Positions 1 through 64,000 of a stretch of DNA of 64,000 bases are shown here, piece by piece. The notes beneath the pieces were generated by a model that saw nothing but the letters and a program-made list of their open reading frames with translations, was not told the origin of the DNA and ran no database searches. Position 1 is the first letter of the stretch, and each line of letters opens with the position of its first letter. The translations under genes were made by a program, and so were the position numbers. Origin of the DNA: Octopus sinensis (lineage: Eukaryota); contig NC_043021.1 in assembly GCF_006345805.1 (NCBI RefSeq), positions 11,966,001 through 12,030,000 of the forward strand, written 5' to 3'.

Positions 1-213
1 GTTAGCACGCCGGGCGAAATGCGCAGCCATATTTCGTCTGCCGTTATGTTCTGAGTTCAATTTCTGCTGAGGTCGACTTTACCTTTCCTTTCGGGGATCG
101 ATAAATTAAGTACCAGTTACGCACTGGAGTCGATATAATCGACTTAATCCTTTTGTCTGTCCTTGTTTGTCCCCTCTGTTTAGCCCCTTGTGGGTAGTAA
201 AGAAATGGGTATG
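1..213 (+). mobile_element. SINE family A (tRNA-derived), cut by the window edge
   Basis: gttagcacgccgggcgaaatg...gttctgagttcaa (B-box-like)...gtcgataaattaagtaccag...agccccttgtgggtagtaaagaaat. The same consensus recurs more than 15 times in the window. Confidence 0.85.
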
Positions 214-574
214 ACTTTTGAGCCCAGATACTCTTTAAAAAATATCTAAGATATTGCAAATGCATCTCTTCAGAATCTGTTTCAGCTTTTTTTTTTTTTT
301 TTTGTATCATTTGAGTGTTTTGATCTCTCTTTTGACCTCCGGAGGATTTGCACATTTTTTGCCAAAAATGATACTAAAAAGCATTTTGTATAAAACGATG
401 GTATCAAGAGTTAATGCTATTTGATTGTAAACGAGAATTTTCCCTGGGTACCCTTACAGGAATTTTCTCCCGACTAGCTCTTTTATCAAGCACATAGCAT
501 AACATGTTGAATAGTTTACTTGTGGCCGTCTTTGCTTCTTTTTCCACATTTTGTCTTGTCAATCGCTTGGAAGC

Positions 575-717
575 TGGTAGTCTGCTTTGTATCTTGCGAG
601 CCCGTTTTATCTTGCGAGCCCGTTTTATCTTGCGAGCCCGTTTTATCTTGCGAGCCCGTTTTATCTGGCGAGCCCGTTTTATCTGGCGAGCCCGTTTTAT
701 CTGGCGAGCCCGTTTTC
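575..717. repeat. 18-bp minisatellite (ttttatct[t/g]gcgagcccg) x about 7.5
   Basis: Directly visible. It produces the FILRAR, CEPVLS and DKTGSQ ORFs in the track. Confidence 0.95.
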
Positions 718-1462
718 TCTCGCAATCATTAGCAAAAATTACGTTGGAATTTACTAATCTGCCATGGACTGACCAATTCTACTATATACATAGATACATA
801 TGGACATTTGAATTTTCCACTTGAATTGGTTGGAAACTGGTAGTCTGTTTCGTATCCTTTCAATTTCCTGCAGATAAAGCCGTTTTTCATGTTGGGCAAA
901 GCTATTGGAATCGATATCATTGTTTGTCTGGCAAAGCACCTGATCAACAAAAGGAATGCAATTTAGAAATGAAAAAAAAAAAACCCAGTGAACTTACTCA
1001 AAAGTTCAATGCCAACTTGCCTCTTTATCTGACAATCTATTGGCAAAAATGACATTGAGAATTATTAATCTGTCATGGCCTGACCCATTATACCATGTCA
1101 ATGGACAGTGCTGTTTTCTGTCTCAAATTAAATGTACAAGTGAAAGTTGCTTTGGTACGCATTTGCCGGATTTAGGATAAACTTGTGATTCATTCAGCAT
1201 TAATCCATGAACCATGGATTAATACAGGCTATGTTATCTTCCAATCTTCAACACTCATAAATTTAAACTACAGTGATACCACACAGCATGAATTTAATTC
1301 ATTCCATGACTGAGCTCATCTTATTTACTCGTTTTACAAATCAATTTTACTTGTTGAAATCAACTAAAACGTAATCTGTTCTAGCCCTCAAAAATAATTT
1401 TTAAGGGTTTTAAAACAAAAGCTGTTTCAAGTAAAATGACGATTACAAAAAATGTAAAAATA

Positions 1463-2067
1463 TGTAAACTGGTTTTATTAAATGAATTACCCTTAAAGCT
1501 GGGATGGTTTGTAAACTAGTTTTATTAACTGAATTACCTTAAAGCTGGGACAATTTATAAACTGGTTTTATTAACTGAAGTACCTTAAAGCTGGGACAAT
1601 TTATAAACTGGTTTTATTAACTGAAGTACCTTAAAGCTGGGACAATTTGTAAACTGGTTTTATTAAATGAATTACCCTTAAAGCTGGGACAATTTGTAAA
1701 CTGGTTTTATTAAATGAATTACCCTTAAAGCTGGGACAGTTTGTAAACTGGTTTTATTAAATGAATTACCCTTAAAGCTGGGACAGTTTGTAAACTGGTT
1801 TTATTAACTGAATTACCTTAAAGCTGGGACGGTTTGTAAACTGGTTTTATTAACTGAATTACCTTAAAGCTGGGACGGTTTGTAAACTGGTTTTATTAAA
1901 TGAATTACCTTAAACCTGGGACGGTTTGTAAACTGGTTTTATTAACTGAATTACCTTAAAGCTGGGACGGTTTGTAAACTGGTTTTATTAAATGAATTAC
2001 CTTAAAGCTGGGGCAATTTGTAAATTGGTTTTATTAACTGAATATCCTTAAAGCTGGGGCAATTTGT
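1463..2067. repeat. 46/47-bp minisatellite x about 13 (gctgggacaatttgtaaactggttttattaactgaattaccttaaa)
   Basis: Head-to-tail near-identical units with no spacers. Confidence 0.97.
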
Positions 2068-2814
2068 GTTCATACTGTGGATTTCTGCTCATAAGGCATA
2101 AATTCGCAAGTCTCTGCTCGTAGAGCAAATTACCCTGCAATGTGGCACTCACATGGTGAGGTTGCATTTAGTACTCAGGAAAGAAAGCCTCCTGGGGTAA
2201 GGAGCACAGGCGTGGCTGTGTGCTAAGAAGTTCGCTTCTCAACTACATGATTCTGGGTTCAGTTCTACTGCGTTGCACTTTGATCAAGTGTTCTATAACC
2301 TTGGGCCAACCAAAGCCTTGTGAGTGGATTTGGTAGACAAAAACTATATGCGTTTGTTCCCTCTCCACTGCTTGACAACCAGTGTTGGTATGTTTATGTC
2401 CCCCTAACTTAGTTTGGTAAAAGGCACTAATAGATTAAGTGTACCAGGCTTAGTCCTGGGGCTGATTTGTTCAACTAAAACCCTTCAGATGACAGATTAT
2501 ATAGTTGGTTGAAGTGGTTCTTGAGTATTACTGGTATTTGTTTTTGATTAAATTAAAAGAACCTTTCATATTACATGAATTATGGTGCATACGGATCATG
2601 TCGCAAACTGATCTAGTTCTTTTTGTATCAAAAGCATGAATATCATATCCATAAAGTCTACAATCCACTCAAAATATGAAATATCTGATAGTATTTCTTG
2701 CGTTTTTAAATTACTATTAATAACATTGACAGATTTCAAATAAAAATTAAAATCCAATTTAAATAAATTAATAGAAATATATTTATTGATGTTAATATAA
2801 ATTAGAGGCAGTAA

Positions 2815-3047
2815 GGTAGCGAGCTGGCAGAAACGTTAGCATGCCGGGCGAAATGCTTAGCAGTATTTCGGCTGGCTTTACGTTCTGAGTTCAAATTCCG
2901 CCGAGGTCGACTTTGCCTTTCATCCTTTCGGAGTCAATAAATTAAGTATCAGTTACACACTGGGGGTCGATCTAATCGACTTAATCTCTTTCTGTCCTTG
3001 TTTGTCCCCCCCCTATGTTTAGCCCCTTGTGGGCAGTAAAGAAATAA
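2815..3047 (+). mobile_element. SINE family A, full length
   Basis: gcgagctggcagaaacgttagc head through gcagtaaagaaata tail. Other copies at about 4425-4630(+), 24481-24714(-), 25198-25428(+), 29648-30047(+), 41341-41570(+), 42435-42860(+, two), 47820-48240(-, two), 49035-49505(+, two), 52195-52396(-), 52785-52968(-), 53990-54155(-). Confidence 0.9.
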
Positions 3048-3468
3048 TAAATTAGAAGCAGTGAATGTAAGATGAACAGATTACTTCTTGTAGTGTGAGG
3101 GAGGAAAAAGGATAACAGAAAAAGAAGCAAACAGGAGAAAGAAATACAAAGGGCCTTACCTGTGGGCCTCGGCTGAATGAGTGATTACTCAAGAAATAAG
3201 TCTTTACTCAAACTGACCACACATGCTTCCTGCCCATGCATGCCCCTGTGGGTCTTCCGCTGGCCCCTGCAGTTTTCACTTCCCTTTTACCTCATTTGCC
3301 ATCCTCTCCACCAACACCATATAGCTCATCTCCAGGTCCAAATTCTTGAATGGCAGTGGCATGGCAGGATTGTTAGCATCACTTCCCTTTTAACTCATCT
3401 GCCATCCTCTCCACCAACACCACATAGCTCATCACAGCCCGCCAACACCACACTTCTGAAGCATTAAA

Positions 3469-3512
<44 letters not shown>

Positions 3513-3519
3513 CTACCTT

Positions 3520-6500
3520 CTGGATATCTTAAGAGATTTTCTCTAGACTAGCTCTTCTGTTAAGCCAATGCTCAGCCGTTTTCTTCTGGCTGCCTTTGCT
3601 TCTTTTTTCTCCCCCATTTTGTCTTGGGTATTGTCAATTGGTTGAAATCCTGCAATTTCTGTCTCTTATCTTCTGTAGATAAAGCTGTTTTTCATTTAAT
3701 GGAAAAGCCATCAGAATCAATTCCATTATCTTTGGCTGGGAACAGAACCCAATATGATGTTTTGATTTGCTTAATCTACAAAGAATTACAAGTTCTTGGC
3801 GAGCACTTTCCAAGCTGGCATTTCATTGGATGATGGACCAGTTAAATAATCAACCACAGGAGATGATGTCTAGGCTTAATTAGTTTCTTTCAATTTCTTT
3901 ATAGTCCTTCCATAGTTTTCAGCATCATCGACAGTTGATAGAGGAAATATTGTCGTGTGACTTTATCATAACCTTTGTCTGAAAATGTAGTTGCTGTCTC
4001 TATTTTGGGCAAGACAAAGGTATATTATTCTCCCTGAAGCCTATTCTTAGACATATATTCAGGCATGGGATTGCTACATATTGAAAGTGAAGTGTTGCAA
4101 TGAATAGTAACCTTTCTTCGTTTGGCTGGCAAAAGTAAATTTGGGATGTTCCTGGTCCACTGTAAGGTATAAAACTTATTTTAATGAACTTTAATGAGAC
4201 AGTGGCATGGCTGTTGTTAAGCAACAAGATGGGGAAGGGCAATTAGGTTATGGTCTAGGGCTTAGGGGCAGGAGACCCCAGACCTTGGAAAGAAAAAAAA
4301 AAAAACTTCGGTCGTCTTGTAGTCGAGGGCTCTTCGTCGACGCCCAACACTACTGGGAGGTGGCCCTCGAAGTCGCTGGAAATGGAGATCTCCAGGTCCA
4401 AATTCTTGAATGGCAGTGGCATGGCAGGATTGTTAGCATGCTGGGTAAAATGCTTACTGGCATTTCATCCCTCTTCACGTTCTGAATTCAAATGCTGTGA
4501 GGGTTGACTTTGCATTTCCTCCTTTTGGTGGGTGAGGGTGATAAAATAAGTACCAGTTAAATACTGGGGTCGAGATAATCGATTTAGCTCCTCCCCCAGA
4601 ATTGTTGGCCTTGTACCAAAATTTGAAACGACGATCACCAATATTGGAGATATCTTGGTATGATCTAGATGAGCGTTTTTGTAAAGAGACTGCATCTACA
4701 GATTTCTTATCTTTAGAGAACCCCAATGATACATGTTGAATCCTACAGCTATTCATTGATGCTTCAGAACATTGTTTTATTGATAGATGCTGACATTTGA
4801 ATTTTTGTGGTGTGTTGATAAAAGGTCCTGAACCAAAATTTTCCATTGAAAATTTGTCTTTGATAAAAATAGTCTGGAGCAATATAAAAAATTTAACCAA
4901 TGGATCTTGGAGAACCTGAATGACTAGTCGGCTGTAAATTACTTTCACCCGAAAGGCTGGCAATTTTCAATTTGGGTGTGCTCCATGCAGTTTTCAGCCA
5001 GGATTTGACTTTGAATCTGATCATGTCTGCACTGGAACCTCTTGGAGTCAAAGTAGATGCAGACTATTTGACTCAAACACTGGGGCAATTTGTAAACTGG
5101 TTTTATTAACTGAATTACCTTAAAGCTGGGACGGTTTGTAAACTGGTTTTATTAATTGAATTACCTTAAAGCTGGGACAATTTGTAAACTGGTTTTATTA
5201 ACTGAATTACCTTAAAGCTGGGACAATTTGTAAACTGGTTTTATTAACTGAATTACCTTAAAGCTGGGACAATTTGTAAACATCAGCTCTTCTGAAATTT
5301 GAACTCCCTTAATATTTTCATAATTTCTGTGGATGGGTTCTGTGCTGAGACCAGTACTGTGGGTTTCTGGTAATCTTTCCACAGGAAAATTTACAGGATT
5401 GACTCTTTTGACCTTATCTTTAACAATACTAGCTTTTAGAAATGGTATTAGAGATGTTTCCCTACCACTTCTATAATGAGGTGTGGGCCTATCAACTACC
5501 TTGGCACCATAAGCTTTTGCTTGCTTAACTTGAAATGCCATGATTAGCCTGGTCATAGAAATGTCGCCTTTTTTTTACCTTTGTAACCATGGCAATTTTA
5601 ATCATCTCCTTCACTACTGCAGTCCAAATTAATGTCAATTATTGCTCATAATTTCAAGCGTTTCAAGTTCACTAGTAATATGTTAGTAACTCTTTCTCAG
5701 TTCCCTTACAATAATTTCTATGTATCGGAGGAACTCTCTCATTGGAGTTCTTTATTAAAATTTTTGAACAAAGCTTTGCATCATCACAAAATGAAGATTT
5801 ACAACGACTGGGCTAATCTAAAAAGCTCCTACTGCTAGAGCAAAGTGTATTGTATTTTTTTAAAATTGTAATTTGTATTAGAAGAAACATCTGATTCAGA
5901 CACATCAATGCTTTGTGATATGCTCAGATTCGTTGCTAGCTTCCAGAGCAGCCATGGCAGTTTCTAAATTTTTTAACTCTATCAATGTTTGTCAACTTTA
6001 CTTCTTGTAGTTCTATCACCACCATTGCTCTGATTTGAACTTAGATGATTTTTGTTTCTAGCTAACATCGGGCAAGACCCATTTCTCCTCTCTTGAATTG
6101 TAGCTTTCTTTTTGAGGCTTGCTGCCTGGAGGCACTCCAGATTCAGGGAGAAATGAAAGCAGTTTTCTTGTACTAGCTGTTTTTAATTTTTTTTTTTGAC
6201 ATCTCAAAGGTGGTTTGGCTACCAAAGGAGATGATCCACTTCAGTCCGATTGTGATTATAAGTTCAGATTCTGCCACTGTGCTCTCGGAATTTTGTGAAA
6301 TAATATCATGTATTTGATTCTGGTGAAATATCTTTTAATATTTCTATCTTCCATTTGATGTGCCTTTGGCAATGATTACTATTATTTAAATAAAACCTTG
6401 GATCTTCTAAAAATATTCCAACATTATTCATTTCGCTAGATTCTTTTCCTAATGTTAGTCCTGTTCAAAATGAAATTCAACTATTACAGGTCATTTGGCT

Positions 6501-6830
6501 AACATCAAACAGAATTTTTTTTCTTGGTCAATTCTCCTTTAGCTTCTTGGTCACTTTCAATAGTGTATGCTTCACTGAGTTTCTATTGCTTCAAGATTTT
6601 TAGATTCAGGAGAACTATCTGTAAAGGTTTTATGTCATTTCACAATATTTGTTTCATTCAAATTTTTCTAACCATAATGACAATCTTGTTCTGTAGATGG
6701 GTCAATTATAGTTAAAACTATAATTTGAAAGGAACTACGTGTTTCTGTATTGGAAGATCAGAATGTATGTAATCTTCAGATTTATAATTCTACCAAGACA
6801 TCTTCAGGTTCAGTTTTCAAAGCATGAAAT
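3520..6830 (-). pseudogene. Decayed coding-like sequence of unknown identity, interrupted by a SINE and a minisatellite
   Basis: Open stretches of 90-110 codons of S/E/N/K-rich sequence (ORFs 4475-4963 and 5212-5556) broken by stops and frameshifts. The frame rejoins when the 5079-5281 insertion is removed. No family recognised. Confidence 0.35.
5079..5281. repeat. Second array of the 46-bp minisatellite (x about 4.4)
   Basis: Same unit as 1463-2067; flanked by duplicated aaac at 5075-5078 and 5278-5281. Confidence 0.95.
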
Positions 6831-6870
6831 TAAAAATTATAAATATAAATTAGCATACATATAATAGTGT

Positions 6871-7110
6871 GGAGGCGCGTGGCTTAGTGGTTAGGGTGTC
6901 AGCATCATGGTTGTAAGATTGTGGTTTCGATTCCTGGACCAGGCAATGCATTGTGTTCTTAAGCAAAACACTTCATTTCCTGTTGCTCCAGTCCACTCAG
7001 CTGGCAAAAAATGAGTAATGCTGCGATGGACTGGCGTCCCGTCCAGCTGGGGAACACGTACGCCATTGAAATCGGGAAACCGGGCCCATGAGCCTGGTTA
7101 GGCTTTAAAA
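6871..7110 (+). mobile_element. SINE family C (tRNA head plus CORE-like domain)
   Basis: ggaggcgcgtggcttagtggttag (A box)...ggtttcgattcc (B box)...gtgttcttaagcaaaacac...cactcagctg...aatgagt (CORE-like). Other copies at about 25812-26152(-), 31105-31391(-), 36150-36484(+), 37000-37355(-, two), 50890-51401(-, internal duplication), 57165-57490(+), 62717-63198(+). Probably one of the known octopus OR-type SINEs; not verified. Confidence 0.85.
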
Positions 7111-7943
7111 AGGGTGCATTTATTTTTATTCATATAATAATATAGTTCTTTTGGGGTTTGTGATGCAGTATGTCTTTTAACAGACAACACAGTTTAAACA
7201 AAACTTTTGCTGTAATGACAGATTGTTGTTGACAGAAATTCAGTGCGAGAGAAAGAATTAAAATTTGTTTCAAGAAAATGTGTGTTTACTGTTGTTACTA
7301 TAGTAACATACGATTTTCACTAAATGCCTACAATTAAAGTAAGGTAAATGTATGAGTAACAAATATTTTTACTGGTAGCATAGCAATGGATAAAGACCTA
7401 GTTCCAATCAATTTTCTGACTCGGTCGTGCATAGTTTTTGAGATAGTTTTGGCAATGTGAAATTGTTTCCCCACAGGATCACACTGCAATGTAACATTTG
7501 TAGCAACTCGGATTTAGTTGATGAAATTTTAGGCTTTTTCTTTTTTTCTTTTTTTCTTCAGAATTATAATCAGTTTTTCTTCGTATTTCACAAAAAGAAA
7601 TTTCTAAAAGTGAAAAATGGTGAGATTAAAATTTTGAAATGCCATTTTAAAAAAAAAAATATCTATTTTTTGCAGATTCAGAATCTCTGCGGTCGAAAAA
7701 GTGGGTTTCTGTAGAAAAAAAAAAAAAAAAAAAACGTAAGTGGGTGTGGTCCATGTCCTTTACCTCCACCCAGAAGTTGTCTAAAAAATTAAAGAAACAA
7801 TACCAGGCTTAATGTGGCGTGCCATATCAGATTGATATGATGTTGCCCACTACTGAATGTAGATGTAACGCTTGAAGGTTCTCATGTTGGAGTAACTAGT
7901 AAACATCGAAGAATCAACACCAATAAGGAAGACATATTTACAT

Positions 7944-8662
7944 TTATTCATTTGTCCAATAGGCAGCTAGACAGAAGTAATAGTAGTGATAGTGTAGAAA
8001 AAAGGTTGGTTTGCTGATTGGTAGTTGATAGCATGTAGAAATTATCTGTCAGTGAAATAGTAAAGAATGCACAGTGCTGACTAGTAAGGATAAAAGGTGA
8101 CATCATCTTCCTTGCGGCCCCGAAAGCTTCTTTTTGTATGTCGACGGGTGAAGGGAAGTGTTGCTCTTGGTTATGGCTGATGCAGAAGAGCATGTTGCTC
8201 CATGGTCTGCTGACACTAAAGGGGAAGATAGGAAGTGTTCTGTTATAAAGAATATGGTCAGTAATGTAGGTCAAGCCCTAAACAAAGAACTGATATTTCC
8301 TTGACCAGAACAGGTCCTAGGGGCGCCACTGTTTCCTCATCTGGTGTAGAGGACTTCCTGCTTGTTAAAACAAGCAGGTGGATTAGGTCAAGCTTGGATC
8401 CCTACAAAACCTAATCCATCTTTGCCCACTATTCACAGGAGATCCATGTTTGTTTTTTTTTTGTGCCCAAAAGTTTCAAGAAAAATAGGTAACTGGAAGA
8501 TGATGCCACCTTTTATCCTTACTAGTCAGTACTGTACATTCTTTACTATTTCACTGACAGACAACTTCTACATGCTATCAACTACCAATCAGCAAACCAA
8601 CCTTTTTTCTACACTATCACTACTATTACTTCTGTCTAGCTGCCTATTGGACAAATGAATAA
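7944..8662. repeat. Inverted repeat: 168-bp arms (7944-8111 and 8495-8662), 383-bp spacer
   Basis: The arms differ at 5 of 168 positions by manual alignment. The identical peptide tail in ORFs 7948-8274(-) and 8362-8658(+) reflects this repeat. Confidence 0.97.
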
Positions 8663-9289
8663 GACAGGAATTTCAATTCGTAACAAATGGACCCATTTTT
8701 ATATATTCTAACTTTACTGTAGCAGACCATATGTATATGAAACAGTGATGTTGTGAAACTGCTGGAAATAAAATAACGTATTTGCAACAGTACAGTGAGT
8801 ACTGTTACCAATGTAAAGTAGTGACACACTACACTTGTTTCGTAACTTAATAACATGGTCACTTTATTATTCAAGTTAATGAAAATGACAAAACCATCAT
8901 TGAAGTTCAAGCTTTGCAAATTTTAAGCCTTAAGCCTTGGTCCTGATTTCTTTGGTGTCGGCTCAGCTAGAAAAGGTATTGCTCAGGCAATTGGGGCAAC
9001 ATCCTGCATCTGCCACTGATCCATGAGGTAGTCCTCAGGCATCTCCCCCATAGGGCCTTATCAGAAGCAGCCATCATTGCTTTCGGGTTGAATTTCTAAA
9101 CATGACCAAGTAAGAGTATGGATATTATCCAATCATCTCATTCATAGTTTCCTGTTGGTTGGCTTGGTTTTAAGAATCTGTCTTAGGATTATTTCTTGTA
9201 ACATTCTAATCACATGTTCCTCGTACCAGAGCTGTGACCTCTCAATCATATAAGAACGTTGGCATCAATACTTTATACAATAACATTAC

Positions 9290-9780
9290 CACCTAATGTG
9301 ACAGAAGCCACCATCATCAACGGATGTGCGTCTGAGAAAGAGGCTTTCATTCCAAGAATTCCAAGCAAACCAACAGACATGCCATTTGAGTTCAAGTGAA
9401 ACACGATTCCCAGTGCAACTTTGCTTTGCAATGTCTATTAATAAAGCTCAAGGCCAGTCTTTGAAATCTATTGGCTTGCTTTTCTCATGGTCATCTTTAT
9501 TTTGGTTGCTCCAGGGTAGGTAGTTTGCCAGACTTATTTGTTTATGCTCCAAACCAGAAAAAACAAGAATATTGTTTACATAGACGCTCTTATACATGGT
9601 AGAATTTATTTCCTTTCATAAATGTAGTAAATTTTGTATTTTCGTTTATCATTGTATTATAAATTCAGATTTGATTTCCCAATTGAAGAATAAATTGAAT
9701 TTAGAATAAATTTCTATACAACATATTTTGTTTTTTTTTCCTCTAATATATAAGGGGAAAATTTCATTCCCGTACAACAC
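9290..9780 (+). mobile_element. Helitron Rep/Hel C-terminal (PIF1-type helicase) fragment, frameshifted
   Basis: NVTEATII..FIPRIP..PTDMPFEFK / RFPVQLCFAMSINKAQGQSLK / FSHGHLY.GCSRVG correspond to helicase motifs V and VI typical of Helitrons. Confidence 0.9.
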
Positions 9781-10787
9781 CATCATCATGTCCTTAACGT
9801 CGTCGACATAATCTCTCTACGTACACAGCCCAACAAGTAATTCACCCAGGTTTCAACAGTTCACTGTTTGTGAATTATTTCACCATGGATCAATAATGAA
9901 TATACAATCTTCATGAACACTGCATCACAGCCACGACTTCACATGTACCTGTAACCAGCTCGGTACCATGGCTGCAACTTCTTGATACAGTGCTGTGTGC
10001 ATAGCGTACTACGTTCGATATGACAGTTAGCCCGGCGTTATAGAACAGGATGAATTACTCGTTTACATTACTGACGAACACCCCAGATAGTACAACTGTA
10101 ATTGTAAATGAAACTGTGAGCTTTGGGGGGCTCGTAAGCCATTTCATTTAATTCATCATTAATATTTCGTTTCATATCATCCTTTCTGTATTTTTGTTAT
10201 ATGTACCCCATGTCCTGTATTGTATTGTTATGTTCCCTCTTCATTCGGGCCATTGTGCCTATAATAAAGATTTTAACTTCTTGATACAGTACTTCAATAT
10301 AGTGTACGACTGACTACGAACTGGTATTATCATTCTGTGAACTTACTTCTCACTTCGATGGCTACAGACTCTTTCACTGTTTCGTCTTCATTGCCATCCT
10401 TATATGTTCTTAACATGTCCATATATCTATGCTTACACACACACACACTTTGTTCTCATGACAGCCTGTCAATTACTGTATATATGAAGCACACAGACAC
10501 ACATTATGTTATCAATAAATATTTTCTTAACCATTCTACGCAGTCTTGTCTCTTTTCCCTGTGACACTTGTTTGTACTATTTAATTTCTCTTTATTTTAA
10601 CGGTCGTGTGATGTGGTACAAACGAGCCATTCTCGTCACCTCACATCTCGCGGTCCATTTCAGATCAATGCACCCTTACGATCCCACTTCTCTTTCCAAC
10701 TCTCGCTTTAATAACTGGTACATGCAAAATTAGTCATGCACGTACTCCGTATTGGACGATGCAGGAAACCTCTGTAATCCTCTAGCC

Positions 10788-11689
<902 letters not shown>

Positions 11690-11724
11690 CTAGATAACAT
11701 GTTTATTTCAGATGAGTATTGGAT

Positions 11725-12177
11725 GCCAGCGAGCTGGCAGAAACGTTAGCATGCTGGGCGAAATGCTTAGCGGTATTTCGTCTGCGTTACGTGTGAGTTC
11801 AAATTCCGCCGAGGTCGACTTTGCCTTTCATCCTTTTGGGGTCGATAAATTAAGTACCAGTTACGCACTGGGGTCGATGTAATCGACTTAATACATGTTT
11901 GTCCCCTCTGTGTTAAGCCCCTTGTGGGTAATAAAGAAATAGGTATTTCGTCTGCCGTTACATTGAGTTCAAATTCCGCCAAGGTCGACTTTGCCTTTCA
12001 TCCTTTCGAGGTCGATAAATTAAGTACCAGTTACGTACTGGGTCGATGTAATCGACTTAATACCTATGTCTGTCCTTGTTTGTCCGCTCTGTGTTTAGCC
12101 CCTTGTGGGTAATAAAGAAATAGGTATTTCGACTGCCGTTACTTTGTGAGTTCAAATTCCGCCGATGTCGACTTTCG
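11725..12177 (+). mobile_element. SINE family A with tandemly repeated body (one head plus 2 full bodies and a partial third)
   Basis: ggtatttcg body starts at 11772, 11942 and 12123. Confidence 0.9.
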
Positions 12178-12478
12178 TCACTCACTCTCCGTTTCTCTCA
12201 CTTAGGCTCTCTCTCTCTCTCTCTCTTCCCACACACAAAAATCAAACACATTTTGGCGCCAAATTTGTTTCGTTTTTTTTTATGTGGGGAGAGAGAAAGA
12301 AAGTGTGAGTGGGTGACGAAGTTTACCTAAACATTGAATGGATAAAAATCTATAACTATATCATTATACATCATCAGCACCATCGTTTAACGTCTGCTTT
12401 CCAAGCTGCCATGGGTTGGACGGTTTGACTGAGGACTGGCAAGTCGGGAAAATCTATTCGGGGTTATTATATATATTA

Positions 12479-12879
12479 CTAGCAGTATCGCCCGGCGTTG
12501 CTCGGGTTTGTAATGGAAATAACTATATAAGCATTTTCAGAGAGTTATAGCCAAAAAATAGCAAAAAAATGCATTAAAAATGGGGAAAAAAAATATGGTA
12601 AATTTTTTTTTTTAAATCGTTGACTCATCGTAGATATTTTTAGAGAGTTACTTCCCTTATATAATAGCGAAAAAATGCATTAAAATGGAAAAAAATGATG
12701 GTAAATTATTTCTAAAATCGTAGACTCATCGTAGACGCGCGCTAATACCCACAAGGACTCGATATGAATCACGACTATAAGATACCCGGTTTTGGTTACA
12801 CTGCACCGCAAAATGTGGGAGTAGTTAGGAATCTAAATCGTAGGAGACAGACACACAACTTGACTTTTATATATAAAGA
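12479..12879 (-). mobile_element. Non-autonomous Helitron
   Basis: The minus strand begins TCtttatatataaaa and ends cccgagcaacgccgggcgatactgCTAG; inserted between A and T. Confidence 0.9.
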
Positions 12880-14398
12880 TATCCAATGGTCTTAAGAGTA
12901 AGGAAAAAGATATTTCGTTAATATTTTAATTTTACTCCATTTCACTCATACATGCAAAAACTCTAATGTGTTTTTTTATATTTTTTTAAAGATGAATTTA
13001 TCGTCTGTCACTCCAGACTTCGTTACCACTAACTTCTACAACCTCTGCATCTTCACTTATTCATTTCAAACTTCTTTGAATTTTCAGTCAAATGTAATCC
13101 ACACTCTCTCGAAAACGTATTTCTGAAAAATGTTATCTAAAATTATGGCGGAGAATAAAGGAAATAGCAAAATCTATTTGAAAATGAGGGCGGGGGGTGA
13201 AATTTCCGAGGGTTGCACCCTATCCCGTTTTCCGGACCCAAAAAGGGGCTTTGTAGCATATTAGGTCACCGGAATTCGGTCAACGAAAAAAAAAAAAAAA
13301 TTCCAATGATTCCAGGATAGGAGAGGGCCGTTTCCCACCCACCCCTGTTTTCCGAACAAAACTAACGAGTTTGCAGCATATTAGGAGGTCAGGGTACTTG
13401 ATTCCACGCAAAATATCCGAGGGTTTTTTTTTTCTTTTAGGGAAAATCGTGCGGGTGAAAGAATCCAATAATACCAAAATTACGAGATAATATAGTCGTC
13501 AATACACCCGTTTGTCAGAGAAAAAAAAAAAAAAAAAGACGAGATAGTCACGGCTGGAACGCGTTTAATCATTGATCTTCAACAACAGAAGTCATCAAAT
13601 AAAAAGAAACGCTATTTTTTCCCCAAATTATAAACAAATCCTCCACCTCCTCCCTCCCTCTCCCAGTTACTCTGAGAATCTGTTCCGCAGCAAATTAAGT
13701 AACTAAGCAACGTTATTGTAAACAACTCTTAAAAAAGAATAAAAAACGATATTCTTATAACGAGTTGTTTTTTCTTTTTTTCATTTTCTTTCCCGAAGAA
13801 TAAAAAAATGTATTAATTGTTCATTTTTTTAATTTCAACTTCATTTATTTTTAAATGATCAGTTTCTTCCTTGCGAGCATAAAATTGATGTAAGACAGTC
13901 TGTGAGATAAATGTTACACTAAGGTTGACTAAAAAAAGATAAAAACACCACAACCAGAAAAGAATGACTTGTTCATCCAATGTCATGCTGGAGTTTGTCT
14001 GTTTCTTTCTCTTTTTCTCTTTCTTATTCTTTTTGTCTCTTTCCTTTCTGGGATTCTCTCTACTTCTCTCAAACACAGACATAACGACATTTTACGTGCA
14101 TGCAAACGTATTTTTCGAGAGGCACAAACATAAACTAGAAGGCTGGTCTAAGTGCCCATCTTTCGTAAACACACAGAAAGCAACCTGTTTATTCTTATAT
14201 ATAATAATAGTTAGTCATGCCGCTTTGCAAGTCTTGCTGTCGTCAGGACGTCGCGGGCAAAGAATGTAAAAATGGGAAGAAGAAAACTGTAAGATTTAAA
14301 GTATTTATTTCTCCATTTTTCTACTCTCCATCATAAATACAATCACTCTCTCATCACTTGAGATATGTGTGTGTGCGTATGTTATGCATGTGTATAGT

Positions 14399-14773
14399 CA
14401 GGACCGGATTTATGTATGAACCATGACTAGGGGTCCCTGAGTTTGGTTGCGAGGGTATGGGATAGGAGCTTTAACTGAGAGGTTCTAAAGCTCTGAGTTA
14501 AAACTTAAAAATTACAATTCCTTTGTTTATTTTTTTATTTAATCCATACGTTCTTTTAAAAGTATTTGAGCCTTTTCATTTACTGGCCTTGTTTTATTTA
14601 AAAAGCCATTAAATTGAGCCGAGTTTCTCTGAATCTACCGTGGCCCTTTCAAGTTTCGGGGCCTTAACTTTAATAGGGCCATCTTTATCTTAGATTTTGA
14701 ATTAGCAAAATCCAGGGTGCCCGCAAAACCTATTTAGTCCAGAGGCCTTCCACTAGATCTAAACCCAGCCCTG
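14399..14773. mobile_element. hAT-like MITE
   Basis: TIRs caggaccggattta / taaacccagccctg; flanks tgtatagt / tgtatgtc (degenerate 8-bp TSD). Confidence 0.65.
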
Positions 14774-14899
14774 TGTATGTCGATGGATCTTTTTATTTGC
14801 TAACCCTGCAAGATGGGCCAGAACACAATGCCTTCATAGTCCATCCAAGGGTGCTGAGATCGATACTATTAATGTCCCTCTCACTTTTCTAAATTAACT

Positions 14900-15610
14900 C
14901 CTCTGGGGTGTTGATTTAGATGACAGATTTTAGGAAGAAAGAACTGAACATAACAATTAATGCAGGAGTAGTCGAGGTTGGGACAAGAAAATGAGAAGAA
15001 GAATGTTGAATCGGAAAAGCTTGAGATGAGGCAATATGAGCCCGGCCAGCTCAAAGGAGCAGAGGCCATTGTAGTAACGGTAGAAAATGCAGAGAGAGGG
15101 CACAGTACATCTGTGAAGCAGAGTATAGATCGTACTTTTGAGTGACTATGTCAATCAATTGGCCTTTTTCCGGATGCAGTTTCCGATGTCTGGAAGAGCT
15201 CAATGTTCTGTTGTGTGTCTCACCTGGACTTTGGAGAATGCCAATAATTGCTGGGAGTCGAAGTACCTTTATGTGCTGAAGAGAAGGGCCAGTCGTGTGG
15301 TGCAGTTCTAGCTATAATAAAGATGTGCTTTCGCCCGGAAAGATCCTTATTGGCAGTGAGGATCGACATTAGGCGCGATTGTAAGTGACCTAGTTGTATT
15401 CTGCTTATGTTTAAGAGTCGAGGATGGGGTGCTAAGATATCTTCTTGAGAGGAGTAATAGTCGCGCTTCCTCGCTTCTGAAAGAGATAAAACTGGCATAT
15501 TCCACCCCACCCCCATTGAGAAGAGATGATCTCGATGGTTTGACATGTGGTAACGTAGCTTCAGAGTGGATGACGTACGTTCAAAGAACGTGAGCGGAGT
15601 AAGAAGAGTA
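14900..15610 (-). mobile_element. Decayed CR1/Jockey-group LINE ORF2 fragment (region C-terminal to the RT domain)
   Basis: Across frameshifts: LS.RKHI..IARTA / RLALLFST*RYFDSQQLLAFSKVQVRHT / LLHRCTVPSLCIFYRYYNGLCSFEL, matching the 'LYKAQVRP..EY' and 'HRR.V.SL.LFYRYY.G.CS.EL' motifs. Confidence 0.8.
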
Positions 15611-15617
15611 GGGCATA

Positions 15618-15843
15618 CGAGGGGTGCTAAAAAGTTCCTGCCTTTGAGTGTATCGCGAAAGGCCTGGATGCCTAGTTGGAAGTCCAATCTTCCAAGTTCT
15701 TTTACAGTGCTTAGAAAAACTGAAGCACCGCTGCAATAAGTGTGTGAAACTGAGAGGAGAATATGTTGAATAAAATCATAATTAACTGATCCTCCTCCTG
15801 TATTTTATTTACCCAAAGCCAGGAACTTTTCAGCACCCCCTCG
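15618..15843 (+). mobile_element. Mariner-derived MITE
   Basis: TA then cgaggggtgctaaaaagttcctg / caggaacttttcagcaccccctcg TIRs; internal LEKLKHRCNKCVKLRGEYVE* is a mariner transposase C-terminus. Confidence 0.88.
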
Positions 15844-15912
15844 TGTGTGTATTTTGTTGGACAAAAACAAATACTCGTTACAACTTTGTGTAATTTAATA
15901 TATATAATATAC

Positions 15913-16308
15913 TCTTTTACTTGTTTCAGTCATTTGGCTGCGGCCATGCTGGAGCACCGCCTTTAGTCGAGCAAATCGACCCCGGCACTTATTCTTTGTA
16001 AGCCCAGTACTTATTCTATCGGTCTCTTTTGCCGATCCGCTAAGTTACGGGGACGTAAACACACCAGCATCGGTTGTCAAGCAATGCTAGGGGGACAAAC
16101 ACAGACACAAATAGACACATACATACATATATATATACATATATACGACAGGCTTCTTTCAGTTTCCGTCTACCAAATCCACTCACAAGGCATTGGTCGG
16201 CCCGGGGCTATAGCAGAAGACACTTGCCCAAGATGCCACGCAGTGGGACTGAACCCGGAACCATGTGGTTGGTTAGCAAGCTACTTACCACACAGCCACT
16301 CCTGCGCC
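15913..16308 (-). mobile_element. SINE family B (tRNA-like head, internal microsatellite, conserved tail)
   Basis: Reverse strand: gcaggagtggctgtgtggtaagtagc...gggttcagtcccactgcg...gaaagaagcctgtcg[TA/TG]n...gactgaaacaagtaaaagag. Other copies at about 2206-2490(+), 21962-22770(+), 27404-27786(+), 28372-28754(+), 29061-29425(+), 30335-30700(-), 33273-33662(-), 34700-35040(-), 35112-35370(+), 37460-37710(-), 41575-41955(+), 43485-44480(-, split), 45573-45997(-), 58397-58818(-). Confidence 0.9.
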
Positions 16309-18427
16309 TATATATACCCACTATATATATTTCTCGCCTCTCGCACAAACATCATCGTGTACAGACTCTAACTCACTTGCGTAACATAACCTAATAACGG
16401 CAAAGTACAAGTAACATGGTTTTGTATCATCTTTCTCTGCTGCCCTCCTCTCTGGCTCTCAACAACAAAAAACAACCCCTCCCCCCCCAAAAAAAACGCC
16501 ACTTTTCTCAGTTGTCAACAAACATACACTCGCCCTCTCTTTTCTCTCTCCTCACACTTATACGATAAATAGGACTGAATATTTGCTAAACATACCATAC
16601 ATTTTGCATTTGAGTTCCCTGAGATGATCATATACACGCACACAATCATATATATGCATACAATGCACACACATACATCTACACGCATAACAACACACAA
16701 GCAAGCACACGCCTTTAAAAGAAGTGTTTAGAAACGTAATATTGTGTGTGTTTGTGAAAGAAGGGTGTGTCACAATCAAACCAATCAGACATCAATATCT
16801 TATCTATCAATATATATATATCTATATATATATATATACATTCATATATATATATATATATTCAGTTAACCCCTAGAGGATTGAATGATAAAATCGACCC
16901 AGCAGGATTCGAACTCAGATTGCTTATGTGTATGTTAATTAGTCCTATATATATGCATGTATTTGTGTATGCGTGTATATTTATGTCTTTGTACAGTTGT
17001 ATGTGTACGCATATCTATCTATCTACCTATATATCTATCTATCTATATATGCACACATACACATCCCTGTTTGTATGTATGTGTGTGTGTGTGAATTCAT
17101 ATACACATTTACGCTTATCTACGTACGCACAAACTTTCAGTGTTAACCTCTACCAACCGACGTTACATGTTCAACACTTAATTGGGGTGACGTATTCTAT
17201 CGCATGTCAAACTAGTTTTGTGTCAACGCACTAAACAGATTGTGTTATACATACAGGACTTACACATACCATTGCCTTATATATATATACATATGGTAGG
17301 ACAAATGCTTTATTTTGATTAATCTTTTAATATGATGTAGTCAAATAATTTTCGATCAACCAACTTCACGTGTGTGAGTGTGTCTGTGTTGAGTGATATT
17401 ATTACAAGTGAATTTGTTTCCAAATCGTGGCCTTCTGACACACACAAACTTGTCGAATCTGTACGGAAACAGCGATCTCCTTTTCAAAATATAAGGGACT
17501 ACATAAAAACGATAGTAAAATTTACCAAACCAAAGCTACATACTGGGATTCACGGAAATCTACAAAACTTTTTAAGTATGATGTTTTATTATATTTTTAA
17601 AATATACTATAAAGTATATGAGTTATATAAAGTATATAAAGTTAATGAGTTTTAGTAATCACACGTTTCCTCGGTAGCTTGTAAAGTATTATTTACACTA
17701 CTACAAGCGTGGAATACACGAATGTCTAAAAAAAAATTCTATGATTTTTTTTTCTTCTTAAATATACCATAAAATGGTAATTAACCCAGTTTAATTAACA
17801 TTAGCAATCACTTAGGTTAAATGATGATTTATTTGTTAATTATGAGAAAAATTTGGCAGGTCGTTTTTATGTGGTCATTTGCATTTTGAACTTGAAGAGG
17901 TCGTCGTTGTTTACTACATATATTTGTGTGTATGTGTGTATATTTGTTAACAGTTCATTATTCAAACTTTAGTTTGAATGAACTACGGTTCAGCGAACGT
18001 GGAAGTCAATGTCAATAAATTTATATAATTTTTTTTTTAATATTTGCTTTTACACACGTTATGAGATGTTTTAATTATACATGAAAACTTTGGAACATAA
18101 TATATTTGTTTTCATTATTAACTTATATAATTTTGACGGTGCTCGGAATAGCCAACGAGGGTGCCTCTACAGAGTTTAATTGCTCGTCTGCCAACATTAA
18201 TCTTTCTCAGTGTTTCCCAATCTATTTTCCCCCAGGCTCCGCTATAACTTTCAGAATAGCGCTATACTGTGTAGCAAACAATCTTCACACAGCTTATTCT
18301 TTGTCGGCGGGAGTGGTTTGGTTACTTGGTTAGGCTGAGTAAGGTGTAGTATGTTTGCTGTGAAAAGATTTTCACAAAGTTATCAACCACTGCACCAACA
18401 ACAACACTGAACACCTTTTTGATCTCC

Positions 18428-18682
18428 ATGTGTCTAACACACGTGGACATGCCTACAAAGTCAGAAAACAACACAGCTCCCATGACTTTCGGAAACATTT
18501 TTTCACGCTCAGAGTTGCTGAAGCATGGAATAAGCTGCCTGCGTCAGTTGTTGACTGCCATGACACTGCATCCTTTAAGGCCCTCATGCTTTCCGAAATC
18601 CGCCGAAACTACACCTGATTATATATACACTTTAGATGAGTTGTAGTGCACCTGAGCACTGTACACAATTATTATTATTATT
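18428..18682 (+). mobile_element. 5'-truncated CR1-type LINE 3' end with (TTA)n tail
   Basis: TRGHAYKVRKQHSSHDFRKHFFTLRVAEAWNKLPASVV..SFK matches the CR1 ORF2 C-terminal 'TRGH..K....R..FFS.RV...WN.LP' motif. Confidence 0.9.
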
Positions 18683-19284
18683 CCATGCCCCCACTCCAAT
18701 GTATTCCAGGCCACGGCGGTGGGGCGTGCACCCCACGTTGGAAATCACAGGTCTACATGATGCTGTATCTGAATAGGAGACGGAATGGTCACGGACTACT
18801 TGAACGCCCTTTGACCACAGGTCTGCTTTATCAAGGAAGACTTGCGATAGACGGGAGCAAGGCCTTCTAGACAACACTGAATGATAGAGAAGTTATGTGT
18901 GATAGCTACGTTTCAATACATATTGGCTTGAAAAAGAGCCCCCACCAGGTGTGGGAAGATTTGTAAATCCACATCTGCGAGATCTCATCTTAATTGTCCC
19001 CTTCTCGTGTTGAGCCATGTTGTCCTCATCTCTTAACTTTTTCCTTGGCATCCAATCGTCATATATAACACACATTTCTAAGGCGGTGCCCCAGCATGGC
19101 TGCAGCCTAATTATTGACTGCAATTAGTGACTGATAAAACAATTTCTAAAATTAGAATTGATAATATCCTATCATTTTTTGTTTGTTTGTTTTTTGGAAT
19201 ATTGCTATTAATTATAAAAATGATTAAATGTTATCGAAACCGATTTTCCTTCAATCTTTCAAATTAGCAAGCATTGATCCTCAG

Positions 19285-19710
19285 CCGGTCGGCAATCTTT
19301 CGTCTCTAGTAGACCTTTCCGTAAAAATTTTTTTTTTTTTACCTATGGGCTTGCGGGAACTTTTGAAGTAATGAGAGCGAAAGAGACTAAGAGAAAGCGA
19401 TTGTATGACGAGGGAAGTTCTTTTGAAGTTACCGTGCATGGGAGCATTGATGGACATGTGTGTGTGTGTTTGATGGGGTGTGGGAGACAGACAGTATGTT
19501 GTGTAAGTGAAGTGCTTCTGTTAGTGTGTGTGAAGAGACAGAGTAATGTGTGAAAGAAAGAGATAACTGAAATTTTTTACTCGGTGTATGTGTATATGTA
19601 TGTATATTACTTCAAAAGTTCCCGCAAGCCCATATGTAAAAAAAAAAAAAAGTTTTTTTACGGAAATCGACGGAAAGGTCTACTAGAGACGAAAGATCGC
19701 CAGCCGGTCC
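19285..19710. mobile_element. Fold-back/MITE related to the 23268-24458 element
   Basis: Terminal inverted segments of about 85-100 bp (ggcaatctttcgtctctagtagacctttccgt... / ...ggtctactagagacgaaagatcgcc); the interior is shared with 23510-23780. Confidence 0.8.
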
Positions 19711-22089
19711 TATGTATAACATGATACACAGGACGTAATTCCCCTGGTATCCATGCATTATATATGAAACACATTACGATTTTTTTTTTCCATAGCCACC
19801 ATAGTCACTTAGGACTTGCGAAAGAAAAGCTTTATACGATTCATTACGTATAAAACAAAAGCTTAATTAAAAGTCTGAAAAGAAACATGGATATTAAAAA
19901 CAAACTTATGAAAATGCTTTGGACGGGCAACGGGTTAATGCAGACCTTTGCTGCTTCCCTCGCTGCTTGACATCTTGACATTTATTCTGGCTAAGTCCGT
20001 CTCTCACCTCTCCCGAAATATCTTCTATTCATTTCTTCTACATTTCATTGACACGATGTAGTTTAGTTGCGCAATGTAGTTTAAGTTTAATTCTAGGTGT
20101 TCCTAAAATAACAGATGTTTTACGGTTCGGAATGTCTTTAATCACATGTTGGCACAATCAAAATTCGTTTAGAGCTAAACTACAATTCCTTTTTCCTTTT
20201 TATTTATATATATATATATATATATATTTCCTTCCAGCGTGTCCCAGTTCAAGTGACTTCCCTAACAAATACCGACCTCACATTCATGCTTCTTTCTTTT
20301 TTTCTCTCTTCCTTCCTTTCCCACTTTTCTCTCCGTCATTCTTTTTTAAATTGCTTTCTCTCCCACTTTCTTCTTTAATCTCTCTCTCTCTCCTTTGTGT
20401 CTCTTTCTCTTCCCTTCATTCTTTCTTTATCTCTCTCCCTTCTTTCTTTCTCTCTCTCTCTCTCACCCACACTCTCTCTCTCTCTCAATGCTGATTAACC
20501 CAAGGTCAACCCTGATTCACACCAATCCTAACCATCTCCTCTCTCTTTCAGACATCGTGTACCGTATATATATATCTTCTTAATAAACACCAACATAAAA
20601 CAAAATAAGGCTGCTACTACGTTTAGCAGATCGATCTAGCTCCTCGGCTCCACTTTGTGGTTTTTTATTCGCTGTGACTCACCCGACATTCTATCTTTTT
20701 GTTGGATGACTGGCGATTTTCTCCAAACAAGCTTTCTTGTCAGTTTGCCATAAGGAAGAGCGATCGAACCTGTTGAATACATATACACTCCAGGTTGTAT
20801 TGATGTTAATAACAATGATAATGACGATAATAGTAGGCGTAAACCTTAAGTTTAGCTGCCCAAACCTAGATAGTTTATTTATTTATCTTTATTATTATTA
20901 TTATTATTATTGATGTTGTTGTTATTGCAATTAGTTATTTTCTTTTTATATGCTTTATAATGTCTGCTTACGAGCTAAATAGTGTTTCAGTCTACGGAAA
21001 TAGCAGTCAAATCTCTCTCAACAAATCATACACCATTGGATAATGTAGGTCTAAAAAGCCTTATGTCTGGAAAAAAAAAAAAAAAAAAAGGAGGTGGGGA
21101 ACGTCTGGAATATTTCGTTCGATCGTAGGTCTGTTCCGTCAGAAGTGACTCCTAAGGTAAACAGCTATTTTGCGTGTGTGCGCGTACGTGTTTAAGGCGT
21201 GAGAATGAAGATTTGCTTATTTGCAGAAACCATACTGTATTATTGATTCATTAGAATTTATATATAAAAAAGCACGTTTAAAGACATCTTAGCATCACAT
21301 AAGCACACTCCGTTGGTTATATCTATTTTGCAAACATACGGAAAGTTCCCCGGCAATTGAAAAAGCCCCAAATACACAACGTTTTACAGTCATTAAGTTA
21401 TGTTGGCCATCCATAGAGATTGTATAAATAATTGTCGCCAATGATTGATTGTTTTTGTCAAGATCTTAACCTGATTTCTGATCAAATTTAGTTACAGGCA
21501 TGAGAGAATGTGTTTATAATTATCGATCGATCGATCGATCAAAAACTTGGCGGGTCGCTCTTGCCCAGGTTCTTCAACACCAGACTGGTGCTGTTGTTGG
21601 CAATTTGCCCGTGATGAAGCTAGTTCCCTTAAGAAAAACTGATCTATTGTTGATATTTAACCTCGGGTCTGTTCTGATCGAGACAGATCCATGGTCAAAA
21701 GCCTTTTTATCTCCTGTTTTATTTTTTAATGTAAAGTATGTCTACATTACTCAGTGTGACTTTCTGTTTTAAGAATGTGTGCGTTTGGGGAGTACGTAGC
21801 TGATATTTCTAACAAACCTAGCGACCACATACACGTTAGATCGGTTTATGATGGTCATAAAAATGTTTAGCTTCGATTGAGCCGACCTGTGATCAATAGC
21901 GTTCCAGCTGTGACCATCCGTTATTTTGGCTTTTATTGTTTTTATTTTATATTTATTTAGTTGTGGCTGTGTGGTAAGAAGCTTGCTTCCCCACCACATG
22001 GCTCCGGCCGGGTTCAGTTCCACTGCTTGGCACCTTGGGCAAGTGCTTTTTGTGAGTGAATTTGGTAGATGGAAACTGAAAGAAGCCCG

Positions 22090-22181
22090 TAATATATATA
22101 TATATATATGTGTGTGTATGTATGTATGTATGTGTGTATATATGTGTATATATATGTGTGTGTATATATGTATATATATGC

Positions 22182-22214
<33 letters not shown>

Positions 22215-22215
22215 C

Positions 22216-22248
<33 letters not shown>

Positions 22249-22334
22249 TATGTGTGTGTATATGTATGTGTATATATGTGTGTATATATATGTGTATATA
22301 TATATATATATATATGTGTGTGTATAAATATGTG

Positions 22335-22367
<33 letters not shown>

Positions 22368-22378
22368 ATAAATATGTG

Positions 22379-22411
<33 letters not shown>

Positions 22412-22458
22412 ATAAATATGTGTGTATATATATATATGTGTGTGTGTGTATGTGTGAA

Positions 22459-22503
<45 letters not shown>

Positions 22504-22548
22504 ATATATATATATATATATATGTGTATATATATATATATTATATAT

Positions 22549-22593
<45 letters not shown>

Positions 22594-22595
22594 AT
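22090..22595. repeat. Compound (TA)/(TG)/(TATG) microsatellite inside a family-B SINE
   Basis: Directly visible. Similar tracts at 11280-11390, 22976-23050, 23755-24095, 44470-45020, 45770-45853 and 56730-56800. Confidence 0.97.
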
Positions 22596-22974
22596 CAAGC
22601 GATATGTACACCATCGCTTGACAGTTGTGTTACTTAGCGGTTCGAAATCGAGGGAACGATGGAATAAGTATCAAGCTTAAAAAAAAGTATAAGTACTGCG
22701 GTTGATTCATTCGACTAAAAGTTCTCGGCAGTGCTTCAGCATGGCCGCAGTCCTAATATGACTGAATCAAATAAAATATATCTATGACCTCCATTGTCCG
22801 ATGTGTCGTTCAGTTTTAAAAAAATTTTTTTTTTTAAAGACGACAGTGTATGATCTGTAGGAGATTTGGTTGTTACTTCTAGCAAGCTGACTGACCCGGC
22901 CTTCTGCAGGTTCCTTCAGTACTTAGCTTTGTAGGACAAGTCAGTACATCTCAATCAGAGTTATTAAACCTGGC

Positions 22975-23032
<58 letters not shown>

Positions 23033-23267
23033 CGGTAGAGAAAGTAGACTGCAGCCAAAGTGGTAATAAAACATCAGAAGTATATCAAATGACAGTACTA
23101 CCGTATTTGCGCTTATGCGCTCACACACACACAAATATAAGGATTATTTAGCATGGTTTTTTTTTTCCTATTAGTTTTGTTGTTTAACACCGTGTTGTAC
23201 TAGATTGAGCATATGTGGATCAGAAGCAGTCCTTCAAAGATCGCCTCGTCTTTTCCATGTGTGTGTG

Positions 23268-23972
23268 GGTACTACTTAAGAAAAGTGGTCCCGGTGCGCG
23301 CACTCACGTACTCGCGCTAGCTAGTCGTGACTAGTCGATCCTTACTTTGTGTTTTATTTACTTTGTGGCAATCTTTCGTTTCTAGTAGACCTTTCCGTCG
23401 ATTTCCGTAAAAAACTTCTTTTTTTTACATATGGGCTTGCGGGAATACTAGAAACGAAAGATTGCCATGTTTAAAAAAAAAATTGGCGAAGTTTCGCATG
23501 TCGCATGTCGTAGCTCAGATTTCCGTCGATTTCCGTAAAAAACTTTTATTTTTTTACATAAGTAATGAGAGCGAAAGAGACTAAGAGGAAGCGATTTTAT
23601 GACGAGAAGGTTTCTCTTTGAAGTCGGCCTGTGTGTGTTTGATGGGGTGTGGCAGACAGACAGTATGTTGTGTAAGTGAAGTGCTTCTGTTAGTGTGTGC
23701 GAAGAGACAGAGAGAGTAATGTGTGAAAGAGAGAGATAACTGATTTTTTACTCGGTGTATGTGTATATGTATGTATGCATGTATGTGTGTGTGTGTATGT
23801 ATCTATGTATGTGTGTATGTATGTATGTGTGTATGTATGTATGGTCGATTCAGTGTAATTTATTACTCGGTGTATGTGTATATGTATGTCTGCATGTATG
23901 TGTGTGTGTGTGTATGTATCTATGTGTGTGTGTGTGTGTGTGTAAGTATGTGTGTGTGTATGTATGTATGTA

Positions 23973-24003
<31 letters not shown>

Positions 24004-24458
24004 GTGTGTATGTATCTATGTATGTGTGTGTGTGTATGTATGTATGTATGGCCGATTCATCGTAATTTTTTACTCGGTGTATGTGTATATGTATGTCTGT
24101 CTCTTCGCACACACTAACAGAAGCACTTCACTTACACAACATACTGTCTGTCTCCCACACCCCATCAAACACACACAGGCCGACTTCAAAGAGAAACCTT
24201 CTCGTCGTAAAATCGCTTCCTCTTAGTCTCTTTCGCTCTCATTACTTATGTAAAAAAATAAAAGTTTTTTACGGAAATCGACGGAAATCTGTGCTACTAC
24301 AACCGAAACTATGCCAAAAAATTATTTACTTTGTGTATAAAAAATTGTTTTGTGTTTTATTTACTTTGCTAGGTAGTCGTTGTACGAACGACTAATCACG
24401 ACTAGCTGGCGCGGATGCACGAGTGCGCGCACCGGGACCACTCTTCTTAAGCAGTACC
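23268..24458. mobile_element. 1.19-kb non-autonomous fold-back DNA transposon (Merlin- or Mutator-like termini)
   Basis: Outer TIRs ggtactacttaagaaaagtggtcccggtgcgcgcactc / gagtgcgcgcaccgggaccactcttcttaagcagtacc; flanks gtgtgtgtg / gtgtatgtg (9 bp, 1 mismatch, low complexity); inner inverted repeat 23510-23709 / 24098-24297. Confidence 0.8.
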
Positions 24459-27400
24459 GTGTATGTGTGTGTAAAACATTTTATTTCTTTATTGCCCACA
24501 AGGGGCTAAACACAGAGGGGACAAACAAGGACAGACAATGGGTTTAAGTCGATTACATCGACCCCAGTGCGTAACTGGTACTTAATTTATCGACCTCGAA
24601 AGAATGAAAGGCAAAGTCGACCTCGGCGGAATTTGAACTCAGAACGTAACGGCAGACGAAATACCGCTAAGCATTTTGCCTGGCGTGCTGACGTTTCTGC
24701 CAGCTCGCCGCCTTAATCTTGCTGTTCCCTGACCTATCTGCGTCTTTTGTTTTCTGTAAATTTGATCTACGTGTGTGTGTGTGTGCTGGCGTGTCTGTGT
24801 GGTTGAGAAGCTTGTGGCTCCGAGTTCAATACCACTGCATGGAATCTTGGGTGTCTCTTAGTGTAGCTCTGAGCTGACCAAAACCCTTGGGAGTGGATTT
24901 GATTGATGGAAACTGAAGGAAGTCCTTCGTGTGTGTGTGCGTGGGTGTTGCTGTCTCTTTACTTCGACATTGCGTCATAGTCGTAAACGAGTGTCACCAC
25001 TATGCAAGTGGTCACCTTTGTTTCCATGGAAATGTGCCTGTCTGGTCATGCAAATATATTACCTTGCTTGGAAACAGGTGAGTGTTGGCAACAGGAAAGG
25101 CATCCAGCCATAGAACATTCAGCACAAAAGATTCTCTCAGACCCAGGTGAACATGGAGACATGGATATAAAAACAATGGTATATATGTGTGTGTGTGAAG
25201 GCGGTGAGCTGGCAGACACGTTAGCGTGCCAGGCCAAATGCTTAGCGGCATTTCGTCTGTCGCCACGTTCTGAGTTCAAATTCCGCCGAAGTCATCTTTG
25301 CTTTTCATCCTTTCGGGTCGATTAAATAAGTACCAGTTTAGCACTGGAGTCAATGTAATCGACTTAATCCCTTTGTCTGTCCTTGTTTGTCCCCTCTATG
25401 TTTAGCCCCTTGTGGGTAATAAAGAAATATATATGTGTGTGAGAGAGAGAGAGAGAGAGAGAGTTTAAATGTAGTTTGTATATGTATGTATACATTATCA
25501 TCTAATGTCATTTTTTCCATGTTGGCATGGGTTGGATACGTTGACAAAAACATGAACCAGAAGACTCTGCCATGTTTTATGTCTGCTTTGACATGGTTTC
25601 TTCAGGTGAATGCCCTTCCTAACACTGAGCACTTAAATGTGCTGGGTGCTTTTTTACATCCCACACACATATATCATCATCATCTTTTAATGCCTGTCTT
25701 CTATACTGACATGGGTTGGACAATTCCATAAGATTCTACACACAAGATGAAAGACTGTTGTGCTTTAATATCTACTTTGGTATAGTTTCTATAGCCAGAA
25801 GCCTTTCCTTACACCAACTTGAGACCCCCTTTGGTCATGACTGACCGTGGGATTGCACCTAGAAAGTTACCCTCCCAGGCACAAGTCCGGCAAGGTTGCT
25901 TATGGAAGGCCAGCAGTTGCCCATGCATACCAGCCTCCCCTCTCCATGCTACCGATGTTATCCAAGGGAAAGACAAGGGCCGATACAGCTTGGGACCTGT
26001 GACGCCACAGCTCATTTCTACAGCTGAGTGAACTGGAGCAACGTGAAATAAAGTGTCTTGCTCAAGAACACAACACACAGCCCGGTCTGGGATTCGAACT
26101 CACAACCTCACGATTGTAAGCTTGACGCTCTAACAACTGAGCCATGTGCCTTCACTGACACCAACCACTTTGCAGAGTATACTGGGTGCCTTTTTTTGAG
26201 ATACCAACACTAGTGTAGTTGCTATATAGCTCATGTAACTAAGATCTCCACAACTGAGTAGGAAACAGCTTTATTCTAGGTTGTTTGGTTATGAAAGAAC
26301 AGGAAAGAACATATTTCTTACTGTTGAGACATTTGTTTCTTTGTATAAGAGGAATAGGTTGGAGTAATTAGAGCAGAAGCCAGAAACAGAAATAAAAACG
26401 TGGGTGACAAAATGTCAGTGTGAGCTGTCAAGGTACATGAAGGTGAATAGAAGTGAAAGAGGTTTTCTAAAAAAATTTGTATAAAAGGCAAAAATTTTTT
26501 TGTTGTGTCTGGGGAGAGTAATTTTCTTTTTGTGCTTTATAATTTAACACACTCACCGGTAAAATTTCCACTTATTTCTTATTTTTATTTTCTTAAAATT
26601 TTCCTTGCATCTTGCAACCTTTTCAATAGTCTTGACCTTGTCTTATCTTTGTTTTTAACTACTTTTAATTCCTTCAGTTACTGTATTTCACACCCCTCCT
26701 TCTCAAACTCTCCTATTAATGGTGTTACCCTGTTAGTGTGAGAAATGGTTAAAAATGGTTTGGGGATTGAAGTGAATATAATAAATGATAAACAAGGGTG
26801 AGGGAGTGGCCAACGATTAAATATGAATAAGAGGGAAGGTAGAGGAAAATATGTGATGACTGTAGAGATTGGGTAAGGGTGCGAGGTAACTAAGAATGGT
26901 GAACAAGGGTGGAGAAGTAACTGATGATAAATATGTCATAGAAGGATGATCAATGTAAAATGTGAGTGGAGTGGAGAGGAACAATGTTAAGAATGAGAGA
27001 TGGATGTCAAGGGAAGTGGTTTCACATGGTGGGAGAGATAACTAGCAGCAGAGAAAAAGATGATGAAATGTATAATTCCAATCTTATTCAATTACAGCCA
27101 GCTGTAGAATAAAGCAGTAGCTAGGCAGGCAAGTGATGGAGAGACGAGGAAGTTGTGATGAAGGCATGATGAGCAAATTGGGCAAGAAGCCCAGTTGTGT
27201 GTTTACACATATTTCCAGAATTTCAGTTTTACTGAGATGGATGGGCCTTTCCAAGCATTACATAACAATAATCAGTATTTGTCTGCTCCTTTAAGGGGCG
27301 CAGAGTCCCGAGATCAGCCTTCGGTACACCATCAATACTTTCTTAGGTCTTCCTCTTTCACAATTTCCATTAATATTAAACAATCAGCAACTTCTTTATA

Positions 27401-27789
27401 CAGCTGGAGTGGCTGTGTGGTAAGTAGCTTGCTTACCAACCACATGGTTCCGAGTTCATTCCCACTGCATAACACCTTGGGCAAGTGTCTTCTACTATAG
27501 CTTCGGGCTGACCAAAGCCTTGTGAGTGGATTAGGTAGACGGAAAATGAAAGAAGCCCATCGTATATATGTATGTGTGTGTATGTTTGTGTGTCTGTGTT
27601 TGTCCCCCCAACATCGCTTGACAACCGATGCTGGTGTGTTTATGTCCCCGTAACTTAGCGGTTCGGCAAAAGAGACCGATAGAATAAGTACTAGGCTTCC
27701 AAAGAATAAGTCCTGGGGTCGATTTGCTCGTCTAAAGGCGGTGCTCCACCATGGCCACAGTCAAATGACTGAAACAATTAAAAGAGAGC

Positions 27790-28145
27790 TGTTCTCATCC
27801 AGATGTACCACATGTCCATACCAGTGCAGTCTTCTCTCTTACACACTACATCATAGCTTCATTTCTCAGCATTCAAAGCCCACATTTTACTAGCATGTAC
27901 ATAACATTGCCGTTCATACACAAGCCTAATACAATTTGCCTCCCACACCGAAAGAGAAATTTTTGTTTTCTTTCACCAACAAAGGTAGTAGCTCTCTGAA
28001 CTTTCTCCTGCCTGTTCTTACTCTGGCAACTATACATTCAGAAACTTCACCTCCATGGCTAATTAGGTCATCTAGATAGCAGAAGCTGTCTATCAAAACC
28101 TCAAGGGATCCTCTTAGGCATTTGAAAAAATCTATTTTTCCATAC
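27790..28145 (-). mobile_element. RTE-clade LINE ORF fragment
   Basis: LEVIDSFCYLDDLIS.GG..SE.IVARVR.GRRKFRELLPLL...GKLY*ACV.TAMLHAS matches the segment following the RT domain in RTE elements. Confidence 0.85.
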
Positions 28146-30881
28146 ACCCTTAGTGTTTATTACTCCTGTTGCCTGTGATGCCACCATATGGAATTTCAAC
28201 ATACCCTATTTTTTTTTACACACAAGACAAAACTATTTCCCTGATGAAAGCAGAGACATGTTTGTTTTCCTGGTTACCAAAATTTTGGTTTTTACTAAAT
28301 TAACCTTGAAGTCCTTTGATTTTGGATTTTGCTGCCACATCTGGAATTTCTTTTCTAATTCTTCTACATAGGCATAGGAGTGGCTGTGTGATAAGTAGCT
28401 TGCTTACGAACCACATGGTTCCAGGTTCAGTCCCACTGCGTGGCACCTTGGGCAGGTGTCTTCTACTATAGCCTCAGGCCGACCAAAGCCTTGTGAGTGG
28501 ATTTGGTAGACGGAAACTGAAAGAAGCACGTTGTATATATATGTGTGTGTGTGTCTGTGTTTGTCCCTCCAACATCACTTGACAACCGATGGCAGTGTGT
28601 TTACATCTCCTTAACTTAGTGGTTTGGCAAAAGAGACCGTTAGAATAAGTACTAGGCTTCTAAAGAATAAGTCTTGGGGTCGATTTGCTCGACTAAAGGT
28701 GGTGCTCCAGCACGGCCGCAGTCAGATGACTGAAACAAGTAAAAGTGTAAAAGAGATTCAGCTGTAAGAATAAGATCATAACCACAGAGGAGTTGCCATG
28801 GGCAACCAGACTTAAACCCCTTTGTTATGGTCTGGAAGACTATGTTGAATAGGAGGGTAACTAAAAACTGAATCCGGATTAGCTCCTAGTTCATCACTAT
28901 ACTAATTCATCGCTATACTTGCTGTTAACTCTTACCTTACTAGCAGCACCTCTGTACATGGTGTTCTGGATCTCACACACCATTTGTTTGTCTATTCTTA
29001 GCTCCTTCGGGGACCTTCAGTTAACAAAGCGAAGAAGCGAAGAACTCTTGTAAAGGCTATAGGTGCAGGAGTGGCTGTGTGGTAAGTAGCTTGCTTACCA
29101 ACCACATGGCTCCGGGTTCAGTCCCACTGCGTGGCACCTTGAGCAAGTGTCTTCTAAAATAGCCTCGAGCTGACCAAAGCCTTGTGAGTGGATTTTGCAG
29201 ACAGAAACTGAAAGAAGCCTGTCGTGTGTGAGTGTGTGTTTGTCCGCCAACCATCGCTTGACAAACGATGTTGGTGTGTTCACGTCCCCATAACTTAGCG
29301 GTTCGGCAAGAGACCAATAGAATAAGTACTAGGCTTACAAAGAATAAGTCCTGGGGTCAAATTGTTCGACTAAAGGTAGTGCTCCAGCATGGCCACAGTC
29401 AAATGACTGAAACAAGTAAAAGAGTAAGTCATTGAATGCTAAATCTTCTCGTCAAGAAGGGAGCATTAGTTTTACTTTTTCCTTTATGTATGTATGTTTA
29501 CATCATGTGTTTCCTGACCATGTGGTCCTGGGTTCAATCTCACTCTGCAGCAACTTGGGCAAATATCTTTTATATAGCCATGAACCACCCAAAGCCTTGA
29601 ATGGGATTTGATTAACAGAAACTGAAAGAATCTTGAAAGAAAGGTGACAAGCTGGCAGAAACGTTAGCACACCGGGTGAAATGCTTAGCAGTATTTCTGT
29701 CCTTGTTTGTCATCTCTGTGTTTAGCTCCTTGTGGGTAGTAAAGAAATAGGTATTTCGTCTGCCTTTACATTCTCAGTTCAAATTCCGCCAAGGTCGACT
29801 TTGCCTTTCATCCTTTCGGGGTCGATAAATTAAGTACCAGTTACGCACTGGAGTCAATCTAATCGACTTCATCTCTTTGTCCTTGATTATCCCCTCAATA
29901 TTTAGCCCCTTGAGGGCAATAAAGAAATAAGAAACAACTTGCATAGACGAATAGTGCACTGGGGTCGATGTAATTGACTTAATCCCTTTGTCTGTCCTTG
30001 TTTGTCCCCTCTATGTTCAGCCCCTTGTGGGCAATAAAGAAATAAAAAAAGGAATAAGAAACTGAAAGAATCCTGTTATGTATGTATGGATAGACAGATG
30101 GATGCATGCATTTTTGGACACCCTTGTCCAGACATCATGTGATTATTCTAATTGAACATCATCATCATCATCATCATCATCATCATGCAAGTGAGGTTGT
30201 TCATTTCCATTCTTCTCTGAAAATCATGCCTAGCTATGGGGGAAATATTAGCCTTGCTAGGTAACAGGAAGGGCTTCTGGCCTTAGGAAATCTGCCTCAA
30301 TGAATATCTGTCTGACCCATGCAAGCATACTCTCTTTTACTTGTTTCTGTCATTTGACTGTGGCCATGCTGGAGCACCGCCTTTAGTCGAGCAAATTGAC
30401 CCTAGGACTTATTCTTTGTAAGCCTAATACTTATTCTATCGGTCTCTTTTGCCAAACCGCTAAGTTACGGGGACATAAACAATGTTGGTGGGACAAACAC
30501 ACACACACAAACATATACACACACATACATAATATATATACATATATACGATAGGCTTCTTTCAGTTTCTGTCTACCAAATCCACTCACAAGGCTTTGGT
30601 CAGCCTAAGGCTATAGTAGAAGACACTTGCCCAAGGTGCCACGCAGTGGGACTGAACCCAGAACCATGTGGTTGGTAAGCAAGCTACTTACCACACAGCT
30701 ACTAGCTTGGTAACAGGTGAGGGTTGGTAACAGGAAGTCTGTCTGAGCATAGAAAATTTGCCTCACCAAATTCTGTCTGACACATGGAAAACTAGACATT
30801 CAACAATGATATGGGTATGTATTACACCTATTGGATGTTGGTAATGTTTTATTTTTATTTTTATTTTCTCCCCAGTATAAG

Positions 30882-31071
30882 ATGAGTTCTGAAATTACAA
30901 AGCTGAACATCATCACTTACCTTGTTCCTGATGTAAAGGTGGAGGCATTTCAGGTTTTTACCGAATACCTTGAAGATGTGGCTAACGTTCGCTGCAACTT
31001 GATCTACGAAACCCGATGGCAGTATCCGACGAGCAAAAGAGACCTGTTTGATCTAGGAGATGTTGATATGG
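30882..31071 (+). CDS. PhnD/PtxB-like substrate-binding protein, coding exon 1 (MSSEITKLNIITYLVPDVKVEAFQVFTEYLEDVANVRCNLIYETRWQYPTSKRDLFDLGDVDM+g)
   Basis: Polypyrimidine tract and cccag acceptor ending at 30875; ATG at 30882; donor g|gttagt at 31072 (phase 1). The pattern 'ITYLxP..E.F....EYLE.......LIYE.RW......D.F..GDVD' resembles the N-terminal lobe of PhnD/SsuA/transferrin-fold binding proteins. Confidence 0.88.
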
Positions 31072-31599
31072 GTTAGTAATTTTTTTTCTTTTTTTCAACC
31101 TTTTCAAGCCTAGCCAGGCTCAAAGGCCCGGTTTCTGTGGCGTATATGTTCCCCTTCAGCTGGATGGGACGCCAGTCCATCGCAGCGTCACCCAAGAAAC
31201 AGGAAGAGAGAGTGAGAGAAAGTTGGGGCAAAGGAGTACAACAGGGGTCGCCACCACTCCTTGCTGGAGTCTCGTGGAGCTTTTAGGTGTTTTCGCTCTA
31301 TAAACACACACAACACCCGGTCTGGGAATTGAAACCGCAATCCTCCGACCGCGAGTCTGCTGTCCTAACTACTGGGTCATTGCGCCTCCATGGGTTAGTA
31401 ATAGTAATAGCTTTTTATCTCTTGATTTGAATGGTCATCATTGTTGTTGATGTCTTGCCACGGATCAGCTTTCTTTGTTTAACCCTTCAGCATTCAGATT
31501 ACTCTCTCAATAGTGATGCTTATTTATTCACATTGATATGAATCAGTCATGCCTTACTTTGTAGCTTTGAGATTTTGATGACATGATTGTTTGTTTTTA

Positions 31600-32165
31600 T
31601 TGGGTTGTCCGGAAAGTTTGTGCCGATTTATAGTAGCTTACCTTTCGACTTATTTTAGAACCTGGTTGAGTCCATAAAACAGAATTTGACTGCACCTCCA
31701 TTTAAAGCACAGTTTAAGCTATCTTTTCGTGGAAGAAGGTTTATGTTCCTATAACTTGTGTTAATTCTGTAACCCTTTAAAATGGAAGATAAGAAAGTTC
31801 ATTTTCGGCACTTGATGCTTTGGGAACCAGAAAAAAATTGCTGCAGCTCGGCTGGGATGTGTTACCCCACCCTCCATATTCACCAGATATTGCTCCTTTG
31901 GATTTCCACTTATTCAGGTCTCTGCAGAATAGTCTTAATGGTAAAAATTTCAAATCCGTGGATGATGTAAAAAGATACCTTGATGAATTCTTTGCCATGA
32001 AACCACCCCAATTCTGGGAAGAGGGTATTTTCAAGTTAAAGGAAAGATGGAGATGCATTGTGCAACAAAATGGTTCATATTTGGTTGATTAAAAATGTAA
32101 TGGCAAGTATTTATTGACCTTTTTCTTCCCTTTAAAAATCGGCACAAACTTTCTGGACAACCCAA
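31600..32165 (+). mobile_element. Internally deleted mariner element (566 bp)
   Basis: TA target duplication on both sides; 30-bp TIRs ttgggttgtcc[g/a]gaaagtttgtgccgattt (1 mismatch); MEDKKVHFRHLMLW N-terminus joined to ...GWDVLPHPPYSPDIAPLDFHLFRSLQN... C-terminus containing the YSPD motif. Confidence 0.97.
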
Positions 32166-32327
32166 TAGAATATTATTGTAGAGTAAGTGTGAGACATGTC
32201 CAATATGTTCACCGTCATCACTTCAGTGCAGGGAAAGTTCACCATAAGGAATGTTCACTGCGAGGAAAGTTCACCGCAAGGAAAATTTATGGAGAAATAA
32301 GTTTACAGTAACAAAATAAAAGAACCT

Positions 32328-32721
32328 AGTTAAGTTCCAGATTCAGTAATATTGTAAATAAAGGGTTCAACATTGGTTCAATGTCAGCGTGTGCATATAA
32401 GAATTTTTTGTGTAATAAGATAAAAAGCCAAGGCTGTATAGATATTATAGCATTTATAGATAGGTCTTACAGCTGTTTCTAGGATATTTATTAATAATAT
32501 CCCTTCATCAGACTTAGCTATCCTCTCACACTGTCTCTGATGAAGGGATATTATTAATTAATATCCTAGAAACAGCTGTAAGACATTCTATCTATAAATG
32601 CTCTAACTATACAGCCTTGGTTTTTTATTTTATTACGCAAAAAATTCTTATATACACACGCTGACATAGAACCAACGTTTAACCCTTTATTCGCAATATT
32701 ACCGAGTCTGGCATTTAACTA
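32328..32721. repeat. Long palindrome of Penelope-like ends (arms of about 185 bp, 23-bp loop)
   Basis: 32328-32512 is the reverse complement of 32536-32721, moderately diverged; the ctgatgaaggg...cctagaaacagctg motif is typical of Penelope-like terminal repeats. Confidence 0.85.
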
Positions 32722-33986
32722 TGGTCTGTCTATAGCACTTATTCAGCATTGCCTGACACCTTTGGAAAATATAAGAACTTTATTTTTGAACTCCTGAAGT
32801 TCACAGTGAATTGATGGCGGTGAACTCTACTGCGATGAATTGATGGCGGTGAACTTACCTGTAATTAATGTGAGAGGCCAGATTTGTCCAGTTTGGAGAT
32901 AAAACAGATTATTTTGGCTGGATAAGGCCAGTCTAAATGCTAAAGGGTTAATTATCATCATCATAATTTAACGTTTCCTTTTTCTATGCTGTCATGGGTT
33001 GGACAGTTTGAGATGAACTGATGGACCAGTTCTGGCCATAAGAAATCTGCCTCCATAAATATCTGTCTGACCCATGCAAGCATACATCCACAAACATGTC
33101 TGACTATTGGGGAAGATATTAGCCTTGCTTGGAAACAGAGGAGGGTTGGCCACAGGAAGGGCTTCTGACCATGGGAAATCTGCCTCAATGAATATCTGTC
33201 TGACCCATGCAAACATAGAAAAGTAGACATTATAACAATGATGATGCTATATTTGACCTTACTCTCTTTTACTCTTTTACTTGTTTCGGTCATTTGACTG
33301 CGGCCATGCTGGAGCACCGTCTTTAGTCGAGGAAATCGACCCCCAGGACTTATTCTTTGTAAGCCTACCACTTATTCTATCGGTCTCTTTTGCCGAACCG
33401 CTAAGTTACGGGGACGTAAACACACCAACATCAATTGACAAGCGATGTTGGGGGGACAAACACAGACACACAAACACACACACATATATATACATATATA
33501 CAACAGGCTTCTTTCAGTTTCCGTCTACCAAATCCACTCACAAGGCTTTGGTCGGCCCGAGGCTATAGTAGAAGACACTTGCCCAAGGTGCCACGCAGTG
33601 GGACTGAACCCGGAACCATGTGGTTGGTAAGCAAGCTACTTACCACACAGCCACTCCCGCGCCTTCTGGAAATAGTAACCAAATTTCCCTCAGATCCACA
33701 TTCTACTGTCTTTAGAAAAAAAAAATGTATCTGGGTGGCACATTAGATAATGTAGTCATAGATGGACAATGTCTCTGAAATAAAAGATTGGATGGTCACA
33801 GTTACAACACCGTGGTTTGCTGGATCAGAGCTGATCCCTGGTTAAGTAACAACAACATTTAGAGCTCCCTGTGTTCTGGTCCTCTGAGCCTCTCGGACAC
33901 TTGTAGGCCAAGACAGTGACCAAAACTTTCACAAACAACCCCTTCAGTATTGTTTGATTTCTTTTCATTCCTTGGTCTCTCGCCAG

Positions 33987-34131
33987 GCTTTATCAGTGCT
34001 CCAGGATTTCTCGAAATGTTAGAGAGACCAAACTCAATAGAGCTATGTCCTGTTGCTCCTGTCTATACTCACCCTCATGGAAGAGGCCGACCTGTGATTT
34101 TCTCCGATGTTGTAGTACGAAACGAGCTTGG
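33987..34131 (+). CDS. PhnD-like protein, coding exon 2 (G-FISAPGFLEMLERPNSIELCPVAPVYTHPHGRGRPVIFSDVVVRNEL-gg)
   Basis: Acceptor ctctcgccag at 33986, donor gg|gtatgt at 34132. The phase 1 start fits exon 1 exactly. 'GRPVIFSDVVV' corresponds to the 'xYxSxxIV' strand of PhnD-type proteins. Confidence 0.9.
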
Positions 34132-35384
34132 GTATGTATTCATTCATTCATTTTCTTTACACTCTGCCCCCACCCCTATCTGTCCTTCTCCTTTCAGCCC
34201 TTCTCTCTTCCTTTCTCTTCCCCCTCTCTCCCCTCTTTTCTCTCCTCCTTCCATGGCCGGGTCTCTTTTTTTTTAAACACAGCATCTTCCTATTTGTTGT
34301 GTTCCCTTATCATTTTGATTGCAAGGCTCAGCACCCTGACATCAGCCTTCACCATTCTTGCCTGTGTCTTCCTTCCTTGGTTTTCTTCCATTTGAATTTC
34401 CTGGCACTCCCTATGTTCTACACCACCATCCATGCATATTAAATGCTTGAAACCAACAAAGCTGTCTCCCTTGCAGTCTTGTACCTTATTCCTCCCATTT
34501 AATGAGTCATGTCACACACATACACACACACAAATCAGGCTTCTTTCAGTTTCTATTTACCATATCTGCTCACAAAGATCTGTTCAGCTCAACGTATCAC
34601 GTAGTAGGACTGAACCTGGAACCATATGGCTGCAAAGCATGCTTGTTTAAGCATAGCTATGCCGGCACGCATGCACACACACACACACACACACACCCAA
34701 ATCATGCTTCTTTCAGCAAATCGACCCCAGGACTTATTCTTTGTAAGCCTAGTACTTATTCTATCGGTCCTTTTCGCCGAACCGCTAAGTTACGGGGACA
34801 TAAACACACCATATTCGTTTGTCAAGCAATAGACAAACATAGACACACAAACGTATACACACACAAACACACACATATATACAACAGGCTTCTTTCAGTT
34901 TCCATCTACCAAATCCACTCAAGGCTTTGGTCAGCCCAAGGCTATAATAGAAGACACTCGTCCAAGGTGCCATGCAGTGGGAATGAACCCGGAATCATGT
35001 GGTTGGTAAGCAAGCTACTTACCACACAGCCACTCCTGCGTTTGTAGTATACTTTGAAAAGCAATCGTCTATTTTAGAAAGAGTAGGAACTTTCTTTTAA
35101 TGATAATTAACAGGTGTGGCTGTGTGGTAAGAAGCTTGCTTCCCAAGGACATGTTTTCGGGTTCACTCCCATTGCATAACGCCTTGGGCAAGTGTCTTCT
35201 ACTATTGCCTCGGGCTGGCCAAAGCCTTGTGATTGGATTTGGTAGATGGAAACTGAAAGAAGCCTGTTGTATCTATGTATGCACATATCTGTGTCTTTGT
35301 GTTTGTGATCATCTGCCACCACCACCTCCACTACTTGACAACAAGTGCTGTAGTGTTTACGTCCCTGTAACTTAGCCTGTCTGG

Positions 35385-35593
35385 CCCTTGTGCCGGTGGC
35401 ATGTAAAAACACCTACTACACTCTTGGAGTGGTTGGCGTTAGGAAGGGCATCCAGCTGTAGAAATTCTGCCAGATCAAGATTGGAGCCTGGTGCAGCCAT
35501 CTGGTTCACCAGTCCTCAGTCAAATCATCCAACCCATGCTAGCATGGAAAGCGGACGTTAAACGATGGTGATGATGATGATGATGACGATGAT
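35385..35593 (+). mobile_element. SINE-like family D (ggttggcgttaggaagggcatccagctg ... acgttaaacgatgatg tail)
   Basis: Other copies at about 40795-40980(-), 41980-42170(+), 46110-46430(+), 46630-47175(-, with about 60-bp internal subrepeats), 60146-60600(-), 61760-61915(+), 62620-62700(+), 12370-12445(-). Confidence 0.8.
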
Positions 35594-35758
35594 GAATTTA
35601 GTTATCATTAAGCTAGAGTTAGGAACATAAATTGTTACTAAGGTTTGGTGGAAGATTTTAATTCAAGACTTATGAAAACAAGACATTTGCACTCAGAACC
35701 AGAGCTGGTTTCAGCTGGGTTGGTATCAAAAGGGTTAAAAATATCATGGTGATGTTAA

Positions 35759-35978
35759 CTCTTTTGTTACCATATTTCTGTTCAGATGCTCTGTGTTTCT
35801 TTCCATAAATTTTAAATATAACAAAAGATTTAGTAAAATAACTTTGTTATCATTAAGCTAGTGTTAGGAACATAAATTGTGACTAAGGTTTGGTGGAAGA
35901 TTTTAATTCAAAACTTAAGAAAACAAGACATTTGTACTACAGAACCAGAGCCGGTTTCAGCTGGGTTGGCAACAAAAA
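35759..35978. mobile_element. piggyBac-like MITE, preceded by a partial copy (about 35600-35734)
   Basis: ttaa|ctcttttgttacc ... ggcaacaaaaagg|ttaa; its 3' about 135 bp is duplicated immediately upstream. Confidence 0.65.
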
Positions 35979-36606
35979 GGTTAAACTGTTTGGGGTCTTT
36001 GGGTTAGCAGAAGCAACTCTTCATCTTTTGGTTCAAGCAACTCTCCAGCTGTTGGTCGTGGTCATTGTGACACATTTTCGCATGGTGTTGGTGGTGGTGG
36101 AAGATGGTGTTGATGGTGTATGTTATAATGTTGGTCATAGTCACCATGTGAAGGCGCATGGCTCGGTGGTTAGAGCGTCGAGCTTACGATCGTGAGGTTG
36201 TGAGCTCGAATCCCTGACCGGGCTGCGTGTTGTGTTCTTGAGCAAGGTACTTTATTTCACGTTGCTCCAGTTCACTCAGCTGTAGAAATGAGTTGTGACG
36301 TCACTGGTGCCAAGCTGTATCGACATTTGTCTTTCCCTTGGATAACACTGGTGGCATGGAGAGGGGAGGCTGGTATGCATGGGCGACTGCTGGTCTTCCA
36401 TAAACAACCTCACCCTGACTTGTCTAGGAGGGTAACTTTCTAGGTGCAATCCCATGGTCTGTGTCGTGACCGAAGGGGGTCTCCGAGTCACCATGATGCA
36501 TTCATTGCTAGAAACTTCCTTTATTTCCCTTTTCTTTCCTTTTCTACTTTTGTTTTCTTTTTCATCTTCCAAATGATCTCATTTTTATTTGCTTTTCTTC
36601 ATCTAG

Positions 36607-36752
36607 CGGCGACTATAACGAGTTTGAGCGCCTGAAGGGACACAAGTTTACTTACTCTCATCCAGAGTCTACGACTGGCTACTCTATTATGCTCTCTGAG
36701 CTGAAGAACCATAACACAGACTCCAGCTTTTTTGCTGATACGATCCAATCTG
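36607..36752 (+). CDS. PhnD-like protein, coding exon 3 (G-GDYNEFERLKGHKFTYSHPESTTGYSIMLSELKNHNTDSSFFADTIQS-g)
   Basis: Acceptor ttttcttcatctag at 36606, donor g|gtaatt at 36753; phases 2/1 fit both neighbours. 'LKG..F.Y....STTG' matches the 'DLKGK.FAF.DP.STSG' oxyanion-binding motif of PhnD/PtxB. Not in the ORF track (no start codon, under 60 aa). Confidence 0.92.
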
Positions 36753-37936
36753 GTAATTTTCTATCTTTGATTTGACGTAATGAATCTTTCAAACTTCCTT
36801 GCCAACCCTTTTCTGCCCTTATTTCCCTATCCTTTCTTTTATGATCACCTTTTATCTTGAGGATGATAAATAAATCAATAACAAATGCACAATTTGTAAC
36901 AGTCCAAAACATGATTATAATAGGGTGAAAAAAAAAAGTGATAAAATATTGACAATTGACAAGTCCCTTAACCCCTTGGGGGTTGTTGGGGTGCTGCAGC
37001 TATGTAGCATATCTAGGGCAAGAAAACCAAACAGAGCCCATCCCTCTCTAGGCTAAACTCATTTCTATCGCTGAGTGGACTGGAACAATATGAAATGAAG
37101 TGTTTTGCTCAAGAACACAACAGATCGCCTGGTCCGGGATTGAAACCACAATCTTGCGATCATGAATGCAACGCCCTAACCACTAAGCAACACATCTCCA
37201 CTAGTGGTACTCATTTCTACAGCCGATTGGACTGAAGCAACATGAGATGAAGTGCTTTGCTCAAGAATACAATGTATTGCTCGGTCCAGGGACTGAAACC
37301 ACAATCTTCCAATCATGAGTCCAACACCCTAATCACTAAGCCACGTGCCTCCATGGTAAAATATTAGCTTCTTGAAAATACTTAGTACCTGTCTAACTTT
37401 ATTCGAACTTCACCAATCACTGTGAGGAATGTGGGAGGTTTTTCTGCCACATCCAATATTAGCTTTTACTTGTTTCAGTCATTTGACTGTGGCCATGCTG
37501 GGGCACTGCATTGAAGGGTTTTAGTCAAACAAATCGACCCCCAGGAGTTATTTTTTTTTAAACCTGATACTTATTCTATCAGTCACTTTTGCTGAACTGC
37601 TAAGTTACAGGGATGTAAACACACCAACACCAGTTGTTTGCTGAACTGCTAAGTTACAGGGATGTAAACACACCAACACCAGTTGTCAAGCAGTTGTGGG
37701 AGACACACAAAGACACGCACACATCTCTTCTTCAGCAAGACACTGATTCCTGTTCTTTATCATACTTTCACCTCCTTTAATACTAAACTCCACTAAGTTG
37801 AGGGGTGTTGTCTTGCAAGTACTTGATGACCTCACCAGGCTTTTTTTTTTTTTTGATGTTTGCTTCTTTTGCAGATTTCCATGACCCTCTGTCACCATCC
37901 ATTTCCATCATTATGAATTTGAATTGGAAGCTTGAG

Positions 37937-38748
37937 CCATAATGAATCTTTCATTAGCTGATTTACACAATGATAGAAACCACCCCTCTGGATTCTGTGT
38001 TGAATCATTTGAGTTCTTCCACAACCTCTTGAAACTGGAGTCATAATGAATCTTTCATTGGCTGATTACACAACGATAGAAACCACCCCTCTGGATTCTG
38101 TGTTGAATCATTTGAGTTCTTCCACAACCTCTTGAAACTGGAGTCATAATGAATCTTTCATTGGCTGATTACACAACGATAGAAACCACCCCTCTGGATT
38201 CTGTGTTGAATCATTTGAGTTCTTCCACAACCTCTTGAAACTGGAGTCATAATGAATCTTTCATTGGCTGATTACACAACGATAGAAACCACCCCTCTGG
38301 ATTCTGTGTTGAATCATTTGAGTTCTTCCACAACCTCTTGAAACTGGAGTCATAATGAATCTTTCATTGGCTGATTACACAACGATAGAACCACCCCTCT
38401 GGATTCTGTGTTGAATCATTTGAGTTCTTCCACAACCTCTTGAAACTGGAGTCATAATGAATTTCATTGGCTGATTACACAACGATAGAAACCACCCCTC
38501 TGGATTCTGTGTTGAATCATTTGAGTTCTTCCACAACCTCTTGAAACTGAAGTCATAATGAATCTTTCATTGGCTGATTACACAACGATAGAAACCACCC
38601 CTCTGGATTCTGTGTTGAATCATTTGAGTTCTTCCACAACCTCTTGAAACTGGAGTCATAATGAATCTTTCATTGGCTGATTACACAACGATAGAAACCA
38701 CCCCTCTGGATTCTGTGTTGAATCATTTGAGTTCTTCCACAACCTCTT
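37937..38748. repeat. 103-bp satellite x about 8 (intron 3 of the PhnD-like gene)
   Basis: Unit starts at 37937, 38040, 38143, 38246 and onward; units near-identical. Confidence 0.97.
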
Positions 38749-41215
38749 CCCAATCTGCCAAGCAGCTTTCACAGACTCTCATGACTCTGCCACTATCCAA
38801 TTCCATTATTACAAATTTGAATTGGGAACTTGTGTCATAGTAAGTCTTTCATTAGCTGATCATACAACGATGGGCACCATGGGTGATCCTGACCGCTGAC
38901 CTTCTAGGATTCCTCTGCTCAGCATCAATGTAAGAAGCACTGTTGTATCGAGTTCTTCCACCACCTCTTCCCAATCTGCCATGCAGCTTTCACAGACTCC
39001 CATAACTCTGCCACTATCCAATTCCATTATTACAAATTTGAATTGGGAACTTGTGTCATAGTAAGTCTTTCATTAGCTGATCATACAACGATGGGCACCA
39101 TGGGTGATCCTGACCGCTGACCTTCTAGGATTCCTCTGCTCAGCATCAATGTAAGAAGCACTGTTGTGTCGAGTTCTTCCACAACCTCTTCCCAATCTGC
39201 CAAGCAGCTTTCACAGACTCTCATGACTCTGCCACTATCCAATTCCATTATTACAAATTTGAATTGGGAACTTGTGTCATAGTAAGTCTTTCATTAGCTG
39301 ATCATACAACGATGGGCACCATGGGTGATCTGACCGCTGACCTTCTAGGATTCCTCTGCTCAGCAATCAATGTAAGAAGCACTGTTGTATCGAGTTCTTC
39401 CACCACCTCTTCCCATCTGCCATGCATCTGTCACAGACTCCCATGACTCTGCCACTATCCAATTCCATTATTACAAATTTGAATTGGGAACTTGTGTCAC
39501 AGTAAGTCTTTCATTAGCTGATCATACAACGATGGGCACCATGGTGATCCTGACCGTTGACCTTCTAGGATTCCTCTGCTCAGCATCATCATGTAAGAAG
39601 CACTGTTGTATCGAGTTCTTCCCACCTTTTCCCAATTGCCATGCATCTGTCACAGACTCCCATGACTCTGCCACTATCCAATTCCATTATTACAAATTGA
39701 ATTGGGAACTTGTGTCATAGTAAGTCTTTCATTAGCTGATCATACAACGATGGCACCATGGGTGATCCTGACCGCTGACCTTCTAGGATTCCTTGCTCAG
39801 CATCAATGTAAGAAGCACTGTTGTGTCGAGTTCTTCCACCACCTCTTCCCAATCTGCCATGCAGCTTTCACAGACTCCCATGACTCTGCCACTATCCAAT
39901 TCCATTATTACAAATTTGAATTGGGAACTTGTGTCATAGTAAGTCTTTCATTAGCTGATCATACAACGATGGGCACCATGGGTGATCCTGACCGTTGACC
40001 TTCTAGGATTCCTCTGCTCAGCATCAATGTAAGAAGCACTGTTGTATCGAGTTCTTCTACCACCTCTTCCCAATCTGCCATGCATCTGTCACAGACTCCC
40101 ATGACTCTGCCACTATCCAATTCCATTATTACAAATTTGAATTGGGAACTTGTGTCATAGTAAGTCTTTCATTAGCTGATCATACAACGATGGGCACCAT
40201 GGGTGATCCTGACCGCTGACCTTCTAGGATTCCCCTGCTCAGCATCAATGTAAGAAGCACTTTTGTATCGAGTTCTTCCACCACCTTTTCCCAATCTGCC
40301 AAGCAGCTTTCACAGACTCCCATGACTCTGCCATTATCCAATTCCATTATTACAAATTTGAATTGGGAACTTGTGTCATAGTAAGTCTTTCATTAGCTGA
40401 TCATACAACGATGGGCACCATGGGTGATCCTGACCGTTGACCTTCTAGGATTCCTCTGCTCAGCATCAATGTAAGAAGCACTGTTGTATCGAGTTCTTCC
40501 ACCACCTCTTCCCAATCTGCCATGCAGCTTTCACAGATTCCCATGACTCTGCCATTATCCAATTCCATCATTACGAATCTGAATGGGAAGCTTCAGTCAT
40601 AATGAATCTTTCATCAGCTGATTACACAACCATGGATGCCATCCCTATGGATGCTTTGCAGTTACTCTCTTGATGTGGTTTGGTGTTCCTGACCATTGAT
40701 CTTCTGGGATTCCTCTGCTCGGCATCAATGTAAGAAGCAGCATTGGCTCATTTGAGCTCTTCTGCTACCTCTTCACAATCTGCCATGCTGCTTTCATCAT
40801 CATCATCATCATCATCATCATCGTTTAGTGTCCGCTTTCCATGGGTTGGACGGTTCAACTGGGGTCCGGGAAGCCAGAAGGCTGCACCAGGCCCAGTCTG
40901 ATCTGGCAATGTTTCTACGGCTGGATGCCCTTCCTAACACCATGCCCTTCCTAATGCCAGGGTGCCCTTCCTAACGCCACCATGCACTCCTCCATTATTA
41001 CAAATTTGAATTGGGAGCTTGTGTTATAGTTCATCTTTCATTAGCTGACTACACAACCATAGATGCATTACAGTTACTCTCATGATAGAGCCTTGGTGAT
41101 CCTGATCATTGATCTTCTGGGATTCCTCTGCTCAGCATCAATGTAAGAAACTCTGTCGGCTCAGTTGAGCTTCTCTGCTGCCTCTTCACAATCTGTCCTA
41201 TGACTTCCACTGCAT
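38749..41215. repeat. 221-bp satellite x8 plus older, longer diverged monomers interrupted by a family-D SINE
   Basis: cccaatctgcc unit starts at 38749, 38970, 39191, 39412, 39631, 39848, 40069, 40290 and 40511; diverged monomers at 40511-40794 and 40981-41215. Confidence 0.95.
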
Positions 41216-43959
41216 CCCTAGCAGGGTGGCTAAACAGGTGCTATGCTTTGCCAAAGGGCAGTCTGTAACAATGCAGGGCACGGCTGTCACTCTGTGAGGT
41301 ATTTTCGAAGTGTCTGCATAGGCGCAGGAGTGGATGTGTGGTAAGGAGCTGGCAGAAACATTAGCATGCCGGGCGAAATGCTTAGCGGTATTTCGTCTGT
41401 CGCTACATTCTGAGTTCAAATTCTGCCGAGGTCAACTTTGCCTTTCATCTTTTCGGGGTCGATTAAATAAGTACCAGTTACACACTGGGGTTCATATAAA
41501 TGACTTAATCCATATGTCTGTCCTTGTTTGTCCCCTCTGTGTGTAGCCCCTTGTGGGCAGTAAATAAATAAGAAACTTGCTTCCTAACCACATGGTTCTG
41601 GGTTCAGTCCCACTGCGTGACACCTTGGGCAAGTGTCTTCTGTTATAGCCTCAGGCCGACCAAAGCCTTGTGAGTGGATTTGGTAAGTGGAAACTGAAAG
41701 AAGGCTGTCGTGTATATGTAAATATATATATATATATATATATGCATATATGTGTGTGTTTGGGTGTCTGTGTTTGTGCCCCCCCCCACATCGCTTGACA
41801 ACCAATGCTGGTGTGTTTATGTCCCTGTAACTTAGCAGTTTGGCAAAAGATAGAATAAGTACTAGGCTTACAACGAATAAATCCTGGGGTCAATTTGTTC
41901 AACTAAAGGTGCTGCTCCAGCATGGCCACAGTCAAAATGACCAAAACAAGTAAAAGAACAAAAGAATACCAAAATACCAGTGCTAATACCACATAAAAGC
42001 ACTGAGTATACTCTCTGTAAAATGGTTGGCATTTGGAAGGGCATTCAGCTGTAAAAGCCATGCCAAAGCAGACATTAGACCTCACAACAGACAGACCTCT
42101 GACTCATTGGTTTCTGTCCAATCCATGCCAGCATGGAAAACTGCCATTTAAAACTGATGATAGTGATGACGGATCTTTATATAGCCATTGTTCATATGAT
42201 ATGTAATCTCTGTGGTCAAATCTACAGGCTGTTGGCCCACTGGCTGAAAGGTGGCTGGTGGTCTGTCTATATTTGGATGTGTGTTTTATGTCTATAGCCA
42301 GCCAAGGCTATTAATGCTGATTGACTCACTAAAACACATGCCAAAAGGAACACTGTGTAATTACTCTCTGAGCTCAAATATTTTCATTGGTGAGCCATCT
42401 TAACTTCTTAATATGTTATTAATGTTTGTAAGGAGGCAAGCGGGCAGAATCATTAGCACAGTGGGCAAAGTGCTTAGTGGTATTTCACCCACTTTTACAT
42501 TCTGAGTTCAAATTCTGTCGAAGTTGACTTTGCCTTTCAATCTTTTGGGATCGATAAAATAAGTAGCAGTTGAGTACTGAGGCTGATGTAATCAACTTAC
42601 CCCTCCCCCGAAATTGCTGGCCTTGTGTCAAAATTTGAAACCAGTTTGTTATTGGTATTTGTAAGGTGGTGAGCTGGCAAAATACTTAGAGCGGTATTTC
42701 ACCTGACTTTATGTTCTGAGTTCAAATTCTACCAAGGTCAGCTTTGTCTCTCAACCTTTCACAGTTGATAAAATAAGTACCAGTTATGCACTGGGGTCAA
42801 TGCTATCAACTCACTCCCTCTCCTAAAATTGCTGGCCTTGTACCAAGATTTGAAATCAGTATGTTACTAGTGCTTTAGGCTGGTAAATGAAGCTGGAATG
42901 ATGATGATGATGCATTGAAGGAATGAAGGAAAAAAAATTAATTATGAAGATGGTTCTTTATTTAGATGATTATAATGTCGTTATAAATATAAAATAAATG
43001 ACGTTTTGTGCAGTAAAATAATTTCTAGTTCCATAAACTCTTTGCATGTGGGAGCTAGCTTCATTGTCTGTCGCTAGAGAGAGAGAAAAGATGAGATTTG
43101 TACAGACAAACTGAAGGTATAAGCAGTGTGTTGTCCCTCTCTTTTTCCATTCCCTGGTGGGATCCTCACTTAAGGCAGCAACCAAAGAGAATGACCAACC
43201 CTTTTGCTGGGTTAGGTAAAGTTTGGCAACTAAAGTAGGTCAACTTAAAACAAAGGATTGACCTCTCTGTGACCAGGTCAACTCAGCCTCATTAATCTCC
43301 AAGTGCAGAAAGGAAAAAAAAAACAATATTTATCTGACAATTAACAAAAATGTGGGTTTAGTTTTGAATCCTCTTAACTGCAGTAGGTGGTCTTTAGATA
43401 TATATGTACATATATACATATATATGCAGCTACATATGTGTGCATGTGTGTGTGTGTGTGTGTATGTAATAAATATATATCGTTTACTCTTTTACTTGTT
43501 TCAGTCATTTGACTGTGGCCATGCTGGAGCACCACCTTTAAGTCGAGCAAATCGACCCCAGGACTTATTCTTTGTAAGCCTAGTACTTATTCTATCGGTC
43601 TTTTTTGCCAAACCGCTAAGTTACGGTGACGTAAACACACCAGCATCGGTTGTCAAGCGATGTTGGGGAGACAAACATATACACATAATACATATATATA
43701 CATATATACGACGTGCTCCTTTCAGTTTCCGTCTACCAAATCCACACTTGTGGTGTCCTGTACCCATATATGCATGTATATATACATATAAAGAGAAAGT
43801 TTACGAAAAAGACGAAGGCAGGTGGAGTACAAACAAACGAATGTATTAGTATAGCACTCAGGAATAGAAAAAGTACATACCTACATCTATATATACATAT
43901 AGATGTAGGTATGTACATATATGTATGTATGTATGCATATGTTTTATTTATTAAATTGT

Positions 43960-43992
<33 letters not shown>

Positions 43993-44016
43993 ATATATAC
44001 ATATATATATATATAC

Positions 44017-44070
<54 letters not shown>

Positions 44071-45500
44071 AGCTTAGAGAAGAGGAAGAACGAAACGAAA
44101 CGGAAGGAATCGAATCGACGCGAGGGCGCTCAGTCATACAATAGTGTAATAAATAAAATATATGCATACATACAAACATATATGTACGTACCTACATCTA
44201 CATGTATATATACATGCATATATAAATATATATACGTGTGTACAGGACACCACAAATAGACATAGAACTCAACGAGAAACGAAAAAGTAAAAACAGCATG
44301 GAATGGACCATTTTTTTAACAACGAAAAAACAGAGTACAAGACAACTACGCAAGGAAAAATCCCCTTCATCACCTGTCCCTAGTTCAACTCCAGTGTGTT
44401 TCCAAAGTGCCACGCAGTGGGACTGAACCTGGAACCATGTGGTTGGTAAGCAAGCTACTTACCACACAGCCACAGTGTGTGTATGTATGTTGTATGTTTA
44501 CATATATGACAAGCATTGGTGTCTCTATACACCATGGTATGTGTGTGTGTGTTTGTATGTATGTGTAAATATGTTTGTGTGTGTGCATATATATATATAT
44601 ATATATGTATGTATGTCTATGTATGTATGTATATATATATATGTATATTTGTATGTATGTCTATGTATGTATGTATATGTATAAATATATATTTGTATGT
44701 ATGTCTGTGTATGTATGTATATGTATAAATATATATTTGTATGTATGTCTATGTATGTATGTATATGTATAAATATATATTTGTATGTATGTCTATGTAT
44801 GTATGTATATATATATATGTATATTTGTATGTATGTGTAAATATGTTTGTGTGTGTGCATATATATATATATATATGTATGTATGTCTATGTATGTATGT
44901 ATATATATATATGTATATTTGTATGTATGTGTAAATATGTTTGTGTGTGTGCATATATATATATATATATATGTATGTATGTCTATGTATGTATGTATAT
45001 GTATAAATATATATGTGTATGCAGCCTTCTTGGTCCCCCATTTACTGTTCTCTGGTCATGCAGTCAATTTAGTTCATATTATCTTTATTGCCACCCATCT
45101 TAACTATATTCACAATCCCTCTTTCTCTTGCTTATCTTGTTGCCACCAAATGACAGCTGACCATCTCCTCTCATTCACTGTTAGTCCTTGAAACCCTTTG
45201 ATGTTCTTTAAGTGGGTGAGGGTTTTTTCTTCTCCTTTCTCTCTTATTTTTCTCTTTCCTTGTTTCTCCTTTTCTGTTTCCCTTCATTTCCTTCCTCTAT
45301 TTCAATCCATTGAACAAGTTCTTTAATCTATTACCTTGTATATTTACTTTGAAGTAGCATTCTCTATTCAGTCTCTCAGATGAAACCAAGATAGGAAGGT
45401 CAATTTGCATTATGTTGTGTTTGTGTGGAGAATCCTAAGTGTTGAAGAAAACAGTTTGTTTATATACGTATGTGGATATATATGTATGTATGCATGTATG

Positions 45501-45533
<33 letters not shown>

Positions 45534-45792
45534 GTATGCATGCATGCATGTATGTATGTCTGTATGTCATTACTCTTTTACTTGTTTCAGTCATGTGACT
45601 GTTACCATGCTGGAGCACTGCCTTTAGACAAGCAAATCGACCCCAGGACTTATTCTTTGTAAGCCTAGTACTTATTCTATCGGTCTCTTTTGAGATGGGA
45701 GACATAAACACACCAGCATCGGTTGTCAAGTGATGTTGGGGAGACAAACACAGACACACAAACATATATACACACACACATATATATATATA

Positions 45793-45855
<63 letters not shown>

Positions 45856-47189
45856 GATGGGCTTCTTTCAGTTTTTGCCTACCAAATCCACTCATAAGGC
45901 TATAATAGAAGACACTCGCCCAAGGTGCCATGCAGTGGGACTGAACCTGCAACCATGTGATTCGTAAGCAAGCTACTTACCACATAGCCACTCCTATGTT
46001 TACTGTTGAGTTTTATTTCAAGATTTCTTGCCATTAAAGAAAGGACCATTTTCTAACTTAGATCCAAGGCACCTTCATTGGAATTTCAACATCAACAGGG
46101 AATTTTTTGTTTGTATGTATGTAGTTGTGATACCCGTGCTGGTGGCACGTAAAAAACACCATCCAAACGTGGCCATTCCAGCCTCCCCTGGCACATAAAA
46201 AGGACCAACTGATCATGCCACTGCCAGCCTCCCCTGGCATCTGTGCTGGTGGCACGTAAAAAGCACCCACTACACCCGCAGAGTGATTGGCGTTAGGAAG
46301 GGCATCCAGCTGTAGAAACATTGCCCGATCAGACTGGAGCCTGGTGCAGCCTCCTGGCTTCCCAGACCCCGGTCAAACCGTCCAACCCATGCTAGCATGG
46401 AAAACGGACGTCAAGCGACGATGATGATGGTGTGTGTGTGTTTATACAGGCCTCTCCATCAGAGTGAAACGCAGATTGTAGGATGCCTGTGTGTAGACAG
46501 CCATGCTACATGGTAGTGAAAATAGGCTGTAACTACAGAGGACATGTGAAGACTTGAAAGAAATGAAGTTACTGTACTCTACTGGATGTGCAGTGTCAGT
46601 GTGCATGTGAGGCAATGTAGGCATCATTATCATCATCATCATTTAACGTCCGTTCTCCATGCTAGCATGGGTTGGACGGTTCAACCGGGGATCTGGGAAG
46701 CCAGAAGGCTGCACCAGGCTCCAGTCTGATCTGGCAGTGTTTCTACAGCTGGATGCCCTTCCTAACGCCAACCACTGCGTGAGTGTGGTGGGTGCTTTTT
46801 ACATGCCACCTGCACAGGTGCCAGGCGAGGCTGGCAACGGCCACGATTCGGATGGTGCTTTTTACGTGCCACCGGCACGGAAGCCAGTCAAGGCGGCGCT
46901 GGCATCGGCCACGATTCGGATGGTGCTTTTTATGTGCCACCGGCACGGAAGCCAGTCTAGGCGGCGCTGGCATCGGCCATGTTCAGATGGTACTTTTACG
47001 TGCCACCGTCTCAGGGATCACAACTGCAGTTTCCGTTGATTTTGATGTTGGTGTACTTGACTCAATGGATCTCCTCGAGCACAGGGTCGAAATGGTGTTT
47101 CTTCACTTGCCACCTGCACAGGAGTCAGTCCAGCGGTCCTGGCAACTGCCGGGTGCCAGTCATAGGATTGGTTCAATTTCGGTTCCGAT

Positions 47190-47450
47190 CTTGAGAGAAA
47201 ATAGGGAATAAGAGGCATAAGAGACTGTACTGGTATGGTCATGTGAAGCATATGGACAAGGACAGCTGTGTCAAGAAGTGCCGATCACTAACTGTTGAGG
47301 GAACATGTGGGAAAGATAGACCCAGGAAGACCAGGAACAAGGGTGGTGAAGCAAGTTCTTCAGATGTTGGGTCTGGAGGAGGTGGTGATAAGTGATTGAG
47401 ATGTTTGGCAGTTTGTTGTCTTTGAGAAGACTTGTCAGGACAAATGAAAT
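47190..47450 (+). mobile_element. RTE-clade LINE 3' coding end, decayed
   Basis: RLYWYGHVKHMDKDSCVKKCRSLTVEGTCGKDRPRKT matches 'RL.W.GHV.RM......GRP..TW'. Confidence 0.85.
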
Positions 47451-48459
47451 CCCACTGGGCAAGAGAGAGAGAGAGGGGGTGGTGAGGTCACATGGTACTA
47501 AGTGAATGTGAGAGAAAGATTAGGGATAGAGGAACAGATATTGCGTGTGGGTAGGTGGTTAAGTAAATGTGCAAGGGTGAAAAGTTTGTGACAAATGATT
47601 TAAGATACGGTTTGAGGTGGCTGCCCAAGGTGCCATGCTGTGGAACTGAACCCAAAACCATGTGGCTAGGAAACAAACTTCTTAACTACACAAATATGCT
47701 GGCCCTAATAGCAAAAAATAAATAAAAAATTAGACATGTAATATTTATGACTGAAAAATACTTTTGATGATGGCTGCCTTGAGCTAACCTGCCTTTTCTC
47801 CTTGTCCTAAAAATTCTTTTCTACTTTGGGCACAAGGCCCGAAATTTTTGAAGAGTAAGGGGCAGTCGATTAGATCAACCCCAGTACATAACTGGTATTT
47901 AATTTATTGACCCCAAAATGATGAAAGGCAAAGTCAACTTCGGCAGAATTTGAACTCAGAATGTAAAGAAAGACGAAATACCGCTAAGCATTTTGCCCAG
48001 CATGCTAACGATTCATATTTCTTTATTGCCCACAAGGGGCTAAACATAAAGGGGACAAACTAAGGGATTAAGTCGATTGCATCGACTCCAGTGCATAACT
48101 GGTACTTATTTAATCGACCCCGAAAGGATGAAAGGCTAAGTCGACCTTGGTGGAATTTGAACTCAGAATGTAAAGACAGGCAAAATACCACTATGCATTT
48201 TGCCTGGCGTGCTAACGTATCTGCCAGCTTGCTGCTTTGCTAATATTTCTGCCTAAAAATTAGCAGATTTGGTGGTACATTTTGACTTATCAAGACTTAT
48301 TCTGAACAGCTTGACAAACACACTGAAGTCTGTAAATTATTGTGTCACAAACACAAAAGATCCAATTCACTGCTTAAAGTGAATAGAAACATGTGACCTA
48401 AATGTTTAGTGAAGCAAGTAATTCATATCTAGGTTATGTTATTATTATTATTATTATTG

Positions 48460-49015
48460 ATTGAGAGAGCAGTGCATACCATCAAAGTGACTCTGGGGTA
48501 AAATATACAAAGACCAGTATACCCATCATGACTACCCGTCTGATAAGGGTACACTAGGCACATGCATCACAACCATATGAGCACGACATGGTGATCTCGT
48601 ATCAAGATAAACAGCACATGACCTTGCAGGTGGGGCCCAGTTAGAATTTTCTTCTGGTCGAGTAGCCCATCCTGCTCAAAAGGTCCCTGAATAAGGGTTG
48701 TTTAAAGATGTTGAACGAAACACCCATGTCTCCAGAGGTGAATTATTCAAACCCCAAACAATCCCTCTCAACACATGGCTATGATGTTCCTCCACTACTT
48801 CTGCTCGTGATCAGAGATGCACATATCATCAGCCACTAAGGGACATTCTCAACTGGTTACGGTCAAACAACTGACAAGCAAATCTGTGGTATTGAGCAGA
48901 ATATTTGCTCTAGCCCATCTTTTATACCAAGACAAAACAATGCACATGATAACACTTCCAATCAGTTAAGATCAAAAGCCATGAGAGCCACTGGCTGGTA
49001 CTGCATCAGGGTATT
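48460..49015 (-). repeat. Unclassified interspersed repeat of about 560 bp with an (AAT)n end
   Basis: An internally deleted copy lies at 52501-52755(+), and partial copies at 54880-55115 and 55960-56085. Confidence 0.7.
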
Positions 49016-49508
49016 TATTATTATTATTATTGAGAAGGCGTTGAGGTAGCAGAATCATGAGCACACCGGGCAAAATGTTTAGTGGCATTTTGTCTCTCTT
49101 TATGTTCTGAGTTCAAATTCCGCTGAGGTTGACTTTGCCTTTCCTCCCATCGGAGTCAATAGAATAAGTTACCAGTGAAACATTGGGGTCGATGCAATTG
49201 ACTCTCCCACTCCCCTGAAAATTTCACGCCTTGTGCCTATAGTAGAAAGAATTATTATTATTATTATTATTATCATTATTATTGAGAAGATGGTGAGCTG
49301 GAAGCATTGTTAGCATGCCAGGCAAAATGCTTGGTGGTTTTCTGCGCGTCACTACATTCTGAGTTCAAATTCCGCCAAGGTCGACTTTGCCTTTCATTCT
49401 TTCGGGGTTGATAAAATAAGTACCAGTTGAACATTGGGGTCGATGTAATTAACTCATCTCCTCCCCCAAAATTGTTTCCCTTGTGGCAAAAATTTGAAAC
49501 CATTAGTA

Positions 49509-49857
49509 TTATTGCCTCCGCCTTAGCGAAGGCGTTGCTTTCTGTCATGTTTGTTTGTTTGTCTTTGGACAAGACATCTCAAGAACTGCTGGATGGATTT
49601 GGATGAAACTTTCAGGGACGTTCGGCCTTGTGACTGGCACGGACTGATTAGGTTTTGGGATCGATCCGGTACCGGATAAGGATTCTGGATTATTTTACCG
49701 TTTTTGAGAGGGGTCGGGTCTATTTTTAGCATTCTTGTTTGTGGGAGCAGTCGAGTTTATTTCAGATATTTTCGTTTTAAAAATCATCCCTGGCTAATCA
49801 TTGAGAGGACGTTGGTGTTGCCTTGGCGTAGTTTGCACTCTCTGGATGCTCTTGTTG
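49509..49857 (+). mobile_element. Helentron/DINE-1-like non-autonomous element
   Basis: 5' ttattgcctccgcc..ag, a gtttgtttgtct microsatellite, ggatggatttggatgaaacttt, and 3' ccttggcgtag subterminal inverted repeat followed by a short hairpin. Confidence 0.7.
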
Positions 49858-50642
49858 TTATTATTATTATTGTTAGCACACTGGGCAAAATGCTTAGCAA
49901 CATTTCGTGTCTACTGATTCCTCTTATAAATTACCCAGCACTTTGTCTTGTATTTCGGTCATTAATCTCGCTAGAGTTACGTCCCTTTAGAGAGTCATCT
50001 CCCTTCCAAAAACCTACGCTATCACAGCATATTAACACCCATTTATGTATGGCTGTTGATATGTTGTTAACACTAATACAAAAACAGACTTTCAAACCTA
50101 CTGCCGTGTGTGTATGCTATGCATATGTCTTAGGAATGAGAACCCAGGTTCAAAATTTCAAAGACACCTGATGAAGGCTGGAGGGTATATCAGCTGAAAT
50201 GTTGTGTTAACAACAAACAAGATGAAACAGTTCTATATTTAAGAGATGAGGAATTATGTACATTATTTACATTTGACGGATATTTGCCCTTCATCTTGTT
50301 TGTTGTTAACAACAAACAAGATGAGGACAAATATTCGTCAAATGTAAACAATGTAAATAAAATCAAGATGAGGACAAATATTCGTCAAATGTAAATAATG
50401 GTGATAATGGTGATCGTGGTGTTGGAGATGATGATGATGATGATAGTGGTGATGATGGTAACAACGCTGGTGGTGGTGGTGGTGGTGATTGTCATCATTA
50501 CGAAGGTATCCAGTTTCCTTGCTATAACACACTATCAATCCTAACTGAAAATTACTGCAATGTTTATTAATTGATTAATTAATTAATTAATTGATTGATT
50601 AATTAATTTATTCATTTATTATTTATTTATTTTAACTTTCAG

Positions 50643-50822
50643 GGTCTCATTTGAATTCCCTACATCTACTTCTGACGAAGAGGGCTGACGTTGCTACTAT
50701 TGATTCCCGGTTCCTCACTGACTTTTTCAGCCAACATCCTCACTACAAGAAAGAGCTCAAAGTGATGACCACTCTTGGTCCCATGCCGGTTAACCCGTTA
50801 GTATTTAGGAAAACATTACCTT
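50643..50822 (+). CDS. PhnD-like protein, coding exon 4 (G-SHLNSLHLLLTKRADVATIDSRFLTDFFSQHPHYKKELKVMTTLGPMPVNPLVFRKTLP-t)
   Basis: Acceptor tttaactttcag at 50642, donor t|gtaagt at 50823; phases 1/1. 'GSH..S...L....ADVA' and 'MPVNPLVFR' match the 'G.H......V..G..D.A' and 'IP.DP.V.R' segments of PhnD-type proteins. Confidence 0.92.
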
Positions 50823-52113
50823 GTAAGTGATTTTTCTTTTTTCATGTTCAAATTATTTTGTAAATCTTGCAAAAAAAAAAATAATAATACATGTCGCCCT
50901 TTTCAAGCCTAGCCAGGCTCATGGGCCCAGTTTCCCGGTTTCTGTGGCATATGTGTTCCCCACAGCTGGACAGGACGCCAGTCCATAGCAGCATTACTCA
51001 AGAAACAGGAAGAGAGAGTGAGAGAAAGTTGGGGCAAAAGAGTACAACAGGAGTCGCCACAACCCCCTGCCGGAGCCTCGTGGATCTTTTAGGTGTTTTT
51101 GTTCCATAAGTACACGCAACACCCGGTCTGGGAATCAAAACCACGATCCTTCAACTGCAAGTTCCCCACAGCTGGATGGGACGTCAGTTCATAGCAGCAT
51201 TACTCAAGAAACAGGAAGAGAGAGTGAGAGAAAGTTGGGGCAAAAGAGTACAACAGGGGTCGCCACCACCCCCTGCCGGAGCCTCGTGGATCTTTTAGGT
51301 GTTTTTGCTCCATAAGTACACACAACGCCCGGTCTGGGAATCGAAACCATGATCCTCCAACCGCAAGTCCACTGCCCTAACCACTGGGCCGTTGCGCCTC
51401 CACTTACAAGGCAAACAAAATGATTTTTTTGTATAAAGGAAGGAGACAGGACCTGTCTTATGAAGAACGAATACATACATAGGTGGATTAGAGATATTTG
51501 ACAGGATGAGAGCTATTCAGCAGAACAAGAGCTATTTGACAGGATGATAGCTATTTGACTGGATAATATCAAGAGGGTTTCATAAGTTTTTTTCATTCAG
51601 AAGTTATCTGTGAATCTGGGGAAAAAATTTGTCTGAATTTCTTGGAAGCTGTTATTGTTTAACCCCAGGACAAATCTGATCAAGCAGTCTTAAGCTCAAA
51701 AAACATTCCAGCTATGACCATTCCATCTTCTTTTTTTTTTTATAAACAAAAATTCTGAGTTGAAATTTTGAGGCTGATTTGGCTGCTATTTCTAGCTGAC
51801 CAAGCAATGATGTCAAGACCTGTTGCTGGATCCATAGATTGATGAAAGCATTGTTTGTTTTGAATTCATTATATCAATAACTTCAGTCATTGGTAACATC
51901 CTACCCCCTGGCTTATTTATTTATTTATCTATTCTTTAATAAGATGCTTGCTATGTGGCTGTTAATTGCATTAATGGCTCTCTAGAACTAATGGATCAGT
52001 TGTACGTTGGGGAAACCGGCGTCTAGGATGTGGGACAAAGAAAATCAGGGAACTACTGCCGCTACTGCTTCTACTACTAAGTAACCAAGTTATCACCACC
52101 ACCACCACCATAT

Positions 52114-52189
<76 letters not shown>

Positions 52190-52409
52190 CTTTTCTAATC
52201 TAGGCACAAGGCCCAAAATTTTGGGGGAGGGGGGCCAGTCGATAAGATCTACCCCAGTATGCAACTGGTTATCGACCCGAAAGGATGAAGGGCAAAGTCG
52301 ACCTCGGCGGAATTTGAACTCAGAATATAAAGACACACGAAATACTGCTAAGCATTTCGCCCGGTGTGCTAACGATTCTGCCAGCTCGTCGCCTTAATAA
52401 TAATAATGA

Positions 52410-52443
<34 letters not shown>

Positions 52444-52967
52444 GGTGGTGGTGGTGGTGGTGGTGGTGGTGGTGGTGGTGGTGATGATGATGATGATGAT
52501 TGCCCTGATGCAGTACCAGGCAGTGGCTCTCATGGCTTTTGATCTTAACTGATTGGAAGTGTTATCATGTACTGGACCCCACCTACAAAGTCATACACAG
52601 TTAATCTTGATATGAGATCACCATGTTGTGCACATATGGTTGTCATGTATGTGCCTGATGTACCCTTATCAGAAAGGTAGTCATGATGGGTATACTGGTC
52701 TTTGTATATTTTACCCCAGTGTCACTTTGGTAGCATGCACTGCTCTCTCACTCAACAACAACAACAATAATAATAATAATAATCCTTTCTACTGAAAGCA
52801 CAAGGCCTCAAATTTGGGGGAAGGGATTAAGTCAATTACATCGACCCAGCATGTAACTGGTACTTATTTAATTGACCCCAAAAGGATGAAAGACAAAGTT
52901 GACCTTGGCAGAATTTGAACTCAGAATGTAGCGATGAGCATGCTAACGATTCTGCCAGCTTGCTGCC

Positions 52968-53002
<35 letters not shown>

Positions 53003-53985
53003 TTCATTTATTTGCCATAAAGGTGAAGGATGATGGGGACAATACAAAGACACATAAAATGTGGGGGTTTACATATAATGAAATGATTAAAAAAAGGAAA
53101 GAGAGAGAGAAATTAAGTACACACGGTATACACTGAAAAAGAAGGGATATATGCATAGCATACAAAGGTTTAAAAAAAGTGGCAGGGAGGATGATAGAGA
53201 TGTGGCCCTCTTGATACAGGAAGGCCTTTAGGGATAACCGAAGAACCCCACTGTCTGAGATTTCCCTAAAACCCCAGAGCAAGTGCCCTCTCCAATTCCG
53301 TTTCTCTGACTCATAGGTCTTCACTTAGAGATGTGACCCTCCTGATACAGAAAGGCCTCTAGGGATGATCGAGGAACCCCACTGTCCGAGATTTCCCCGA
53401 AACCCCAAGAGCAGATGCCTTCTCCAACTCCTTCTCTCAGACTCACAGGTCTACACTTAGAGAAGTACCATCCACTCTTGCCATTTTCGCAGCTTTCACC
53501 CACCTTTCAATAAACTCACTCAAGCACAGCACTTCCCTCTTCCCTCTCAATTTCCTTTACAAGTGAAACTTGAAGAAGTCAATGAGAGCTCTACGAAAGA
53601 GGAATGTATCTGTCCTCATGCTTTTCAGCCTTGTCCACCAAACAACTCCTTTTGTCACAGCCACCAGGCAAAGGAAAACTGCCTTGCCTACCCGACTGAA
53701 AGAAGGTGGTGGTGCGATCATCGCTACAGACTCAGTCGACAGACGGATCCGTCCCTCACATGACAGCAGTGTTGTTCGACATAACCCCACAAGTCAGCAA
53801 TACCCGGACACTGAACAAAGGCATGTAGAAGGGTTTCATCACTCTGCACGCACCTTGGACAAGCCCGTCTGACAGCACATCCGTGCCTGTAGTGTTTCTC
53901 CGGAACCGGTAGCACTGCCAGGCCAAGAACATCCAGAAATTATCAAAGATAGTTCCCGACCAGGATCTCCTCTGGAGGCATAAGG
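53003..53985 (-). mobile_element. 5'-truncated Tx1/L1-clade LINE (zf-RVT domain, C-terminus and 3' UTR with a 131-bp tandem duplication)
   Basis: LPV..K.YRHG...CPRC.QSDETLLHAFVQCP.IADLW (CCHC zf-RVT) and a downstream frame ending VVWWTRLK..; the 3' end abuts (TAA)n at about 52968-53002. Confidence 0.88.
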
Positions 53986-54159
53986 TCTGAAATTGTGGGG
54001 GAGGTGGGGGGGTTAGTCGATTACATCGACCCCAAGTTCGTAACTGGTACTTATTTCATCAACCCCGAAAGGATGAAAGGCAGAGTCGACCTCGGTGGAA
54101 TTTGAATTTGGAATGTAAAGCTGGAAGAAATGCTACTAACAATTCTGCCAGCTCACCAC

Positions 54160-54216
54160 CTCACTCCTTCTCCTCCTCCTCCTCTTCCTACTACTACTAC
54201 TACTACTACTACTACA

Positions 54217-54248
<32 letters not shown>

Positions 54249-54512
54249 AAGTTATTACTGCATCTACAATTACTGCTAGCTTGCTACTACTAGTTGCTTA
54301 CTGCTGCTGCTACTACAATTGCTACTGCTGCTGATGCTACTACTACTACTACTACTGCTACTGCTGTTACTACTACTACTACTACTAGTATTACTGCTGC
54401 TGCTACTACTGCTGCTACTGATACTACTACTACTACTACTACTGCTATTACTGCTGCTGCTGCTGCTACTACTACTACTACTACTACTAGTATTACTACT
54501 GCTGCTGCTGCA
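54160..54512. repeat. Compound trinucleotide tract (CTC/CTA/CTG)
   Basis: Directly visible; source of the poly-S/T/L/V ORFs. Confidence 0.97.
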
Positions 54513-55132
54513 AGTGGCAACAAAAGCTTTCCCCCTCACCCCCGCTCTCTCCATCCAGATAAAAACGAGTTACTCAATGTCTGCTGTTATAGTTGCCGGA
54601 ATGTAGAAGGATCCACAGAGGAACAAAGTTATTTGCAGTGCATTGTTGGGTGGGCTAGGGTGGGGGAAGGGGGGAGGGGAGGAGGAGGAGGATTTAATTT
54701 AGAAGAAAGCTTGATTGTTTGTGTGCATTGCATGAGCGGTTAAGTACGGAAGGAATTGGCTGACGACCAGTCGATGTCTGAAGACGGGACATCCAAAGAC
54801 AGATGGACGGACAGACCCTGTTACATTGTGTGATGCGATTTTTGTCCTTGGGGAGCGACTGTTATCTCCTGTTTGCTTATCCTTAGAAAGTATGAAAAAG
54901 GGTTAATGTTTCCTTCAAACTTTGCTTTTGTTCTGATATTTAATTCGAATCCCAAAGAAACCCTCTCGACACCTGGTTGTGATGCTCCCCCCCCCCCACT
55001 ACTCTCCTGCTCATGATCAGAGGTGCACATATTGTCGGCCACCAAGGGACATGCTGAAGTTGTTACGGTCAAACAACTGAAAAGCAAATCTGTGGTATTG
55101 AGTAGAATATTTGCTATAATATTTCTTCTTTA

Positions 55133-55722
55133 AGGCGTCGAGCTGGCAGAAACGTTAGCACGCCGGGCGAAAAGCTTAGCGGTATTTCGTCTGCCGTTAC
55201 GTTCTGAGTTCAAATTCCACTGAGGTCGACTTTGCCTTTCATCCTTTCGGGGTCGATAAATTAAGTACCAGTTACGCACTGGGGTCAATGTAATCGACTT
55301 AATCCGTTTGTCTGTCCTTGTTTGTCCTCTCTGTGTTTAGCCCCTTGTGGGTAGTAAAGAAATAGGTATTTCGTCTGCCGTTACGTTCTAAGTTCAAATT
55401 CCGCCGAGGTCGACTTTGCCTTTCATCCTTTCGGGGTCGATAAATTAAGTACCAGTTACGCACTGGGGGGTCAATGTAATCGACTTAATCCGTTTATCTG
55501 TCCTTGTTTGTCCTCTCTGTGTTTAGCCCCTTGTGGGTAGTAAAGAAATAGGTATTTCGTCTACCTTTATGTTCTGAGTTCAAATTCCGCTGAGGTCGAC
55601 TTTGCCTTTCATTCTTTCGGGGTCGATAAATTAAGTACCAGTTACGCACTGGGGATCGATGTAATCGACTTAATACCTTTGTCTGTCCCTTCTATGTGTA
55701 GCCCCTTGTTGGCAATAAAGGA
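55133..55722 (+). mobile_element. SINE family A with three tandem bodies
   Basis: One head, then ggtatttcg body starts at 55181, 55365 and 55551 (184/186-bp period). Confidence 0.92.
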
Positions 55723-55839
55723 ATAGATATTTCTTCTTCAGCAGCTCAATATTGAATCTGTTTGAAACGCAATGATCCGTTTCTATGATGGTATCTTGGT
55801 TAGCTTGTGAACTTTTCAGCTGACACTCATACTTTGTAC

Positions 55840-55959
55840 TTTGATCAAAAGAGTCAGCAGCAGCAGCAGATATGGCATCATCATCACTGCAATACTGGTT
55901 CCCAGCCAAATGTTTTTTCATGTCGGGGCACAGATGATAGTCAGTTGGGGCCAAATCAA
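55840..55959 (-). mobile_element. Mariner transposase fragment
   Basis: LDLAPTDYHLCPDMKKHLAGNQYCSDDD matches 'PDLAPSDYHLF..MKK.L.G..Y.SD'. Confidence 0.8.
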
Positions 55960-57892
55960 GATGCTCCCCCACTACTCCTGCTCATGATCAGAGGTGCACA
56001 TATTGTCGGCTACCAAGGGACATGCTGAAGTTGTTACGGTCAAGCAACTGAAAAGCAAATCTGTAGTATTGAGTAGAATATTTGCTATAATATTTCTTCT
56101 TTAAGGCGGCGAGCTGGCAGAAACGTTAGTGCCTCGGGCGAAATGCTGATCAACCAGTTCAAAGTCAGTCATGCACAGCAGCCATTAAAACCATGGACTT
56201 TCTGGACTATACTCGAAAATTTACTGTATACCAATAATAATTGGGTGCTCTTGGTCTTGTAATTAAATAACTTACTGTCAGTCTGGATAAGCTTGGATTA
56301 TCAGAAAAAAAAAAATCAACCAGGTGATTTGCACATTACAAATTCAGTCTGTAAGTAGAACAGTAAAACTATGCAAGGCTTTTCTCAGGTTTAAAATGTG
56401 ACATTGTTTACATGGACTAAATTCCAACGATGGAGCTTTGTATCTTTGTCAGAAACCAGCTCCTTGTTTGAAAGAGGAATTTAAATAGTTAAATTCAGAA
56501 AAGAACATACATGTGTGTGTGTGTGTGTGTACAAGTAGATGTGTGAGTGTTACTGTTATGCTTATTAGAGCTCCACGTAGACTTTCACAATTCAGTCTGG
56601 TTTGTATGGAGTTGTTGGGTAACTTTTACACCAAGTAGTATTACCAGTTATGAACTACAGAGCAAATGTAGGTGAAATAAGGATAAGTACAGTTTTGTGT
56701 AATACTTCCTACACAGATTCCACCATTATGTGTGTCTATGTATGTATGTATGTATGTATGTATGTATGTATGTATGTATCTATCTATCTATCTATCTATC
56801 TACCTACCTACCTGTCTACTGAACTACCTCCCTCCTTCCCTCCCTCATTTTCTCCCTTCCTTCCTTCCTCCCTCCTTCCCTTTCTTTCTCCTTTCCTTTT
56901 TTGCAGCTTTCTGTTTAGAGGCCTACAAAACTTGAAGTAGCATGACACTGAATCAAATTGTTTTAAATAATACATGTAACTCCCACTAAATGTGTTGAAT
57001 ATCATTGTTTGTCAGACGAGAATCATCGGCTACAGATGCCGGAACTACCAGATCATGTGGTTTCACCCTGGTTAAGACTCCTCAGTGGCACACATTCATT
57101 AGCTATGAAACAGCTGAATCTCACAGTTCAATACTGCTTCTTTTGCTATCAAATGTGAAGGCACATGGCTCAGTGGTTAGTGTGTTGGGCTCACAATCAT
57201 GAGGTAATGAGTTCGATTCCCAGACCCGGCTATGTGTTGTGTTTTTGAGCAAGACACTTTATTTCATGTTGCTGCTGTTCACTCAGCTGTAGGAACAAGT
57301 TGCGACATCACTGGTACCAAGCTGTATCGGCCCCTTTGCCTTTCCCTTGGAGAACATCAGTGGCATGGAGAGGGGAGGCTGGTATGCATGGGAGATTGCT
57401 GGTCTTCTATAAACAACCTTGCTCGGACTTGTGCCTCAGAGAACTTACTAGATGCAATCCGATAGTCATTCTTGACCGAAGGGGATCTTTACTCTTTTTA
57501 CTGCTATTATTTTTTAAATAAGCCTGCTGGCTATTTGCAACATCGGTGCCTGAAAATACAGTGAAATTCTATATATCATTGACAGTGAGCTTTGGCTGAT
57601 ATGTCACTACCAGACGCCTACCACTGAAGAGACCATAGCAGGGTGAAATCAAGTGATCTGGTGATTGTAGCAGACGGCTCTCCTCTGTCAGTGATATAAA
57701 TATGAGTGCTTTTATGCACCATGACTTTGTATGAGTGGTTTTCTCTAGGTGTTTGTTGTTCTAACAGAACATTCACGTTAAGTGGGAGATAAAGATTGTC
57801 TTCTGGTATTAATACTATTTCTGTCACTATTAATTATATATGGGGGTGATATGTATGTGTGTATGTATATGTGTGTTGTGTGTGTGTATGTA

Positions 57893-58262
57893 TCTCTCTA
57901 TATATAAACGGCAGTTTGTCTGTGCGTGTTTCTGCGTGTCTGTTTGCTTGTACCCTCACCCTGACCACGGCTTTCAACCGATTCTGATGAAACTTGACAC
58001 ACACATAGCCCAATGTCATAATTCAAAACTAACGCAGCGAAAATTTTGAAAAGTTCCCCCAGTTCTGAAAAAAATCGATAAAATCGACATGGGGTCGAGA
58101 ATCAGAAACAAACCACAGACTGTCTAGGGGACGCAACTCAACCTTTTTTAACTCAAAAAAAAATTTACCATCATTTTTTGCTATTTTTTGGCTATAACTC
58201 TCTAAAAATGTTTTATAGTTATTTCCCTTACAAACCTGAGCAACGCCGGGCGATACTGCTAG
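57893..58262 (+). mobile_element. Non-autonomous Helitron
   Basis: A|TCtctctatatataaac ... gagcaacgccgggcgatactgCTAG|T. Confidence 0.9.
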
Positions 58263-58599
58263 TATATTTATATATGTGTGTATGCACGTATGTGTATAAG
58301 CATGTATGTGTGTGTATATTGTATGTGTTGTATACTTATGATGTGTGTATACTGTGTGTGTGTGTTTGTGTGTGTATGTGTTCTTATTTTTTAATTCTTT
58401 TACTTGTTTCGGTCATTTGACTGCAGCCATGCTGGAGCACCACCTTCAGTCAAACAAATCGACCCCAGGAATTATTCTTTGTAAGCCTAATACTTATTCT
58501 ATCGGTCTCTTTGGCCGAACCTCTAAGTTATGGGGGATGCAAACACCAGCATCAGTTGTCAAGCAATGGTGGGGGGGACAAACACAGGCACACACACAA

Positions 58600-58648
<49 letters not shown>

Positions 58649-58870
58649 TACATATATACGACAGGCTTCTTTCAGTTTCTGTCTACCAAATCCACTCACA
58701 AGGCTTTGGTCAGTCCGATGCTATAGTAGAAGACACTTGCCCAAGGTGCCACACAGTGGGACTGAACCCAGAACCATCTGGCTGGTAAGCAAGCTTCTTA
58801 CCACACAACCACTCCTCCACCTATATATATGTATGTATTTCAATTTTTTGTTTTTCGTTACTACTTTCAG

Positions 58871-59052
58871 CCGACGTGAAGAAAACCATAACGAAAGCCT
58901 TGTTAGAAATGCCTCAGAATCCTACTTGGAACCAAAAACTTCAAAATCTCCACATTGAAAATATGATAAGCATTGATTCGACTTTCTTCGATATGGAGAG
59001 GCTCTTACAAGAAAAAGTCAAAAATATACCATTAGTGCCGACCTATTATTAA
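58871..59052 (+). CDS. PhnD-like protein, terminal coding exon 5 (S-DVKKTITKALLEMPQNPTWNQKLQNLHIENMISIDSTFFDMERLLQEKVKNIPLVPTYY*)
   Basis: Acceptor ctactttcag at 58870; phase 1; TAA at 59050-59052. The exon lengths sum to 190+145+146+180+182 = 843 nt, i.e. 280 aa plus stop with no frameshift. 'DVKKTITKALLEM' fits the 'E.K.KI..ALL.M' helix of the family. Confidence 0.88.
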
Positions 59053-59348
59053 AGCAGCTTCCTCATACCATCTTTCTTTTTTTTTATTTTTTCTATATTT
59101 TTTTCCTTTTTTTTTCCCCCCACAATCTATATTTTTCCTGAATCTTCTTCCATGAGTAATAACAAAATTGCTTTAATTTATACATACACACACACACACA
59201 AACAGACATTGTGTGTGTGAAAAAATTAATACAAATGGTTTTTCTGATAATTTTTCCACTTTAATAATTAGATGTTTTTTAAGATATTAGGTGTTTACAA
59301 AATTTGGCTCTACTAGGAGCTTTCTTGCTTCAGAGCGCTAATTATTAA

Positions 59349-59568
59349 CCCTTTTAGCATGTAAACTGGCCATTTCTGGTCTAAATATTCTACCCATTTT
59401 CTGTTGAATCCGGCCAGATCTGACCTTTCAGGCCTGTCTTACAATGTCATTCTAAAGATAGACAATCACACCATTGAAATTTTGAAGCTACAAGGTAATA
59501 AATGGTTAATTCAAACAATGCGAATATATAAACATTACATTGGACAGAGTAATCTGAGTGCTAAAGGG
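59349..59568. mobile_element. piggyBac-like MITE (uninterrupted copy)
   Basis: ttaa|cccttttagca ... tgctaaaggg|tcaa (one TSD mutated). Confidence 0.75.
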
Positions 59569-60085
59569 TCAAAACAAAAATTATCAGGAAAGCCATTTCT
59601 CTTCATTTTCGCGAGTATATAATATGGTACCAAGGACTCTCTATTTCTTATTCTACTACACACACACAAACACACACACACACATACACACACGCACACA
59701 CACACACACACAAAGTTATATATAAAATCTCTCTCTTTTTTTTCCTTAATTTTTTCCCCCTTGATATGCAATTTGTATATTGATCTGCTATAATAATGAC
59801 AATGAGCTTCAGTTTTTAAATATCTCAAAACGGAGTCCAGTCACAATTGTCATAAACATCAAAAAAAGATAAAACTGCCCTCCTTATGTGTTTTTTTTTA
59901 TTATTATCTTTTATTTTTGTATTCAACTTATAAATTCAATAATATAAAAATTACGTAATTGCATTATCAGAAATAAATATATATTCTTAAGGAAAAAACT
60001 GTTCTCTTGTTCATTGTCTTTGAATTGTGTTTTGTGATGGTATCTAATTTGAGAAGAAACTTGGTACCACATGCATTAGTATATG

Positions 60086-60794
60086 CAGTGGCGGACTGGG
60101 TCTAAAAATATTGGTTGCTAGGAGATTAAGGGGGCCCACCCACAACTTCATCATCATCATTGTTTAACGTTCGCTTTCCATGCTAGCATGGGTTGGACGA
60201 TTTGACTGAGGTCTGGCAAACCAGAAGGCTGCACCAGACTCCAATCTAAACTGGCAGGGTTTCTACAGCTAGATGCCCTTCCTAACGCCAACCACTTTGA
60301 GAGTGTAGTGGGTGCTTTTACGTGCCACCGGCACGAGGGCCAGTCACGAGGTACTGGCAACGGCCACGCTCAAATGGTGCTTTTTATGTGCCACTTGCAC
60401 AGGAGCCAGTCCAGTGGCACTGGCAACGACCTCGCTCGAATGTTTTTTTCACATGCCACCAGCACAAGTGCTAGTAAGGCGATGCAGGTAACGCTTGAAT
60501 GGTGTTTTTAGCGTGCCATCAGCACAGAGGCCAGCTTGTTGCTCTGGCAACGATCTCACTCGTATGGTGCTCTTAGCGCTCCACTAGCACAGTCATCGAA
60601 TTTGATTTCTTAAGTTTTTTTTTATTCAGCCATGCTGAAATAATTAATACATTCTTCCAGGAGTGAATAAAAAATTCTCAAACTTGAGGGGATGGGTCCC
60701 TTAGATACTAACATGGGACCCTATATATGAATTTTAATGACACAGGGGCCCACTTGCCATCGGGCAAGCTGGCAACCTGGCCAGTCCACCACTG
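60086..60794. mobile_element. hAT MITE with a nested family-D SINE
   Basis: TIRs cagtggcggactgg / ccagtccaccactg; perfect 8-bp TSD agtatatg at 60078-60085 and 60795-60802. Confidence 0.93.
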
Positions 60795-60926
60795 AGTATA
60801 TGTATACATGAGGTAAGAAAGCATTAGTAGAGTCACCATGATGTTGTTATTGTTTACTATTGAGTCAACACTGATCAGTGTGTCATCTCAATATGACTAT
60901 TCTGTCCCCATTTTATCCTTTTGCAA

Positions 60927-61446
60927 GTGTGGTGTTAGTGGCGTTATGGGCTGTGATGAGCTATGTGGTGTTGGTGGAGGGATTGCGGATGAGGTAGAGG
61001 GAAGGGAAGACTGCAGGGGCCTGTGGCACAGCCACGGGGCATGCGTGGGCAGGAAGCACGTGTGGTCAGTTCAAGCGAAGACGGCAGCAAGCAAAGACGT
61101 GTGGTGTTAGTGGCGTTATGGGCTGTGATGAGCTATGTAGTGTTGGTGGAGGGATTGCAGATGAGGTAGAGGGAAGGGAAGACTGCAGGGACCTGTGGCA
61201 CAGCCACAGGGCATGCGGGGGCAGGAAGTACATGTGGTCAGTTCAAGCGAAGACGGCAGCGAGCAAAGACGTGTGGTGTTAGTGGCGTTATGGGCTGTGA
61301 TGAGCTATGTGGTGTTGGTGGAGGGATTGCAGATGAGGTAGAGGGAAGGGAAGACTGCAGGGACCTGTGGCACAGCCATGGAGCATGCGTGGGCAGGAAG
61401 CACGTGTGGTCAGTTCAAGCGAAGACGGCAGTGAGCAAAGACGTGT
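60927..61446. repeat. 172-bp tandem repeat x3
   Basis: gtgtggtgttagtggcg starts at 60927, 61099 and 61271. Confidence 0.97.
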
Positions 61447-63536
61447 TTATTTTTTGAGAGTGATTGCTCATTCCGCCGAGGTCAACAGGTAAGGCCTTTT
61501 GTATTTTTCCTTCCGTTTGCTTCTTTTTCTGTTGTCCTTTTCCTCCATCACACTACAATAAGCATCCTCCAGTACTGTCTCTCAAAAATATATATCTGTT
61601 CTTTTACACTATGAGATGGTGGTTTGCTTCACAAACAACCAGACAGCCCACCTCCTCTGCCACTCAGTACAATATAAGTGTTAGGTGACCAATTTGAGCA
61701 GCAGCAAAAGTAGAGCTTGATAGAGCTCTTTACTCTGTAGTGCTGGTGCCATGGAAAAAAAGCACCCAGTACATTCTTTAAAGTAAATGGAGTTAAGAAG
61801 GATGTCCAGCTGTAAAAACTAAGCCAAAGTAGAAATTGGAACTCAATGGATCATATCAAATCCTCTCACACATGTTGGCATGGAAGACGGATATTAAATA
61901 ATGATGATGATATATTTTCATTTTTCTTCATCCTATAGCTTGTGTTAAATGTCTCTCTCTCTTTCTCTCTTTCTCTCTCACAGGAAACTTTGGGCTTCAC
62001 ACATGTTAAAAATAATGGCCACCCACTCCCTTTTTGCTTCTTCTTCTCTCTCTCTCTCTTAACTTCCTTTTTCTTTTTCCACTGCTTCTACAAATGCTAT
62101 GAGTTCTGTGTCTGCTTCATGTTGGTCAGTTTCATTCCTAGCTAACAGCCATACGATAAATGAGAATCCATGCTAAGATAAGCACTGATTACTGTTCACC
62201 CCACCCCCCACTCTGAAGTTTGAGTGGTGAAAGATGGTGGGGATGTCTTGAGGAAGAAATTAGGCAAGAGGCTCAGTTGCACTTATTGTGTGTGTGTGTA
62301 TACACATATATCTATATATATACATTATATAATAGTCAGGGAAACTGACTTCTCGTCGACAACTATGATAGTCACATGCCGATGATAGGTCAATACCTTG
62401 AAACTTGAGTCCGTGTGTATCATAAGTTGAAGACGGGAAGGATGACTTCCCTTCACAAATACTGATAGGGTACAGAAAGTGTGTCTATAGCAAGCTGGAG
62501 GAGGTGTCTTCCTGGGGCTACAAACTACAGTAGCATCCACCCTTAGGGGTTAGCCATATTCAAATGGCAAATATACGTCACGATATATATATATATATAT
62601 ATCAGATTAGGGCCTGGTGTAGCCTCCTGGCTTCTCAAACTCCAGTCAAACCATCCAACCCATGGTAAACAGACGTTAAACGATGATGATCATGATGATG
62701 ATATATATATATATATGGAGGCGCACTTGCCCAGTGGTTAGGGCAGCGGACTCGCGGTTGTAGGATTGTGGTTTCGATTCCCAGACCAGGCATTGTAAGT
62801 GTTTATTGAGCGAAAACACCTACAGCTCCACGAGGCTTCAGCAGGGCGTGGTGGTGAACCCTGCTGCACTCTTTCTTCCTGTTTCTGTTGTACCTTTATT
62901 TCAAAGGGCCAGCCTTGTCACACTCTGTGTCATGCTGAATCTCCCTGAGAACTACATTCAGTACATATGTCTGTGGAGTGCTCAGCCACTTGCACGTTAA
63001 TAAATGAGCTGCGACGTCACTGGTGCCAAGCTGTATCAGCCCCTTTGCCTTTCCCTTGGATAACATCGGTGGCGTGGAGAGGGGAGGTTGGTATGTGTGG
63101 GCGACTGCTGGTCTTCCATAAACAACTTTGCGCAGACTTGTGCCTAGGAGGGTAACCTTCAAGGTGTAATCCCATAGTCATTCACAACCGAAGGGGGTCA
63201 CAACAACAACAATATATATATGTATATATCACCGTGACCTACTAGGCTATCAGATGTTGCTACACATCGCTGGTCACAATGCGCTTTGCATTGTTTTAAC
63301 CTTCAAATGATGCCACCCCGCTGGCTAAGCGAGCAGGCCAATATATGTATATATATATATATTTTTTCTCTCCTTGTTTCTCTCCGTGTTTCTTTTCTGT
63401 GTATCTTTCTGTTGAAGAGCGTAGGCTCGAAACGTAAAAGACTTGTTTTATTTATATTCCTGAGCGCCATATTAATACAATTGTTTGTTTGTATTCCACC
63501 TGCCTTCGTCTTTTGTTTATTTTCATAAAGCTTCCC

Positions 63537-63575
<39 letters not shown>

Positions 63576-63747
63576 GTAAAATATAAAAAATCAACGAAAA
63601 TGCATATTGTAAATAAAAAAAAGGCTTTTTATGATAGGTAACGACAAATATATACATTTAGATGAACTGAGGTAGTAATAAGAGTCATAAAAGTCATTAT
63701 TATGAGATGAATATAAGATGATAATAAAGTAAGAGAACAAAGCGAAC

Positions 63748-63778
<31 letters not shown>

Positions 63779-64000
63779 GAAATATTAAAATTACTAAGTC
63801 TCTCTAAAAGAGATTACGGCAGCGTTACTGGAAATTAATTGTTATCGCCATATTAATATGGCAGTCTTATAGATATAAGACTAAAAGTTGTCGCTGATTA
63901 GCTCCATGAGGCCATCGCCTTAAGATAGCTATTTGACACACAAACTGTGTCCATTATAACCTTCGAACAAGGGAGGTCAGCCGCTTCACACTGCTAGTCA

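What the first reader, a model, noticed from the sequence alone, without database searches (positions are those of the whole stretch)
30882..59052. Intron-containing animal gene encoding a stand-alone bacterial-type phosphonate/phosphite-binding protein (PhnD/PtxB fold)
Seen: five short exons spread over 28 kb of repeats splice with canonical GT-AG sites (introns 2915, 2475, 13890 and 8048 bp; phases 1, 2, 1, 1) into an unbroken 280-aa ORF. Established: PhnD/PtxB/HtxB-type proteins are extracytoplasmic ligand-binding subunits of prokaryotic ABC importers, and animals lack such importers. The protein keeps the family's S-T-[S/T]-G loop (ESTTG), G-x-H (GSH), ADVA and P-x-x-P segments. Inference: an uncharacterised, domesticated binding protein, possibly from an old horizontal transfer, acting alone as an oxyanion or phosphonate sensor or carrier. 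Molluscs are known to make aminoethylphosphonate lipids, which makes a phosphonate ligand plausible. I recall similar unannotated proteins in other marine invertebrates, so the family may be ancient rather than octopus-specific.
Basis: partly seen in the sequence, partly recalled or inferred. Interest (0 to 1): 0.82.

Follow-up and report, generated by a model that had tools for sequence, protein, structure and literature searches.

The report
Ancient animal cytosolic anion-binding protein gene
The five exons are a real, already annotated but uncharacterised octopus gene for a bacterial-type "Venus-flytrap" binding protein with no export signal; it belongs to a gene family at least as old as the split between protostomes and deuterostomes, and is closer to arsenic-oxyanion sensor proteins than to phosphonate importers.

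Summary
**Observation: confirmed.** The five exons, GT-AG sites, intron lengths, phases and 280-aa ORF reproduce exactly. The product is identical to RefSeq XP_036369046 (Octopus sinensis LOC115224559, "uncharacterized protein"). The gene starts further upstream, with alternative first coding exons at 14.2 and 16.9 kb.

**Family.** It matches Pfam Phosphonate-bd (E 1e-28). It falls below the curated cut-offs for PhnD and for the phosphate/phosphite/phosphonate ABC-transporter binding proteins.

**Closest relatives.**
- By sequence profile and by predicted fold (pLDDT 92), the nearest solved structures are the sensor proteins ArrX and AioX.
- The protein has no signal peptide. Neither do its animal homologues or the nearest bacterial clade.

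**Age.** Homologues occur in molluscs, a leech, arthropods, a tardigrade and echinoderms.
- They form one clade that roughly follows the animal phylogeny.
- They share the same four intron positions and phases from octopus to sea star.
- The gene therefore predates the protostome-deuterostome split. It is not octopus-specific, recent transfer or contamination.

**Functional lead.** In 18 of 80 bacterial loci the leaderless relative lies beside EgtB or SenA, the ergothioneine and selenoneine synthases. In Rubrobacteraceae it also follows a complete PhnDCE-like importer.

**Best reading.** A cytosolic small-anion binder, sensor or chaperone whose ligand is unknown. A phosphonate ligand is not specifically supported. 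This is a new variant of a known kind, of moderate interest.

The parts
14217..14288 (+). Alternative first coding exon (isoform X1): MPLCKSCCRQDVAGKECKNGKKKT. It is Cys-rich and polybasic. Its donor (GTAAGA) splices to the acceptor at 30876.
   Evidence: tblastn of the N-terminus of XP_036369043. The join was verified. The exon is conserved in O. bimaculoides isoform X1 as MPLCCKSCCRKDVAGKDGKKGKKT.
16885..16929 (+). Alternative first coding exon (isoform X2): MIKSTQQDSNSDCLC. Its donor (GTATGT) splices to 30876.
30876..31071 (+). It is an internal exon with its acceptor at 30876. The ATG of isoform X4 is at 30882. It encodes strand beta-1 (LNIITYLVPD) and helix 1.
33987..34131 (+). Coding exon. 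It holds Ser67 (33995-33997), in the column of the arsenite-binding Cys106 of AioX. It also holds Ile101 (34097-34099), in the column of the pocket Tyr131 of AioX.
36607..36752 (+). Coding exon with the anion-binding loop S133-T-T-G136 (36668-36679).
50643..50822 (+). Coding exon with the pocket residues His163 (50648-50650) and Asp181 (50702-50704), and the octopod-specific Arg183 (50708-50710).
58871..59052 (+). Last coding exon. It encodes the C-terminal helices and the animal-specific terminal Tyr-Tyr (59044-59049). The stop codon TAA is at 59050-59052.

Best explanation
**What it is.** The locus is Octopus sinensis LOC115224559, at least 45 kb long, with six or more exons and alternative first exons. 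It encodes a soluble, leaderless and therefore presumably cytosolic protein of about 280 aa. The protein has the two-lobed type-II periplasmic-binding-protein ('Venus flytrap') fold of Pfam Phosphonate-bd.

**Where it sits.** It belongs to an animal clade known so far from protostomes and echinoderms. That clade is sister to a large clade of leaderless bacterial proteins, and ArrX and AioX are the nearest solved structures.

**How it most likely works.** This is inferred, not shown.
- A small anionic ligand binds in the cleft between the lobes. Candidates are a tetrahedral oxyanion of P, As, Se or S, or a carboxylate-bearing metabolite.
- The ligand is held by the conserved Ser-x-Ser/Thr-Gly loop, the His, and the Asp of the D-S motif.
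- Closure of the lobes is read out by a protein partner, or simply buffers or hands on the ligand. The protein carries no transporter, kinase or catalytic domain of its own.
- Isoform X1 adds a Cys-rich polybasic N-terminus that could tether it to membranes by palmitoylation.

**Hint at the pathway.** The bacterial sister clade is repeatedly encoded beside EgtB or SenA, and in Rubrobacteraceae behind a PhnDCE-like importer. This suggests the ancestral job lay in handling a sulfur or selenium species or a histidine-betaine metabolite.

**Octopod peculiarity.** Octopods have altered the pocket (Tyr to Ile, Asn to Arg), so their ligand may differ from that of other animals.
For: **Gene model and identity**
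- The model reproduces and equals the RefSeq isoform.
- PF12974 at E = 9.6e-29.
- AlphaFold2 with a 125-sequence alignment gives pLDDT 92.2 and pTM 0.86, with an alternating beta/alpha two-lobe topology.

**Nearest solved structures**
- Foldseek top hits are ArrX (E = 4e-22, TM 0.79-0.83 normalised by target length) and AioX, followed by PtxB, PhnD and HtxB.
- The family profile against PDB sequences gives ArrX 1e-40 and AioX 4e-32, against PtxB 3e-21 and PhnD 5e-19.

**Pocket**
- The AioX pocket residues are taken from PMC5908839.
- Across 29 animal rows the equivalent columns are Ser 27, Ser/Thr 27, His 27 and Asp 27. The Tyr is kept in 22.

**No leader**
- The octopus and animal N-termini run directly into strand beta-1.
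- Maximal ORF extensions of 50 bacterial relatives show no hydrophobic leader or lipobox.

**Age**
- Animal rows are monophyletic: support 100 in FastTree (SH-like) and 99 in IQ-TREE LG+C20 (SH-aLRT). Echinoderms branch first in the rooted drawing; arthropod (92, below the starring threshold) and lophotrochozoan (96) groups are recovered.
- Intron positions and phases are identical in octopus, Argonauta, oyster, Aplysia and sea star; in the planthopper three are identical and the third lies two alignment columns away. The leech lacks one of the four.
- A 1,687-bp run-assembly contig carries the uninterrupted 281-aa ORF of an oyster-type homologue, which is consistent with a spliced mRNA.

**Bacterial context**
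- 18 of 80 loci carry an EgtB/SenA-like gene next to the leaderless gene.
- Curated models confirm SenA, SenB and SelD in L002 and EgtB in L036.
- Rubrobacteraceae show the operon LysR, classical binding protein, ATPase, permease, leaderless protein.
- The literature already notes a 'putative selenate transporter' gene near sen clusters.
Against: - No ligand, partner or localisation has been measured for any member of the leaderless clade, animal or bacterial.
- The association with EgtB or SenA holds for 22% of a redundant, Rubrobacter-rich sample. It says nothing direct about animals, and it arises from relatively few independent lineages.
- Arthropods, which carry this gene, are reported to lack the animal thiohistidine synthase OvoA. 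That point is from memory and was not tested here.
- The octopod proteins lack two of the seven AioX pocket residues (Cys to Ser, Tyr to Ile), so anion binding itself is not guaranteed.
- I could not inspect model coordinates, so pocket geometry rests on sequence alignment to AioX and ArrX.
- I have no direct RNA evidence for the octopus gene, only the RefSeq model and its conservation.
- The palmitoylation idea rests on recalled resemblance to N-terminal Cys-cluster motifs.
Confidence: 0.55

Rival explanations
1. **The reader's version.** A domesticated PhnD/PtxB-type subunit of a prokaryotic ABC importer that now binds a phosphonate such as 2-aminoethylphosphonate, or phosphite, in molluscs.
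For: - It is a Pfam Phosphonate-bd member.
- PhnD, PtxB and HtxB are all significant fold matches with TM of about 0.7-0.85.
- The Ser-x-Ser/Thr and His oxyanion contacts are shared with PhnD.
- Molluscs make phosphonolipids (general knowledge).
Against: - It is below the curated cut-offs for PhnD (68.7 against 261.1) and TIGR01098 (76.6 against 112.05).
- ArrX and AioX score far better by profile, 1e-40 and 4e-32 against 5e-19 for PhnD.
- The columns of PhnD Glu177 and Asp205, which hold the amine of 2-AEP, are Arg in octopods or Asn in most members, and Pro.
- The nearest bacterial clade is leaderless and lacks a conserved ABC neighbourhood. Only 4 of 100 adjacent genes are permeases, all in one Rubrobacter subclade, which also has its own classical binding protein.
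- The family also occurs in insects, spiders, mites and a tardigrade, so a mollusc-specific rationale does not explain it.
Confidence: 0.12
2. **A dedicated component of thio- or seleno-histidine metabolism.** It would bind or deliver hercynine, ergothioneine, ovothiol, selenoneine or their S/Se donor, or act as an enzyme using the pocket Cys/Ser-His-Asp.
For: - 18 of 80 bacterial loci place the leaderless gene next to EgtB or SenA. These include co-directional, abutting or overlapping pairs in Planctomycetota and a SenA-SenB fusion in L063.
- Curated models call SenA, SenB, SelD and EgtB above cut-off.
- The Planctomycetota pairs have no EgtD nearby.
- ArrX crystals accept acetate and malonate, so carboxylates fit such pockets (entry titles).
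- Thiohistidines are known from octopus and echinoderm eggs (from memory).
Against: - 62 of 80 loci show no such neighbour.
- The Cys column is Ser, Cys, Thr, Asn or His in animals. That fits a hydrogen-bond donor better than a catalytic nucleophile.
- Animal neighbours show no conserved synteny with any pathway gene.
- Arthropods with the gene are reported to lack OvoA (memory, untested).
Confidence: 0.25
3. **Artefact.** Bacterial contamination, a recent horizontal transfer, a dead pseudogene, or a chance ORF stitched from repeats.
For: - The protein family is overwhelmingly prokaryotic.
- The exons are small islands in 45 kb of repeats.
Against: - Four spliceosomal introns with good consensus sites.
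- The same intron positions and phases across three phyla in five species (mollusc, echinoderm); the arthropod shares three exactly.
- Animal monophyly roughly follows the species tree.
- Orthologues are found in four octopod genomes.
- An uninterrupted ORF, consistent with spliced mRNA, exists in an oyster.
- Pocket residues are conserved.
Confidence: 0.02

Closest known systems
ArrX and AioX: periplasmic arsenate- and arsenite-binding sensor proteins of Chrysiogenes arsenatis and Rhizobium NT-26 (PDB 6x6b, 6xl2, 6esk, 6eu7)
   Same: - They are the best sequence-profile and fold matches.
- They share the two-lobe fold.
- They share the pocket Ser-x-Ser, His and Asp. In most family members they also share the Tyr and, in bacteria, the Cys.
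- Like them, the protein is not a transporter subunit but a stand-alone binder.
   Different: - ArrX and AioX are exported and signal through a histidine kinase and response regulator encoded beside them.
- The octopus protein has no leader and no such partner.
- It has Ser for the arsenite-binding Cys and Ile for one pocket Tyr.
- It has an extra animal-specific C-terminal tail ending in Tyr-Tyr.
- Identity is about 22%.
PhnD, PtxB and HtxB: binding subunits of phosphonate, phosphite and hypophosphite ABC importers
   Same: Same Pfam family, same fold (TM 0.7-0.85) and the same Ser/Thr loop and His oxyanion contacts.
   Different: - The octopus protein is below the curated family cut-offs.
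- It has no signal peptide and no permease or ATPase partner.
- The amine-binding acidic pair of PhnD is absent.
Leaderless bacterial Phosphonate-bd clade (Rubrobacteraceae, Planctomycetota, Acidobacteriota, Rokubacteria, Chloroflexota, Myxococcota). It is uncharacterised and is probably what the literature calls the 'putative selenate transporter' gene near sen clusters.
   Same: - It is the sister group of the animal clade (support 97-99).
- Same length, no leader, same start (LRxxTYLxPSxP) and same pocket.
- About 27-34% identity to the octopus protein.
   Different: - The bacterial proteins keep the pocket Cys (87 of 89) and lack the C-terminal Tyr-Tyr tail.
- A fraction sit beside EgtB, SenA or a PhnDCE-like importer.
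Transferrin lobes, an animal protein with a type-II binding-protein fold and a synergistic anion site
   Same: - Distant fold match (E about 1e-11, TM about 0.55).
- It is a precedent for an animal soluble protein of this fold that binds an anion without any transporter.
   Different: Transferrin is secreted, duplicated, iron-binding and unrelated at the sequence level. It is not in Pfam PF12974.

Membership tests
Pfam PF12974 Phosphonate-bd (type-II binding-protein fold, PhnD/PtxB/ArrX superfamily) | Score above the Pfam gathering threshold over the whole domain | tested here: met
   100.9 bits against a cut-off of 27, E = 9.6e-29, covering residues 13-256 of 280 and profile positions 6-238 of 242.
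Pfam PF12974 Phosphonate-bd | Two-lobed alpha/beta fold that superposes on solved members | tested here: met
   The AF2 model has pLDDT 92.2. Foldseek gives probability 1.00 and TM (normalised by target) of 0.77-0.85 to ArrX, AioX and PtxB.
TIGR03431 PhnD (phosphonate ABC transporter binding protein, equivalog) | Curated whole-protein cut-off | tested here: not met
   68.7 bits against a cut-off of 261.1.
TIGR03431 PhnD | Acidic pair (Glu177, Asp205 in E. coli) that binds the amine of 2-aminoethylphosphonate | tested here: not met
   Mapping went through the AioX equivalences given in PMC5908839 (Tyr212 and Pro240) onto alignment A5. The columns are Arg183 in octopods or Asn in most members, and Pro. 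The mapping is indirect because no coordinates were available.
TIGR01098 phosphate/phosphite/phosphonate ABC transporter binding proteins (subfamily) | Curated cut-off | tested here: not met
   76.6 bits against 112.05. The classical binding protein encoded upstream in Rubrobacter locus L008 scores 202.7.
ABC-importer binding subunit in general | N-terminal signal peptide or lipobox (extracytoplasmic location) | tested here: not met
   Isoform X4 runs from Met1 into strand beta-1 within 8 residues. The X1 and X2 extensions are polar. The same holds for the other animal sequences and for the bacterial sister clade. No dedicated signal-peptide predictor was available.
ABC-importer binding subunit in general | Cognate permease and ATPase genes | tested here: not met
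   - No other gene was recognised in the 64-kb window.
- Animal loci show unrelated neighbours, including an ABCB-type gene 3.9 kb from the Asterias copy that is not conserved elsewhere.
- Only 4 of 100 bacterial neighbours are permeases.
AioX/ArrX/ArxX arsenic-oxyanion sensor subfamily | Pocket residues Tyr88, Cys106, Tyr131, Ser161, Ser163, His192 and Asp210 (AioX numbering) | tested here: inconclusive
   - The octopus protein keeps Ser133, Thr135, His163 and Asp181, but has Ser67 for the Cys and Ile101 for Tyr131.
- The Tyr88 region carries an insertion, with Trp46 nearby.
- The family consensus keeps the Cys in 87 of 89 bacteria and 6 of 29 animals, and the Tyr in 22 of 29 animals.
AioX/ArrX/ArxX arsenic-oxyanion sensor subfamily | Encoded with a sensor kinase and response regulator (XSR module), and exported | tested here: not met
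   No kinase or regulator genes lie beside the animal genes, nor among the recurrent neighbours of the 50 bacterial loci examined. There is no leader.
AioX/ArrX/ArxX arsenic-oxyanion sensor subfamily | Groups inside the clade in a tree | tested here: not met
   ArrX and AioX fragments fall outside the clade of animals plus leaderless bacteria, which has support 99.
[quoted passage not shown] | Curated cut-off | tested here: not met
   18.2 bits for the octopus protein, 36.6 for the oyster homologue and 31.8 for leaderless L002, against a cut-off of 250.

The most novel reading that the evidence does not exclude
The animal clade and its leaderless bacterial sisters may form a previously unrecognised class of intracellular Venus-flytrap proteins. 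In this reading they capture a sulfur or selenium species, or a thio- or seleno-histidine betaine (hercynine, ergothioneine, ovothiol, selenoneine), and hand it to or receive it from EgtB, SenA or OvoA-type synthases. Animals with the gene would then carry a dedicated cytosolic carrier or sensor for this antioxidant chemistry. Octopods would have retuned its pocket (Tyr to Ile, Asn to Arg).
Probability: 0.15. Interest if true: 0.85.

Novelty: new variant of a known kind. Interest (0 to 1): 0.55.

Why it matters
Binding proteins of this family are textbook extracytoplasmic parts of bacterial importers and sensors. This analysis adds four points.

- A leaderless branch exists in several bacterial phyla.
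- Many invertebrate animals have carried one since before protostomes and deuterostomes split, with conserved introns, a conserved anion pocket and an animal-specific C-terminal Tyr-Tyr.
- No function is known for any member, animal or bacterial.
- The repeated linkage of the bacterial sisters to ergothioneine and selenoneine synthases and to a PhnDCE-like importer gives a concrete, cheap ligand panel to test.

If a ligand is found, it would define a new intracellular small-molecule handling step in invertebrates. It would also clarify an unexplained gene in sen and egt clusters.

Tried and rejected
- **First AlphaFold2 run.** With only three octopod sequences it gave pLDDT 36 and was discarded. 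A 125-sequence alignment fixed this.
- **Word-index protein searches.** Three searches returned only about 18 close homologues each and added no non-bilaterian or vertebrate members. Taxonomic breadth rests mainly on the exhaustive representative search and on cluster look-ups.
- **The search for related loci with the broad alignment.** It failed for lack of a conserved stretch. A bacterial-only alignment worked.
- **Conserved ABC-transporter context for the bacterial relatives.** Not found, apart from one Rubrobacter subclade.
- **Conserved synteny around the animal genes.** None seen.
- **Literature on the animal family.** Searches under PF12974, PhnD plus molluscs, PhnD2 and an HGT compendium found nothing relevant.
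- **Catalytic Cys/Ser-His-Asp triad.** Considered unlikely as the main reading, because the nucleophile column also holds Thr, Asn and His in animals.
- **Exact-sequence look-up for an octopus transcript contig.** Isoform X4 was not on record.
- **Pfam check of a suspected mariner-transposase remnant in intron 1.** No hit.
- **Model coordinates.** They are not exposed, so I could not measure pocket geometry or see where the Tyr-Tyr tail docks.

Full report
**1. Observation.**

One solution exists:
- exons 30882-31071, 33987-34131, 36607-36752, 50643-50822 and 58871-59052 on the + strand;
- phases 1, 2, 1, 1;
- 280 aa plus a stop codon.

The acceptors have polypyrimidine tracts followed by CAG or TAG, and the donors are GTTAGT, GTATGT, GTAATT and GTAAGT. 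The quoted motifs are present.

**2. The gene is already annotated, and it is longer than reported.**

The protein is 100% identical to XP_036369046, isoform X4 of 'uncharacterized protein LOC115224559' of Octopus sinensis. Orthologues exist in O. vulgaris (CAI9740806), O. bimaculoides (LOC106874892, 82% identity) and Argonauta hians (46%).

Isoforms X1 and X2 begin in upstream coding exons that I located at 14217-14288 (MPLCKSCCRQDVAGKECKNGKKKT) and 16885-16929.

The X1 exon is conserved in O. bimaculoides. It is Cys-rich and polybasic. From memory, this resembles N-terminal palmitoylation motifs; that is a lead, not a test.

I recognised no other gene in the window. The introns are full of tandem arrays and an interspersed repeat of about 380 bp.

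**3. What the protein is.**

Family scores:

| Model | Score (bits) | Cut-off (bits) |
|---|---|---|
| Pfam PF12974 Phosphonate-bd (E = 9.6e-29) | 100.9 | 27 |
| TIGR01098 | 76.6 | 112 |
| TIGR03431 PhnD | 68.7 | 261 |
| TIGR04553 | 18.2 | 250 |

- An AlphaFold2 model built on three sequences failed.
- With 125 homologues it reached pLDDT 92.2 and pTM 0.86, with the expected two-lobe topology.
- Foldseek ranks ArrX (E = 4e-22) and AioX first, then PtxB, PhnD and HtxB. The sterol binder BstB and the transferrin lobes are distant matches.
- A profile of the family scores ArrX at 1e-40 and AioX at 4e-32, against PtxB at 3e-21 and PhnD at 5e-19.

The fold claim holds, but the nearest characterised relatives are stand-alone oxyanion sensors, not importer subunits.

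**4. Pocket.**

PMC5908839 gives the AioX pocket as Tyr88, Cys106, Tyr131, Ser161, Ser163, His192 and Asp210. It states that Ser, Ser, His and the two Tyr are shared with PhnD, and that PhnD Glu177 and Asp205 (the amine contacts for 2-AEP) correspond to AioX Tyr212 and Pro240. I mapped these onto alignment A5.

- **Octopus residues.** The protein has Ser133, Thr135, His163 and Asp181. It has Ser67 in place of the Cys and Ile101 in place of Tyr131. The Glu177 column is Arg183.
- **Across 29 animal rows.** Ser 27, Ser/Thr 27, His 27, Asp 27 and Tyr 22. The Cys column reads Ser 16, Cys 6, Thr 4, Asn 2, His 1.
- **Across 89 leaderless bacterial rows.** The Cys is kept in 87 and the Tyr in 83.
- **Octopod-specific changes.** Ile and Arg occur only in octopods.
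- **Animal-specific tail.** Almost all animal proteins end in Tyr-Tyr (24 and 28 of 29), which bacteria lack.

I read this as a conserved anion site with lineage-specific tuning. It lends no specific support to aminoethylphosphonate. I could not inspect coordinates, so geometry is inferred from alignment only.

**5. Relatives and age.**

An exhaustive profile search of 1.84 billion representatives gave 2,474 hits, 67 of them below 1e-30.

Named members:
- molluscs: gastropods, bivalves, octopods;
- annelids: the leech Helobdella;
- insects: Timema, Lycorma;
- crustaceans: Artemia, Darwinula, Macrobrachium;
- chelicerates: a spider and an oribatid mite;
- a tardigrade;
- echinoderms: Asterias, Holothuria.

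A partial homologue comes from assembly GCA_903632075, which I believe is a cuttlefish (organism from memory).

None of the animal sequences, and very few of the nearest bacterial ones, has an N-terminal hydrophobic leader; they start a few residues before a conserved LRxxTYLxPSxP strand.

Trees place the 31 animal rows in one clade, with support 100 in FastTree (SH-like) and 99 in IQ-TREE LG+C20 (SH-aLRT). Inside it, echinoderms branch first in the rooted drawing, followed by an arthropod group (92, below the starring threshold) and a lophotrochozoan group (96) that holds the octopods. The animal clade is sister to the leaderless bacterial clade (joint support 97-99). ArrX, AioX and classical binding proteins fall outside. 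No donor phylum can be named.

Decisive for age, I reconstructed exact gene models from genomic loci of six other animals.
- Argonauta, Crassostrea virginica, Aplysia and Asterias have introns at the same four alignment columns, with the same phases 1, 2, 1, 1.
- Lycorma has the same pattern, except that its third intron lies two columns away.
- Helobdella lacks one of the four.

The introns, and so the gene, were in place before protostomes and deuterostomes diverged.

A 1,687-bp contig from run SRR14492780 carries the uninterrupted ORF of an oyster-type homologue. The genomic copy in the related C. virginica has four introns, so this contig is consistent with a spliced mRNA.

Contamination, recent transfer and pseudogene readings are excluded. 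An ancient transfer into a stem animal remains the simplest origin. I did not test whether non-bilaterian or non-animal eukaryotes have the family.

**6. What the bacterial sisters sit next to.**

I fetched 80 loci, from Rubrobacteraceae, other Actinomycetota, Planctomycetota, Acidobacteriota, Rokubacteria, Chloroflexota and Myxococcota.

- **No conserved importer context.** The immediate neighbours of 50 of the loci show none. Only 4 of 100 are permeases.
- **Recurrent neighbour.** The commonest cross-phylum neighbour is a DinB_2 plus FGE-sulfatase protein. By tblastn, 18 of 80 loci have one directly adjacent.
- **Identity of that neighbour.** Curated models above cut-off identify SenA (519.7 against 420), SenB (417 against 300) and SelD (323 against 125) in L002. 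That is a complete selenoneine cluster. They identify EgtB (564.5 against 360) in L036. L063 has a SenA-SenB fusion, and L078 has SenA and SenB downstream.
- **Planctomycetota.** The two genes abut or overlap, are co-directional, and have no EgtD nearby.
- **Rubrobacteraceae.** The leaderless gene is the last gene of an operon: LysR, a classical Phosphonate-bd binding protein (253 bits), an ABC ATPase, a permease, then the leaderless gene. In L005 this operon lies beside SenA and SenB. It is therefore an extra, intracellular paralogue rather than the transporter's binding subunit.
- **Literature.** Kayrouz et al. noted 'a putative selenate transporter' gene near many sen clusters. A 2026 survey lists ABC_peri_selen and PhnE each in 3.1% of neighbourhoods of these synthases.
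- **Strength of the signal.** By my rough estimate, chance would put such a synthase within 8 kb in well under 1% of loci. The sample is redundant, however, so the association arises from relatively few independent lineages (Rubrobacteraceae, another actinomycete lineage, the Planctomycetota-type clade and L063).

**7. Mechanism.**

Shown:
- a real, conserved, spliced gene;
- a Phosphonate-bd fold;
- no leader;
- a conserved polar anion pocket;
- kinship with ArrX and AioX, and with leaderless bacterial proteins linked to EgtB or SenA.

Inferred:
- a cytosolic Venus-flytrap protein that closes on a small anionic ligand and acts as a sensor, buffer or hand-over protein;
- one isoform possibly tethered to a membrane;
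- ancestral chemistry possibly involving S or Se species or histidine betaines;
- a shifted ligand in octopods.

Rivals:

| Reading | Confidence |
|---|---|
| Cytosolic anion binder, ligand open (best reading) | 0.55 |
| Dedicated thio- or seleno-histidine pathway component, or an enzyme | 0.25 |
| Artefact | 0.02 |

**8. Comparison, novelty and verdict.**

It is a member of Pfam PF12974. It is not a member of the PhnD, TIGR01098 or ABC_peri_selen families, nor of the AioX/ArrX sensor clade (see the membership table). It works most like ArrX and AioX, as a stand-alone anion binder, but inside the cell and without the kinase partner.

The gene's existence is already in databases. I found no publication on the animal family. 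What is new here:
- the leaderless clade;
- its pre-bilaterian-split age, proven by shared introns;
- the animal-specific Tyr-Tyr tail;
- the octopod pocket changes;
- the link of the sister clade to egt and sen clusters.

I rate it a new variant of a known kind, with interest 0.55.

Noticed in passing
window 14217-14288: The alternative N-terminus of isoform X1 (MPLCKSCCRQDVAGKECKNGKKKT) is conserved in O. bimaculoides. It looks like a Cys-cluster plus polybasic membrane-anchoring (palmitoylation) motif. The resemblance is recalled from memory and was not tested.
   Followed up: partly
window 59044-59049, and the C-termini of animal homologues: Nearly all animal members (24-28 of 29) end in Tyr-Tyr on a short tail after the last helix. 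No bacterial relative has it. Its role is unexplained; it could be a docking tail, plug the cleft, or serve as a sorting signal.
   Followed up: partly
window 37927-40635 (intron 3): Two adjoining tandem arrays: a 103-bp unit x 8 (98% matches) and a 221-bp unit x 8.7 (95%). They generate the repeated short ORFs seen on both strands.
   Followed up: partly
window-wide, e.g. 15921-16309, 27403-27777, 28377-28738, 29061-29415, 30341-30703, 33281-33760, 34715-35040, 41569-41949: An interspersed repeat of about 380 bp (23 blastn hits of at least 80 bp, 76-92% identity, both orientations), often next to TA/CA microsatellites. It is SINE-like, but ARAGORN finds no tRNA-like structure.
   Followed up: partly
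window 1463-2067 and 5080-5281; 22092-22587; 60927-61446: A 46-bp satellite (13 and 4.4 copies), a 496-bp (AT)n tract and a 172-bp x 3 array lie outside the coding exons.
   Followed up: no
window 31820-32092 (+) and 53724-53915 (-): - The intron-1 ORF containing PYSPDIAPLDFHLF recalls the C-terminus of mariner-type transposases, but Pfam gave no hit.
- The ORF in intron 4 hits zf-RVT (zinc-binding region of reverse transcriptases) at 25.4 bits, just under the cut-off.
- Both are probably transposon remnants.
   Followed up: partly
L008 5411-8816, L015 and L005 (Rubrobacteraceae): The operon LysR, classical Phosphonate-bd binding protein, ABC ATPase, permease, leaderless Phosphonate-bd paralogue. 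In L005 it lies next to SenA and SenB. In L008 an IS4/5 transposase follows the leaderless gene instead.
   Followed up: partly
L063 (contig titled Klebsiella pneumoniae MAG): This contig carries a leaderless Phosphonate-bd gene followed by a SenA-SenB fusion (DinB_2 + FGE-sulfatase + glycosyltransferase, 676 aa). I suspect the contig is mis-binned; I did not test this.
   Followed up: no
L021, L023, L025, L029, L034 (Rubrobacter): A second conserved context: arginyl-tRNA synthetase, leaderless Phosphonate-bd, calcineurin-like phosphoesterase, then a 438-aa protein with no Pfam hit, GlpX and Rho.
   Followed up: no
L086 14458-16596 (Asterias amurensis): An ABCB-type transporter gene (ABC_membrane + ABC_tran) starts 3.9 kb downstream of the sea-star homologue. 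It is not seen next to the gene in the other animals checked, so this is probably coincidence.
   Followed up: no
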